Source of the DNA: Paraphysomonas bandaiensis | Lineage: Eukaryota > Protista > Chrysophyceae | DNA: 64,000 nucleotides | Direction: 5' to 3' | Assembly: GCA_965644295.1 (NCBI GenBank) | Contig: CBFFRP010000433.1 | Location: 248,001 to 312,000, forward strand | Shown: piece after piece, positions 1 to 64,000 of the stretch | Layout of the letters: each line of letters begins with the position of its first letter | How positions within the stretch are numbered: the first letter of the stretch is position 1 | Notes under the pieces: model-generated | Databases searched by the model: none | The model's input: only the letters and a program-made list of their open reading frames with translations | Told to the model about the DNA's origin: nothing | Translations under genes and position numbers: made by a program

Positions 1-909
1 GATTAGTAGAGTATAAGATAGTATCAGAGTGAAAAAATACAAGATTGCTGATTTTGTGCTCATAGTGATTAAAAGTTAAATGTTACAATCCTTGTATTTT
101 GGCTATGTAACTGAAAATTAGACCAAAAACTAAATGGAAGAACAAAATCTTTTCTTGCAACAAAAGTCATGTAAAATAGTAGTCGGGAAAATTGAAGTAC
201 CACAGTTTGTACGGGGTTTCAATCGACGATTGCAATGCTTTATCCAGTCAGAACGCAGTTCTTCATTGTATTGGCAGCTTACTCCAGTTCCAGTTTGTCA
301 AGTCGTTGCATCCAGTATTCTATTCCTAATGAGTTCTTCACCTGGCCATATATCTGTGGTCTTTCTCTATATTCTACCTACTTGACAGCTCATACTTTTT
401 TCACATCTTTCTTCCTTGTGATCAGTATCTGATAGGGCTGACACTTGATAAGGCTCTTGCCAGCTATGATAGTGTTTAGAATATTAGTCAGAATGGTAAG
501 ATGAAATATCAGACTAACTACGCTGTCCCCTCATCTCTTAGATTCATATGCTCAAGACGAATCCATGACAGCACATATCAAGGTCAGTGTACTGTATGTG
601 TGTGCTACGAATGCATAAATGCATGAATAGATATGGCTGTATGAGCCATGATGATGATCAAGATATCCAGGAATACAATTGTATACAGAAATATACAATG
701 ATATTATATACCGTACTGTATTGTGAAGAAAGTTTCAGTTTTGAGTTTTCAGTAAACATACCTCTTCAAGATACTCTGACCCCATGCAATTGATGATCTG
801 AGACAGTGGTAATTGTCTATGTATATGTTGCTTCACACACCTCTATGTATCGTTTGAACAGATACTTAATATTGCAGCATTAGACTGATATTAAAAGCAA
901 CTATTCGCC

Positions 910-1178
910 ATGCCTAAGGTACAGTTATATGAACAATGAGATAGTTATATTAATGCTTGCTGTAGCAAAAGAACCACACCGGCAGAAACGCTACTGTGAA
1001 AGCCCACAAAAATGGAATTAAGAAGCGCTCAAAATTCCAGATGAGATCTCTTAAGGGAGTAAGTACAGGTGAACAATAACATTTTTGTTGCTTACTTCTC
1101 TTATAGATGGATCCTAAATTCTTGCGCAACTTGAGATTTTCCAAGAAGAATAACAAGAAGGCTACCAAGGCTGAATAG
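910..1178 (+). CDS. RPL29: 60S ribosomal protein L29 (eL29), 3 exons (910-918, 966-1058, 1107-1178)
   Basis: Not in the ORF track. Splicing the GT-AG introns 919-965 and 1059-1106 gives [57 protein letters not shown], which has the eL29 motifs KNHT, NGIKK and [11 protein letters not shown]. Confidence 0.95.
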
Positions 1179-1735
1179 TTCGTCTTTTACGTTCTAAATA
1201 ACTTGACAATGCTGCTAATTTATTGAAGTTTCCTTTTCTCTGTATTTTAACCGGCATTTGTAGCGCTCTTAGATCTGAGTGATAACTTCACTGCCTTACA
1301 TAGCTGCACAGTAATAGCGGAAATCGGACCGCTAGCTACGTTAGTACTTGTTCAGAGGGTCACCACATTTGTCAATTAGCCTGTAGTTCGTAGACTAATA
1401 TCCTGTTCTGATTATATAACATCTATGCTACCAAAATTAAGTATAGCATAGGTGAATTTGTGAATAGTAGAAAAGCAACTGACGTATCCTACGCTTGCGT
1501 TTCAGTGATGAGTGCTACAGCTACACACCGACGCAATAGCTGACAACTCACTGCAATTGTTTGTTTAGTCTAATATGGGGTGTAGGTCGTTCACGTCGAG
1601 TGGTGATAAAAGCAGTGAAGAGTTGAATGATCACCTTAACTACTAAAATGCATGACTAACACTTGTACTTCATAGTACACCGTACACCTCGGAAAGAAAG
1701 TTGTGATACATTACACATACTGGTACAACTAATGC

Positions 1736-2772
1736 TTACTTCTTATTTAAGATATTGTGACACAATTCAAATGTCACAAAAAATAACATATTCCATGGTG
1801 CTAAACGTAGCCATGTGGCAAAGAATCCTCTGTATAGACCAAAGATACCGTGTGTTCTATACATTCCTTGTAAGCTTGACATCATACCAACAGGATTAGC
1901 ATCTGTAGGGTCGGCTGTCATAAGTAGTGTCTTACAACGATCAATAGGAGCAGAAACAATAGATGCAACCAACCCGCTCATAAGAGACGAAAACAAGTGT
2001 GTTCCCAAAGTTTTGCCACCAAGGATACCATTCTCTACTATTAAGCCCTTGAAATAATCGTAGGTTGCTAGCTCTGCTGCATTTACAAGAAATGCGCGCT
2101 GGCAACTTGGCATAGCACCGGCCCAGAGAGCAGAAAGTCCGCCGTAATCGTAAAGGCGAAAGAGTTCTGCATACAAGCTTACGGAAGAAGTATCGTGTGA
2201 TGCATTTGCTTGGGATCGTACTTTTATAACCTGTGGAGTGACTTTGTCTAAGAATCATAACTATATAACCATACATTCCTTACATCAAAAGGATTGGTTA
2301 TCCAGGCACCAAGTGATCCTGCTAATCCCCCCGCTAGTACCAGCAGCCAAACTGGAGCAGAAAATGACGCCATCTCAGAATCAGATAAAAACAACGATAA
2401 TAGGCCATCCCGTAGATACGCGTACGACATCATTTTAACACTTTGATATATAAACTGGCGCAACAGTGCTGGTGTAGCACCTTTCCATAGAGCAAACATG
2501 CCCTCATTACGTCCGATTGCTAGAATAGTCCCCAATAGCCCAAGGGCTTCCTTGCTAGCAGTTCCAACTTGAATTCTTACTTTAGCGACCTCTAAAGGCG
2601 TCGTAAAAAATTCAGCTGGACACGACGCAATTCCGCCAGCTATCGTCATAGACCAGTTCATTGCAATGGTGGATTTATACACACTAGCTGCCCATAGGTC
2701 TACATATCCAAATACATATAATAGCAATACAGAGGTCACAACTATTGCAACACCAATCCTGGCACTAGACAT
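1736..2772 (-). CDS. Mitochondrial carrier family protein (UCP / 2-oxoglutarate-malate carrier-like), 2 exons
   Basis: Three Px[DE]xxK signatures (PLEVAKVRIQ, PFDVIKVR across the intron at about 2232-2284, PIDRCKT), plus LWKGATPALLR and LYRGFFATWLRLAPW. Confidence 0.9.
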
Positions 2773-3273
2773 ACTACACTATAGCTTTCTATCAGCACTC
2801 TGTAATTAATTCTTCACAAGTGATACACACACAAAGGAGCATCGTGTCTTAGATTGTTGCTAATGAGGAAGTGAGCACAGAGGGTGGATATAATGTATAT
2901 ATAAGCTAAGGAAATAATTCAATACTATGAAATTTGCTGTAGACAATGATGTCCACTGGGCAGCAGTGTAGTGTATATAGTGTGCTGTATACCGTATATT
3001 GTACACTGTATATGGTACATATGGATACGGACATACCAGTACGTAGTATGAAGTAGTGTACTGCTGTACATCACATTATGGTGTAGTGTTGTATGATTCT
3101 ACGGGTACACTACACAAGTACGTATTCATAACTGCAGTATGACAGTTGAGTGCAGTGGTACAGGAGGATATCGTATGACAGTGCACAGCTTTAACGAGGT
3201 CTCCTTATACACCTTTAAGTATCCCTATACTGCTTTTGGAGTCTATGATATTATAACAAAACAGAAGGACAGG

Positions 3274-4592
3274 ATGCATTCAAAGGATTTGTATGGGCCG
3301 TTAGTTGGCGTTATGTATCTATTATATATAGTCAACTGTACGATGCAATTATCACCTCAACGTCATAACTGTTTGTATTAGATGCTGATGCGGGTATACA
3401 GCCCGAAGAAGAGGAAAGTTTTGTTGGTGATATCGTTGCTGGTCATGTAGGTGTCTTATGCATTCACGAGTAATAGGATCATACATGTTCGTAGATTAAG
3501 TTGATCCAACGATTGGGATCTGGTGCTGATGGTGTCGTGTTTCTTGGACAGAGTATTAATAATCAAGAGAAGTATGCTGTAAAAATGGAAAAGTTTCATA
3601 TTAAAAGTTCAAAGCTGAGTCATGAATATTCTGTGACAAGTTTAATGAGAGCAGCAGGTGCAATTCACTGTAGCTTTATTATTTAAACTTTGGTTGCAGA
3701 GGGCTTTGTGAAAGTTCATTGGTATGGTTCCCATAAAGGTTATAGAGCAATGGCTGTTCAGCTTGTTGGAAGAAACCTCGAGCAAATATGTGCCAGAGGT
3801 CGTGAACGTTGCAGTTTGCAAACAGTTTTATCAGTGGTACATTGATTAAAATCGTGTTTCCCTTCGCTATAATATATAGAAACAGGGAATTCAGCTGATT
3901 AATCTACTCGAACGACTTCACAACACGAATTATATCCACGGGTAATGCTTTATTATGATAACTAAATCTGCAATGTGTTACGCATGCTCGCAGAGACCTC
4001 AAACCGAACAATATAGCTGTAGGAACAGGTGAAGCTGACAGTGGGGTAGTGTATTTGATAGATCTCGGGGACTCTAGGGAGTTTGCATCCCCAGAATCTG
4101 GAATTCACGTGAGCTATCAAGATGGGCAGCGGGTCATCAGTAGTCTTAGATACGCGTCATTAAACGTTCTCCTCGGACTTGGTAGGTGCCAACTTATTAG
4201 ATGCTGACTTTCGTTTATTAAGAGTTATGATCAGCCCCAACCAGACGGGATGATATGGAGTCGTTGGGTTATTCTCTTATTTCTTGCTTACGTCCACTGC
4301 CTTGGCACCACATTCCTGGTTCGAGTAGGGCTTCCAAGATTCGACACGCGATAAATATTCGTGCTGACGTTACTGTGTCGCAATTGTGTAGTGGTCTACC
4401 AGGTGTGGTAAGAAAGATAGAAACATTGAAATAATACTTTTCGTAGGAGAATTTCAACTATTCATGAGTCATGTGAAGGGTTTAGGTTACAGTGAACAAC
4501 CGAATTACGTCTTCCTCAGACAACTTTTAATTGGTGCCATGGCACGGCTAAATTTAAATATTATCTCTAAAACTGATGTCATTGACAGTTAG
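3274..4592 (+). CDS. Casein kinase 1-like protein kinase, about 8 exons; start uncertain
   Basis: Spliced translation shows GSGADGVV, AVKME, HGDLKPNN, YLIDLG, SLRYASLN, RRDDMESLGY, LPW and EQPNY, in CK1-family motif order. Stop TAG at 4590-4592. Confidence 0.85.
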
Positions 4593-4745
4593 GATTGTAT
4601 TAATGTGTATATATACCTTGTTTTATATAATTGGAAGTTTTAATCGTATAGTTTTTTAAACAGATAGATAGTATATGGTGTTATATATAGTAACCATCTA
4701 CTTCTGTTTTGAGTTCTCATTTAAAAAAAACGTAACTATCTGTAG

Positions 4746-4892
4746 CAGGGCCTGGTAACCATTAATGGCCCATTAATGGAAGTGCGGTTCCCGGCAATAA
4801 AAATGACATTAATGACAAATGTCCCGGCAATTATGATGGCATTACTATTAATGGCCATTAATGCCATTACCATTAACGGTTACCAGGCCCTG
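4746..4892. mobile_element. 147-bp hAT-type MITE
   Basis: TIR CAGGGCCTGGTAACC...GGTTACCAGGCCCTG, with an exact 8-bp TSD ATCTGTAG at 4738-4745 and 4893-4900. Internal CATTAATG repeats. Confidence 0.92.
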
Positions 4893-5966
4893 ATCTGTAG
4901 TAGCGATAGAGAATGACACGGAATGTTGCAAGATATTGAGTAAGTTAGCTGTTCAGTTACTTTTAAGTTCAACTCTTCACTTTTCAGAACACATCAAGCC
5001 TTTATCATCTGTCATATTAGCTTACTGTACATGATGGTGTCAAACGTTAAACTGTGATCGAGTTGAATATACAGCGAATATTATCTATATCTTTTGTCGA
5101 ACTAACTTCATCATGTCGGTACTATAGTATAGTGTTTAAATATTGTACATATATTCACGACTGGTTAAATATTGCAAAATAACTTAGTTGTCTCTTGGCT
5201 GTATAGAACTATATAGATAACATATCTCTTCCAAAGTTATCAACTCCTATATACTATATATATTCTCTGAATGATTGCACTTTAGTTTAAGTAGGAAACC
5301 GTTCAGTTTCTCTGCTAGATAGGTAAATTGTCTAATGAAGTTTTAAATCTAATATGCGATGAACTCATATTTTACATGACTACACAAAATTTTGATTTGT
5401 CATTCTCTCAGTCACTCCAAAGCCCTTTATTTCTATTAGGTGGGACATCAGGTTCTTTCATAGGATTCGAAGACGTTCACACAAGCAAGTCGTATTTATT
5501 ATTTATGTTCCCATTCGGCCCAAGCTTTTGCTGTAAGTATCTAGTAATTCTCAAAACACAACGTGAAGGTGCAATATCACTACATGACAACAACTATCAG
5601 TTAGCAGTTAGTGTCCTCACCAATTTAATCACAACTGAATCTAAATGCACTTCAATTCTAGCCGTGATAAAAGTCGTCCGTCAACGTATTTTAATTCGAT
5701 TCAGTGAGTAATCATTTTGCAATGATATGTTTCTGTTTGTTTTTTAAATACGAATATACATACGCTTTAGGACTGATCAGCATTACTAGGATGTATACCG
5801 ACCAACAAAACCGACACAATTATCTGAGGAGGAAGTTATTATTATGACATCTGCCTATTTGCCCCAATATAAAGTCGCACAAGTGCATATCAATATAAGT
5901 ATCTAACTTTACATCACAAGTGATGCCAAATGATTCACTAGGGAAAATAAACAACACTATGCCGCC

Positions 5967-6491
5967 TTATCTCCCTCCTCGTCCACCACCTCTACCCCCG
6001 CGCCCCCCTCGGCCACCACGTCCACCTCGCCCTCTACCTCCTCGGCCAGGCTTTGGTTGAATTCTTGACAAGGCATGCTTGGGGGTGTCATCAATTAAGA
6101 GGGTATCCAAGTTCAAACTGTCCGGTAGAATATAATATCTAATATTGTTCCCACGAATCGACAGGAAGTCGTGATTGACTGGGTTCTTTCCTTTCACCGT
6201 CGCTTTCACATTTCTCAAATACGTGTTCATTGACACATCAACACCTGTATATATATACATACGCATGAATGAGACTAACATAAAGCAATATCCACTATAC
6301 ATAACCCAACCTGTGATAGTTCCCGATACAACTGTCCCATTCTTCAACTCAATGGTGACAGACTCATTATTGAGCTTCATTAAAAATCTGTCGCATGCAT
6401 ATGATTACATACATACACACTCAACACATACATACACATACATACACATTGAGATATATACAGATGCTGTTACGTACCTCACAAGTTTCAT
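5967..6491 (-). CDS. SNRPD1: Small nuclear ribonucleoprotein Sm D1, 3 exons
   Basis: MKLVR|[20 protein letters not shown]...GVDVSMNT...[24 protein letters not shown] followed by an RG/GRGG tail. Confidence 0.96.
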
Positions 6492-7092
6492 GGTGCTCGG
6501 AATTTAGAAAAGGAACCCTGCAAATCCAGCTAACCTGGGCAAATAATATTAATATCGGACAGTACCTTCGACTGCTCTGTAATGTTTGTATGTGATGGGT
6601 TGCAATATATATATATATATATATGTGCATGTATGCATGCTGTATGCTGTATGATGCTGTATGTATGTATGTATGTGTTGCTATTGCTGCACCGCATACC
6701 ATCAAATATACAGCATGCTCTTATACAGTGTATTCAAAGAATACCTTGGAATACGAGATCATTTGTGAGAGAGAATACGGTATATATACGCTTCTGTATA
6801 GCCTTCTTGTGTTTAGTACTGCAGTATGTATACGATAGAGTACCTACCTACAGTACAGCAGTACATATACATACATACACCTACAGGTATGGAAGGTGTA
6901 TTTTTTTCTCTAGGGTTTGGAATGGATGGTGCTTTACGTCTATATACTCTGCATATATTACACGCACAGTCATTGCACATAGCTAAGATAGCACCTATAG
7001 AAGGGTTGCAACGGGAGCCGATTGTCCATTGGTTATATTCAGTGATATAACAAAGGGTACTGTTTTTATACGTCCTAGTTATCAGTTGAATT

Positions 7093-8820
7093 ATGTCTGA
7101 GGAAACTAGTGCCGTTAATGCATCTCCTGCACAAGAGACATCAGCTGTGAATGCATCTCCTGCACAAGAGACATCAGCTGTGAATGCATCTCCTGCACAA
7201 GAGACATCAGCTGTGAATGCATCTCCTGCACAAGAGACATCAGCTGTGAATGCATCTCCTGCACAAGAGACATCAGCTGTGAATGCATCTCCTGCACAAG
7301 AGACACCAGCTGTGAATGCATCTCCTGCACAAGAGACATCAGCTGTGAATGCATCTCCTGCACAAGAGACATCAGCTGTGAATGCATCTCCTGCACAAGA
7401 GACATCAGATGTGAATGCATCTCCCGCACAAGAGAGTGTCAGTGCAACTCATCCAAATGATTCAGAAAATAACGATAAGGAGTTGAAGAGGAAAAGAGAG
7501 GAACTTACAAGTGATTTGAATGAAAGTGAGGAGGAGGACAACAAAAAGGCTAAATTAGAGACCGAAACTGCTGCAGTAAATGTTCCGCCATATATGACTG
7601 AAAATGGAGAGTATATTGAGAAACTAGAAGTTTCACCAGCTAAAGTTGGTCAAGTAAGTACAACACTAGTTCATGAAAACTGAATTTTACATCGATTCAA
7701 TTAGATTATTGGATCGAAAGGTGCTATTATACAAGAAATGCAGGCTCGGTCGGGATGTAAAATTGATGTAAACCAAGATTTTCCGGAAGGTGTTAATCGT
7801 GTGGTAACTTTCATAGGTTCAAAAGAACAGATCGCTGCTGCCAGGAAGCTTGTTGACATGGTTCTAGAGAATGGTCCTGCTGCTATACACATGTTGAACG
7901 GCCCCGTCGTTACCCAGGAAATGGAATGCGCGCAGTCGCTAGTTGGTAGAATCATTGGGGCAGGTGGGGCAACTATCCGTGACATCCAAACCCGGTGCTC
8001 TGCAAAGGTACAAATCGATCAGGATTTCCCTGAGGGAGTGCCCCGAAAGATCCATATTACTGGCAACGCTGGTGCAGTGAATCAAGCAGCGATGATGATA
8101 AAGTATGTGATTGATAACGGGCCGCCTGGGCCTATGGGATTGCCCTCCTTCGGTATGGATGGCAGTATGGGCATGCCTCCACAACAGGTTGCACCATCCA
8201 ACTCAGGCTCACAGGTTATCGAGTGTGCGAAACAGTTCGTGGGGCGAATTATTGGACGCGGCGGTGAGACTATAAATCTAGTCCAGGGTAGAAGCGGTGC
8301 CCGCGTGCAGATTGATCAGAATGTTCCAGAAGGCACCCCGTGTAAGGTCAATATAACGGGGCTTCCCCAATGTGTGGCAACGGCAGCACAGATGGTGCAG
8401 GAAATTATTACCAATGGACCGAACCGCTTGAGTATGATGGGTGCACCGGGTGGAATGGGTGCACCGGGTGGAATGGGAGGCATGGCAGGTGGATATTACG
8501 GACAGCAGCCAATGGCATACGGCATGCCCCAGTATGGATATCCTCCCCAGCAGCAGGGTGGAGTGTATCCGCAGCAAAACTTGTATATGGCCCCTCCTCA
8601 ACAGCACCAATATGGGGGCACCTATTCCCAGCCAAGTGCCTCGGTCTACCAAAATGGGGCGTCAGGATGGAATGGACAGCAGACTCAGCCGCAGCAAACG
8701 ACGACGGCTAAACCGTCCGCACTCCCTGCTGGGTGGTCGGAGCACAAGACAGATGATGGAAACACGTTTTGGTATAACTCAGGGACAGGAGTTTCGCAAT
8801 GGGAGCGCCCCACAAACTAG
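7093..8820 (+). CDS. KH-domain RNA-binding protein (FUBP/KSRP-like; 3 KH domains) with C-terminal WW domain; intron 7654-7704
   Basis: Three GxxG KH motifs (IIGSKG, IIGAGG, IIGRGG), a Gly/Pro/Gln-rich linker and a WW domain LPAGWSEHKTDDGNTFWYN...SQWERP. Confidence 0.9.
7102..7431 (+). repeat. Coding minisatellite, 10 x 33 bp (ETSAVNASPAQ)
   Basis: Near-identical tandem units gagacatcagctgtgaatgcatctcctgcacaa, in frame. Confidence 0.97.
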
Positions 8821-9410
8821 ACCTCACATGAGATGAGCTTCATATGATGTAGGTGCTACTGCTTATTATATGTCACTACAACTGTAACCGTGTTGTGCAC
8901 ACTTGATATGCACATGTTAAACAGAATTTATGCTGGTGCTGTGCATATGGAAAAAACACTACTGCTACATGTATTATCTGTGAATGATAATGCTCTGCTG
9001 TCGTGATTTGTCTGTTCATCTCGTATCTGCGCGTCATGTAAGCATTTATGAATAATTTCGGACTGCCATATGATCAGTTCGTTGAGGTAAGACGCTCCCA
9101 GCAGTACGTTTTTTGGTACATTTTATTTGGTGGCGGGAATAGTTTTTAATTAGTTTATTTTCATTTATTAGTAACTTGGAATAATGATAATAATTTATCG
9201 GTTAAAGCATCGTAAAATTGTCGAAAGATATAACGATGAGAGAGGAGGGTTGGGGTAAAGCTAAGTAATAGTACAGCAAATAGCTAACCGGGGAATGTTT
9301 CAACAATATTACAGAAACTGAAAGCATTGTTGTGTATGTTGAAACCTGAGAGTCACAATGAAAGTAAGTAATCTTTTAAAATGAAAATTAAGCATGAAAG
9401 ATATATATAT

Positions 9411-9792
9411 ACTTAGTAACACTTACTTCTATTCACACTTAGTAACAACTTAGTAACACTTACTTCTATTCACACTTAGTAACAACTTAGTAACACTTAC
9501 TTAGTAACACTTACTTCTATTCACACTTAGTAACAACTTAGTAACACCATATATATAATATATGAACTTAGTAACACTTACTTCTATTCACACTTAGTAA
9601 CAACTTAGTAACACTTACTTAGTAACACTTACTTCTATTCACACTTAGTAACAACTTAGTAACACCATATTTATATGAATATTATATATATGGTGTTACT
9701 AAGTTGTTACTAAGTGTGAATAGAAGTAAGTGTTACTAAGTAAGTGTTACTAAGTTGTTACTAAGTGTGAATAGAAGTAAGTGTTACTAAGT
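9411..9792. repeat. Fold-back complex repeat built from ACTTAGTAAC modules
   Basis: Two direct blocks (9411-9553 and 9566-9670) and one inverted block (9688-9792). 9566-9670 and 9688-9792 form a perfect 105-bp inverted repeat with a 17-bp spacer. Confidence 0.93.
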
Positions 9793-9829
9793 GTCGAAAG
9801 GTTATGTAAGTAAAAGTTACGTTGTATCG

Positions 9830-11380
9830 AATGTTAGTTAATGGTAAAAATGAAACAAACTAAGACTAAGGAACAGATAGCAAAAAATATTACTAAATAA
9901 GTAGAAACAAACGATGCAGGAAGCAGTGTTAAGTCAGCCGACGGAAATGAATTGGTTTCAGTGAGCTGGTCATGATACCGTGATGTCTCCAGTTCGGCTG
10001 TTCGAGCTGCCACATGCTGCTGCTCGTTTAAAGTATCCATTCCCTTGCGGCGAATATTAGTAACGAATCATTTCATCCAGTGTATCTGGACAAGTAAGAG
10101 CATGCAATGTCTGATAGAAGGGATCAGGACTGCGGTCTTCCATGATCGAACACTCTGCAGGATCGTCAGGCAAGGGAGTAAAATCTTCCTCAAGCTCCAG
10201 AGCGCAAGTAAAACTCCAGGATTGTCAGGCAAGGGAGTTTTACTTGCGCTCTGGAGTATATTCTGGATACGAGTGTATGGATGGGAGTTCTATGAGCTCT
10301 ACTGGGATGCCCTTCGCGCTAACGAGAACAAAAGCGTCGTTTTTCATCGTCTTGTCCAAAAAAATATACCGCAGAAGCCAATCAGAAATGGAGCATGCCA
10401 ATAAAGAAGTGTCACTCCAGGCAACACTCACTGTGAGGACACGAATCTTAGTCGTGATGATAACTCTGACTTGATTGCAGTGAAGTTGTGATTGTGTAGT
10501 AATCGCAAATGCGGCTGACTAAAGTGTGACGTCGAACAGAACATTGAAGTATGGGCAGGCACTGGTATGTGAACAGCGTTTTGGAACTCCAAGAAGCAGA
10601 TAGGGATGGTTTGAGGGAACAAGATACCATCATCCAGCTGAAATCTTGATGTCGTGCTGCAGAAACCGCAACTTCAATTTTGAAGTAGCGAATGCCACGC
10701 ACTTAGATAGTGATGTCTTGGAATTCCAATAAGGCAACAATTCTGTGTGTGGGAATATAAGATCCAGCAGAATATGTCGATCCAGCAAAAAAATCCAGGT
10801 TTTTTTGATGCATGCTGTTTTTTGACGAATATATTTCAGAGAAATAACGAAAAAAGGTCGATTTTTTTGCTGGATCGACATATTCCGCTGGATCGACTTA
10901 TTCCCACAGAAGGAATTTGAGAGAGCGAATACACTGTGAATCGTGCCATTATTAACTGTGAGTTCGTATTGCAAGCTTCATCACTATGCGGGAGAGCTAT
11001 TGTGAAGGTTTATGCCTCATTATCGACAAAATGAGCGTGACAAGTGGGTTCCCGTGACCTGTAGAAAAGCGGAGAGTGTATGTCTCGAGGTTATTGAAGA
11101 CGACGCAAGCAAGCAGTATGCCTATTAGTATTGGAGGGGAGAAAAGCATTTGAAATGCGCAGTGAAAGTTCAGTCCGAGTACGTCGTTGATTCATGTGCT
11201 GATTTACAGCATGAAACCGTGTTTGAAATGGAAAAAGAAGACCATGCAGGTGAGGTAGTGGATATGCTCGACTTACTGAGCAATGCTCTCAGTCGTGGTA
11301 AAAAGAGAAATAATGTATCAGAAATGGCTTTAAGCTCCAGAGACTCCCGGCTAGTGTCAGGTAATAAGTATTGGTACTAG
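9830..11380. pseudogene. Decayed coding or transposon-like remnants between two convergent genes
   Basis: Higher-GC broken reading frames on both strands with stops and frameshifts, a local inversion hairpin and a MITE-like insertion. No recognisable domain. Confidence 0.3.
10748..10908. mobile_element. MITE-like element with about 45-50 bp imperfect TIRs
   Basis: TGTGGGAATA...GATCCAGCAGAATATGTCGATCCAGCAAAAAAATC is mirrored by GATTTTTTTGCTGGATCGACATATTCCGCTGGATC...TATTCCCACA. No clear TSD. Confidence 0.7.
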
Positions 11381-11888
11381 AGACTAGAGTAGTAGAGTGT
11401 GTAGCTGGAGTACTATTGGTCTGTTGAGTAATAATCAGTTCATTCATTGGGGTACAGTTATTGCTTTTCTGTTACATGCGCAAGCAATAATGAGAACTAG
11501 ATGGTGTACTGTAATGAACTATAAGATTAGGTGAAATTTAGCATATATCAAGATTTGTCGTTAATTTGCAGCAAACGCATGCATGTGTATGTAGCATTGC
11601 TTGATGTTCGACCCCATCCTAAGCCTAGGTATATATATATTAAACATATAATGTAAATAGTACGTCGTGAAAGTAGAATGTCGAGAGAGCGAAAATGCTG
11701 AAAGATCTGATTAGAAAATGTCAAACTTCACTTCTTAGGGTAGACTTATTATCACAGTCATCAAGCTTTCCAAATACATTTTTCTGTCGTTTCATTTATC
11801 AACACACCACTTACATGCTTTTCAATCTACTGCTATGTGTACACTTAACCTACTCTTATTCCCGTTCTCATCCAAAGATTGAGAAAAT

Positions 11889-12941
11889 TTAAGCATCAAA
11901 CTCCTTGTCTCTATTGCTGACGTCCAGGATCCTAATGCATGAGTCTCCACCACCGATGGCGACTTTCTCATTGTCAGGGGAGAAGTCCACACTGAATATA
12001 CCTCTCGTGAGCCCAGTCACTGTTCCAACCACCGCATTGTTGTTAATATGGTCAAACACTTTCGCCTCGTTCGCTCCACTTCCTCCAGCCATTAAAAATC
12101 TTCCTTGTCCCTCCTTAGAGAACTGAGCTGCGTAAAGCATGCAAGACGGTCCAGAGGACATTCGCGACGAGCTCCATGGCACCTCACCGATGCGCTTGCC
12201 AGTCCCGAAGTCCCACAGCTCCAGCTGATGCTGCGGTCGCCAGGATCCAGACAAAATCTCGTTGCGGAAAAGGTCAAGAGAATCCCCACATATGTGAGGA
12301 CCATAGATACTGCGCACAGCGTGACCCTCACGAATGTCCCAAATTTGGATGGTATTATCCCAACCCCCCGATATAACCACATTCTCATCAGAAGTGTACT
12401 TCACAGAGAAAATGCGGTTAGAATGTCCCGGAGAGGTCTTGACAGAGTACCCCACACCGCCTTGCATCGTCACAATATTCGTTTTAGTTGCCTCATCATA
12501 CACGCGAACTGCCGTGTCTTTGCCAGCTGTAACAAATTTCGTGCCTTCATCATTGTAGTCCAACGCATAGACTTGATTCTGTTCATCTTCAAAAGAATGT
12601 AAACATTTTCCTGATGTCATATGCCAGTGCTGAACAGCACCAGCAGCATTCGCAGCAAGAAACACATTCTTTGTTCGTGTTGATGGAGTGATGGGTCGGA
12701 ATCGAATAGCAGTTGTTGGTAGAGCAACATTCGATCCTCCTTCAAGATTATAGGCAATTTTACCATTTGATACATTAAAAACACGTATACCCCCATCACC
12801 ACATCCTGCTGCAAGAAATTTTCCATCAGGTGAAAATCTTACACAGAATACTTCAGATGTATTATCACTGATAGTGACACGAGGAATTAATCTATAATCC
12901 GTTTCTGCTGTAACACTCCGTTGATGTTTTTCTTCACTCAT
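11889..12941 (-). CDS. WD40-repeat beta-propeller protein (350 aa, intronless)
   Basis: Repeated WD motifs: VRFSPDGKFLA, GHSNRIFSV...SGGWDNTIQIWD, VDFSPDNEKVAIGGGD. Confidence 0.92.
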   Translation of the reverse strand: MSEEKHQRSVTAETDYRLIPRVTISDNTSEVFCVRFSPDGKFLAAGCGDGGIRVFNVSNGKIAYNLEGGSNVALPTTAIRFRPITPSTRTKNVFLAANAAGAVQHWHMTSGKCLHSFEDEQNQVYALDYNDEGTKFVTAGKDTAVRVYDEATKTNIVTMQGGVGYSVKTSPGHSNRIFSVKYTSDENVVISGGWDNTIQIWDIREGHAVRSIYGPHICGDSLDLFRNEILSGSWRPQHQLELWDFGTGKRIGEVPWSSSRMSSGPSCMLYAAQFSKEGQGRFLMAGGSGANEAKVFDHINNNAVVGTVTGLTRGIFSVDFSPDNEKVAIGGGDSCIRILDVSNRDKEFDA

Positions 12942-13457
12942 GATTTTATTATTATTTAATTAATATTTTATTAATTTAATTAATTTGATTGTTTCAATTT
13001 CATTCTACATGATTATCTATAAGTTAACTACATCAGCTAGGACACGTAGAGATGTAGTAGAGCTATATGTAGTATGTATATATGTATGTAGTGTGTGTGT
13101 ATGTATGTATGTAGTGTAGTCTTTGTCGTATGACACTTGCAGAGAAGCTACTTGAAATACCTGCAGAAGTTGAACCAGAATATATATCCTCACCATCAGC
13201 AAACAAGATAAACACACAAGATATACTATATACATCCTCACCATCAGCAAGCAAGACATATAGTCAAGTGTCTCGTGTATACAGTGTATCAGCGTATCAG
13301 TATATTGTACCAGTAGAATTACACTGTTAATTTCAGTCATTCTAAATTTCTATTTGAATAGCAAGTCAACACACCTCAGTTACAAGTATATACATATACA
13401 ATCCACAATAGTATTACTTTTACTATTTACGTTATCATAACTAGAAAAAATATTGTA

Positions 13458-14232
13458 ATGAGTTCAAGTTTAATTGGACTTGCTAACGCAGCAGCTGCTC
13501 AAACAAAGGAAGAAGATAAAGTTGAAAAACCGTAAGATTTAATATCAGCAACTGCTCTGTTCTTTGACCAAAGAATCATATTAATAATCTAGGGAGTTCC
13601 CACTTCGAACTGCTAGTATGCCTATATTAAAGAGGGATTCGAGTGCTGTACTTGGAGTTTCACAGCAGCATGTACAGGCCAAGTAAGTGATTCAGATCCT
13701 GACTCTTTGTTTTGATATTTTGATGCAGAACGGATTGGAGACTTTTTCTGACAGGTGTTGTACTATGATACTCTATCACTTATCCTAAAGTATTCTACAG
13801 TGGAAGAGAGAAAGCTTATACGAAGCAAAATTTCATGCGCATATGAAGGCAAGGTTAAAACCTACGATGAATTGTTGCAGGTAGTTTGAAAATTAATATC
13901 GTACTGTGCATTTCATTAGAAATTGTGCCTAGATGTGCAGTGCAATAGAAGAGGAGTTAGTCTTTATTTCTGCACCGTCAAGGTTGGACTACTTTAAGAC
14001 AGGACTGCAGGTAATATTACCATTATCTGTATGGTCAGTTAATATGTATATGTAGTATGAGAAACGTGTTATGGAAAAGAAGAAGCAGTTGAGTGGCAGT
14101 ACAGCTATAACGAATGTTCCCCCAGAAGCTTCTGCTTCTCCCGCAGTGAAATCGTCTTGTCCCTCCCCTGGCACACAGCCTCCCACGGAGACAGAAGAGA
14201 GAGCAGCCAAAAGGATTAAGACTTCAGAGTAA
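13458..14232 (+). CDS. Small KIX-domain (Med15/KIX_2-like) protein, 6 exons
   Basis: Not in the ORF track. Spliced: MSSSLIGLANAAAAQ...TDWRLFLTVEERKLIRSKISCAY...MCSAIEEELVFISAPSRLDYFKTGLQYEKRV...KRIKTSE*. The DWR..EER..I / IEE..F..A.SR.DY pattern resembles KIX. Confidence 0.7.
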
Positions 14233-14652
14233 TGTGCTACTCAGTTTTCCACTGCAGCATTTTCTTTGGATATATTGTGGGATGGTTTTTTGTGTTATTG
14301 AGTTATCTTGTATATCACTGAAGATGGCTTTGAAGGTGTTTAATAATGTATGTTTAGGCTTAATACTATACTATACAGGTTTCTGATAACTCTCATGCAT
14401 TAAAAGTGCATTCTTGTGCATGAGGAATAATAATATTTATCTCCACACCCCAGTGTCAGTAAGATTAATATATACGTATCCAATATCACCCTATAGAATA
14501 CCTGTGTAAGGTTTGATAATTCAAATATTCAAATCTACATGTGATATGGAAATAACCAGCTTGACTGAAAGCTGAAAGAGTATATATGTATACAGTATAC
14601 ACTGCATACCATAGCTTGGGAAATATATATGTATGACAATGTATATACTGGT

Positions 14653-14787
14653 ATACAAGAAATGCTCATCATATTTCAATGTAACACTTTATAGAAGTAC
14701 GACATCCCAGGAAAGAATGGCATACAAGAAATGTTCATCATATTTCAATGTAACACTTTATAGAAGTACGACATCCAAGGAAAGAAG
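14653..14787. repeat. Tandem duplication, 2 x 69 bp
   Basis: atacaagaaatg(c/t)tcatcatatttcaatgtaacactttatagaagtacgacatcc(c/a)aggaaagaa occurs twice. Confidence 0.9.
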
Positions 14788-15030
14788 GACTAGGTTTATG
14801 AAATTTAACATGCTAAAACTGTTTTAGTGGTGAATAGTTATTGGCTTATTAGCTTAATAATGTGTGTAAAATGAAATGTAAAACATAATGAAGTACAGCT
14901 CGCAGAATTGACATCACAGATACTCAAGCTACGAGCCAACGGATCCACTTACCACTTACAATAATCACATATATACTTTGCTCAGTAACATAGTTTCTAA
15001 ATTATATAAAAAAAAGTTGACAGGTAGTAA

Positions 15031-16083
15031 TCAACTGCACGTCTCTTGCGAAGTACACATGTCAGCATCATTGAGGGCCCTCTCAATGATAATTCTATGC
15101 CCTATTGAAACACCGATAACAATGTAATCTTGTGCAGAAAGATCCCGAAGCATATCATACTCGATATTGTGCTCCGTAAAATTTTTTGTATAACCCTCCA
15201 GTCCTTGTGATGCTAAAAATTCCCTCAGTTTTCTACAACTGCCACGGGGTAGGTTTCCTTTTGACGGGCTGCAACCATCGGAATGAACCGTAGGTAGAGA
15301 ACTATCAGGCAATACTTGGCTACTTGGCAGCGACGACATTAGAAGTTGTAACTCTGTTGAGGCTGTATTCTGTAGAGAAGTGTCGCGTGGGTTGAGGGAA
15401 CACATCAGGATAGGGTTTGAGCTTTTCATAATAGCCCCTCCCAAAGGACCGAAACGACAAACATACAGAGCAGAGAGGCAGATAGGAGCTGCAGCCACAA
15501 CCAGGTTGAACGGGTAAGGGTACATGATCAGTGGCCAGCTTAACAGTGATGCAGCGAACAAGTAGAAAGCAAGAGAATGTATACGGAAAGAAGTAACAAG
15601 CACATCAACTCTTGATGACATCCAGACCTGGAAGATGGCATCACCAATCTGAGCAAACGAACACACCCATATTATATTGTTGACAAGAGATATCAGCTGT
15701 ACATTGGCTGTAATAAAAAACAACGATACCAGATAACACTGTTCCCAACCCATATCATTTCCAGTGAAAGTTTCGCTCAATATAGGTGTGCATATTATAG
15801 TAACAAGTAAGGCCTCAACTAATATATGCAGCCCAAATTCTTCCATCACGATACTCTTAAGCCCCGGTCCACTAAATAAAATTAATTGTATGATTCGCTT
15901 CTTAAAGATAAATGGTGGGTATATAACAGGAAGGTACTTCCACAATGCCATATCAGCATCACTCTGTTGTATCTGACTAAACTCATTAATCAATTCCTCT
16001 GTAAGAAGTCGTGAATCATCTGAATTTGTAGTAGGATTTGCAGCACGTATGCTATGTTTCCTAAATAAATTGGTTCGACGCAT
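15031..16083 (-). CDS. Four-TM membrane protein with C-terminal SAM domain
   Basis: 350-aa intronless ORF with four hydrophobic segments. The C-terminal LREFLASQGLEGYTKNFTEHNIEYDMLRDLSAQDYIVIGVSIGHRIIIERAL fits the SAM consensus. Confidence 0.8.
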   Translation of the reverse strand: MRRTNLFRKHSIRAANPTTNSDDSRLLTEELINEFSQIQQSDADMALWKYLPVIYPPFIFKKRIIQLILFSGPGLKSIVMEEFGLHILVEALLVTIICTPILSETFTGNDMGWEQCYLVSLFFITANVQLISLVNNIIWVCSFAQIGDAIFQVWMSSRVDVLVTSFRIHSLAFYLFAASLLSWPLIMYPYPFNLVVAAAPICLSALYVCRFGPLGGAIMKSSNPILMCSLNPRDTSLQNTASTELQLLMSSLPSSQVLPDSSLPTVHSDGCSPSKGNLPRGSCRKLREFLASQGLEGYTKNFTEHNIEYDMLRDLSAQDYIVIGVSIGHRIIIERALNDADMCTSQETCS

Positions 16084-16516
16084 TATGATGCTGTACTACT
16101 AACTGCAGCTCATCCCTCTCAACTGACAGCACTTTATAATGAATAATTATAAGATTTAAATTCTAATTTTATCAATGAATCTCTTTAAGTTTTATCTGTT
16201 AACTTCTACAGACATTTATAGAATAACAAGTACAGAATATAACACGATCTCTGATTAATATGCATATCTCATATCTATGAGCATATATATTGTGCGTGGA
16301 CAATGATCCACTGCCGGACTATAGAAGATAACAGCACTTTCCTGTGTCAAAATGCCTATTTATTAGTAGAAAAGTGCACTTTTATAGGGGATTTTTAGTT
16401 CATTATAATGTCTAGATGTGTGCTGTATTTATTAAGGAGGGGGAAAACACACACATATATCCACTCTACCATAACTCTGTGTGCTGATCACTTCTAATTA
16501 AACTTAATATGTACTT

Positions 16517-17879
16517 ATGACATCATTCTTACTTGTATCTTCTATATGTGGTCAAGTGTTATCCTCTGTATCTGCGTGTTCCAGGCATCATCTGGTGGCC
16601 ATAGGGAAGGTCGCAGCTAGCTTTGCTAGGACTGTTCCACGGTATGAATGTATACATATGTAGACATCATTAACGATATGGTTTATTATCATAAACTCAG
16701 ATCACAATTTTTTGAGATTCAACTTTTGAATCAGATATTTGTCGGGCGCACTTTATCAGTAAATCATGATTTTATTCTCATGTTGTCTACTGAGGATTGC
16801 GTAGGAAAACATGAGGCTAGATTGGTACTGATATGTGTGGTATATCTTGTTTATAGTGTATTAACATTTCACTCATAGAAATTGTTTCTTGTGGATCACA
16901 TGTTGGGCATTCTTTTCTCTAGAGCTCTGACCTCTATTGGTAAAGAGATTGAAGGTGATGTTTTGTCGGGATTACAAAGCAGCACATTCACTGATACCGT
17001 TAACTGCGAGGACTCCAAAGAAGATTTTTTTAGGGATACGTTTGAAGTATTTGAGGTTAGCTGCTAATAATGTGGTTATTTTATGTTACAACTTGTAGGA
17101 TCACTACGTGAGACCGCTACTGAGCATGACACTAAAATCACTTCCTTGGATTGCACCGGTAATAAATAGCCTCCCCCCATCCAGTAGCGCAGATAGTAAC
17201 TGGAAGGGACAGTGGTTTTTATGTGTATCTCAAGCTGATGATAAATCAAATTCACTATGCTGTCTACCGTTGGAGAGATCACGCCCTTCACCCAGCAATC
17301 ACACTATGCTAATATTGCAAACCTACCGATGTATGTACGAGCACAAAGAGAACCCCACCACTTTTAGGGATTGTGTTTTCATTAAAAGAAATGAATGCGG
17401 TTTAGAGTTATGCAGTACGTTATCGACTCGGAGGACTGCAACGTTAATATCATCCCTACATGTATGTGTCGTGGAGTTTTTATTTTGTATCTGAACTTCT
17501 TTTATTGCAGCTTCAAGGGTACTACTTGGTTATTCAGTTACCGGAGGAGTTAATTATTTCCGAGAAAGAAGATAACCTCGTGCACACATGTACCCTAGGT
17601 TTAGAAGTACGTACAATGGATATCCTGCATCCCCGCTTTTGTGAGGCTTGGAAGGCCTGCGTGCATAGGCTGAAATTGTACATGCCGGATAGTGCTGAAC
17701 AACCCGAACCTGGCGAATTTTACTCCGTGGATTTTGTATCATCCCTTCTTTTGCGTGATGCCCCTTCTTCGTCTACACCTGGCGGACTCAGCCCTGCCCC
17801 ACCACCAGCTGATAATATAAACAGAAGTGCAGATAGACGGTTGAGTAATGGGCGAATGTTTCGACCAGGTTTACGATAG
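16517..17879 (+). CDS. Hypothetical protein, about 5 exons
   Basis: ORF pieces join in frame across short GT-AG introns (MTSFLLVSS...TVPR|SQFFEIQ...ARL|KLFLVDH...VFE|DHYVRP...SLH|LQGYYL...PGLR*). Confidence 0.65.
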
Positions 17880-17989
17880 TACTTCTTGGATTTGTTTGTG
17901 AGTCGATTTATTGATATGTATCGTGGTGTATATAATGTAGCTGCTTTAGAGCGATACATACTATTATGGTAGTATATATCCCTCTTGCA

Positions 17990-20900
17990 TATTGACTAAA
18001 GACCATTTTCAGATGATTAAGATCGTTGTAAGAGAAGTTTAAGTTAGTCAAACTAGATAGATTACTTTATTATGATTGTATACACAATTGTGTGTGTTGT
18101 CATGTAGCACATGTCAACAACATGATAAATTATTTCGTTCATGTTAACCACTGCTCAACTTCCGTATCTTGAATCGTCATGATATAATACTTCAGTTTCA
18201 CAGTTATAGCTATATAGCACCTTTTGACTATTGACTACGTATTACTGTTTTTCACATTGTATTTAACGTATTCTACAGTACTATCTTAGAGAACCATACG
18301 TATTCCAACACTCCTCCTCAATGTAGAAACGAGTAATCGTCATTATACTGCAGCTATATATATCATCTAGTCATCTTAGGATAAAACGGATGTGAAAATC
18401 TTCATAAAGATACTGTGAACATCACACTTCGCTGTAACACAGTTATGTGGGATTCTTACCCACTAAAAACACACCCTTAACCTTTCTTGAACCGCTTCTT
18501 CTGATTCTTCTCAACTTCATTTGAAATGCTCCTCTTTTCCCCTGTGATAGTTTCTTCATGGAGTTTAAAGAGCTTTGTAGATAACGCTTTTGTAAATATG
18601 TCGGCCGCCATATCCTTAGTCGATACATGAATCAATCTGGCTGTAGGAAACCTTCCATTTACGTGTTCCCGAACCCAGTGGTACTTTATCTGAATATGTT
18701 TTGATCTTTTGTGATAGACTGGATTTTCTGACAGATCTTTTGCACTCTTGCTGTCCATGAAGAATGGGGTTGGCTTCGTCAATGCGAGTCCTAGCTCTCG
18801 TAACACCCCCCGTAGCCACACCAGTTCTTGCATGGCCGCATATTCAGCCATATACTCGGACTCCATACTGGAAGTTGCAACTGTAGTCTGCAGTTTGGAC
18901 TGCCATGCGATTGCTCCAGCACATAAGAATACAATATAACCGGTAGTTGAACGTCTCGTTAGTATATCACCTGCCCAGTCCGCATCACTAAATACATGTA
19001 AATCAAACTTACTCCCACTGAATTTGATTCCTTTGCTGGTGGTGCCTCTCAAATATTTCAATAAATGAATAGCTAAACGACACGATGCGTATGTAGGATT
19101 ACTGCTGTATCTCGATAGTAATCCGATTGCATAGGCGAGATCTGGTCTTGTGTGGAGTGCGAGATACAGGATTGCTCCAATAATACTACGATACGGAAAT
19201 TTTGAGACCCAGTCCTCCTGTTCTGATGTAAGTTCCCGTTCTGCAGCTAGTAGTTCTTGTGCATTTGATGGCAACGGAGCTTCCTTATTCTTTCTACTGT
19301 TTCCCATGACATGGTTGAATTTCTGAATCACTTTCTCCGCATACTGTGATTGATCTAGTTTGAACCAGTCTTCGCCTCTCGTGATTCGAATATTTAGGAA
19401 ACTTTGGCACTCTCCCATGTCCCTCATTTCAAACGTTTGGCAGAACTTGTTCTTGACAAAAACAAGGAATTCAAAATCCACAGATGCGATTATGATGTCA
19501 TCTACATACAGGAGTAATAACGTAAGTTTGCCTTGGTGCCAACGATAATATAAGCAGGTATCTAACACGCATGATCTAAACTGCATTGACTTTATGAATT
19601 TATCGATGTGGCGATTCCACTGACGCGGTGAGGCTCGTAAACCATATAGTGCTTTGATGAGTTTAAAACACCATCCATTGCTGAGCTCCTCATCTGGAGG
19701 TGGGTACATGTAGACATCTTCATCTAAATTTGCATAACAAAATGCAGAACTGACATCAAGCTGGTGTACATGCATATGGAACATAAAAGCAATTGCAATC
19801 ACGAGCCTGATAGTTATCCCTTTGACAACCGGTGCAAATGTAGATGGCTCCTCCTCAGTTTTCTCCTGAAGATTTCCTAGTGCGACTAGTCGAGCTTTAT
19901 ACTTCTGTATGTTGCCTAGTATGTCACGCTTGAGTTTGTGAACATACTTACATCTGATTAATTTGACCCCAGATGGTCGACGTACTATCTTCAAAACGCC
20001 TCTTCGTAAAAGAGCTTTCTTCTCTATTCGTCTGGCTGTTCTCCATTCTTCCGCTTGAGGGGACCTCTCCGCCTCTAGAAAACTGTTCGGTTCATGGACG
20101 TGTTTATTCTCAGTACTCTCCTCTGAATCCATGACATTTACATCGGCATCCATTACCTCTATCATGTTAATTTCTCCTAACACTGAAGCATTAGCTAGCC
20201 TCCTCCGTAAACGCTTACGTTTCTCTGCATCCCTTTTAGATACTCTCTGTAGGGTATTAGTACTGTTAGAATTTATAGTATCAGTATATTCAGGTACTCC
20301 CTGTTTTACTGCTCGATCAGGTTCTCCCTGAGCTGCATCTGCATCAAGTACTCCTTGAGTCATATCTTCATCAGGTGCTCCCTGACTAATACCATGGTTA
20401 ACTAGCTGCTCCTGATGGCTCTCAGGTGCTGGGATAGTGGACGTACTCCGTCCATCAGTGGTACTAGAAGCGTCCCTCGTTCCCGTATATCCCGTGTATC
20501 CAGGCGTATTCCTTGTCATTACCTGAACATCTTCTATATGTATGGGTACCTTCTGCTCAATGTGGGTTCTCCCCGCAGTTACAAGTGACCGATAACCAAC
20601 AATGACACCCTTTCTTTCTACCACTCTGGTGGTCTTGTACAACAGCCCGTCTTCATCGTCTATGTGAAAAGTCTTCACGAGATGCTGATAATCATTCACC
20701 GTCTTTGGTCTAGGTGCTGTTCGTACTCGAAGAGCGTCGATTTCTGCGTAATATTCTTCGGTGCGGGAAGGTATACTCTCATCTGTGAGTATGTGTACAC
20801 ACGTAATTACCTTATCGGTTGCTGGGAGATACACCTGGTATCCAACTTTATCTTCCGAATATCCCACTAGGTATCCAATCTTTGATTTATCGTCCCAGTC

Positions 20901-23499
20901 CTTTCGCCTGTCCGCCTTAGGTGTCAATATATAAGTTTTGCACCCCCATACTCTAAAATATTTCAAACTGGGTGGCTGACCCGTGACATACTCATATGGG
21001 GACATGTATCCTCTGTCCGTCCTTGTAGGGAGTCTGATCAGTGTATAGCGAGCAGCATGATACGCGTCTAACCAGAATGGAACCGGTAGGCCTGACTGCA
21101 ACAACATCGCCAACGCCATCTCTGATGCAGTCCTGAATTTTCGCTCCTCTACTGCATTCATTTCCGGACTATCTGTTGAAGACCAAGTATGTTTGTAGCA
21201 GCCTTGTGATCTCAAATAGCTCCTAAGTTCTTGATTTATGAGTTCTCCAGCTCCATCAGCGTGGTAGTGGTCCACTCTCAGCTTATATTGCCTAATCTCT
21301 CCTTCGAACACCTCTCTAAAAAACTGAATCACTTCTTCTTTAGTACGCTGGTTTACGCCTTTTACCCAGAACATCCTACTCGGGTGATGAGTTAGTTTGA
21401 TCACGTAGCGCTCATCACCTCGAGCGGGAGTATTCAGAAATACTTGCACATCAGCCGATATGTCCGGCTTGACATCCGTATCCTCCTTTGTGTGAAACGA
21501 AACTCTCGTAATCTTTGATCTGGCACATATGCTACAGAGACAAGATTTTTTTAATGCAGTCTTCGATAGGTGCTTCCTCTGCAGATTTGAGCCCGTGAAC
21601 AACATCCTTCTATGTGCCTCCGTTAGAGCCCCTTTGTTGAAATGGCCCATTCTCCTATGCAGCAGTTCCAGCTCGTCCTCACCAGTCCTATCGCTAAGAT
21701 TTACTTCACAATTACTCGGTGTAGACACATCTGGAAGCTCCAACAGCTGCTGAGTTGGAACTGCAGTCATTCCATTTTTCATGGGTCCCTCCAGTACCAG
21801 CTCACCGGTATTACAGTCATAAATTTGGATCCCATACCACACCGTGAATCGATAGCCCATTTCGTTCAGCTTACGTCCGGAGCACAGGCATCGATTGATC
21901 TGATCTGAAATTTCTATGTCTCTCCATGCTCCACGGGAACCCACACTTGTGATATGAATCTCTGATCCCTTCTTAGATCCGTTTATCACCTTTGATGTAT
22001 TCATATGAGTGTCAAGCATGGTCACATCATTCATCAAGAACATTGATGATGAACAGCATGTATCTATGTATGTATAGTGTTCAGCAGTACCAATCATACA
22101 ACATGTGTCACTTTTATCATATATATCAACAGCACAGTCATAAAGCATATTCGCTTCGGACTCCGAGTCAGACTCGGTTCCTCCTCTGCGGATATTCTCG
22201 AATGTGAAAACCTTCCCAGATTTCTGGGGTTTCTTGGTCTTTCCAGTCGAATTTCGGGGACATTCGTTCGCGCGATGGTTTTTGGATTTGCATACTCTGC
22301 ATCCTGTATATTCCTTACTGCCCGGTCTTTGTCCCTTCGTTTCCCCCTTTTTCTTCCTACATTGTTCTGTATTATGATTGTGTATTATACCTTTCTTCGA
22401 GCAATAAGTGCACTTCCTCTTTGTAGATACTCTCTCTTTCTTTCGAGGCTTTTCAATATGATTCAGCTCCTCCGTGCTCTTGCGCTTCTTCTCTATGATT
22501 TTCCTCCCATACTTGGTGTCGTCGAACTGTTCGATACGTTTGGATAGCAATTCATATGGTACATCATCGGGCATTAAATACAGGGCATAATTCAAACCGT
22601 CATATTCATCACTGATAATTCCCTCCTTCAGCCTACTAATTTTTGATTCTTCCGTTACCGTTTGGTTATGCGCCTGAAGTTCACGAAGAAGCAGCTCAAA
22701 ACGCAGTACATACTCTTTCGCGGTCTCCCCTGGCTTCATCTCGAATGATCCAAACTGAGCAAGCAGAGCACTAATCTTGTTTTGTGTTCCCCCTTCAAAA
22801 CACGATTTAAGAGTGCTAACCATCTCTCTGGCGCTGAACTTATTAACTCTTCCTTCAGCTGCCTTGAACTCCTTGTGCTTCAGATGAAACTTCTGCAGCG
22901 CCTTCGGAGATCGCTTCACCGCCTCTCTGCAGTATGAGTAGGCAATTGCATTCGCCTTCCAATACTTGTCCACCGCTTCTTTGTAGGACTTGGTCTCAAG
23001 ACTATTCAGGGGTTGAATTCCGAAATCCTCTTCCTCTGGTGGCCTTTCTAGAGCCACCTCACTCTGCTCCTTTCTCATAAGGAACGTCTCAAAGTCTTCG
23101 ATCCATTGTTCAACGTTGCTCTCGTCGAACCATGGAACATCAGCTCTATCCTCCTTCTCTCCTCCGCATTCGCTACCATATTGACTAAAGACCATTTTCA
23201 GATGATTAAGATCGTTGTAAGAGAAGTTTAAGTTAGTCAAACTAGATAGATTACTTTATTATGATTGTATACACAATTGTGTGTGTTGTCATGTAGCACA
23301 TGTCAACAACATGATAAATTATTTCGTTCATGTTAACCACTGCTCAACTTCCGTATCTTGAATCGTCATGATATAATACTTCAGTTTCACAGTTATAGCT
23401 ATATAGCACCTTTTGACTATTGACTACGTATTACTGTTTTTCACATTGTATTTAACGTATTCTACAGTACTATCTTAGAGAACCATACGTATTCCAACA
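17990..23499 (-). mobile_element. Full-length, apparently intact Ty1/copia LTR retrotransposon (5.5 kb)
   Basis: 321-bp LTRs at 17990-18310 and 23179-23499, identical by eye. TSD TTGCA (17985-17989, 23500-23504). PBS TGGTAGCG directly after the 5' LTR and PPT GAGGAGGAG before the 3' LTR. Confidence 0.98.
18477..23195 (-). CDS. Copia Gag-Pol polyprotein (Gag, 2 zinc knuckles, PR, INT, RT, RNase H), about 1572 aa
   Basis: Uninterrupted ORF in copia order: YIDTCCS (PR), HRRMGH..CSIC (INT HHCC), HADG/EERK (DDE), YKARLVA, QLDV, YGL, LYVDD (RT), FSDADWAG and KHI (RNase H). First ATG at 23195. Confidence 0.97.
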   Translation of the reverse strand: MVFSQYGSECGGEKEDRADVPWFDESNVEQWIEDFETFLMRKEQSEVALERPPEEEDFGIQPLNSLETKSYKEAVDKYWKANAIAYSYCREAVKRSPKALQKFHLKHKEFKAAEGRVNKFSAREMVSTLKSCFEGGTQNKISALLAQFGSFEMKPGETAKEYVLRFELLLRELQAHNQTVTEESKISRLKEGIISDEYDGLNYALYLMPDDVPYELLSKRIEQFDDTKYGRKIIEKKRKSTEELNHIEKPRKKERVSTKRKCTYCSKKGIIHNHNTEQCRKKKGETKGQRPGSKEYTGCRVCKSKNHRANECPRNSTGKTKKPQKSGKVFTFENIRRGGTESDSESEANMLYDCAVDIYDKSDTCCMIGTAEHYTYIDTCCSSSMFLMNDVTMLDTHMNTSKVINGSKKGSEIHITSVGSRGAWRDIEISDQINRCLCSGRKLNEMGYRFTVWYGIQIYDCNTGELVLEGPMKNGMTAVPTQQLLELPDVSTPSNCEVNLSDRTGEDELELLHRRMGHFNKGALTEAHRRMLFTGSNLQRKHLSKTALKKSCLCSICARSKITRVSFHTKEDTDVKPDISADVQVFLNTPARGDERYVIKLTHHPSRMFWVKGVNQRTKEEVIQFFREVFEGEIRQYKLRVDHYHADGAGELINQELRSYLRSQGCYKHTWSSTDSPEMNAVEERKFRTASEMALAMLLQSGLPVPFWLDAYHAARYTLIRLPTRTDRGYMSPYEYVTGQPPSLKYFRVWGCKTYILTPKADRRKDWDDKSKIGYLVGYSEDKVGYQVYLPATDKVITCVHILTDESIPSRTEEYYAEIDALRVRTAPRPKTVNDYQHLVKTFHIDDEDGLLYKTTRVVERKGVIVGYRSLVTAGRTHIEQKVPIHIEDVQVMTRNTPGYTGYTGTRDASSTTDGRSTSTIPAPESHQEQLVNHGISQGAPDEDMTQGVLDADAAQGEPDRAVKQGVPEYTDTINSNSTNTLQRVSKRDAEKRKRLRRRLANASVLGEINMIEVMDADVNVMDSEESTENKHVHEPNSFLEAERSPQAEEWRTARRIEKKALLRRGVLKIVRRPSGVKLIRCKYVHKLKRDILGNIQKYKARLVALGNLQEKTEEEPSTFAPVVKGITIRLVIAIAFMFHMHVHQLDVSSAFCYANLDEDVYMYPPPDEELSNGWCFKLIKALYGLRASPRQWNRHIDKFIKSMQFRSCVLDTCLYYRWHQGKLTLLLLYVDDIIIASVDFEFLVFVKNKFCQTFEMRDMGECQSFLNIRITRGEDWFKLDQSQYAEKVIQKFNHVMGNSRKNKEAPLPSNAQELLAAERELTSEQEDWVSKFPYRSIIGAILYLALHTRPDLAYAIGLLSRYSSNPTYASCRLAIHLLKYLRGTTSKGIKFSGSKFDLHVFSDADWAGDILTRRSTTGYIVFLCAGAIAWQSKLQTTVATSSMESEYMAEYAAMQELVWLRGVLRELGLALTKPTPFFMDSKSAKDLSENPVYHKRSKHIQIKYHWVREHVNGRFPTARLIHVSTKDMAADIFTKALSTKLFKLHEETITGEKRSISNEVEKNQKKRFKKG

Positions 23500-24861
23500 T
23501 TGCAAGAGAAAAGTTTACACTGAATCTTATTCATTTCACAGTATGTGCAATGACAGCACACAGCACAATAGGTGTTTGATGTATTTAACACCTCCAATAT
23601 GTATTATTGATGGAATTGCACACTTTGCGCAAGTTTCAAGCTTATATTCTTGTTGTAAAATTTAAAAGGGTTGTAAAATAATGTATTGCTTTACAAAGAG
23701 TGACTATATGTTCATCAGTCAGTTCTATATCTTATATCATGTATAGTCACACATCAGTAACTGAATTTAATTCCTTTGTACCTATAATCACCCGTTACAC
23801 CTATGAGTTGACTTTACCTATAGCACACTATTAACTCACTTCAATAGCACAAAAAAATAGCAATGGTCACTACGCATAGCTACATTACTGTGTGTTTTCG
23901 CGACATACTTTCATAGCACTTGAGCCAAGTGGTTCAAACACGACCAACCACGCACACCGTAGAGTTGCATGTGTTGCATAAGCTGAGAAGCTTGAGGCAC
24001 CGTTTCTACCACTTTCACCTATATACCATCCTCCAATTCATCCACCACTACAATCATTAATACATCATTGCGTTCATAATAAAACTGTTCAATTGACTAT
24101 TAAACCCATAGAGATGTTGGAACAAATAATACTCTGGTAGTTGATTATATTCTCCGGTTGATTAGTCAACTTTTAGCTGTATATAACATATTAATGCATC
24201 CATCACAACTTCTTTCATTGAAACACATGGATTACGTAATTGCTGTGATCCTCTCTCTCATAATATCATCCATTAGATCATCTTGTGTGCTTCTTCTTTA
24301 CACTTGTCACTCATCTGTCACTCTCATTATCAACATATTCACTATAAATCATAAGAAGTTTAGTATTCTATTCAAAACGAAGTTGATTTAAGAACTTAAG
24401 TTCAGAGTTTGTTTATCTTAAGGCGGATACATTTGGATGTACTTAGAATGTGGAATACCGCCCGCTCTTTTCATGTATGTAAAAGTACAATTTTTCAAAA
24501 TATAATCTTACAAACCCATTCTAAAAACACCTGTTTGTTTCATAAATGCCAGATATTTAGGTATACAAATATTGAGTGTATTAAGGTATTCTGCAGTATA
24601 CGGGACATGGAATACATTCACACATCACTGTATTTTAGTATTGTGAAACGCTTGAAACCAACTGATATATACATACATATACGTACATACATACACGTAC
24701 ATAGAGCCTCAGGCGTTATGAGTGTATGGAGGTTGCAAGATTATGTCTTGGTAACAATATCATTGCAATTAAACACAACTCTACAATGGCCTGCAATCAT
24801 CTTTAAGTTTTGTAATATTGAAGTATCTCACAAGTGAGCAGACTGCTGTATAATAATAATA

Positions 24862-26574
24862 ATGGCGTCAAAGAAGGAGAGTTCACGTGAAGATTTGCCA
24901 ACTCAACGAGTTCTTCGTCAACGAGAGATTATTGAAAATCTAAGACATAATAATGAAATATTACGACTTGATTTAACAAAAGAATCGAGAGATACGAAAC
25001 GTGCGTCATCTACTGGTGCTTTGAATGACATAGCGAGGTATGATATACTTATAATGAATTTATATACAGACACTGATATTGTGTGGTATTAGGCTTCAGG
25101 AGCAGTCAAACATGTATGTCAGCCGCATCGAACAGGAGCGACGTCATATCGAGGATCTTGATAATGAAATATCAGCTTACCAGGAGAAAATATTGGATCA
25201 AAAAGCTCGAATGGGTGGTATTAATGCTTCTTGGCACAATAATCAAATGATCCAAAAACAAATACGGGTGCTAGAAAATCGTCTCGACAAGTGTCTACTA
25301 AAATTCAACGAGACTCTAGCTCAAAATAAATCTCTTCGTATGAAAATTGATGAGTATCGTCGTGAACGAGTAGTATTTGATGGTATATATAAGAAACTGG
25401 AACGAGAGTTGCACGAGAAAAAGAAGGAAATGGCAGCCATTATAGAAGACAGCAAGCAATCCTTTCAGGCGCGAGACAAGGCTCAGTCAGAGATGATTGC
25501 ACTGCAGCAGCATGCAGAGAAGGAGCGAATGGAGTTCGAAAGCGAGTTTACTGAACTTGGTGATATGATCAAGCAGCAGCAGACGATGTTGGAGCAGTTA
25601 CGTCTAAAGCAGTTGGAAAGTAGTCAAGAAGAACAGTTAACACAAACAGTTGCCCGAGATGAGGGAAAGAATGAAACAACCACAAATATGGGTGGGTGGA
25701 CAAGTGCGAAAGACAAAAGTACTCCACTGTCGCAGGAGAAAATTAATAGCTACGAAGAGGCCCTGAACAAAATTCAGGAGAGCACTGGAATTTACGACAT
25801 CAACGAAATAGTAACCCGCTTTTTGGAGGCGGAGGAACAGAATTTCTCACTTTTCAATTATGTAAATGATATTAACTCAGAAATTGAACGCTTAGAGCAT
25901 TCTATAGCCGACATGCGGAATCAAATCGAGAAATACCGCGGCCAAGGAATGTCAACTGACACGCAACGGAAGAAAGCACTCCGTGACTTGGAAGACAAGC
26001 TCTTGCGGACAGAAAAGAAGGCTGATGAATACGATACTCGGTATCAGCGCGCAGTGCGCACCATATCTCAGCTCAAAAACGGGATTCATAGCATATTTAC
26101 TCGCATTGGTGCGGCCTCTACATCTGTGGAAGAAATGCTCGGTAACCAGGGTGTTACAGAGAGTAACATGATGCAATACTTAGGTATCATTGAGCAGCGT
26201 ACGAGTGAAATTTTGCAAGCTTATGCTGCATCACAAATCGGTCAGCCTAATGAACAGTCGCTTCAGCTACCCTCTGTCATGGCGGTAGAAAGTCCTTCGA
26301 AATTATCAGTAATGGCACCCTCGTATGAGGACATGAGCTCAGGAGAGGACTCTGATAGCGAAGAAGATGAGAGACCGCTCACAAGACAAGAACTAGACAA
26401 AAGGACACTGCGAGAATTTTCTAGAAAAGGTGGGGGTACAACTGGGCCGTCATCTAATCGCGTCGGAAGGTATGAAACTATTATTGTTTCGACGTGATAT
26501 AGTAATGTGTTATTCGATTTAATAGGGCTAGTCACGCAAATGCCCATGATATGCAGGGAAAGGACAACAACTAG
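24862..26574 (+). CDS. ODAD1: Outer dynein arm docking complex subunit (ODA-DC2 / CCDC114 family)
   Basis: Long coiled coil with IRVLENRLDK...FNETLAQNKSLR..ID..RRER, FLEAEEQNFSLFNYVN and MMQYLGIIEQRT. Introns at about 25038-25092 and 26470-26525; the last exon is tentative. Confidence 0.9.
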
Positions 26575-27066
26575 AAATAATAAATTACTTAACTGAACAA
26601 GGAGTGCTTTCTTCATTATCATCCAAACAGAACTTGTGAGAAGTATATTGTAGTCTTATGAATGTGTACCGTGTGTTAAAAACAGTCCCATTCGTGCTTA
26701 GAAGAGTATTTATAGCGAAACAGTATGTAATGACTATAATTTATTTAATACGTTGATTTCAATTTTTTTTTCGAAACAATATGTTGATACAATCAAGATT
26801 TGACATTATTAAGTGGTAAAGACTTAATAGCGAAACATGATGTGCACACAGATTAAATTAGAAACATATAGTAAAATTGTGATCAATATCGCCAAATTCA
26901 TGTTTTCTCAGCTTCCAATTATTTTCATACGGTCTTATAATATAATATTATGTTGTCTTGAACTGTAATGTAAGTCAGCGTCACAATAACAATGTGGATA
27001 TATTATTTCTAAGCGGTCCAACGATATGCAGCAATACAGTATATTCACAATGTAATATTCCCTGTT

Positions 27067-27485
27067 TCCGTCAACTAAATCGGACTCGCACCCTTTCGTG
27101 ATGTTCTGAGGGATGAGGACCGGATATATTCTCCGGGATACTAACGTGAGCCGCATATATGCATACATAGTCAGCAGATAATGTGCTGCCCACTCATAGC
27201 CGAATGCTTGTGTGGTACAAGTAAACTAATATTAGTGTCCCTGGTGTAGAGACGTCTTTGGGCCCACCTCAAGGGCATCCGGGATATTGGGCTGCTGAAG
27301 TCAAGCATCCTGACCAGCAGATGTCAGGTATATCAATATTCTGCTTGCTCACTACTCGCTCAATGATAAAGCAAAAGTGGCTGCACGGTGACAATCAAGC
27401 AGCTTTCGTAGCGATAAATAGTAAGCTGTCAGAGTTAAGCACTGACTCTTTAACGCCTATTGCTAATAATAAGACATTCACTATT
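27067..27485 (+). mobile_element. SINE-like retroposon copy (5'-truncated) sharing the LINE 3' tail
   Basis: Flanked by the 12-bp direct repeat ATATTCCCTGTT (27055-27066, 27486-27497). Homologous over its length to 36306-36745 (minus); the 3' part matches the LINE 3' UTR at 39424-39620. Confidence 0.8.
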
Positions 27486-27726
27486 ATATTCCCTGTTCCT
27501 GAAATACATAGTCTATCCGAGTAGAGCAGCAGCTAAAACACTCAAAGGAGTGTAACCAATTTTCTTGTCAGTGATGACAGCAAACAAACAGAACAATAAA
27601 CTATTACTAACATATATTTACGTAGTTTCAAATAAAACCCTAACTCTTATAAACACGAAGCCGCAAAGTACAACTTACCCTAGTCGCTAGACGAATACAT
27701 CCAATAAATCTTACACTTCTTGAACT

Positions 27727-30700
27727 TCATTCTTTTTCCAGTGCACCTAAAAACACCCAGAGAGATATAAGTCCATTGAAATGAGGAAATGCTCGTACGG
27801 CTAAAACAAATTGCACTTCAGGGTGCTTGTTCTCATGTATACTGGCCGAGCGTACTTTCTCCACTACTGACTCCACATCTGTGTAAGGTATGTTTATTGG
27901 ATAACCTGTGAGCCGATGTGTACGAAGAACACCCTTGAGTCTATGGGTCGCCCTCTCCTCTATCGCCATCAGGACATTGCTCGGAACGCCGCCAGAGGAA
28001 GACAGTCGGGTGTTACCAAGCGCTCCACTGGAGGATACAGCAGCTACGTTGCGGCCGTCGATAGTTCCGTTGAGCTTCCATTCCTCAAGAGAAGTCAGCA
28101 GATCTGTCATAACTGCACAGGCATCAGGATGGAAAGCTGTGACTGACCGGGGACGCTTCGACCTCCACTTTCGCATAGATGCTTTTATATCGTTTTTGAG
28201 CAGCTTTTCTATCTCTAGACATGGACCAGGGGCAGTAGGAGTATAGGCGATTTCTCTCTGAATAGAGGAGAGACTTGTCACAGGAGGGTGGAATCGGTGT
28301 CCGAAAAGAGGTCGCCAGAGAGATGGGCGTAGAATATCGTAGCACAAGTCCTTCGGCTTAGATGCCTTCTGAATATTAGCCCAAATATTGTAAGGGGTCA
28401 CGAGGCAGTATATTTCAGAGAGTGGGCAATTTACATCAGCTGCGCTGTATACATGTCCAGTACAAGGATTCACCAGAAGATACGCTGACGCAGAAGTAGA
28501 CTCTGCAGCATTAGAAGATGTGCTGGGTTCTCTTCCTGCCCGTCGTATCATAACATACACTGTTTCACCTTCAGGTACTGCGTTTCCAATTACTAAGAAA
28601 AGCTCCTCGTTACGTACAAATTCAAGCGACGGATATCCTGGGTATGGTCGCGACTTTGGGTCGTCACCTTTTCCTTTCCTTCCCGCAGTATCGACATTAC
28701 CGGAGTAATTGGCAGTGGAGAGGTAGTAAAGGAAGTTATATAGGGCTGTCGCATGCTCTTCTTCATCTCCACCCATAATCTCAAACATTTGGGATGTTGT
28801 GCACCACAAGTCGAATTCTCCTACGAATGCCTGAGAGTCTGGTATAAATGGGATTAAAGATACAATGTGAATGCATCCGCGACGGGTTGTGACGCCAGGA
28901 GGAGGGCGTAGTGGCTTTAGGTACCGGCATATCAGCACCGACAAACCATCACTATTGGATCCATATATGGTGTATTTACGATTCTTGGTATGGGAACCGA
29001 TTTCCTTGAGAGAGTTGAGCCAAAACTGAGTGTACGCCACCATAGGACGGTCGGGAGGATATACCGTGGCAGCAGATATATCACAGTCCGTATAGGGTGA
29101 GGAGGTTAGAAGCGGGTCCAGAGTTGTCATGATTGTAATGTAAGTTGCATTAAAAGGACCACAGCAGAACCAATCTAGCTCTTTCATGGTGGCGGGGTCC
29201 AGTTGGTCTGTGTCAGTATTCTCCTTTCGGCGGAAGGGACGAGCGACACCAAACCCTAGCATGCTGAGAATCCCGCCGCTTTCCTGGGGCTCCTCTTGTA
29301 CGGTGGAAGGTTCGTGGCGGGATGTGGTATACCCATAATTAAAAGGTGGAGTATTTAGTCGGAACGTTCCTTCAATGCGTTTCTCTGAGAGTATGGTAGA
29401 AAACGGTATAGAGAAACTCCCTACAAAACCAGTTAATATAGCATTTATACATATCGGCACTGCAGTGTTTATACCAAGGTAGCGTTTCTCTTCTCGTATT
29501 GTGGACTCCCCCTCGAGAAAGCCCCCCCGTGCAGCGTCATCATTCTCCACCTCGTCGAATAAAGTAAAGTACACTTCATCTTCCACTTGTTCCAAATTAG
29601 CGTGGTTGAATTCTCCGTGAGGTGGATGGAAGGGAAGCGCTAAAGTCTGCTTCCACATCGGACATGGTCCATCAACAGTTGAAGTTCTAGCAGTACGACT
29701 CTGAAATGACACTTCTACAAAAGTTCTAACACGCTTACGCTCTCGCAAAAAGTGGGAATCTGAGTCAGCATGCAATAGACTAGTTGCAGCCCCGGGGTCA
29801 TCATCATCAAACTCGCTCGCTGCGCGTCCCCCAAAAGTTCGTCTGCTAGTTCTATTGCGGCCACTCTCAACCTCTTGTGTCGAAGAAGCACGTAGCGGGA
29901 CATTGCGAGCACTAACAACCTGAACAAGGAGCTCACAGTGGCGCGGGAGTGCCTCCGGAACTCGCTCCACTGCCCTTGGTTTCAGTGCCCTAGAATAGTG
30001 TAATATAAATAAAATACGATTGCAAAAGTAAGTACCTACCTCTTCCTTTCTGGTATACTGAACACCTTAAAAAATTCGAGGACAGACCATTCATTTAGCG
30101 GTGCAAGGACTTCATGTACGACGGAGGAAGTAACAACCTATGTTTTGCTTCAAACAAATGAAAGCACTATAAGATGGCATTTACCTTTTTCTTTCGAGCG
30201 CGTCGCGAAAGCACAATTTGTGAGTCACGCACTCTACAGGATATAGATATCAGAGGCCATAAACATTACATCCCAGTGTAACACGCACCTATTTAGAAAA
30301 GTAGTTGCCTTCATTGTTGCCCTGCCCTCCGCTTCTCCTTCTGTCTCAGTACCTGACTCAGGCTCCGCCAACTGAAGGTAATGTGGCATATTGGGATCCA
30401 GACCCTTTCTGATCTCCTTGGCCAACATCGTTCGGAATAACTCCGACTGCTTGATGGCCTCCTCAGATAATGGGATTCCCTCAGTAAAAAGGTAAGGTTT
30501 TATTTCGCGCAGCTGTAAAAGCTTATGCCGATTCGATAGCTGCAGATGGAGAAACTGGCCATAACTGACTCCATTCTCTCCATGAAGTGAAGAAAAGAAC
30601 TCTCCACCAAGTTGAAATATGTCTCGCTTCTTCAACCGGCCGCTAAGTATACCTCTGATTTGGTGTTGAACCACGGTATCATTTCTTGGGTCATTGACAT

Positions 30701-33700
30701 CAATGAGCTTCAGCGGTGGTAGGAGTTCGAAGAAGTCTTTCTCTCTAGTAAATTCCAATGATCCACCTACTATGCGCCCTCTACCTTGTGACTTCCATTC
30801 TCCTACAGCATGTGTGGGAATGTATGCAAAATCATTTCCATGAACGCCGTCATATGAATTTCCTACAACCACAGAATTTTCATGGGCATCAAAACCAACA
30901 TCGTATTCGGATCCGCACAGCAAAGCTCCTTCCACACGAACAGAAGAGACCTTCTTCCTGTTCCCCTGAGAGTCCACTCCCCTCCCCTTCGATGCGACGA
31001 TACGCGGTGAAGTGAAATCGTACCAGCCAATCACTGGTGCATAACACAAAGCAGGTACAGCACATTCCTTCCCCGATCTCTTGCTATTCTGAGTTTGTCG
31101 TTGGGAGAGAGGTACACCAATTGTCGCTACAAGAGTTTCGTTGGATATAATTCCCGCGCAACAAGCCAACGACGTGTGTCGCAGCTCATACGATGTGTAT
31201 ACGTTGAACACGGCCTCCGTCGGCTCCCTCAGAACCCGCAGCTCAAAGAGTCGGCCAACTTCAACCTTTAGAGCTGGCCACTGCAAGGGCTGCGGTGTAG
31301 TTGTACCGAGAACCTGTCCATTCACACGCAGAACGAGGCGGACCCGAACTCGGCGCAGCTTTCGTCGACGCTCAATTTCTGCAACGTCAACCTGAGTGTC
31401 CGGAGATATAGTACCTGGCAACACAGGTCACAACTTTACGCTAAGAGAAATAATACAGCGTGCTACCAGAATTGTGCAATTTATAAATAACATCTGGTAG
31501 GATAGTGTCATTCTCAGTGAGGTACTCCACAGCATCATCGACAAGTTTGAGTGCCCTTAGATGCTGCTCTTTGTGTTTGTTAGGTACTTCTGTAGCCTGT
31601 GCCTTGCTGTTAGAGCGCTTTATAGACTGTTGAGCGCTACTTGTAGGCGCCTCAGTGGACTCCACATCTGGTGCAAAATATCGGTACGCGTCATCTAGAA
31701 TACGTCGTAAATCTCCCAATTTCCCACGCAATTCATTCCAGCGTGAGATGTTTGGAATATGTCGAGGTGATTTATCAGACGTCACATCAGATTCCGATGT
31801 AGTTTCCAATCGATGAGCACGAAGGACAGCTCGGGTACTTACAAAATGTTGCTGCTTCCGGGTATCGACCAAATCACGCCATGTCTTGTAAACATCCTTC
31901 CCTGCAAGTATGTACTTGTCAAGAGCTGTTATAAAATCGTACAAACAAATCTTTACCAGATGCCTCAACTGCTGTTTTAAACTCGCACAGGGCGGGAAGA
32001 GTCTCCAGAATGTCAGTATACAACTTCTGCACAATACTGGAAGCCTCCGATTGTGGTATATCCACGACACTCAGTGGGTTCACAAAGTCCGACAGCTCCG
32101 ACAGAAGAGCCAAGAGCCTAAACAACAACATAAATCAGTAACATTTACGGCTATACACAATGACTGACCGATATGGCAGATATTCCATTGCATGCCCTTG
32201 AAACAACCTCGCATACTGAACATAGTAGCGCTTTAACTTGACATAAAGCGCTTCCTCACTTGACATCTACATAATAATTATCGCAAATAGCAATCATACA
32301 AAAAGCACTCACATAGGGATGGTCTGTAAGACAAAGCTCCTGCGCCAAAATCTTAAGAGTTACACCTTTCCTAATAGAAGCATAACCAGTAAAAAAATTA
32401 CAGGAATGCAGAGAGCAGTATTTACTTTTCTTGGTAGCCTTTGCTGTGCTCCGTATCGAAAACAGCCCCAGCAGAGTCCCGAGAATCTGGTCGCAATATC
32501 AGAGCGTTTTCCCCTTCACTAAACACTCCACGTTTCACAGTCGAAGGGTGAACCTGTAGTTCAAACACAACGTTACTAAGTAATGCTGAGATATCACAAT
32601 ACCCACCTGCTGCATAGTTCTCTGATCAACGAAATTTTCTAACAACCGGAGAGTTGGTTCTGTGCAGATGAGTCAGAGGCACAAGATTTCGTTTCTCCAG
32701 AGGCTTACCTCTTTCGCTAGCCTTTAGCAAAACACTTATTCCAGGTATTTGTCCCTTCATACGACATGACGTTGTGAGGAGGGTCTGCCATTGTTCGTGA
32801 CCTTTCTTTCCATCCTTTGTTTGCAGTTGATTAAACGAATCTATCAGGGAACTTGCATCACGGCCCAGCTGAACCTGAGCATGAATCTGTCGGAGTAAGT
32901 GAGAACTTCTACTGGAATACGCATCCCTCAGCAGCCTCTGCGTCGCCCTCGAAAGATAGACATTCGAACTGACAAATGTGGCTATTGGGAGATCAACATT
33001 CTCAGATCGCAGTAAAAGTTGTGCCATGATGTTGCTTGTGCCGGTATACAGTCCTTCTTCTCGACGGATTGGACTACGAACTTCCTCCTCCACAAAAACG
33101 TTGGGTATTTGGGTTAAACGGCTGCTGTTCTGTGAATTGCGGCCTAGTAGATGCTCACTTTCCTCAGGCAGTCCCTCATCTCTTCCCCTCCAGTCTGTTA
33201 CATCTCCGTAACTCTCAATTTCCCAAGTTCCCTCACGACGTGGGGGTAGGTTATGTGGAGAAGGAGAGCTTCGTAAAGTAGAACAGCTGGTACATATGCG
33301 TGTGCAGGACGGGTGTGCATAAGGTGTATGCAGCTGGGGCTGTAGTGAGTTTTCACTCCACCGACCAGTACATAGAACCTACAAAATCACATTACCCAGT
33401 CATGACAGCATACAGAGCGTTAATCACACACAAATATGACTTCAAAATGTATAATGCGTTTCCAACACGCATGCGATCTAGATAATGACCTACATGCTGG
33501 GGAAATATATGCATGGGTTGCTGAATATGTACAAGTTGTCCTGACTCGTCATCCTCTTCCTTGAGAAGAGATTGAGTATCATCTCCTCCTTTACCACTGT
33601 CCTTCATCTTCTTCGATGCTGCAACAGGACGGTCAGTAACCAATCTAATTTATAAAATTCTTATACTGTTATACTCACATCGCTGTTTCTGTCTGAGGGC

Positions 33701-34117
33701 TTCCAATCTCTTCATTGTTGCATCCCGATCTCTCTCCATAGGTTTTCCATCTCCTCCTACTTCACCAGATTGTTGTCGGTGTTGTCGCAACCTGTGCCAT
33801 GACAATAATACTTTACTCAATCACCTACTTCGTGTCGTCATAGCATCTAACCTTTCCAACGCTTTGCTTCTAGCTGAGGCAGTCCCTCCACGCCCTTCAC
33901 ACACAATCAATACATATACATCTAATTCAACAGACAATACATACCCGAATCTTTTGACCCATCTTTAGATACAGGAGTTGATAGAGGTTCACTTGTATCT
34001 ATCTCGAGCCCAGTAGCGAGCTTTGGTCTACTGTATATTATGATTTCAACCTATGAGCATATATCATAAATCAGACCTATTCGAAGGATCTCGTGGACGG
34101 GATCGTAACCCTGACAT
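27727..34117 (-). CDS. CC2D2A: CC2D2A / MKS6-like ciliary transition-zone protein, multi-exon
   Basis: C2 domain (VQVVSARNVPLR..FVEVSFQ..GPCPMWKQTL), CC2D2A C-terminal motifs (ICRYL.P..PP, VSLIPFIPD, GDEEEHA, NIWANIQ, FVLAV) and an N-terminal C2 exon (LRVNGQVLG). The start MSGLRSRPRDP at 34117 is tentative. Confidence 0.88.
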
Positions 34118-34514
34118 TCAAGAAGCGCTGAAAAACGTTTCAATAGTGATGTCAACTCTTGTTTCAGCCTCTATATGGCTTGTAATCCATTCGATCTCCT
34201 CTTCACTTAACTTTGAAATTAAAATGAATTTCATTTGAAAAAAAAAACTAAAATACATCCCATATATGGGATATAATCGAACTGATATGTATGAAGAATC
34301 CCATACAGAGAGTACGTTTGTAGGAATTTCTATAGTAAAAAATAATCTCATCAATATATAAAAGTCGGGATATTTTATTGACACTCGACGGATAGCGAAA
34401 TCCGGAAACGGATATTTTATACGGGAGTTACCAAGCCGTTGTGTTGTCTGGTATACGTATACTCTGAGTTGGTGTACAGGCAGTGGATACGAAACCAATC
34501 ATCTCAACTGTCAC

Positions 34515-35884
34515 ATGTCATCTTGCATCAATCTAACAATCACAATTAACTACAAGGATCGTAAGGATGGTCCTGATGTAGTTAGCCTTTAAGTTTGTGT
34601 TTCACTTCTTTAATATGTTATCTGAAAGTCAGCGCCAGGATATATATCCTGACTGCAGGACACCACAAAGCCAAAGGAAATTCATCAGAAATACTGTCAC
34701 AGTTGCAAATCATTTACTTGATTCTATCGAAAGAGACATTGCGGACTCCAAGCTTGCTATTAGTTCGAAAGAGAAGCAAGTTGAGAATAGGGAGGCAGAA
34801 AATATCTCTTTACACAATAAGTTGAAAGAAGCGAACGTAAGTGAATTGTAGAATGAGTATCTGAACCCTGACAATACCGACTGAAAAGGCTGAAATTAGA
34901 GAATTAAAGGCCCAGCTGAATGAGCAAGAGCTTAGTTATCGTGAGTCTAATCGACAAAAAGAAACTGAAATTGATGAATATGTCAAGGTAGGCGCTGTTT
35001 AGTCTTTGTGTTTTACTGTAATGTAAATGCACAGGCGTGTGAAGGAGAAATGGAAAGAGTCATGAAATATGTACGATCGAAAGAGGTATGTGTACATTTT
35101 TACTTATTTAGAAGCATGTATTAAATATTTTGGTAGGATGAAATTCGGAGAGACAGGGAGAACTCGGCAGGTTTTGAATACCGCTGCAAAGAACTCGAAC
35201 AAGCTCTCAAAGACAGTGAGCAGCAGAGAAATCGCATGAGTAATGAAATCGAGAAGCTACTAAAAGAGGTCAGTGGTACTTGCTTTTGTGCAATGCCATA
35301 ACAGTAAAAACTGCTAGAGAGAAACATTGCTTGAGCGACTTGCAACGTCGGAGAAATTCTGTGCTACACTGGAGACTGCCCATGGTGAAATGAACCTCAG
35401 GTGTGAGTATCTACAGAAAAAAGTAGAGGAGCTCGAGGAACGTGATGCAGAAAGACAGGTTGCAATTTCTGTACGAGAGAACGAGCAGCGCATTAAGGAA
35501 TACGAGATGGATCTCGCGGAGAGAGAGTTCGATAAGCAGTTCGATAAAACGCTAGTTAGCATGACTGCATCCATGAGAGATAAAATGTTAGCCATGAAAA
35601 CTTTTCCTATTTAGTATTGACTATATTAACTACTGCATTACAGGTCTATTGCTACTGACTACAGACCAGGAATGGTATCTTTATTCTCTGAGGACTACAA
35701 GAAGGCCAAGAGTGAGTTTCCTTGTCCAGTTTCTCCGACCAAGTCCACCTATAGATCAGTTAATGGTAAGAATAACACTAGCAATGAAGGGTTCAGCAGT
35801 ATGCGGAACACGAAACGATTTCGAGCTCCACCACCACCCCCATCAGTAAAATTTAATAACAGTAGTGTAAAGTATGATAGCTAG
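34515..35884 (+). CDS. Hypothetical coiled-coil protein, multi-exon
   Basis: Successive E/K/R-rich exons joined by short GT-AG introns; divergent from CC2D2A. Exon boundaries are approximate. Confidence 0.7.
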
Positions 35885-36305
35885 GATGTTGCGAACACTG
35901 GCAGTTTTAAAATGTTAAGCAACGACTGATGTGATGACCATGCCATTATAATACGTAACGATATATAACGGTGGTCAATTCAATTGTTGATAGTGTGGTG
36001 AATACATGGTAATGAAAATACTCCCTTTCAAAAACAATCAATACGTGATGAGGGATATGTATGCAGACACACTCTATTATACTCGCTAAAAGTTCAAACT
36101 TAGAAGGCACCCTACTCAACCTAATTAGTAATTAAGGTGGTACCACACTGTCTATTATTAGTGATAATATCTTGCCAATCATTGACGCAACAATGATGTT
36201 AATTAATGGTCTTTATAATTTCCGGGACTAATTGCAAAGAAGTGAGATATTAGCGGTTACTTGGCTCTGCAACATACCCCTGGGTCCGATCATACTCCGA
36301 TCAGA

Positions 36306-36880
36306 AGTGAATGTCCTATTATTAGCAATAGGCATTGCAATTTAGCAAACTACTGCTTAACTCTGACACCCTACATCCTTAACTACAAGCACCAAGGTGC
36401 AATTACTTTTGCTCTATCACTCAAAGCAAACGCAGTGAGCAAGCAGAATGTTGATATACCTGACATCTGCTGACTTCAGGATTATTGAGTCCATAAGGTG
36501 AACAGGTCCGGTGCTTGACTTTGACAGGTAGCACAATACCTCCGCTACCCTTGAGGCGGGACCAGTGCCGGATTCCTATTTATTTATCAGGGCCCAAAGA
36601 CGTCTACATAAGTACCACACAAGCATTTGATTATGAATGGGCAGTGGGCAGTGGGCAGAGAATTACCTGCTCACTTTTGTTTCCCGGTACTTATCCCCCA
36701 TCCCCCAGATCACCACGAAAAGATGCGAGTCCGACTTTGTTGAGGGCTGTTGGTCAACATAAGGCAGCTTAACTCTTCACTGACGTCTAATTTGTTTGGA
36801 AAGCAATAATACTACCGAAAGCTCGATCCGCCCTAAGACTGAAAAAGTCAGGGATTGCTCAACCGCCTGAAGATCAACAA
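36306..36880 (-). mobile_element. Longer SINE-like copy with a degenerate tRNA-like head (36811-36880) and a LINE-like tail
   Basis: The reverse complement shares blocks with 27067-27485 (tcggactcgca, aatgcttgtgtggtac, gacgtctttgggccc, cagcagatgtcaggtatatcaa(c/t)attctgcttgctcact, tgtcagagttaagca, gcctattgctaataata(g/a)gacattcact). No TSD found. Confidence 0.7.
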
Positions 36881-36997
36881 TGCAACAAGTTATTATTACC
36901 ATTTCAGCGTTCTACACTCTAATTATACACAGTCTCCCTATTCAACATATTAACACAATTCATTTTTCTTTCATGGGAAGGATATAGACGGACTCAA

Positions 36998-37393
36998 TTA
37001 TAAGTACTTTCTTGGTCCTCTCCAACAAAGAAATCCTCTGAGAAGATAATATGCCCATATTTTTCTTCAATCTCCAAAATGGCTTTGTCATATATATTTA
37101 TCTCACGCTGCTTGGAATCGATGCCCTCTTTCATCATAGTTAACTCATAGAGAATCTTTGGTATAATCTGAGATCAGTTGTTTAACGCAACATACAAATA
37201 TGCGATAAAATGAGATGACCTTCTGAATAGCATTCTTTTCCAGTAAGAGTGAAGAAATTTCAGATTCAACCAATTCTCTTTCAGAGCGTAGATTCTGGAG
37301 ACCTGAAATATATATGAATAAAGGGAAAGATCATTAGAACTACACACGTGTTTGTATTGTCGACAGTGGATTGCCGACAGATGCTGAGTTCAT
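36998..37393 (-). CDS. SSNA1/NA14/DIP13-like microtubule-associated coiled-coil protein, 3 exons
   Basis: Not in the ORF track. Spliced: MNSASVGNPLSTIQTRLQNLRSERELVESEISSLLLEKNAIQKIIPKILYELTMMKEGIDSKQREINIYDKAILEIEEKYGHIIFSEDFFVGEDQEKYL*. The L..LR..RE...I....EK..IQ...YDK.I.E.E..Y..I pattern fits SSNA1. Confidence 0.7.
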
Positions 37394-37880
37394 TACTATT
37401 ACAAAGACAAATATAAAACTTCTGATATATATGTATGATAGCCTCTATGCTATGCACCTTGTGATAAGGTCACTAACTTATTTATGATATATATGGAGCT
37501 GTATGTTAGCAGGCAGGCAGCATCCAAATGATCGTGTTATTAGCTTATGTATGTATACCGTATAGCAATAATGGCGATGCAGCAGATTGTATTCCTCATA
37601 GTACAGGTCTGTATATGGTATACCAGTATCATATATTTGTAGTGTGGTAGAAAAAAAAAGATTGTTCAAATATTTCATTTGGTAAAATTGGAAAAAAACT
37701 ACCAATTCAGTGGTAACTTCTATATAGATTTAAATTTTGATGTATACAATTTTACATGTAAATATTTTTGATTTATGTATGTACATATACTGACTGACTA
37801 CTTCAGTTCGTCGTAGCTAGCTAGAGCGACACGAAAGCATCTTATTGCAGTACAAACATTCCATTAAGGAATATAATAAC

Positions 37881-39282
37881 ATGTTTTCAAGTCATTATCA
37901 AGATGGTGATGCTGGTATAGAGGTTTTAACAGCCTCTGGTAAGACACGATCTACAGGTTGGCATATAGGACCCTCTGTACACCGTGTATACGATAAAACA
38001 GTTAAAGGATTCGTTTATCTGCTTGAAAAACCCACTCATGCTGTAATGCATATACCTGAGAAGGGGAAAGCAACACTTGGATTGCGACAGATGTATCTGG
38101 TGATACAGATGCGGTGTAGTGGTAGTAAACCCGTCACTATGGAGATCGTTACATTAGACACCACTGGAAGAAAACATCGATTCCATTTTTCTTCTAAGTT
38201 TCGTGAATCTGACTCTAAAGCATTACATGCGCAGATTCCTCTTAGAGCGAAGTGTGAGTGGACTCACATTATTTTGAACCTGGCCGAACTATCCACTGAA
38301 CATTTCGGCGTCAAGTATGCCAGCGTCGACTCCATTTGCCTATCTCCTTGCTGCCGTATTCGAAAAGTATTCACTGTACCCTCTGTATTAATAACGGGAG
38401 ATATGTATGACTGTCCAGCGGTGTTCGACTTTCCTGCTGGGACAAACGCCACTTGGATGGTGGGGACTGCATATTTTGCTGAACCGACAAACTAATTTCC
38501 TGCTTTTGTAGATTCTCCCGGAGCCACCATCTGTCAAAATAGAGGAGCAACCGGAATTGCTGGTTAGTGCGGCACCTAGCCGGTCGGAGCCTGCGCGTAG
38601 TGTCAGTGCGAAAAAGAAAAGGGCTGCCCTAGTTGCTGTGAGAGAACGGCATAAAAATGAAACTCCAGTCTCTGGAAATGCAGATATGCAGGAGAAAGTG
38701 GCTAATCAAATTCAACCAACGAATAACGATGACATTGATTTCGAGGGTATGGTTCGGAGAGAAGAGATGAAAGAAATTAAAGCGAGTGAAACAAATGTTA
38801 GGGCTGAGGATGATATAGAAGTGCAGTATGATGAGGTTGAAGTAAGGGGAAGTGAGGAGGCCCCACCTTCTCCTGTATTAGTTCTCTCGCCAATAGGGGG
38901 TAACCCATGGAAGTCTAGTATACTTTCCCCTCCTCGATCTGCTCGGCTTGGACAGCATAGAAGTCCTCTCTCTTCGCACACTTTTAACGGCACTGAGGTC
39001 GGAAGTGACTGTACTCCTGACAGGGAGCGCAGAGAGAGGATAAAGGTTGTTCCGACGATACCACCGTCTCCGCCCCATACTAGCTCGGTTGAAGCTGACA
39101 ATATCGTCCCTCCAATGGAAACAGAAAACAGCGATCGCGGCAGGCAAGTGCTGATAAATAGGGAGCGCAGTGCCATGAATCACGGAGCTATATATGAATT
39201 AGAAAAGGTTTTAGACAAGATTGAGATGGAATTTATCGATGAGTATGGAGGAGACGAGTTTGCAAGATTAGTGCAGTCGTAA
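37881..39282 (+). CDS. CFAP20 (DUF667) domain protein with disordered C-terminus (CFAP20DC-like); intron about 38460-38511
   Basis: MFSSHYQ.G...EV, YDKTVKGFVY, LGLRQMYLVIQ, RFHFSS, LHAQIPL, W..I.LNL and CRIRKVFT match the CFAP20 domain. Confidence 0.85.
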
Positions 39283-39423
39283 AATGATATATCTGTAGTG
39301 ATCAGTAAGTAGTTTTTCCACGCTTGATGTATCTAATGTATTATACTATTGATTTGTTTTAGCGTTCTAACTATTCGCTCGCAACAAGCTGATAGTGTAC
39401 TTCGTATGAAGCAATATTTCACA

Positions 39424-40454
39424 TATTGAATGTCTTTGGATTTAGCAATAGGCGTTGAAAACCTGCACTAATTAGCTAATTAGTGGCTAGAAGAATACTA
39501 GACATACTATTTAAACCTCTACCCGTAACTAATCAATACAAACTCTTTTATCCTACTATTTAACGCTACAGAAGCTGCTTGTGCGTCGCCGCAAGCACCA
39601 AGGTGCGATCACTTCCTCCGTTCTTAGTGTGTGTTATAAGGCTCGCCATGATCGTGTGTCCTGGGACTCACCGGCGCGTGTGATCTGGAGGTCTCCCCTT
39701 GGGATGAGACTCCACTGTGTTAGGAGTTGGCTCAGGGTTTTGTATAGGGTTTTGTATTAATCTCCTGAGTGTACCGAGTTCTAGGTGAGTGGGCTGTGAG
39801 TTGGATAGAGTGGTGCGAGGAGGCGTTGAAAGTATGGGTACTGCTGCTGTGCTCTTTTTGGACATCGGGAGTAGATGGAGTTGCCGGAGACGGCGCCTTT
39901 GTGGGGGTCTGGACGGTGATAAATTCGTTTGGATTAGATCGGTGGGATTTGTGTGTGAGGCTGGAGGTGGCGCAGTCGCAGGTCTTCTGTGGACCCCTAG
40001 TAATCGTAGCACTCTCGGACGTTTCTGACGCGGTCGCGTGGGTAACCTAGGGAGTCCTTTGTGTAGAGTGATATAACGGCGGCCGCGATCCTGTAACATT
40101 AGCTTAGCTGCAGCAGAAAGCAGTTGAAGTAGATCAATAACCGCTGTTTCTAGGTTTTGAAGACTTTGTGCCGTCATGGAGATGTGTACGTGGTCTCCAA
40201 AGATCGTTTCAAGTTGGGCTGTTGTGATGGTTCCGGTCCAGTATCTCTCCACCTGCAGGATGGAGGGATTCCAGGCCCTACTGGAGAGTCTCTGTAGCGC
40301 ATTTATGACCCAGTGGGGTTGGGTCTGCTCTCTTTGTATATTTTGGAGAGCATTTACTTCATTTGAAAGGCAGCCTCCCTTAACTGGATGATGGAATCAT
40401 GTGTGCAGTCTAGGCACATGTGTTTGAGAGAGTCCAGGCGAAAACCACAGTCAG
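39424..40454 (-). mobile_element. 5'-truncated non-LTR retrotransposon (LINE) 3' end, 1031 bp
   Basis: Exact 11-bp TSD AATATTTCACA (39413-39423, 40455-40465). It begins inside a CCHC knuckle (xSDCGFRLDSLKHMCLDC) and continues with one frameshift (..ERYWTGTI..) to a stop at 39668. The roughly 240-nt 3' UTR has no poly(A). Confidence 0.85.
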
Positions 40455-41063
40455 AATATTTCACAACTTTTGTAAAGCTAAAATTCGATAAAATGCTAGT
40501 AAAGTAGAAGCGTATCCTACTATATACTAGAAAATCTTGCAATACATAGTTGTAGGAGTTCCATCCATACTATTTTTACCCCCTGTTACTAATCCTCATT
40601 ACTAATCTATTGATCTATTGTTTACTAGATCCTGGAACTCATCTAAACTAAACGCTAAATAGTGATTCGTAACAATACAAGTCATAAATGTAGATCTGAT
40701 GATTAAACAGCAATATGCAAGTAATACTTGATGAATGTAACAGTGAAGAATACGACATTCATAGCGTGAAACGGAGTGTGAGTAGCTGCTGCTCCATAAG
40801 TTGTAAGTTACCAATAAATCAATAATTCCGAAAATTGATGAACTTTTCCCACATCAGATTCGAACTACTATTGCTACACATATTGCTCGAGTGTGGACAA
40901 ACGCACTGAATTACTGTGCATTACCCTCTCTAAATATATACTACTAGCGCATAGTTGTTCGTACAGAAGCGTCAAATCTACTTAAGATTACTTAGTCGTA
41001 GGCAAACATGCTATGACTACATCATGTGGAGCATCAATAAGACACCCACTGCAACTAAACGAA

Positions 41064-43156
41064 TTAATCGACCTTAATAGCGCCGTAGATCTTGCGGACA
41101 AACCAAAGACAAGCAAAAAATCCGATTGAGCCAGTGACCATCATGAAGGTGATGGAGATCATAGACATGTACGCAAAATACAAGACAGTGGGCACAAACC
41201 CCTCGATGTCTAGCTTGGACATGTAGTACCACACGGAGTAGAGGAACAGGTACACACCAGAAGAACCAGCAGAAAGGTAAGAACGCCACCACCAGCGGTA
41301 GTCCTCATTACAAAGTTGAAAGTAGCACATAACGATAGTGATCTCCGCGCAAGTGACAACCAGGATGATCAGCACCACGAACAAAAATCCGAAAACAAAA
41401 TAGAGCTACACAATCGGTCAGTATTAAAGTCAAGGAAGACAGACATGTGTACCTGGTGCAGCCACATCGCGGACATGATGAAGAACAGCTCGATGCATAC
41501 TGCACCAAAGGGAAGAACACCACCTAGAGCGACGCTGAAAATTGGGTTAGTGTACCACACTTGATCTGGTATATGCCTTGCAATCTGGTTTGTGCGGACA
41601 GGTACATCGATGGTCTCTTTCTTGAAGCCGAAGTAGCTACCGACAAATACAAGAGGAGTGCTGACTCCGAACCACAGCAACAGGACAGAGAGAAGGGTGG
41701 TGAGAGGAGCCGCTGTGGATGATCCCTGTTGGGATACAACCACGTTGGTTCCTACGAATATAACTCCCATGATGAGGGGATAGAGAAGAGCCGTGAGGAC
41801 AGTATTGCGTTTCCACTCCTTGCCATGGAATAGTTTGTATACCCGCGCAGACCAGTAGCCGGCACAGGAGCCCATAAAAACGAATATCAGCAAGAGAGCA
41901 GTCAACAAACTCCCTCTATTTGAGGGGGAGAGAAGGCCAAGGAGAGCACAGCCCATGGTGAAGCAGGTCATGGCTAAGAGTTGAACCCCTGTGCCTGCTA
42001 GTACCGAAAGGAGCATAGGAGAGAATGCGGGAGGACGGAAAACATCGCCGTGTACCAGCTTCCAGCCGGACTCTTCCTGGGCCTCTTCTAGGGTCTGCAT
42101 CTCGTTATACGTTGAGATGTCCTTGCGTAAGGTACGCAACATGATCATTGCGACCACTCCAGTGAGGAATAATACGATCATGAGCGAATTCACTATAGAG
42201 AAATAATGGATTTCGTCGTCGGGATTGCCTTTGAGGTACACGTCCCATCTATTCGACCAAAGCAGATCCGATGGTTCCCACTTCACGTCATAAGTGTATA
42301 TCACCTGTGGTAAATGAATAAGTTATATACGCAGGCGAACTAAGACGGAACATACCTCGTCCGGTGAATCCACACCCTGGAACTTCTCGGGATTGTGTAC
42401 AGCAGGACTGAACTGGTTGCAGGTCTTCAAAACTGTGTCAGTTTTGTCGAAGTCGGCCTTTGCCTCATCATACTCATGCTTAATAGAGAAAGGAACAACC
42501 TCGAATCCCACGATCCGGCTACCTTCGTAATTCGCAGGATCTTCCGCATAGCGGACAATAATCCGAACGTGATTGTACAGGAAGTGATGAGCCTTGGATC
42601 CACTCTTCGCAACAAAACCAACCGGGTACCCACGGGTGACGTAACCCAACTCATCATTGCGAACAGCAACGGGAAGTCCATCCAATAGCCAGTGTACGCG
42701 GTATTCCTGGTCAATCATCTGGCGGAATTTCATCATATCGTCCTTTTTGTGATTTTTTCGACACAAGATGACACAGGATTCATCTTGTTTCATGCGAAGC
42801 TGCAAAAGATAATTACTCCAACAACAATGCATCGATCTATACTCACAATATACGGCGATGTTGTCTCTTTATCACCAGATAGTCTCTCCCCCAAATTATC
42901 AGCCTTTCCTTTCGTGTGTTTGCGTTTGCAAAATGGCAAATCATAATAATCAAACGGCACCTGAGCCTTTGTAGACGTGACTTGATTAGCCTTCAAAGCA
43001 ACCTATCAAGAGTGTGAGTAATAAATCAGAGGATACATAGTGACATACATGATCCCCTGTTTGAAATGATGACACTGTAACTCCAGGGAGATTATAGGCA
43101 CTGCCTGCCAACAACAGACTACTAACTACTGCAATTAACACATTAGCACGGAGCAT
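41064..43156 (-). CDS. Transmembrane 9 superfamily protein (TM9SF2/4, EMP70-like), 5 exons
   Basis: Signal peptide MLRANVLIAVV..AYNLPGV, NLGE.L.GD, IHYFSIVNS, EESGWKLVHGDVFRPP, PVRTNQIARHIP, EDYRWWWRS and C-terminal IKVD. Confidence 0.96.
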
Positions 43157-43297
43157 CTTCCTAAGAGATGCGAATCAAAACACCGAGCCTACGAAATTAA
43201 CCAGCACCTTGTACAGGGATGTACTGGCTATCCACAGGATTGATTGAATATATGACACCTCTGCATCACAACCAACTCCTCCTACACTGCATGCATG

Positions 43298-43496
43298 CAT
43301 ACATACATACATACATACATACATACATACATACATACATACATACATACATACATACATACATACATACATACATACATACATACATACATACATACAT
43401 ACATACATACATACATACATACATACATACATACATACATACATACATACATACATACATACATACATACATACATACATACATACATACATACAT
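43298..43496. repeat. (CATA)n microsatellite, about 50 units
   Basis: Perfect tetranucleotide run between the TM9SF and REV1 start codons. Confidence 0.98.
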
Positions 43497-43672
43497 GCAA
43501 AGAAGGTTGTTGGAAATTGAAGTGGGTGGTAAGATATGTATATGTATATGTATATATATATGGGGGGTTGAATTCTTCACACTCTATGAGGGGTATGCAT
43601 AGCATCACTCTACCCCCTACTCATTCTACTACACAACTCATAGTATGACTTAACTCCCTATCATCCTGACAT

Positions 43673-46600
43673 ATGTCAGAGGGATCAAATCCAATAGCAT
43701 CTCATCATGGAGGAGATGGACGGATGTATATGTCTAATAAGATAATTAAATTACAAAATCCAGTTCATGGATATAAAGTTATATCAAATATATTTAAAAA
43801 TTGTTATATATTTGTGAATGGTTATACTGATCCTCCACGTAATGAAGTTGAAAGATTAGTTACTATGCATGGTGGACACTTTGATTCATATCAAACATCC
43901 AGAACCACACATTTTGTATGTGATGTATTTCCGAATGCTAAATTAAAGCAATTGAGAAAACATAAACGTACTGGAATTCGATATGTTACCACACAGTGGG
44001 TATTGAAATCTATTGAGTCACGATGTCGAGCACCTGAAGCTGAATTCCTTCCAAAGGGATTAGCTGGTCAACACGGAGTCGGTATTGCGTCATTTGTTCG
44101 ATCATCTCATGATTCCGTTCCGACCTCTTCTGATTCAGAGAGTGCGAGTATTCCTCGGTCGTTACCGCCGACATTGGCCACTGAGTCTGCACAAGCGGCT
44201 CCAACATCGCTCCCACCTCAGCATGGGACATCCAACCAACCGTCCCGCCGAGTCACATCCGACGATCCTGATTTCATACATAACTATTTTGAATCATCCC
44301 GTCTACATTTTATTGGCTCCTGGAGAGCACGGCTTCCAGCGCTACTTGCTTCTGTAGAAAGTGAAAGTACCTTGGATGAATATGAGCAGATGAATGATGC
44401 AACTTATACTAGCGGCAATGGAGACGAGCGTGTTGTACTACATGTAGATATGGACTGCTTCTTTGTCAGCGTACTCTTGAGAGGCAGGTAATTGTTAATT
44501 CTATGTTTTAGTAAATGCAGTGATTGAATTGTAGGGAAACAGAATTTCCAGATGGCACACCAGTGGCAGTAGCGCATAGTAAAGGCGCAGGATCCAGCGA
44601 GGTATCCTCCTGCAACTACGCCGCTCGGGCACGGGGAGTATCCGCTGGAACCTTCATGTCCACTGCCAAGGAGCGGTGTCCTGAGTTGCGAGTGGTTCAT
44701 TATGACTTCAAACAGTATGAGGAAGTTTCGGAGCAGATATACCGGATCTTCTTCTCCACCGTATCCAGGCGAGGAGGGATATCTGGGGGAGCACTAAAGG
44801 TTCAGCCAGTGTCAGTGGATGAGGCTTTCATAGAATATCCAACTGGGAGAGACGGGCTAGCAGCAGCAGCTGATTTGCGTCAAAGAATACATGGAAAAAC
44901 AGGATGTACAGCCAGTGTCGGTGTTGGCCCCAATATGCTTATTGCTCGGTTGGCCACGAAGAAAGCCAAGCCGGATGGGCAACACCGGGTAATGTCTGTT
45001 GAGATGAGGGAGTTTCTATCGAAAACCTTACTGAAGGATCTTCCTGGTGTGGGGTGGCGGCTTGGGCGGAATCTGTCTGAGAGGGGGTATACTACATGTG
45101 AGGAACTGTGGCCTGTGCCCGAAGAAGCTCTCCAGGAGTGGTTCGGAAGAGCGATGGGTCGACAGCTGTTCAATTGGTGCCGAGGGAGGGATGACAGAGA
45201 GCTCACACCAGTTGCTGAGCGGAAGTCTATTGGTAATCATTTTTGCAGAATATATATTTTTCACAACATATGGGTCGGTGTATAATCACAGGTGCTGAAG
45301 TTAACTGGGGGCTGCGATTCACAGAAGTTAAAGAAGTAGAAGTTTTTCTCTCGAAGTTATCTGACGAAGTTTCGAAACGGCTGGAAGAGGTATTGTTAAT
45401 TCTTTTCCCGTCTATATATTTTATTTGTTTGTGTTAGGCTTGTGTTAAAGGGAGAACAATCACTCTGAAACTAAAGAAGCGAAAAGCAGACGCTGACGCT
45501 CAGACCGCGAAATATCTAGGCCATGGCCGGTGTGACAACATGAGCAAGTGCGTTCAGTATTGTATGTCTGCATTTTTTATTGTACTATAGGTCTGTGACT
45601 GTACAGAGTGCTATGTCATCCGGTGCCAGTATATCTTCCAGAGTGATAGCTCTCTTCCGAACTCTGCAGTCTAGGGTGCCTCCCGAAGATGTTCGGGGAT
45701 TGGGCATACAAGTATCTCGCCTGCAACCTTTAGTGCCAAATAAGCACAAGCCTACAGAGCCACAAGATGCTTCGCTACGCCATTGGGTGAGTACACGTGT
45801 GGCGGATAGTTGCGCTGCTTCTTCAGAAGCAGAGTCAATCAGTGGACGCGGTCATGTACGAGTGCAGCACGAGGACTCTTCCAACTCTAGTAGTGCTACA
45901 GTGCAATCAGAATCACAAGGGGAATACCTGGTGCCCTCTCAAGTTGATCCCTCGGTACTTGATGCACTTCCAGCGGATATTCAGCGTGCGGTGGCGAGGA
46001 GTAGAGGGCGGAAGAGAAAGTCGTTGGCTAGTCTTGCGGGGTGCTTAGACGACAGGACAGAATGCATTGGTGAAAAAGTGCAGAATAGACGGATGGACAA
46101 CGCGAAAGAAATAGGAAACCGTAGTATTGATACGGCCGACACTATTGTGAGTACCTCTACTGTAGGTAACGGTGGATTTTCTCTATCCCAGCAGGTAAGA
46201 CTATGCGTGATTTTCATGGAGAAATTGATTCTGTACAGGCGGAATTTTTGTCGAGTATGCCACCAGAACTGATGGATGAAGTGTGGCAGGAGATGTGCGC
46301 ATCGTATCAGCAGTCTTCCTCGTCTCGTCTCGAGATGGATGGGGAGAAAAAATCTGGGATGAAGATTGAGAATTATTTGACCTCAGAGTGCTCCCGGCAA
46401 AGCAACGATAGTTGCGATATGGTGGCTACTGACTCCCCCCAACATGCAGGTGACGGCTTGGGAAGAGCACCGAGCGAACTCCTTCCACATTTATGGACTG
46501 GGGTTGATGCTCTAGAAGAGACTCTCGAACAGTGGATATGGCCATCTCACAAGTGTAGCGGACTCGAATTAGGTGATATGCAAATTGCCGCTTTGGTTTC

Positions 46601-46849
46601 GTTTGGCGCTTGGCTTGTACAAAGCAAACAAGTTGATAAGGTGTGGGTTCTGCTCCTATTGGCTTATATCAGTAATATTTATGTTATGCGCAATTCATCG
46701 TATAGGCATTATCCTTGATAAAAACTATACGTCGAATCAAAAGAAGGAGCCAGTATTTTAGATGGTGGTACAAAGCGGAAGAAGATACCACTGAGGCGGT
46801 ACAGTTAGCTTCCAAGATGATATACTTCTGTGAAGTCGATACCAAGTAG
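43673..46849 (+). CDS. REV1: DNA repair protein REV1 (Y-family deoxycytidyl transferase), about 6 exons
   Basis: N-terminal BRCT (FKNCYIFVNGYTDP..HGG..TTHF..WV), SRLHFIGSW, HVDMDCFFVSV, SCNYAAR, VSVDEA, RKSIGAEVNWG, KYLGHGRCDN and UBM-like SQVDPSVLDALPADI. Confidence 0.95.
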
Positions 46850-47159
46850 ATGTACTTGCTGGTGACATATAGGACACAGCTGTTAGATTTAGAGCAACAT
46901 ATATTTTGCTTTCTTTTGGATTTTATAAATACAGGAGTATTGACAATTAGCCGAGTATGTATTATGTATTGTGTGTTAGATTAACGACTATTCGTATTTC
47001 AGTTGGAAAGATACTACCAGTTCTAACCCTCCCTTTTCTTTTCTTTTCTGCTGGCAGCATCACTCTTTCTCGTTCTTCTGTATACTCCAGGATGTTAGAA
47101 AGTGACATTTTTAGTAATAAGACCTTCGTTAACACTTATATAGAATATTATATAATTAT

Positions 47160-47830
47160 CCCCATTTTGTCTCAAAAAATGCCTTTTTTTGACCTGATTT
47201 GGGCTCAACAGGGCGCTCATATCAGCACCGGGAAAATATAGACATTCAACTTCAATATTCGGTTGAACAGAAGCTCACTTCTATCTTCATTATGATAATG
47301 ACAGTCGAATGTACGTGATTTCATTATAGTACACAATTATAGAGAAACCACAATCATGAGCGAAATACCAAAAGCAGATCATCTAACACTCCAGGTTATA
47401 TTCCATCTCATATCATACACACATCCTTCGATAAGGTGCACTTGCAGAGGTAAAGCCTGCTGTACTATATAAATGTGATAATGATGCTAATTAAGGCAAT
47501 AACAAGCCTCTCTTTCATCTTCAACTGTTTACATTTATTATCACACTTACAGTATACATATCATTCATTTAAAACTATATGAGTTCTCATTTGTGTTATT
47601 CATGTTAATCAAGGAACATCTATTTCTTAATACAGCAAGCATGCTACTAATAGCTATTATACAATCTAATAGTAACTTTTCAACGTCATGAGGATAAGCT
47701 ACAATTTAACCTAGGGATAAGGAGTATCGTCCCTTGTCTAAATTTTAAAACTCGGGCTTTTCGCCCTCGTTTCAAAATTTTGAGCGCGGGACGATATAGC
47801 CTCCTTATTGCCCGTGGTTAAATATAACTA
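47160..47830. mobile_element. 671-bp non-coding insertion in the copia 3' LTR, ending in a roughly 130-bp imperfect hairpin
   Basis: Absent from the sister LTR; TAT (or TA) is duplicated at the junctions. 47697-47830 folds back around GGGC-TTTTC-GCCC. Confidence 0.85.
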
Positions 47831-49437
47831 TATGAGAGTTACCATACTTCATTCATTGACATTCACCAACTCTTTTTATCTCTGCTACACCAACCATTTC
47901 TAGTACGATCTTACATCGTCACTATCTTGTACAGTCAGTATATTTCAGTTTCATCACTACAATGGCTATCATATTATTGGTTCTCATACTACAGCTAGCT
48001 ACTACTGTATTCTTTGAGTAACGGATATAATTCTAATATCTTGGAAACTACAGCTTTTAATTGCTCACAAACAGCAAAACTCAACACTCCCTCTCAATTC
48101 AAAGCTGTAAAACATGGCATAACTGACGGATACGCAACCACCGAAACCATATAGGACAAACAGGTGGACGTCTGGCTCCGACGTTTCAGCTAGCCTCTCC
48201 GTAGACAACACGTTTATGAGCCTCTGTTTCGTTTGTATGAATTCTCTCTGATGACGTCCACAGATGACTTCTGATCTTCTCCTAGACATCTCTTTCTATG
48301 CTTCTCATATATAACCCCACACAAAGATTTCGTAAATATGTCTGCAGTCTGGTTATCAGTTCCAACGTGATACAATATCGCAGTGTTAAAACGTCCTTCT
48401 GGATCTACATGTTCACGCACCCAGTGGTATTCGATTTCAATGTGTTTTGATCTTTTGTGGAACACTGGATTTAATGCTAGATCACGAGCACTCTGGCTAT
48501 CTAGAAGAATGGAGTGGGTTCGTACAGTCGAAGTCCCAATTCGGCCAACACCCCCCGAAGCCACACCAGTTCTTGCATGCCAGCGTACATAGCTTGGTAC
48601 TCACTCTGCATTGAAGACGTAGACACAGTAACTTGTAAGATTGATTGCCAGGTGAGTGGTCCACCTGCTGCAAACACAATGTATCCAGTTGTCGACCTTC
48701 GTGACACAGTATCGCCTGCCCAGTCAGCATCTGTGAAAATATGCATGTCAAAGCTCTTACCACTGAACCGAATACCTTTCCGCACAGTACCCCTGATGTA
48801 TTGTAACAAATAAGTCATCAACTTGCATGTAGCCTTTGCAGGTTTCGAAGCATATCGCGACAATAGGCCAACAGTATACGCAATATCTGGACGCGTATTC
48901 ATTGATAGATATAGCATGGCACCTAGTAAGCTACGATAGGGATAATTGTCGACTCCCTCTTCCTCCTGAGATGAGTTCTCACTATCAGTGCAATTAATCC
49001 TGTCCATGGCATCTACAGGTAGTGGAGATTTGCGAACTTTGTTTGAAGGTCCAAGGAATGCTGCATATTTGCTGAGATTTTTTTCAGCGTATGTCGATTG
49101 GTCAAGTTGAATATATTTCTTGGTCCTTGTAACTCGAACGTTGAGAAACTCCTTGGTGGCTATATCTGATAATGTCAGAACATATTTATATCCTTGTCTG
49201 GATGGGCAATTGAAATATACAGCAATGTCCACAGAAATCTTCTCAAGGAACTCTGTAGCTTGCAGTTCGTCATCTCTCTTTGCGGTGAATGATTTCCTTG
49301 TCATCTTTGATTTCGTGCAAGCTTTACAAATACCTTTCATTTTTCGTAAACTCTTCTTGCTGAGATGTTGTCGGGTTAATCCGCTCCCGGTAAAAAGTCT
49401 GTGTTTAAACGCTTCAATCAGCTTATGTTTGCAACGA

Positions 49438-49584
49438 AGAAATTTCCTTCATACGGTCAAGAAGGAGGATGGAGATATACAGACAACCAGAGCTGGATCC
49501 AGTTTCCTCATAGTGTAAACTGGATCCAGCTCTGGTTGTCTGTATATCTCCATCCTCCTTCTTGACCGTATGAAGGAAATTTCT
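49438..49584. repeat. Perfect 68-bp inverted duplication (11-nt loop) inside the defective copia
   Basis: 49438-49505 is the exact reverse complement of 49517-49584, at the junction where the protease-to-integrase linker is missing. Confidence 0.95.
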
Positions 49585-49820
49585 GTCCTTAACGATGAAC
49601 AGTTTATCAGAGGCACAGCTGTCTAAATACACGGGTTCATCGGAAGTGTGTAGCACCTCTTCAGAGACACATGAATCATCATGCGGTTCCTCATACATAA
49701 TCATGTTCACAGAGTCCGAATCTTCCTCTTGCTCCTCTCTCCGCAAAAAACGATTCCAATCTGTGCGTTTTGCAGGCTTTTCGTCGAAAAATGGCCGGTT
49801 TTTGTCTCCTTGTGCAGAGT

Positions 49821-50114
49821 CACTAACAAAAAATATAAAAAACATGGAAAAAATACATGCAAAAAATTTAAAATAAATAAACTTTTTACATTTTTTTTTA
49901 TAAATTTTACAGGGGGGGACTTGCAATTTCTAAATTTGTTTTAAAATTACCTGCTTTTTACAAAAGTTAAACTTTTTAATTTTTAAAATAGAAAAAAACA
50001 ATTTTCAATTTTTTTATGAAATTTTTCACACAAAAAAACAAAAAATATAAAAAACATGGAAAAAATACATGCCCAAATTTTAAAATTTTTTGAAAAGCAG
50101 CAATACGTACAGTG
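49821..50114. mobile_element. Very AT-rich insertion in copia gag; boundaries approximate
   Basis: A block of A/T homopolymers interrupts Gag after the second zinc knuckle. It has a 36-bp internal direct repeat aacaaaaaatataaaaaacatggaaaaaatacatgc and possible CACT...AGTG ends. Confidence 0.55.
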
Positions 50115-51865
50115 TACTTGAGCACGAAATTTGCACTTATACGCACGATGTCTGGTGTCTCCACATACATAGCAGCCATCTGATTTTTTCTTCTCGTTGT
50201 GGTCTCTGCGGCTCTCAGATCGATTCCTAGCGCCACGACTCTTTCCCTGCCTTCTTAATTTTGCAATCTTAAGATCTCTCTTCTTCTTCCAGCACGATTT
50301 CTGTGAGTGACCCCGTTTGCCACATTTGGGATAGCTGCACACCTCATTTTCATCAGCAGTGGAATTCATGTTTACTTCGTCGGTGCCTTCTTTCGGGACA
50401 CCTTTTGCCTGATCGTATCTCCTGCATATGGTGATCACCTTGTAGGTAGAGATTGGTGTACAATTGCTCCAAATCGGTTCGTGTTTCGAGGGCAGTCTGT
50501 AACTTCGTTTTTTTAGCGATGTCAGTGGGTGGTTCCCCCAACTCGGACATTTTTTGACAGATGCCGTTTAGTCGATCGATTGCTGCGCACACGAGTTCCC
50601 CCGGTAGAATTTTGAATCCTGCAAACTTCTTATTCAATTCAACTAATTCATATTGGATTTCCCCTCGAAACCGAACAATTAACCTAGAGATGAGTTCACT
50701 CGCTAACTGCTCTTTATCAGGATGGTCCTGCGGGAGCATATCCTTTTCCCGGAAGTACTGATCCACGATCTCAAGGGCTTCAGCGACTGGTTGAACAGCT
50801 TCAAATATCGAACTGATGCACGTGTCTTTCCTCTCCAGCCACTTGTTCAGATCCTCCTTGTACTTATTTCGGACTGTCACTGGCGCATTATTTGCTGGTC
50901 TTACTGGACGGTCTTCTAGACCCAGATGGTTCCTGTTCTTTTCCTCATCAACCACGCTTTCAGATTCTTTGACCAATTCACTACACCGAACTGATCAAAT
51001 ATGGGAAGAAGTTTCCACTCCGAACTACCATCCGCTACCATGTTAGAAAGTGACATTTTTAGTAATAAGACCTTCGTTAACACTTATATAGAATATTATA
51101 TAATTATGAGAGTTACCATACTTCATTCATTGACATTCACCAACTCTTTTTATCTCTGCTACACCAACCATTTCTAGTACGATCTTACATCGTCACTATC
51201 TTGTACAGTCAGTATATTTCAGTTTCATCACTACAATAGCTATCATATTATTGGTTCTCATACTACAGCTAGCTACTACTGTATTCTTTGAGTGACGGAT
51301 ATAATTCTAATATCTTGGAAACTACAGCTTTTAATTGCTCACAAACAGCAAAACTCAACACAGGACTTAAAGCTATTGAGTATTGAAAAGTATAATGTCG
51401 AATTTGAAATGTATTTATGATTACTCTTTAATTGTACTAATTTGATATATTGAAAATTAAAATAAATATACCTTCAAATATCAAATATACCCTAATAATT
51501 ATTGCATTCCTGAGAGCTGATAGTTAAGTACATCAGTCAGGGTTAGAAGACAATATATTCCTCACTCTCTGTGTTTAGGTAGGTGCAAGCATATAAATCT
51601 CAACCTTGATGTCGTTGTTTCCGCAGCTACTTTTTGCTATTTGCCAATACTTTACAGCAAGCGAAACTTTTTACATACTAAAAATCGGTTCATAGCAATT
51701 CAGTAAAGGTAATACTACTTAATACTGATTACATATAATACATGTTATACATGACGCGCCGATCGGCGCATAAAACTTGAAATCAAAGGCAGTTTTCCTA
51801 ATTAACTTTCCTATAAGATATCTTTACAGCAATTCGAAAACGTGAAACATAAGGCCTGTACATAC

Positions 51866-54518
51866 TCACTTCCGTGAAGAAATAAAATATAAATAAGAGA
51901 TAAGAGCTTCACACGCCATTGCTCTCAGTACCACAAATTGTAATGTTCCTGCGCTGATTCGATTATTTCCTTCGTCACCGAGTAATGATTTAAGGTACAA
52001 GTCGCACTGAGTCACGCGGCTGTATACTGCCGCCTGCTCTTCCAGAGACAACTGCCATGACACATGGCTTAGGCCGGAAATCGTTATAATCGCGTTGATG
52101 TTCCTGCCTGGTCGAACTGAGTCCTCGGCTTGGTCCACGCCACCTATACTTTCTAGTGCACCAAGATGAATGCTTATATCCAAATCCTCGCCCACTAAGC
52201 CCTTTACAACACGCGCAGGAAGAGAAAAGGCAGTAGCACATTCAACCAGAGAGCATACAACGCTATCGAACCATGGTGGATTCCTTGCCCTCCTACCGAC
52301 TCCAGCACGACAGCTACCCACAGATGCTTTCTGGCAGTACTCATGCACAGCCAGTAACGTCTCTATATCCGAGCCAATGAAAGAACCTAAACAATCGCCA
52401 CCACAGTGTCCATATATTATCACACTCTCGACTGAGGTATCCTCACCGAGAGCAGAGCACAACGAAGATGTTCCACAAATTAGGGAGGGAGGCATTCTGT
52501 AACCATTCAAACCCAGATGGCCGCTACTCATACTGACCACTTCTACCTCTTCCGCTGTAATTACACTCACACTCTCTTCCAGAGTTGAACTAACAACAGG
52601 CAAAATGTCCAGTTCATAATCACCGTGGACACTGCACCATAACGCCAGCACAACCTCAAGCCCCTCCACTTGACAGACACTCACTCCACAGACCTCCACG
52701 CCAGGATTAGAGGAGAGTGCAAGCTCCTGTGCCTTTTTTAAGAGATCTAACTCTTCTTTGGAGCAGAGAGCAATCAGTAGACGCTCTACACTTTCTCCGC
52801 ATGTGAGGCGCAGTCGTACATCACACACAAGGGCCCCAAAACCCCGCTGAAGGTGTGGGGACTCAGTACTAGTTGTAAAGAGGCAGGCAGAATTCAACGA
52901 CCCTACTGCACTTGCAAGTGCTTTGAATGCAGTACATACAGGTGCAGGAGGAGCAGGAATCCACAACATCGACTCCCCGTCCACGTCCAATGGTCCTACA
53001 AGTTGTACTGTAGCATTTACAGAAAGTACCTTCGCTTCCAGATTCCCGTTACTAGCTGAAATTGCATCTTTCACCGCTGCAATTGTTGTCGCAGGCTCCG
53101 AATGCGTAGGAGAAGGAATGTGGGTAATTTCTGTACTGAGAGGCCTGGACAGAGAGGGTCGCCTTTTACTCCCACGCCACCGTCCCGTTGCCCGCAGCTT
53201 CCCGGTTATCATTTGCCAAAGAGAGCCCTTAGTTAGGGATCGCATCTCATTGTCAAACATTTCACCCGCCCGTTCTACAAGTGACAAACGGAGTACCCGA
53301 TGGACGACCCACTGAACCGCAAAAGCGTTCACCAAGACAGCTACAACAACCTCGTCTCTACTGTCCCGATTAACATCATCGCGAACGCTGCTTGCAGTGG
53401 ATAGCACCAGAGCGACCCAAGCCAGACGGTATGAAGCTGTCTCAAACACACGACTCGTAAAGAATATTAACGCCGATGCAGCTAAGGCAAGTGTTGCCTA
53501 CAAATTGTTAAATGACGTAGAAATGAACTGTAGATAAACGCTTACCCGGAGGCAGTTATTGCGTATCTCCCTGTCAAATCCAAGATATGAGTAGGAGGCA
53601 TACGTTACACAACAACCTCCACACACTATAAGAGATGAGAAGTACAAAGCGTGGAACAATAGCCAAGCACGGCGATAGTCTAGCTCCAACTCAGCTGGCT
53701 ACAAAACATGTATTACAACAAAGTATATCAGCACAACCCGATAGTACCCGCAACGAAGAAAAATAAAGACGGTACGATTCACGCACTCGATCGCGGTTCC
53801 GGCGAGTAAGAATGAAGGGGGTCAAGAGAAGTGTGCATGCGCTCAAGCAAGCAACTAGAATGAACACGTTGAGTCCCCGAGAGTATGCAAAATATGCAAT
53901 CCATGACGCCTTCAGATACGGACACAGCCAGGAAACAGACATGCCAAGTAGCAACACAGCCTGAAAAAACATTTTGCGTGCTGACACCTCACGGTCACGA
54001 GCACGAGTATATGCCGGACGAAAACGGAGAGATATACTTGCATTCGGTGCAGGCTCACGCCAGTCATTGGATCGTGCGCAGAGGTACACAGGCTCAGCAG
54101 CAACGTGCACCACGTCTCTTGCAATAGAACCCGAAGGAGAATTAAGATGCAGCCAATAAGAAGAATTATGAAATATTTGAGACGTTTCTCTTGGCAATTG
54201 TTTCATTCGTAATATCTCAACGCTTCCCTGTACCTCAACAGATACACTGCGGCTCCCCCATAAGCTATGACAGTGATACAGCGGATATATACGGTCCAGT
54301 CCACTCATACAATACATGCCCTCTAAGAATCGAGCGGGATGATAATCTTGATTTCCAAAACATGAAAGATGATCTCTATCGACTGTACCAGTGAATTGAT
54401 TCCCAGTTACTGGAGGGAGTAGTTTGACGGGATAGCTGACGATAACACTCATATCAGCTGATGCTACAGTGAGGAGGAATAGGAGGGTGAGGGGGATGAT
54501 GGTGTATGGATGGTTCAT
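51866..54518 (-). CDS. Hypothetical multi-pass membrane protein with signal peptide (topology reminiscent of NEMP/TMEM194)
   Basis: Signal peptide MNHPYTIIPLTLLFLLTVASA, an extracytoplasmic domain, about 5 TM segments over 3 exons and a long C-terminal domain. The family call is weak. Confidence 0.6.
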
Positions 54519-55038
54519 AGGGGTATATAAGGAGATGCTTGATTGGATAGTGTGGAGTGATATGGATGATATTGTATGATACCAGCAGACAGGAGGGAGA
54601 GGAGTGCACAGCTCTACCAGTACATACATACATCTACAGCGTTCTCTATACGTTAACATCTAGACATGATGTGCTATTCTTCTGACTTGTGTACATATAC
54701 AACCTGTACCTATATACATCCTATCTGTACCTATATACACATACTGCTGTATATACATGCATACCTACGTACAGCAGTACATACACACGCAGAAGAGTGC
54801 ATACGTCAGTATAACACACTTACAAAACTGAAACCTTTCATTTCTGTCCCTTGAAGATAGCATTCTAATATATTTGTTTCTTAAGAAGTGAGGGGTTTAT
54901 AGCCTCACATTCCATAATCTCCATAGTCATTACTGACGACAAGGATGACACGTGTAAGATTCCGTTTGATTGCTTCAAAGATCCTGTTCATATATATACA
55001 TAAACACCCTGAACTTATAGTCAATAGATAAATTTATC

Positions 55039-56584
55039 ATGATATCAAAAGCTATTTGTGCTCTTCTCTTATCTGCTGTTGTCAGTGCTGAGATTGTTAC
55101 TGAGAAAGGAGTTCTTGTCTTGAATGACGATAACTTTGATGCTGCTGTGGCGGTGTGTTACTTTACTTATAGTTGCATATATATATAATAGAGTTTTATT
55201 TATAACAGGCAAATGAATTTTTATTAGTTGAGTTTTATGCTCCTTGGTGTGGTCATTGTAAGAAGCTTGCTCCTGAGTGGGAGAAAGCTGCTGCTGCTCT
55301 TGTTGGTGAGGAGGCTAAGTTGGCTAAGGTTGACGCCACTGTTGCCACTGGACTGGCTGAGAGATTTGCCATTCGTGGTTTCCCCACTATCCACTTCTTC
55401 AAGAACGGAAAGCAGATTGAGTACGGTGGGGGCAGAGTGTCTAATGAGATTGTAAGCTGGGTGAAAAAGCAGAGCGGACCTGCTGCCAAAACCATTTCCA
55501 CTCCCGAGGAGCTTGTTGCTGCCCAGGAGACTGATGACGCTATCGTTGTGGGATACTTCTCTTCTCTGGACTCTGCTAGCGCTAAGGCATTCCTTTCCAT
55601 TGCTGGTGCCGATGACGTGCTGTCCTACTTCATCTCATCTTCCGATCAGATTAAGGAGAAACTCGCTGTCTCTGGTGACTCTGTTGTTATTCTCAAGCCT
55701 TTTGATGACAAGAGAGCCGATCTTTCCCTGGGTGACTCTTTCGATGGCGAGAGTGTGATGAAGTTCATCGTTGGAAACTCTGCTCCTCTTGTGCAGACCT
55801 TTTCTCAGGAGGCAGCCAAGAAGATCTTCTCTTCCCCTGTTCAGAAGCACTGCTTGTTTTTCACTGACAGTGCTGCCGACCACCATGCCCCTGTCGTGTC
55901 TTCCCTCACCAGCGTCGCTGAGGCTTTCAAGGGCCAGGTTCTTGTCGTCAATGTGCCTGCCACCGAGGACAGAGTTCTTGACTACTTCGGTATCACCAAG
56001 GATACTCTTCCCGCCCTTGTTGTCGTAGACATGAGTGGCGAGGGTCAGATGAAGAAGTACCCCTTCGATGGCGACCTTAAGTCTTCTGATTCAGTCTCCG
56101 CGCACGTGTCTGCTGTCCTCTCTGGATCTGTTAAGCCTACCCTTAAGTCCGAGGCCGTCTCCCCTGAGGATACCATATCCGACGTTGTTGTCCTTCGTGG
56201 CAGCTCCTTCAACGGTATGTATCGATCGTGTTCCCTTGTTGCACATCCTCATATTTACTTGCAGAGCTTGTCCTTGAGAACGAAAAGGATGTGCTTGTTG
56301 AATTCTATGCCCCCTGGTGTGGACACTGCAAGAAGCTTGCCCCCACTTACGATGAGCTTGGTGCTAAGTTCCGATCCAACGATAACATCGTGATCGCGAA
56401 GATGGATGCTACCGCAAACGAGGTGGACGTACCAGGCATGAATGTCAAGGGATTCCCCACTCTGTACTTTTTCCCCGGAAAGGATAAGACCCCAGTCAAG
56501 TACGATGGCGGCCGCGAGCTCGAGGACTTTGTGTCTTGGATCGAGGAGAATGCCTCAAACGATGCCAAGCACGATGAGCTCTAG
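55039..56584 (+). CDS. PDI: Protein disulfide isomerase (a-b-b'-a'), 3 exons
   Basis: Signal peptide, two [11 protein letters not shown] thioredoxin sites and a C-terminal HDEL. Confidence 0.97.
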
Positions 56585-56998
56585 AGTACTCAAGACACCG
56601 ACATCAGGTGGGATCGTCTTATTAGCTGTATAGTTTAGGGCATGTGAGAATGGCTTTACACGATTAGTTGCAATAGATTTCCCTCCTGTGGTTTCTGCTA
56701 CCGTAATCAATACATTTGGCTACGGCATTTTTAATGTCATTTTTGTCCCTTAAGTATAGTAGCAGATTTTGCGGGTAGTGTGTTAGAATATAAATACCTG
56801 CTACTATAAATATGTGTGTCGCTGATTTCATATTGGGAGCGATAGTAATGTCGTGTTGTTATCCTGTGGTTGATTGTCGAGTTAGTTCAAGAACGTTTAG
56901 TAAATTCATTAATTATTCTAGCTATATATATTTTGTCAACAGAGTTAGCACATACGTAACGTGGTGTAAGCAGTTATTATTAATCTGTATTTTGTAGC

Positions 56999-57106
56999 AG
57001 TGAATGTCTTGTTTTAGCTATAGGCGTTTAACGTTTAAGAGTCAGAACTAATTTAGCATTGCTATTTAACTGACTAGTGACTAGTGCTTAATATCCTACT
57101 ATTTAT
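56999..57106 (-). mobile_element. Short 3'-tail remnant of the same LINE/SINE family
   Basis: agtgaatgtcttgttttagctataggcgtt...aagagtcag...atcctactattta matches the tails at 27420-27482 (reverse complement), 36306-36335 and 39428-39562. Confidence 0.6.
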
Positions 57107-57375
57107 ACAATGCCAATCAAATAGTAGTATGGTGGAGTATGGAGAATTATATGAACGTAAAACGAATGTAAATCTTCATCGAAATAGTATGTATTACTGA
57201 TGCCATTATTGCATTAACAATTTGAGTAAAGAAGTTCAACTACTGTAATACTTCGAAATATTATACAAACAATATACTTCATTCGGTGATCGGTCAAAGT
57301 ACACCTCATCCGGTACCTATTAAACCTAGTATTACTCTAGATACAATCCAAAGTGGGATATCGTGGCAAACGGCA

Positions 57376-58188
57376 TTACAAGGCAGTAATGTACTGTTGT
57401 ATGAGCGGAGAGGGAAGGAAATCTCCCGCTTCAAGCCGATCGACTAAAAGAGCCACAATGTCTCTCCACTGGGATACAGATGGAACCTCTGGGTGGACCA
57501 AAACCAAATCAGAGAACTCTGAACAGGAATCGTTATCCATGAGGCACTCGTTATCCACCAAACACAGGATAACTAATGTAGCCGACACTTCACGCAAACG
57601 TGCGTAATCTCTAAACTTTCCGACACCATCATCCACGGCTACAATATTGTAGAAAAACGGACGTTCGTTGATCACTTCAGATGCCCTATCATGCGATACG
57701 TAATTCACGACAACCATAGTACCTTGTCTATCTTTGTTATCTAACCCCCACAAAAATGTGGACAAATTTTTCACTATACGAGACTTCATCGGCTTTTCAT
57801 CAGTTATAATAAGAAGTCGAACTTGAACTTGAAAGCACTGAACATTTTCATGACGATCTGAATCTTTTGGCAAACAAGGCTTACTTCCACCTTGAGTAAT
57901 CTCTGCCAATCGTTCCTACACATGAAGGATATATGTAAGAAACAAGTCATCTACAACAAAACAACAGGATACCTTCTTGAATTTATGAAACTCATTTGGC
58001 GACCACCACAGCTGAATACCAGCAGCAGCATACTCTTCTCTCTTAGGAATTAGTACCACTCTACATGCTTCTGAAAATTTTACACTATTTTGAATTTTAA
58101 CTGTGGATTGAGTAGAAGTGGATCGAAGAAAGTTATCAAATCCGAGAAATCGGACAGGACTGGGGTTCAGATAATACATGGCCATCAT
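57376..58188 (-). CDS. Hypothetical protein with a VKF...IP..EY...LWW motif and a possible degenerate receiver-like domain; intron 57916-57972
   Basis: Two ORFs join in frame (..FHKFKK|ERLAEITQ..). The C-terminal half alternates beta and alpha segments (RLLIITDE, YNIVAVDD, LVILCLVD). Confidence 0.7.
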
Positions 58189-59474
58189 CGTGTAACTGTA
58201 TATTACATCATCTAATAATAATACTATGGAATATTATATAAATGCAGCTATAATACAGCTATCATGTATCTCTATATGATATATGACTGAGCTAGATGGA
58301 CTATGGATACCTCGGAAAGTGGGGTCAATCAAAGGTTATTCTATCACACCTCATCGACTCCAGTCTATCCATATGTAATATCCTACAATGTATCTACATA
58401 ATTGTGTTATGTATAGGAAATGCTGTAGACTTCCCACATACGAATACATGGACGTATGATGGGAACTTCATTCATCAACTACATATTCAGTGGTGATGAT
58501 GATGACAGGATACACTTCCATGTTGCTACGTCATATCCTGTCATGTCATTGACGTGTCTTTCATAGTCTTATCACTTCAAAAAAACACGTCATCGGGTTA
58601 AATTAACGGCCGAACGACCGTATATTTTTCTGCACTATCTGTACATATATTGAAATACGTATATTGGTAAAGTACGGTATACCTCTATTGGGATATTGGG
58701 ACAAGATCTTTCTAAAGTTATTAGAAGTAAATGCAACGATAGTAGTAATATTTTCTTTGGGAAGCTAATATGGGTTGCATTAAGTAAGCCGGAAACTCAT
58801 AACCAAATGATTGCGTAGTGCAAGGAACATTTCCAGGCCGACTAAATAATCATATATCTGAGCAAGAGCGTTCGTTCAGAAAACACCGCAATGAATTCGC
58901 TTAAAGAACTGTAATTCCTGAAGTCGACAGATGTGGATACATAAAAACAACTACACACTCAGTAGAAATCTGCTCATTATACTAGTGTGCTATGTATCTA
59001 TGTATTAGCAGAAATAGTTATAATTGTGTATGTGTGATGTCGTCGTGCTGTTATGATAATATATGCAGAATTACGTATCTATCATCACAAACTTTTCATT
59101 GCACTTGTTTTATCCTTACTTCGAGAATTAAAGGATTATATACAATATATAAAGCAAGAACTTTGATTAGATTACTTTACTATACTACTAATTAAATGAA
59201 TGCTACAACACAACAATACGCGTACTAATTTCACCTTAGAATTATTACATTTAAGTAGCAGTGGAATCTAACTTCATATCCTATATAGTTCAATAGATTG
59301 CATATTACTGACCCTTTATGACGTAGTACTTGTAATAACTTACTACAAGTCTATAAATAGAAATTGTACAATTGTTATTACGAATACTTCAAAATTGAAG
59401 AGTTTTTCGAAAACACAAATAACCATATATATACATGCCAAACACGCATGCAAAATATCATCTACTTGCTTGGT

Positions 59475-60653
59475 CTATATCTCTGACTCGTCTTCTACAT
59501 CCCACCCTTCTATATCTATACTGGATATTCTATCGCTGGCCGGTAATACCTCCCAGTTGGGAGAAGGCGTGCTCCTGTGCCACTTAAAGTCTACCACGTT
59601 GCTCCAGTTCTTGGACAAGTGTAAGTTGGCTTCCTGCAACAAGAAATTGGATAGTAAACAGAATACAGAGACCTACATACCATAGAGTGCCCTTCCAGCC
59701 CAGCATAAGTGGCGGTATAAGGAGCGAACCGGAGCGTGGAACAGTCCTCTATGATGGGGTGAGAGTTTACAAAAACATAGAAATCAGACTGCTCCGTCTT
59801 ATGTATTCGCAACTGATGGCACCAAATAAAGAAGAGGCAAGAGGAACAGCTTTCAGTATAAACACTAGTGTGACATGGGCCTAGAAACACTCTACAGCCC
59901 CTCACATTCTCAAACCTAGCCGAGCCCAGTGACCCCTTCCTAGATATAGGACGTAATAATTACAAAAGGAATATTGACAACACTATATACTCACAGTGAT
60001 ACAACGCAATTAGTACAATTTCTGATGAGCAATTGCATCTGGGGTCTCTCCTCGGTACTCTTGTTACTTTCAGAGAGTGTATCCTGCAAAGCGAACAGCA
60101 TTTTGTCGTCGATATGTTCGCCTTCACGGCCTTCCACGATGACTGAACCCGGGATATCCACCCTAACTTCCTCCTTTACACAGCTAGGTGAATGGTCAGG
60201 AGCATTGGGTACTTTAGTTTCTTCTGGTTTGCTGTACAAAATGTGACATGACTTCATCACTGTCGCATATGGCCTCACCTATCCACTTTCTTCGCTTTAG
60301 ATCTAGCAGAAAAACTAAATTTCTTTCGAGGTTGAATCTTCTCTTCTACTTGAGCACAGAGTTTCCGTACCGATTCAATTTCCTGCACGCACATCAGCAC
60401 ATCAGTCGCTCCATAGTACATAACTGTTAACCTCTTGACTCCGACGCACGTCGTACTTTGGCAAGCAAACAGTTGCACTGGTTGCATATTTCTGAAGATC
60501 GGCTATCTTTGCTTTGAGGCCTGTAATCACAGGAGCTGATACGTCAGGTGAATTCAATGAACTCTGTATATCAGACAGCATCTGGTTAAAAGTTACCCAG
60601 TACTCTGCTGCTGACTCTGGTGGCTCGCTATCCGTGTTATCTATCTCGCACAT
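59475..60653 (-). CDS. TBCC: Tubulin-specific chaperone C, multi-exon
   Basis: LPKYDVRRSQE, PRKKFSF, CHQLRIH, SHPIIEDC..LRFAPY and NWSNVVDFKWHR..PSPNW. Confidence 0.93.
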
Positions 60654-60744
60654 GACGTATACACTGTCTTTAGAACTCAATCTCTAGGCGAATAGATAAA
60701 ATTCTATGTAACTATATGTAAATATTTGAAACTGATTGGCATAT

Positions 60745-61173
60745 ATGTATGTGTGTGTATGTATGTATGTATGTATGTATGTATGTATGTATGTATGTAT
60801 GCATGTATGTATGTATGTATGTATGTATGTATGTATGTATGTATGTATGTATGTATGTATGTATGTATGTATGTATGTATGTATGTATGTATGTATGTAT
60901 GTATGTATGTATGTATGTATGTATGTATGTATGTATGTATGTATGTATGTATGTATGTATGTATGTATGTATGTATGTATGTATGTATGTATGTATGTAT
61001 GTATGTATGTATGAATGTATGTATGTATGTATGTATGTATGTATCTATGTATGTATGTATGTGTGTGTATGTATGTATGTATGTATGTATGTATGTATGT
61101 ATGTGTGTGTATGTATGTATGTATGTATGTATGTATGTATGTATGTATGTACGTATGTATGTATGTATGTATG

Positions 61174-61203
<30 letters not shown>
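60745..61203. repeat. (TATG)n microsatellite, about 460 bp, slightly imperfect
   Basis: Tetranucleotide run about 90 bp upstream of the TBCC start codon. Confidence 0.98.
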
Positions 61204-61204
<1 letters not shown>

Positions 61205-62112
61205 GTACGTATTATCTGCTGTATTTAGGGTGGGTATGTGGGTATGTGGAATGTTGGATTGATAAATTCTTGGCTTCGGATGGGAAAGTGGAATGTCTAT
61301 TCAGCGTTGGATTAATTGATGCTAGGAGCATGCCGTTATTCGCAGGCTATATTCATTGGACAGGTCCAATGACACTCCAATGGTGAGTATATTGTATCTA
61401 AACGATTTTCATACATTAATATGTTGATGGTTGAGTCTGTTGTCATTAACAACCATTTCAAGTGAGTTATTATGAGCGCGACCGGATTTATGACATCAGT
61501 TAAGTACTGGCCACTTCAACAAACGGTGCACTTTCCTTGGACAAAGAATTCGAGGCGAAGAATTAAACTTAGGTTGATGGAAGTGTCGCTAGTTCTAGTC
61601 TTACTGTGGGGCATCAATAGAAAATGATGCTGTGAGCTTGATATGAGTCGTGCTTTACATTGTGAAATTTGTATAGTTGTTTTTAAATATTATTCTTTAT
61701 CAATATTGTTTTTAGTGGTAATATATGGACACGATCAGCACACATTCGAGACTAACACAAAGTAGCAGTCATTTGGAACGGCACCACTTTTGTTCCTAAA
61801 CGGCGGATCAGTACTATAGTATTGCCCAAATATGAGCATTAATAAATGTAAAATCGTAATTACTAAAAAACAGTGATTCTTTGCAGAAAGTACAGCAATC
61901 CTTAAACAAAGAAGAATCCACTTCATATCTCGTAGTCTACTTAATGTTAATGCATTATCGAAAACAGCTACTACTACAAATGAAGTGTATGCATCATTTC
62001 ACACTACACATAACTAATTAGAAGAATATTTAGCAAGAGCGGAACGAGAAAAATCCACAAATTGGCATATTTGGCCAACGTAACTACCACATCGTTAAAA
62101 ACAATGGATTTT

Positions 62113-63734
62113 TTATTTCTTTTTCCCCTTTCCTTTCCCTTTTTTGCCTTTCTTGCCCTTCTTCCCAGAATCCTTGCGGAATATCTGCTCAAATAGAGGC
62201 ATTGGAAGTGTCAGATCGACAAGAAACTCAGTAATTTTTGTGTTCTCTGGTCCCAGAGCAGGAATTAACACTGTAGCACCTTCTTCCCCTATATATATCT
62301 GTTAATATCGACCACTGGCATGAAATATAGTGGGAATCTTTTCCATCTCACTACACAAGTCACGTAGACAACAGAAGAAGGAATGCAGCAATACCTATTC
62401 TGTTCCACATGAGATCAACACTCGTTAAAGCAAGTGTGGGGTTCATTAAACAGTCTCTGAATCTCTCTAGCGCTTTCAAGTCATCCTCATCCTATAATAC
62501 AGTGTAAAATATGAACTTTTCACAGGACTGTACATGACAACGCATATATTACACGCTGTATTACCACATCACCCTAATCAATACTATCAACATGTTTGTA
62601 ACTTACATGCTCGATATTATTGTCTGCAAGCATTAGCTTCTCGCACTTTTCATTGACATATAGGCCTTTACATAGTTTGCCAAGACCGATACCGCCAAGT
62701 TTATTACCGTTTAAATTAATCACCTCCAGGGCACTTCGTGCGTTCTCAAGTATATCAGAAATTGCATCTCCACCATTTTCGTCAATACCACAGTAACTAA
62801 GGTGTATCTATGCGACAACACGTGTCATAAAAAAATCAGAAAACGGCGGTAGGCAATTACTTGTTTCAATGTACCATTGGTACGAAGTCCTTTGCAAAGT
62901 TCAATAACACCTACAAAATTTACACACATATTTTAGTATGCGATTACTTTTTATATAAAGTCATATATATATTATCCCGAGCATCCCTGACGATATGATA
63001 CAAACGTACTTCGTACTCACCTTCAGTCCCAAGAGTGGAATTGTAGTCCAATTTCAGTGTAAGTAAGCTAAGGTTGTGTCTTCGTGACAATGCAGTGCCC
63101 AGTGCAAGCCCACCTCGTGGACCTATATTATTATCCAACAACTCTAAGTACTGAAGCTGTACATCAACACCTCCGAGACGTAGCACTTCAGCCTTCACGA
63201 CAAGTCAGATACACATTCGTACATGACAGTTATGACTTACAATAGATGCTGCCCCGTCATCAGCAATATTCGAACGCCAAATACGAATAGATTTTAACAA
63301 TTTATAAGGCCCTCCTTTCATGCCTTGTCCAGAACCCATGATAGCAGTCATTAATGCCCTCGTTCCCCCAGGTCCCAAGGGTCCAAAATCATCATCAATA
63401 ATAAGCTGCAAAGCAAACATTAAATTAATTATACATATATTTCATTATGATAATGATAATCCAATTGCAAACGATAATATTTACACGACGAGTTACATCT
63501 AGACACCTGTTCAATAGGAAAATTTTCCTCGTCATTCAGGCATTGGACAACCTTCCCATGTATCGGCATACCAATGAGTCTGATTATAGAACCATCACAA
63601 GGAACACTAAATTTAGATTTAATAACTCACTTGCAAAACTTCTGGTAGTTTTGCAGGAGCACTGCTGGGTCCTCTCCCTCGACTGCCTCACCTGGGCCTT
63701 TACTAGCCTTGTTATCCTTCTTTTTAGGGGGCAT
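62113..63734 (-). CDS. RNI-like leucine-rich repeat protein with Lys-rich termini (probably ciliary), multi-exon
   Basis: MPPKKKDNKASK start, LRRs (LQYLELLDNNIGPRGG, LLTLKLDYN, LEVINLNGNKLG, LMLADNNI) and a KKGKKGKKGKGKGKKK* end. Confidence 0.85.
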
Positions 63735-64000
63735 GACTTATTCCTTGCACTATGCTGAGTACAGTACCTCAGACAGAGCTACACACTAGGTAACACTAAT
63801 ACCCCTTACTTAAAATAAACGTTTAAAAGGAGAAGAACGGCAGTACATAGAAGTTACATATGAGCCCAAACAGCAACGCAACTATCATATACAACAAATA
63901 CACTACTGTGTATGGAAGGTTTGAGCCATTTTTTTGTAACAGCTCTAAAGTTTCTACGTGGTCTTGTTTAACCCATTTCTAATACCTGAAAATCTGAAAA

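Follow-up and report, generated by a model that had tools for sequence, protein, structure and literature searches.

Three segments of a 64,000-nt stretch of DNA from Paraphysomonas bandaiensis (referred to below as the window) are read here as copies of one abundant, non-coding retroposon that would be copied in trans and has a tail imitating the 3' UTR of a LINE lacking poly(A) (27067-27483, 36306-36746 and 56999-57112). A 99% match to a Paraphysomonas transcript likewise points to this marine chrysophyte genus as the host. We put the probability of this reading at about 0.8. As judged from the sequences, the short element very probably hitch-hikes on the copying enzyme of the LINE. The family has a tail in common with the LINE, target site duplications (TSDs), high abundance, a sharp 3' end, a common 5' start and no coding capacity.

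The sharing of a 3' tail between a LINE and a SINE is classical evidence for how SINEs get copied. To our knowledge, almost every example is from an animal or a plant and carries a Pol III head. The arrangement itself is known; new here are the lineage and the absence of a tRNA-type head. The tail-borrowing strategy would be extended to the chrysophytes, a new branch of eukaryotes, by a family that is very abundant, apparently young and endowed with a structured head. It provides a natural test case both for the Pol III-independent expression of a short retroposon with an exact 5' end and for the tail features that are recognised by a poly(A)-less LINE.

A common 3' tail on four elements of the window

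The 15-mer AACGCCTATTGCTAA was found in the window exactly four times when at most one mismatch was allowed (27452-27466 on the forward strand; 36322-36336, 39442-39456 and 57014-57028 on the reverse strand). With up to three mismatches there were 6 matches versus 1.45 expected. Each of the four sites (0-1 mismatch) is followed 3-5 nt downstream by AAGACATTCA or GGACATTCA, which bears out the common 3' tail claimed in the initial annotation; all the strings quoted there were found where it had placed them. The terminal layout common to the four elements is AACGCCTATTGCTAA-(3-5 nt)-AAGACATTCA, represented at 27452-27482 (forward strand) by AACGCCTATTGCTAA-TAAT-AAGACATTCA(CT). The tail shared by the short element and the LINE fragment amounts to ~30 bases, and poly(A) is absent from every copy, SINE-like and LINE alike.

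The copy at 27067-27483 (forward strand; 27k copy) is classed as a young SINE-like retroposon on the basis of a perfect TSD, contigs bridging its junctions, contig depth and closed reading frames. Its TSD is a perfect 12-bp repeat (ATATTCCCTGTT; 27055-27066 and 27486-27497), and that of the LINE fragment is a perfect 11-bp repeat (TGTGAAATATT; 40455-40465 and 39413-39423); both had been reported in the initial annotation and are indeed present. The 3' end had been set at GACATTCA, and this was adjusted slightly: the family sequence is shared to 27482/27483 (...GACATTCACT), and bases 27484-27485 (perhaps 27481-27483 too) are extras separating the end of the element from the 3' TSD. The second copy (36306-36746, reverse strand; 36k copy) is older, with the 5' start and 3' end of the 27k copy and a decayed head. 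Its 3' end had been placed correctly, but its start moves from 36880 to 36746, the segment 36747-36880 being unlike both the 27k copy and a third copy described below (L006). The 57k copy (56999-57112, reverse strand) is a 5'-truncated, tail-only copy of ~110 nt and of the majority SINE type, matching before 27442 the consensus of the loose contig ends described below. It had been recognised as a fourth tail, with an extent of 56999-57106 that is now slightly enlarged. No TSD of at least 7 nt was found for the 36k or 57k copy; among the SINE-like copies in the window, the 27k copy alone retains one.

Copies of the short element and their abundance

The 27k and 36k copies, compared over the whole body, are 72% identical over 195 nt and 75% over 84 nt (64% over 472 columns when gapped). 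As had been claimed, their bodies match each other and not the LINE, to which their likeness is confined to the tail. All reading frames of both are closed, six of six in the 27k copy, and no coding frame adjoins any copy. Copy lengths in the window are 417-441 nt, and the majority form is longer: relative to it, the 27k copy is a variant with internal deletions, and internal segments of the 36k copy agree with the majority consensus drawn from loose contig ends. The best conserved part is a near-invariant core block of 37 nt (27316-27352, forward strand) that forms an AGCAGA...UCUGCU hairpin. It shows high depth, no variant at or above 10% inside and loose ends at both edges, and in the 36k copy it differs from that of the 27k copy by 1 base. 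Exact-pattern scans for the core and the tail of the SINE gave no match in viral contigs or JGI metagenomes.

Abundance was assessed from the assembled contigs of four DNA runs placed on the 27k copy. The numbers of contig pieces were 5024, 2083, 950 and 667, and the pile-up spans 27084-27482. In run X3, summed depth in the best bins was 240,093 and 195,307 versus ~97 in the flanks; just past 27483 it was 4,446, then 97.6, and the sequence is single-copy from 27540. The 48-138 loose ends past 27483 mutually agree at 0.40-0.43 only, and therefore the flanks of the copies are unrelated. Contigs from runs X1 and X3 span both junctions of the 27k copy with 0 mismatches; those from X8 and X9 leave the junctions uncovered. 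Of all pieces from X1, 36% resemble this copy at 95% or more. The copy number is roughly a thousand or more, contig depth not being equivalent to true copy number. Numerous copies with a common 3' end and unrelated flanks, as proposed initially, are thus confirmed from the contigs of the four runs.

The same 5' start (CCCTCAAC) was found behind unrelated DNA in three copies, at 27067/8, at 36746 and at reverse-strand position 381 of a marine metagenome contig (L006), which was found by a search with a reverse-strand ORF running through the SINE. Such agreement would not arise if a long LINE UTR had been truncated at random 5' points. Given the pile-up over 27084-27482, the drop in depth at 27483 and the same start in L006, the sequence is taken as a non-autonomous retroposon, discrete and high in copy number. 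Over its first ~70 nt, depth reaches only ~5% of the core value, since the contigs are short and the P4 segment of the head (see below) of the 27k copy is a variant. Copies outside the window, whose existence the initial annotation had left to be checked, are thus provided by the contigs of the four runs, by L006 and by L008. The last of these, reached through a chimeric 'protein' (P0011), is a 5'-truncated copy inside a LINE fragment, and it is with the 57k copy a 5'-truncated member of the family.

A DNA transposon or MITE was also considered and is ruled out by the absence of terminal inverted repeats (4-12 of 30 matches), the 11-12-bp TSDs and the 5'-truncated copies.

The LINE fragment and its relatives

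The fourth element (39424-40454, reverse strand) is a poly(A)-less, 5'-truncated 3' fragment with relatives in metagenomes. Its LINE type is indicated only indirectly, by a CCHC zinc knuckle, the 5' truncation, the TSD and the 5'-truncated relatives. The end of the knuckle motif (..C-x7-H-x4-C) lies at 40357-40454 (reverse strand), with in-frame versions in the related proteins P0009, P0014 and P0007; P0009 and P0014 have the motif C-x2-C-x7-H-x4-C in frame, and part of it is preserved in the window copy. An open frame of 242 codons downstream of it (39671-40396, reverse strand) encodes a C-terminal 'PQVERYWTG' domain and a proline/arginine-rich end. Because the knuckle and this ORF lie in different frames, the window copy carries a frameshift; relatives have both the knuckle and the C-terminal domain in frame.

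A whole-library HMMER search of 1.84 billion representatives gave 12 relatives of the 242-aa fragment, all of at most 310 aa, versus 4 by word search. Neither a reverse transcriptase (RT) nor an endonuclease was found in the reachable relatives, all of them at most 310 aa long and on contigs of 0.6-2 kb; the window fragment itself is cut off downstream of where these domains would lie. Pfam yielded no family in the LINE ORF or its relatives, a scan of JGI metagenomes with a protein pattern for the LINE domain gave no match, and the protein Atlas gave a weak lead to zf-RVT (score 0.89). At the DNA level, relatives with 66-70% identity to the fragment occur in the marine metagenome contigs L002, L003, L005 and L009. 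The LINE relatives are all fragments, 5'-truncated at differing points.

The 3' UTR of the LINE fragment (39424-39667, reverse strand) comprises two small hairpins (predicted as GCAC-CUUG-GUGC and UGCG-GCGA-CGCA), a TAAATAGTAGG box, a long variable hairpin and a terminal motif ending in ...GACATTCAATA. The box is integral to the UTR in independent contigs (L002, L003, L009 and L001/L010). In L009 the whole UTR is visible and the terminus is related. A more distant LINE subfamily, L001/L010, has a different terminus; comparison of its hairpins with those of the window LINE reveals one compensatory pair, with the GNRA loop kept.

A tail shared with the LINE

With the LINE fragment, the 27k and 36k copies have in common only a box of 41-51 nt and the final ~36 nt, where identity is 76-84%. 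The box (GTAGCGTTAAATAGTAGG...; 27386-27436 on the forward strand versus 39541-39591 in the LINE 3' UTR) is partly deleted in the 27k copy, where its identity to that of the LINE is 76% in a 51-nt alignment and 80% in one of 41 nt. The family majority is closer to the LINE (37/41 versus 33/41 for the 27k copy), the higher value being due to majority variants at positions 27414, 27424, 27426 and 27428. The LINE and SINE-like tails agree fully in the 15-mer and in their last 10 nt, and they diverge in a middle segment of ~80 nt. Because of this difference, a LINE of some other subfamily may be the true partner.

A helix between TAGG in the box and CCTA in the terminal motif is predicted in all four tails, where it encloses a variable hairpin. 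The predicted tail hairpins have a common closing helix, with one compensatory pair between LINE subfamilies in what is a small set of sequences. Parts of the box hairpins are missing from the two full copies in the window, and copying may therefore not require the box.

The head of the element

No Pol III-type head was detected. Rfam searches over the copies (E up to 5-10) gave no tRNA, 5S, 7SL, snRNA or ribozyme family, and ARAGORN found no tRNA gene in the window. With up to 2 mismatches allowed, no B box is present; A-box matches are no more frequent than by chance, and a TTTT run lies within the head in two copies. Consequently, on sequence criteria, the element is SINE-like and not a strict SINE. 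The SINE family of the initial annotation is therefore retained as an abundant short non-coding retroposon with a LINE tail, in line with the thousands of contig pieces and the sharp 3' end, and abandoned as a SINE in the strict sense, there being no tRNA, 5S or 7SL head and no A or B boxes.

The first 86-88 nt are conserved (27068-27153, forward strand) and can be drawn as helices P1 (CCNUCA/UGRGGG), P2 (CGG-ACUC/GAGCCG), P3 and P4 in a topology like that of the HDV ribozyme; the predicted minimum free energy fold recovers P2 and P4. As drawn for L006, the head has a P1 of 6 bp, a P2 of 6-8 bp, a P3 of 4 bp, a P4 of 8 bp and, as the candidate catalytic C before the 3' strand of P2, C80; P3 and P1 are separated by a 2-nt insert, and P1.1 is doubtful. 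The cells of the model are paired in 88% of cases versus 36-47% for slid controls, with 0 compensatory changes among 3 copies only. A home-made, loose HDV-like descriptor matched 1 of 3 copies, but also 1.1% of random positions. The HDV, CPEB3 and drz covariance models of Rfam had no match in stretches of 150 nt, even with E values up to 10.

We tentatively suggest that the ~88-nt head, not derived from the LINE, might be a self-cleaving HDV-like structure that frees the RNA from Pol II read-through transcripts, the borrowed LINE tail then getting it copied; this model is possible but doubtful. If it were true, the ribozyme-plus-tail design of trypanosome and insect LINE derivatives would have been invented independently in a free-living stramenopile.

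A model for mobilisation

We infer mobilisation in trans, recognition of the tail and the production of the RNA from the features described above. The last ~100 nt of the retroposon mimic the LINE 3' UTR through the box, the variable hairpin and AACGCCTATTGCTAA..AAGACATTCA, and most likely the LINE RT would recognise this structured tail ('stringent' recognition). Target-primed reverse transcription at AT-rich sites would then copy the short RNA in trans, the expected outcome being 11-12-bp TSDs, no poly(A) and occasional 5' truncation. As for the fixed 5' end, it could be produced by the ~88-nt structured head excising itself from Pol II read-through transcripts, in the manner of an HDV-like ribozyme, or by an internal start site.

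Comparison with known systems and alternative explanations

The closest parallel for the tail is the stringent-type eel pair UnaL2/UnaSINE1, which has a common 3' tail (reviewed in PMC3747384). Like UnaSINE1, the chrysophyte element is non-coding, ends as a LINE 3' UTR does, with a predicted stem-loop and a short single-stranded terminus, is independent of poly(A), and has TSDs and many copies. However, the eel elements have tRNA-derived Pol III heads and often (TGTAA)n ends; here neither is present and the terminus is unique. Among stramenopiles, tRNA-type SINEs described as classical are mentioned for the oomycete Phytophthora infestans in PMC3429519; these too are short interspersed retroposons, but the present element lacks a tRNA-like head (ARAGORN, Rfam, A/B box scan).

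With regard to the head, the non-autonomous LINE partners of trypanosomatids (L1Tc/NARTc, ingi/RIME and SIDER; PMC3185411, PMC4035085, PMC3383444) are similar in being non-coding and independent of Pol III, with a conserved, structured head of ~77-90 nt starting with CCC. In trypanosomes this head is an HDV-like ribozyme plus promoter, whereas the fold of the chrysophyte head is a prediction. They are also derived by deletion, with head and tail from the LINE and a poly(A) end, whereas the chrysophyte element lacks poly(A) and has a body with no relation to the LINE fragment. R2 SIDEs of Drosophila are short, with a ribozyme head and a 3' RNA bound by the LINE protein (PMC3414825); unlike the chrysophyte family, which is dispersed in AT-rich intergenic DNA, they are specific for an rDNA site and clearly derived from R2.

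These parallels raise the possibility that the short element is itself an internally deleted LINE (a SIDE, of the RIME/ingi or NARTc/L1Tc type), with head and tail both LINE-derived. The lack of a Pol III head and the initial CCC of the head, as in L1Tc/NARTc (primers quoted in PMC3185411), would agree with such an origin, and SIDEs with a ribozyme head have been described for R2 and for the L1Tc/ingi clade (PMC3414825, PMC4035085). However, the ~300-nt body between head and tail shows no similarity to the LINE fragment or its relatives, and we consider this origin unlikely. Neither the window nor the loci retrieved contain a LINE 5' end. Alternatively, the 27k and 36k sequence could belong to a second LINE subfamily as its long 3' UTR, an objection foreseen in the initial annotation; the copies would then be ordinary 5'-truncated LINEs. 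This reading finds some agreement in the truncation of the 57k copy and L008 and in the low depth over the first ~70 nt, but it was checked and not borne out: three independent copies share their first base behind unrelated DNA, in one case right after a perfect TSD, and the copies have closed frames with no coding frame adjoining them. This explanation is highly improbable.

The likeness of the tails could also be only historical, either inherited or exchanged (e.g. by template switching), or the short element could now use a different enzyme. The shared blocks are just 76-84% identical between the LINE copy and the SINE-like copy, their middle segments differ, and the L001/L010 LINE subfamily has another terminus, as might be expected in that case. 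Conversely, the LINE and SINE-like copies lie within 13 kb of each other and have perfect TSDs of similar length, from which both appear to have been recently active; moreover, the box of the SINE majority is 90% identical to that of the LINE, and there is full identity in the 15-mer and the final 10 nt. A merely historical likeness is thus quite improbable, and we prefer a retroposon copied in trans by way of its LINE-like tail.

Genomic placement

Three of the four copies in the window sit 270-900 bp downstream of a gene on the same strand. This placement would fit release from read-through transcripts but, with n = 4, is only a hint. The family also accounts for many of the repeats, and of the breaks in assembly, met with in Paraphysomonas data, and its masking or annotation in this genome is advisable.

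Boundaries of the elements and extent of their similarity

The four elements named in the initial annotation were recovered as described, each with its strings in place. A 15-mer, AACGCCTATTGCTAA, occurs four times in the window with 0–1 mismatch (27452 on the plus strand; 36336, 39456 and 57028 on the minus strand), and at ≤3 mismatches six matches are found versus 1.45 expected. In all four elements it is followed, after 3–5 bases, by (A/G)GACATTCA. The SINE-like 27k element (27067–27483, plus strand) is bounded by a perfect target-site duplication (TSD), ATATTCCCTGTT (27055–27066 and 27486–27497), and the LINE-type coding fragment (39424–40454, minus strand) by another, TGTGAAATATT (40455–40465 and 39413–39423); no flanking repeat of ≥7 nt is left at the related 36k element (36306–36746, minus strand) or at the tail-only 57k stub (56999–57112, minus strand). 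The 36k element had been thought to reach 36880; its true start is 36746, the same point as the start of the 27k copy, and the 134 nt upstream are flank.

In self-comparison, homology between the 27k and 36k copies extends from end to end (72% in a 195-nt stretch, 75% in one of 84 nt and 64% across 472 gapped columns). This result and the presence of the terminal 15-mer in all four elements bear out the proposal that the two bodies are alike and that the 3' tail is shared with the LINE fragment. Likeness of the two copies to the coding fragment is confined to this tail, where it comprises a box (27386–27436 versus 39541–39591, 76–80%) and the last ~36 nt (84%).

Family size and age

Contigs from four DNA runs were aligned to 26400–28100 at ≥80% likeness (5024, 2083, 950 and 667 pieces). 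In run X3, where flank depth around the 27k element is ~96–98, summed depth is 1,015 at 27027–27083, 15,705 at 27084–27140, 240,093 at 27141–27197 and 195,307 at 27426–27482, then 4,446 at 27483–27539 and 97.6 from 27540. Across the four runs the family has a sharp 3' end at 27483; the 48–138 contigs per run that extend beyond it agree with each other there at only 0.40–0.43, so that their flanks are unrelated and AT-rich. Copy number is of the order of 10^3, an order of magnitude only, summed contig depth not being equivalent to copy number. The family is young, since 36% of the pieces from run X1 are ≥95% like the 27k copy, both of whose insertion junctions are spanned by X1 and X3 contigs with 0 mismatches. 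The consensus of loose ends at 27221, 27315, 27353 and 27442 matches segments present in the 36k and 57k copies; the 27k copy is thus an internally deleted variant, and the 57k stub a majority-type tail that has been truncated on its 5' side. Immediately upstream of the 27k insertion, ~110 bp (26856–26969) have a depth ~10–16 times single copy in all four runs and no second copy in the window, and thus represent another short dispersed repeat.

The common 5' start and the nature of the head

A search with the reverse-strand open frame through the element led to one protein, whose contig (L006, 661 nt, Tara-type) holds a third copy. This copy starts with CCCTCAAC, exactly at the start point of both window copies, and is preceded by 380 nt of unrelated DNA. 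A further copy, 5'-truncated by ~52 nt, is inserted within a LINE fragment on metagenome contig L008 (416–556 of the reverse complement); the LINE C-terminal fragment there is oppositely oriented, and the predicted 'protein' P0011 is a gene-caller fusion of the two. It is very improbable that the element is merely a lengthy UTR belonging to another LINE subfamily; we reject this reading because three independent copies begin at the same point, in one case right after a perfect TSD.

All frames are closed in the element, and no terminal inverted repeats were found. The earlier designation as a SINE family is retained in so far as the element is non-coding and has many copies with a common 3' end. 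However, no tRNA was found in the window, the copies match no Rfam family (ribozyme models included), A and B boxes do not exceed chance, and a TTTT run lies inside the head; on these grounds the element does not qualify as a strict SINE. An HDV-like ribozyme reading of the first 88 nt was tested on three heads (27k, 36k and L006). Minimum free energy (MFE) folding gave a P2 of 8 bp, joined in L006 by a P4 of 8 bp; the HDV topology can be drawn with P1 (CCCUCA/UGGGGG), P2, P3 and P4, giving 88% of cells paired versus 36–47% with slid partners. These helices show no compensatory changes across the three copies; P3 and P1 are set apart by 2 inserted nucleotides, and P1.1 is questionable. A loose HDV-like descriptor fits L006 alone of the three, and also 1.1% of random positions. 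The predicted folds are compatible with a possible HDV-like ribozyme in the head.

The LINE and its 3' tail

The coding fragment reads C-G-F-R-L-D-S-L-K-H-M-C-L-D-C in one frame, followed by 242 codons in another. Among 1.84 billion representative proteins, only 12 fragments (≤310 aa) are related to its product, plus 4 obtained by word search, all on marine metagenome contigs of 0.6–2 kb that are 5'-truncated at varying points, like LINE copies. Since in relatives the complete knuckle (C-x2-C-x7-H-x4-C) and the 'PQVERYWTG' domain share one frame, the window copy contains a frameshift. Pfam recognised no family in the ORF or its relatives, the Atlas gave only a weak zf-RVT lead, and no reverse transcriptase (RT) was seen in 39424–40454 or in these relatives.

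In three independent marine contigs (L002, L003 and L009) the LINE UTR includes the box, GCACCTTGGTGCTTGCGGCGACGCACAAGCAGCTTCTGTAGCGTTAAATAGTAGG, as an integral part; a diverged form of it is present in L001 and L010. L009 has the entire UTR, whose terminus, CCTATTGCTAAAT..TTTTCAATA, is a sister to that of the window LINE, CCTATTGCTAAAT..GACATTCAATA. L010 (1560–1633) and L001 (960–1021) belong to a more distant subfamily which keeps the hairpin box and has another terminus (CATGTAATAATCAGATCTTT); tails thus differ among LINE subfamilies. In these two, the second UTR hairpin is UGCA-GCAA-UGCA instead of UGCG-GCGA-CGCA; one base pair differs by compensatory change, and the loop is still of the GNRA type. 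Identity to the LINE over the 41-nt box core is 33/41 for the 27k copy and 37/41 for the family majority, which carries the LINE bases T, G, A and A at 27414, 27424, 27426 and 27428, respectively. In MFE folds of all four tails, a prediction from few sequences, TAGG in the box and CCTA in the terminal motif form a helix that closes off a sequence-variable hairpin, and the last ~15 nt are single-stranded. The box hairpins are partly lost in both full window copies, so that the terminal ~30 nt are the sole part common to all.

Probable mode of mobilization

The likeliest mechanism (probability about 0.8) is that the tail, structured and devoid of poly(A), would be bound by the LINE RT, which would use the short RNA in trans as a template for target-primed reverse transcription. 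Such binding would correspond to the 'stringent' mode of tail recognition (reviewed in PMC3747384). Pairs with a shared tail have precedents, as have non-autonomous LINE derivatives headed by a ribozyme (PMC3185411, PMC4035085, PMC3414825); our literature search turned up none described from Paraphysomonas or chrysophytes. A SIDE, which would share its head with the LINE, is unlikely, and a purely historical similarity of the tails slightly more so. Three of the four copies have a same-strand gene 270–900 bp upstream: ODAD1 for 27k, EMP70 for 39k and, for 57k, an ORF whose end is at 57376. This placement fits release from read-through transcripts, though n is only 4.

Host and other repeats in the window

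The window is gene-dense (41% G+C) and includes the flagellar genes ODAD1, CEP76, CC2D2A and CFAP20. An MMETSP transcript with TAXON_ID 36769, the genus Paraphysomonas (Chrysophyceae, Stramenopiles), matches the ODAD1 ORF at 99% identity. The region 36000–41000 is present in runs labelled as four different organisms and in seawater metagenomes.

An uninterrupted 1587-codon Ty1/copia-type polyprotein (18477–23240, minus strand; gag, pre-integrase, SH3-like and RVT_2, E down to 1e-52) is probably a young LTR retrotransposon. Two direct repeats of 266 bp (47822–48087 and 51098–51361; 98% identical, 3.3 kb apart) flank a segment with minus-strand ORFs, one of which gave a weak match to copia-type gag. 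The arrangement resembles a small, non-autonomous LTR element; a relative at 69% (571–792 of metagenome contig L004) adjoins a truncated LINE. Tetranucleotide arrays are found at 43290–43496 (CATA, ~52 copies) and 60744–61212 (TATG, ~119 copies); the latter overlaps the listed ORFs at 60726–61262, which are therefore likely spurious. A composite tandem array with periods of 37, 51 and 118 occupies 9410–9792, its unit being inverted at 9693–9792, and a 33-bp unit repeated 9.7 times with 98% identity (7117–7435) encodes an 11-residue protein repeat in ORF 7093–7683.
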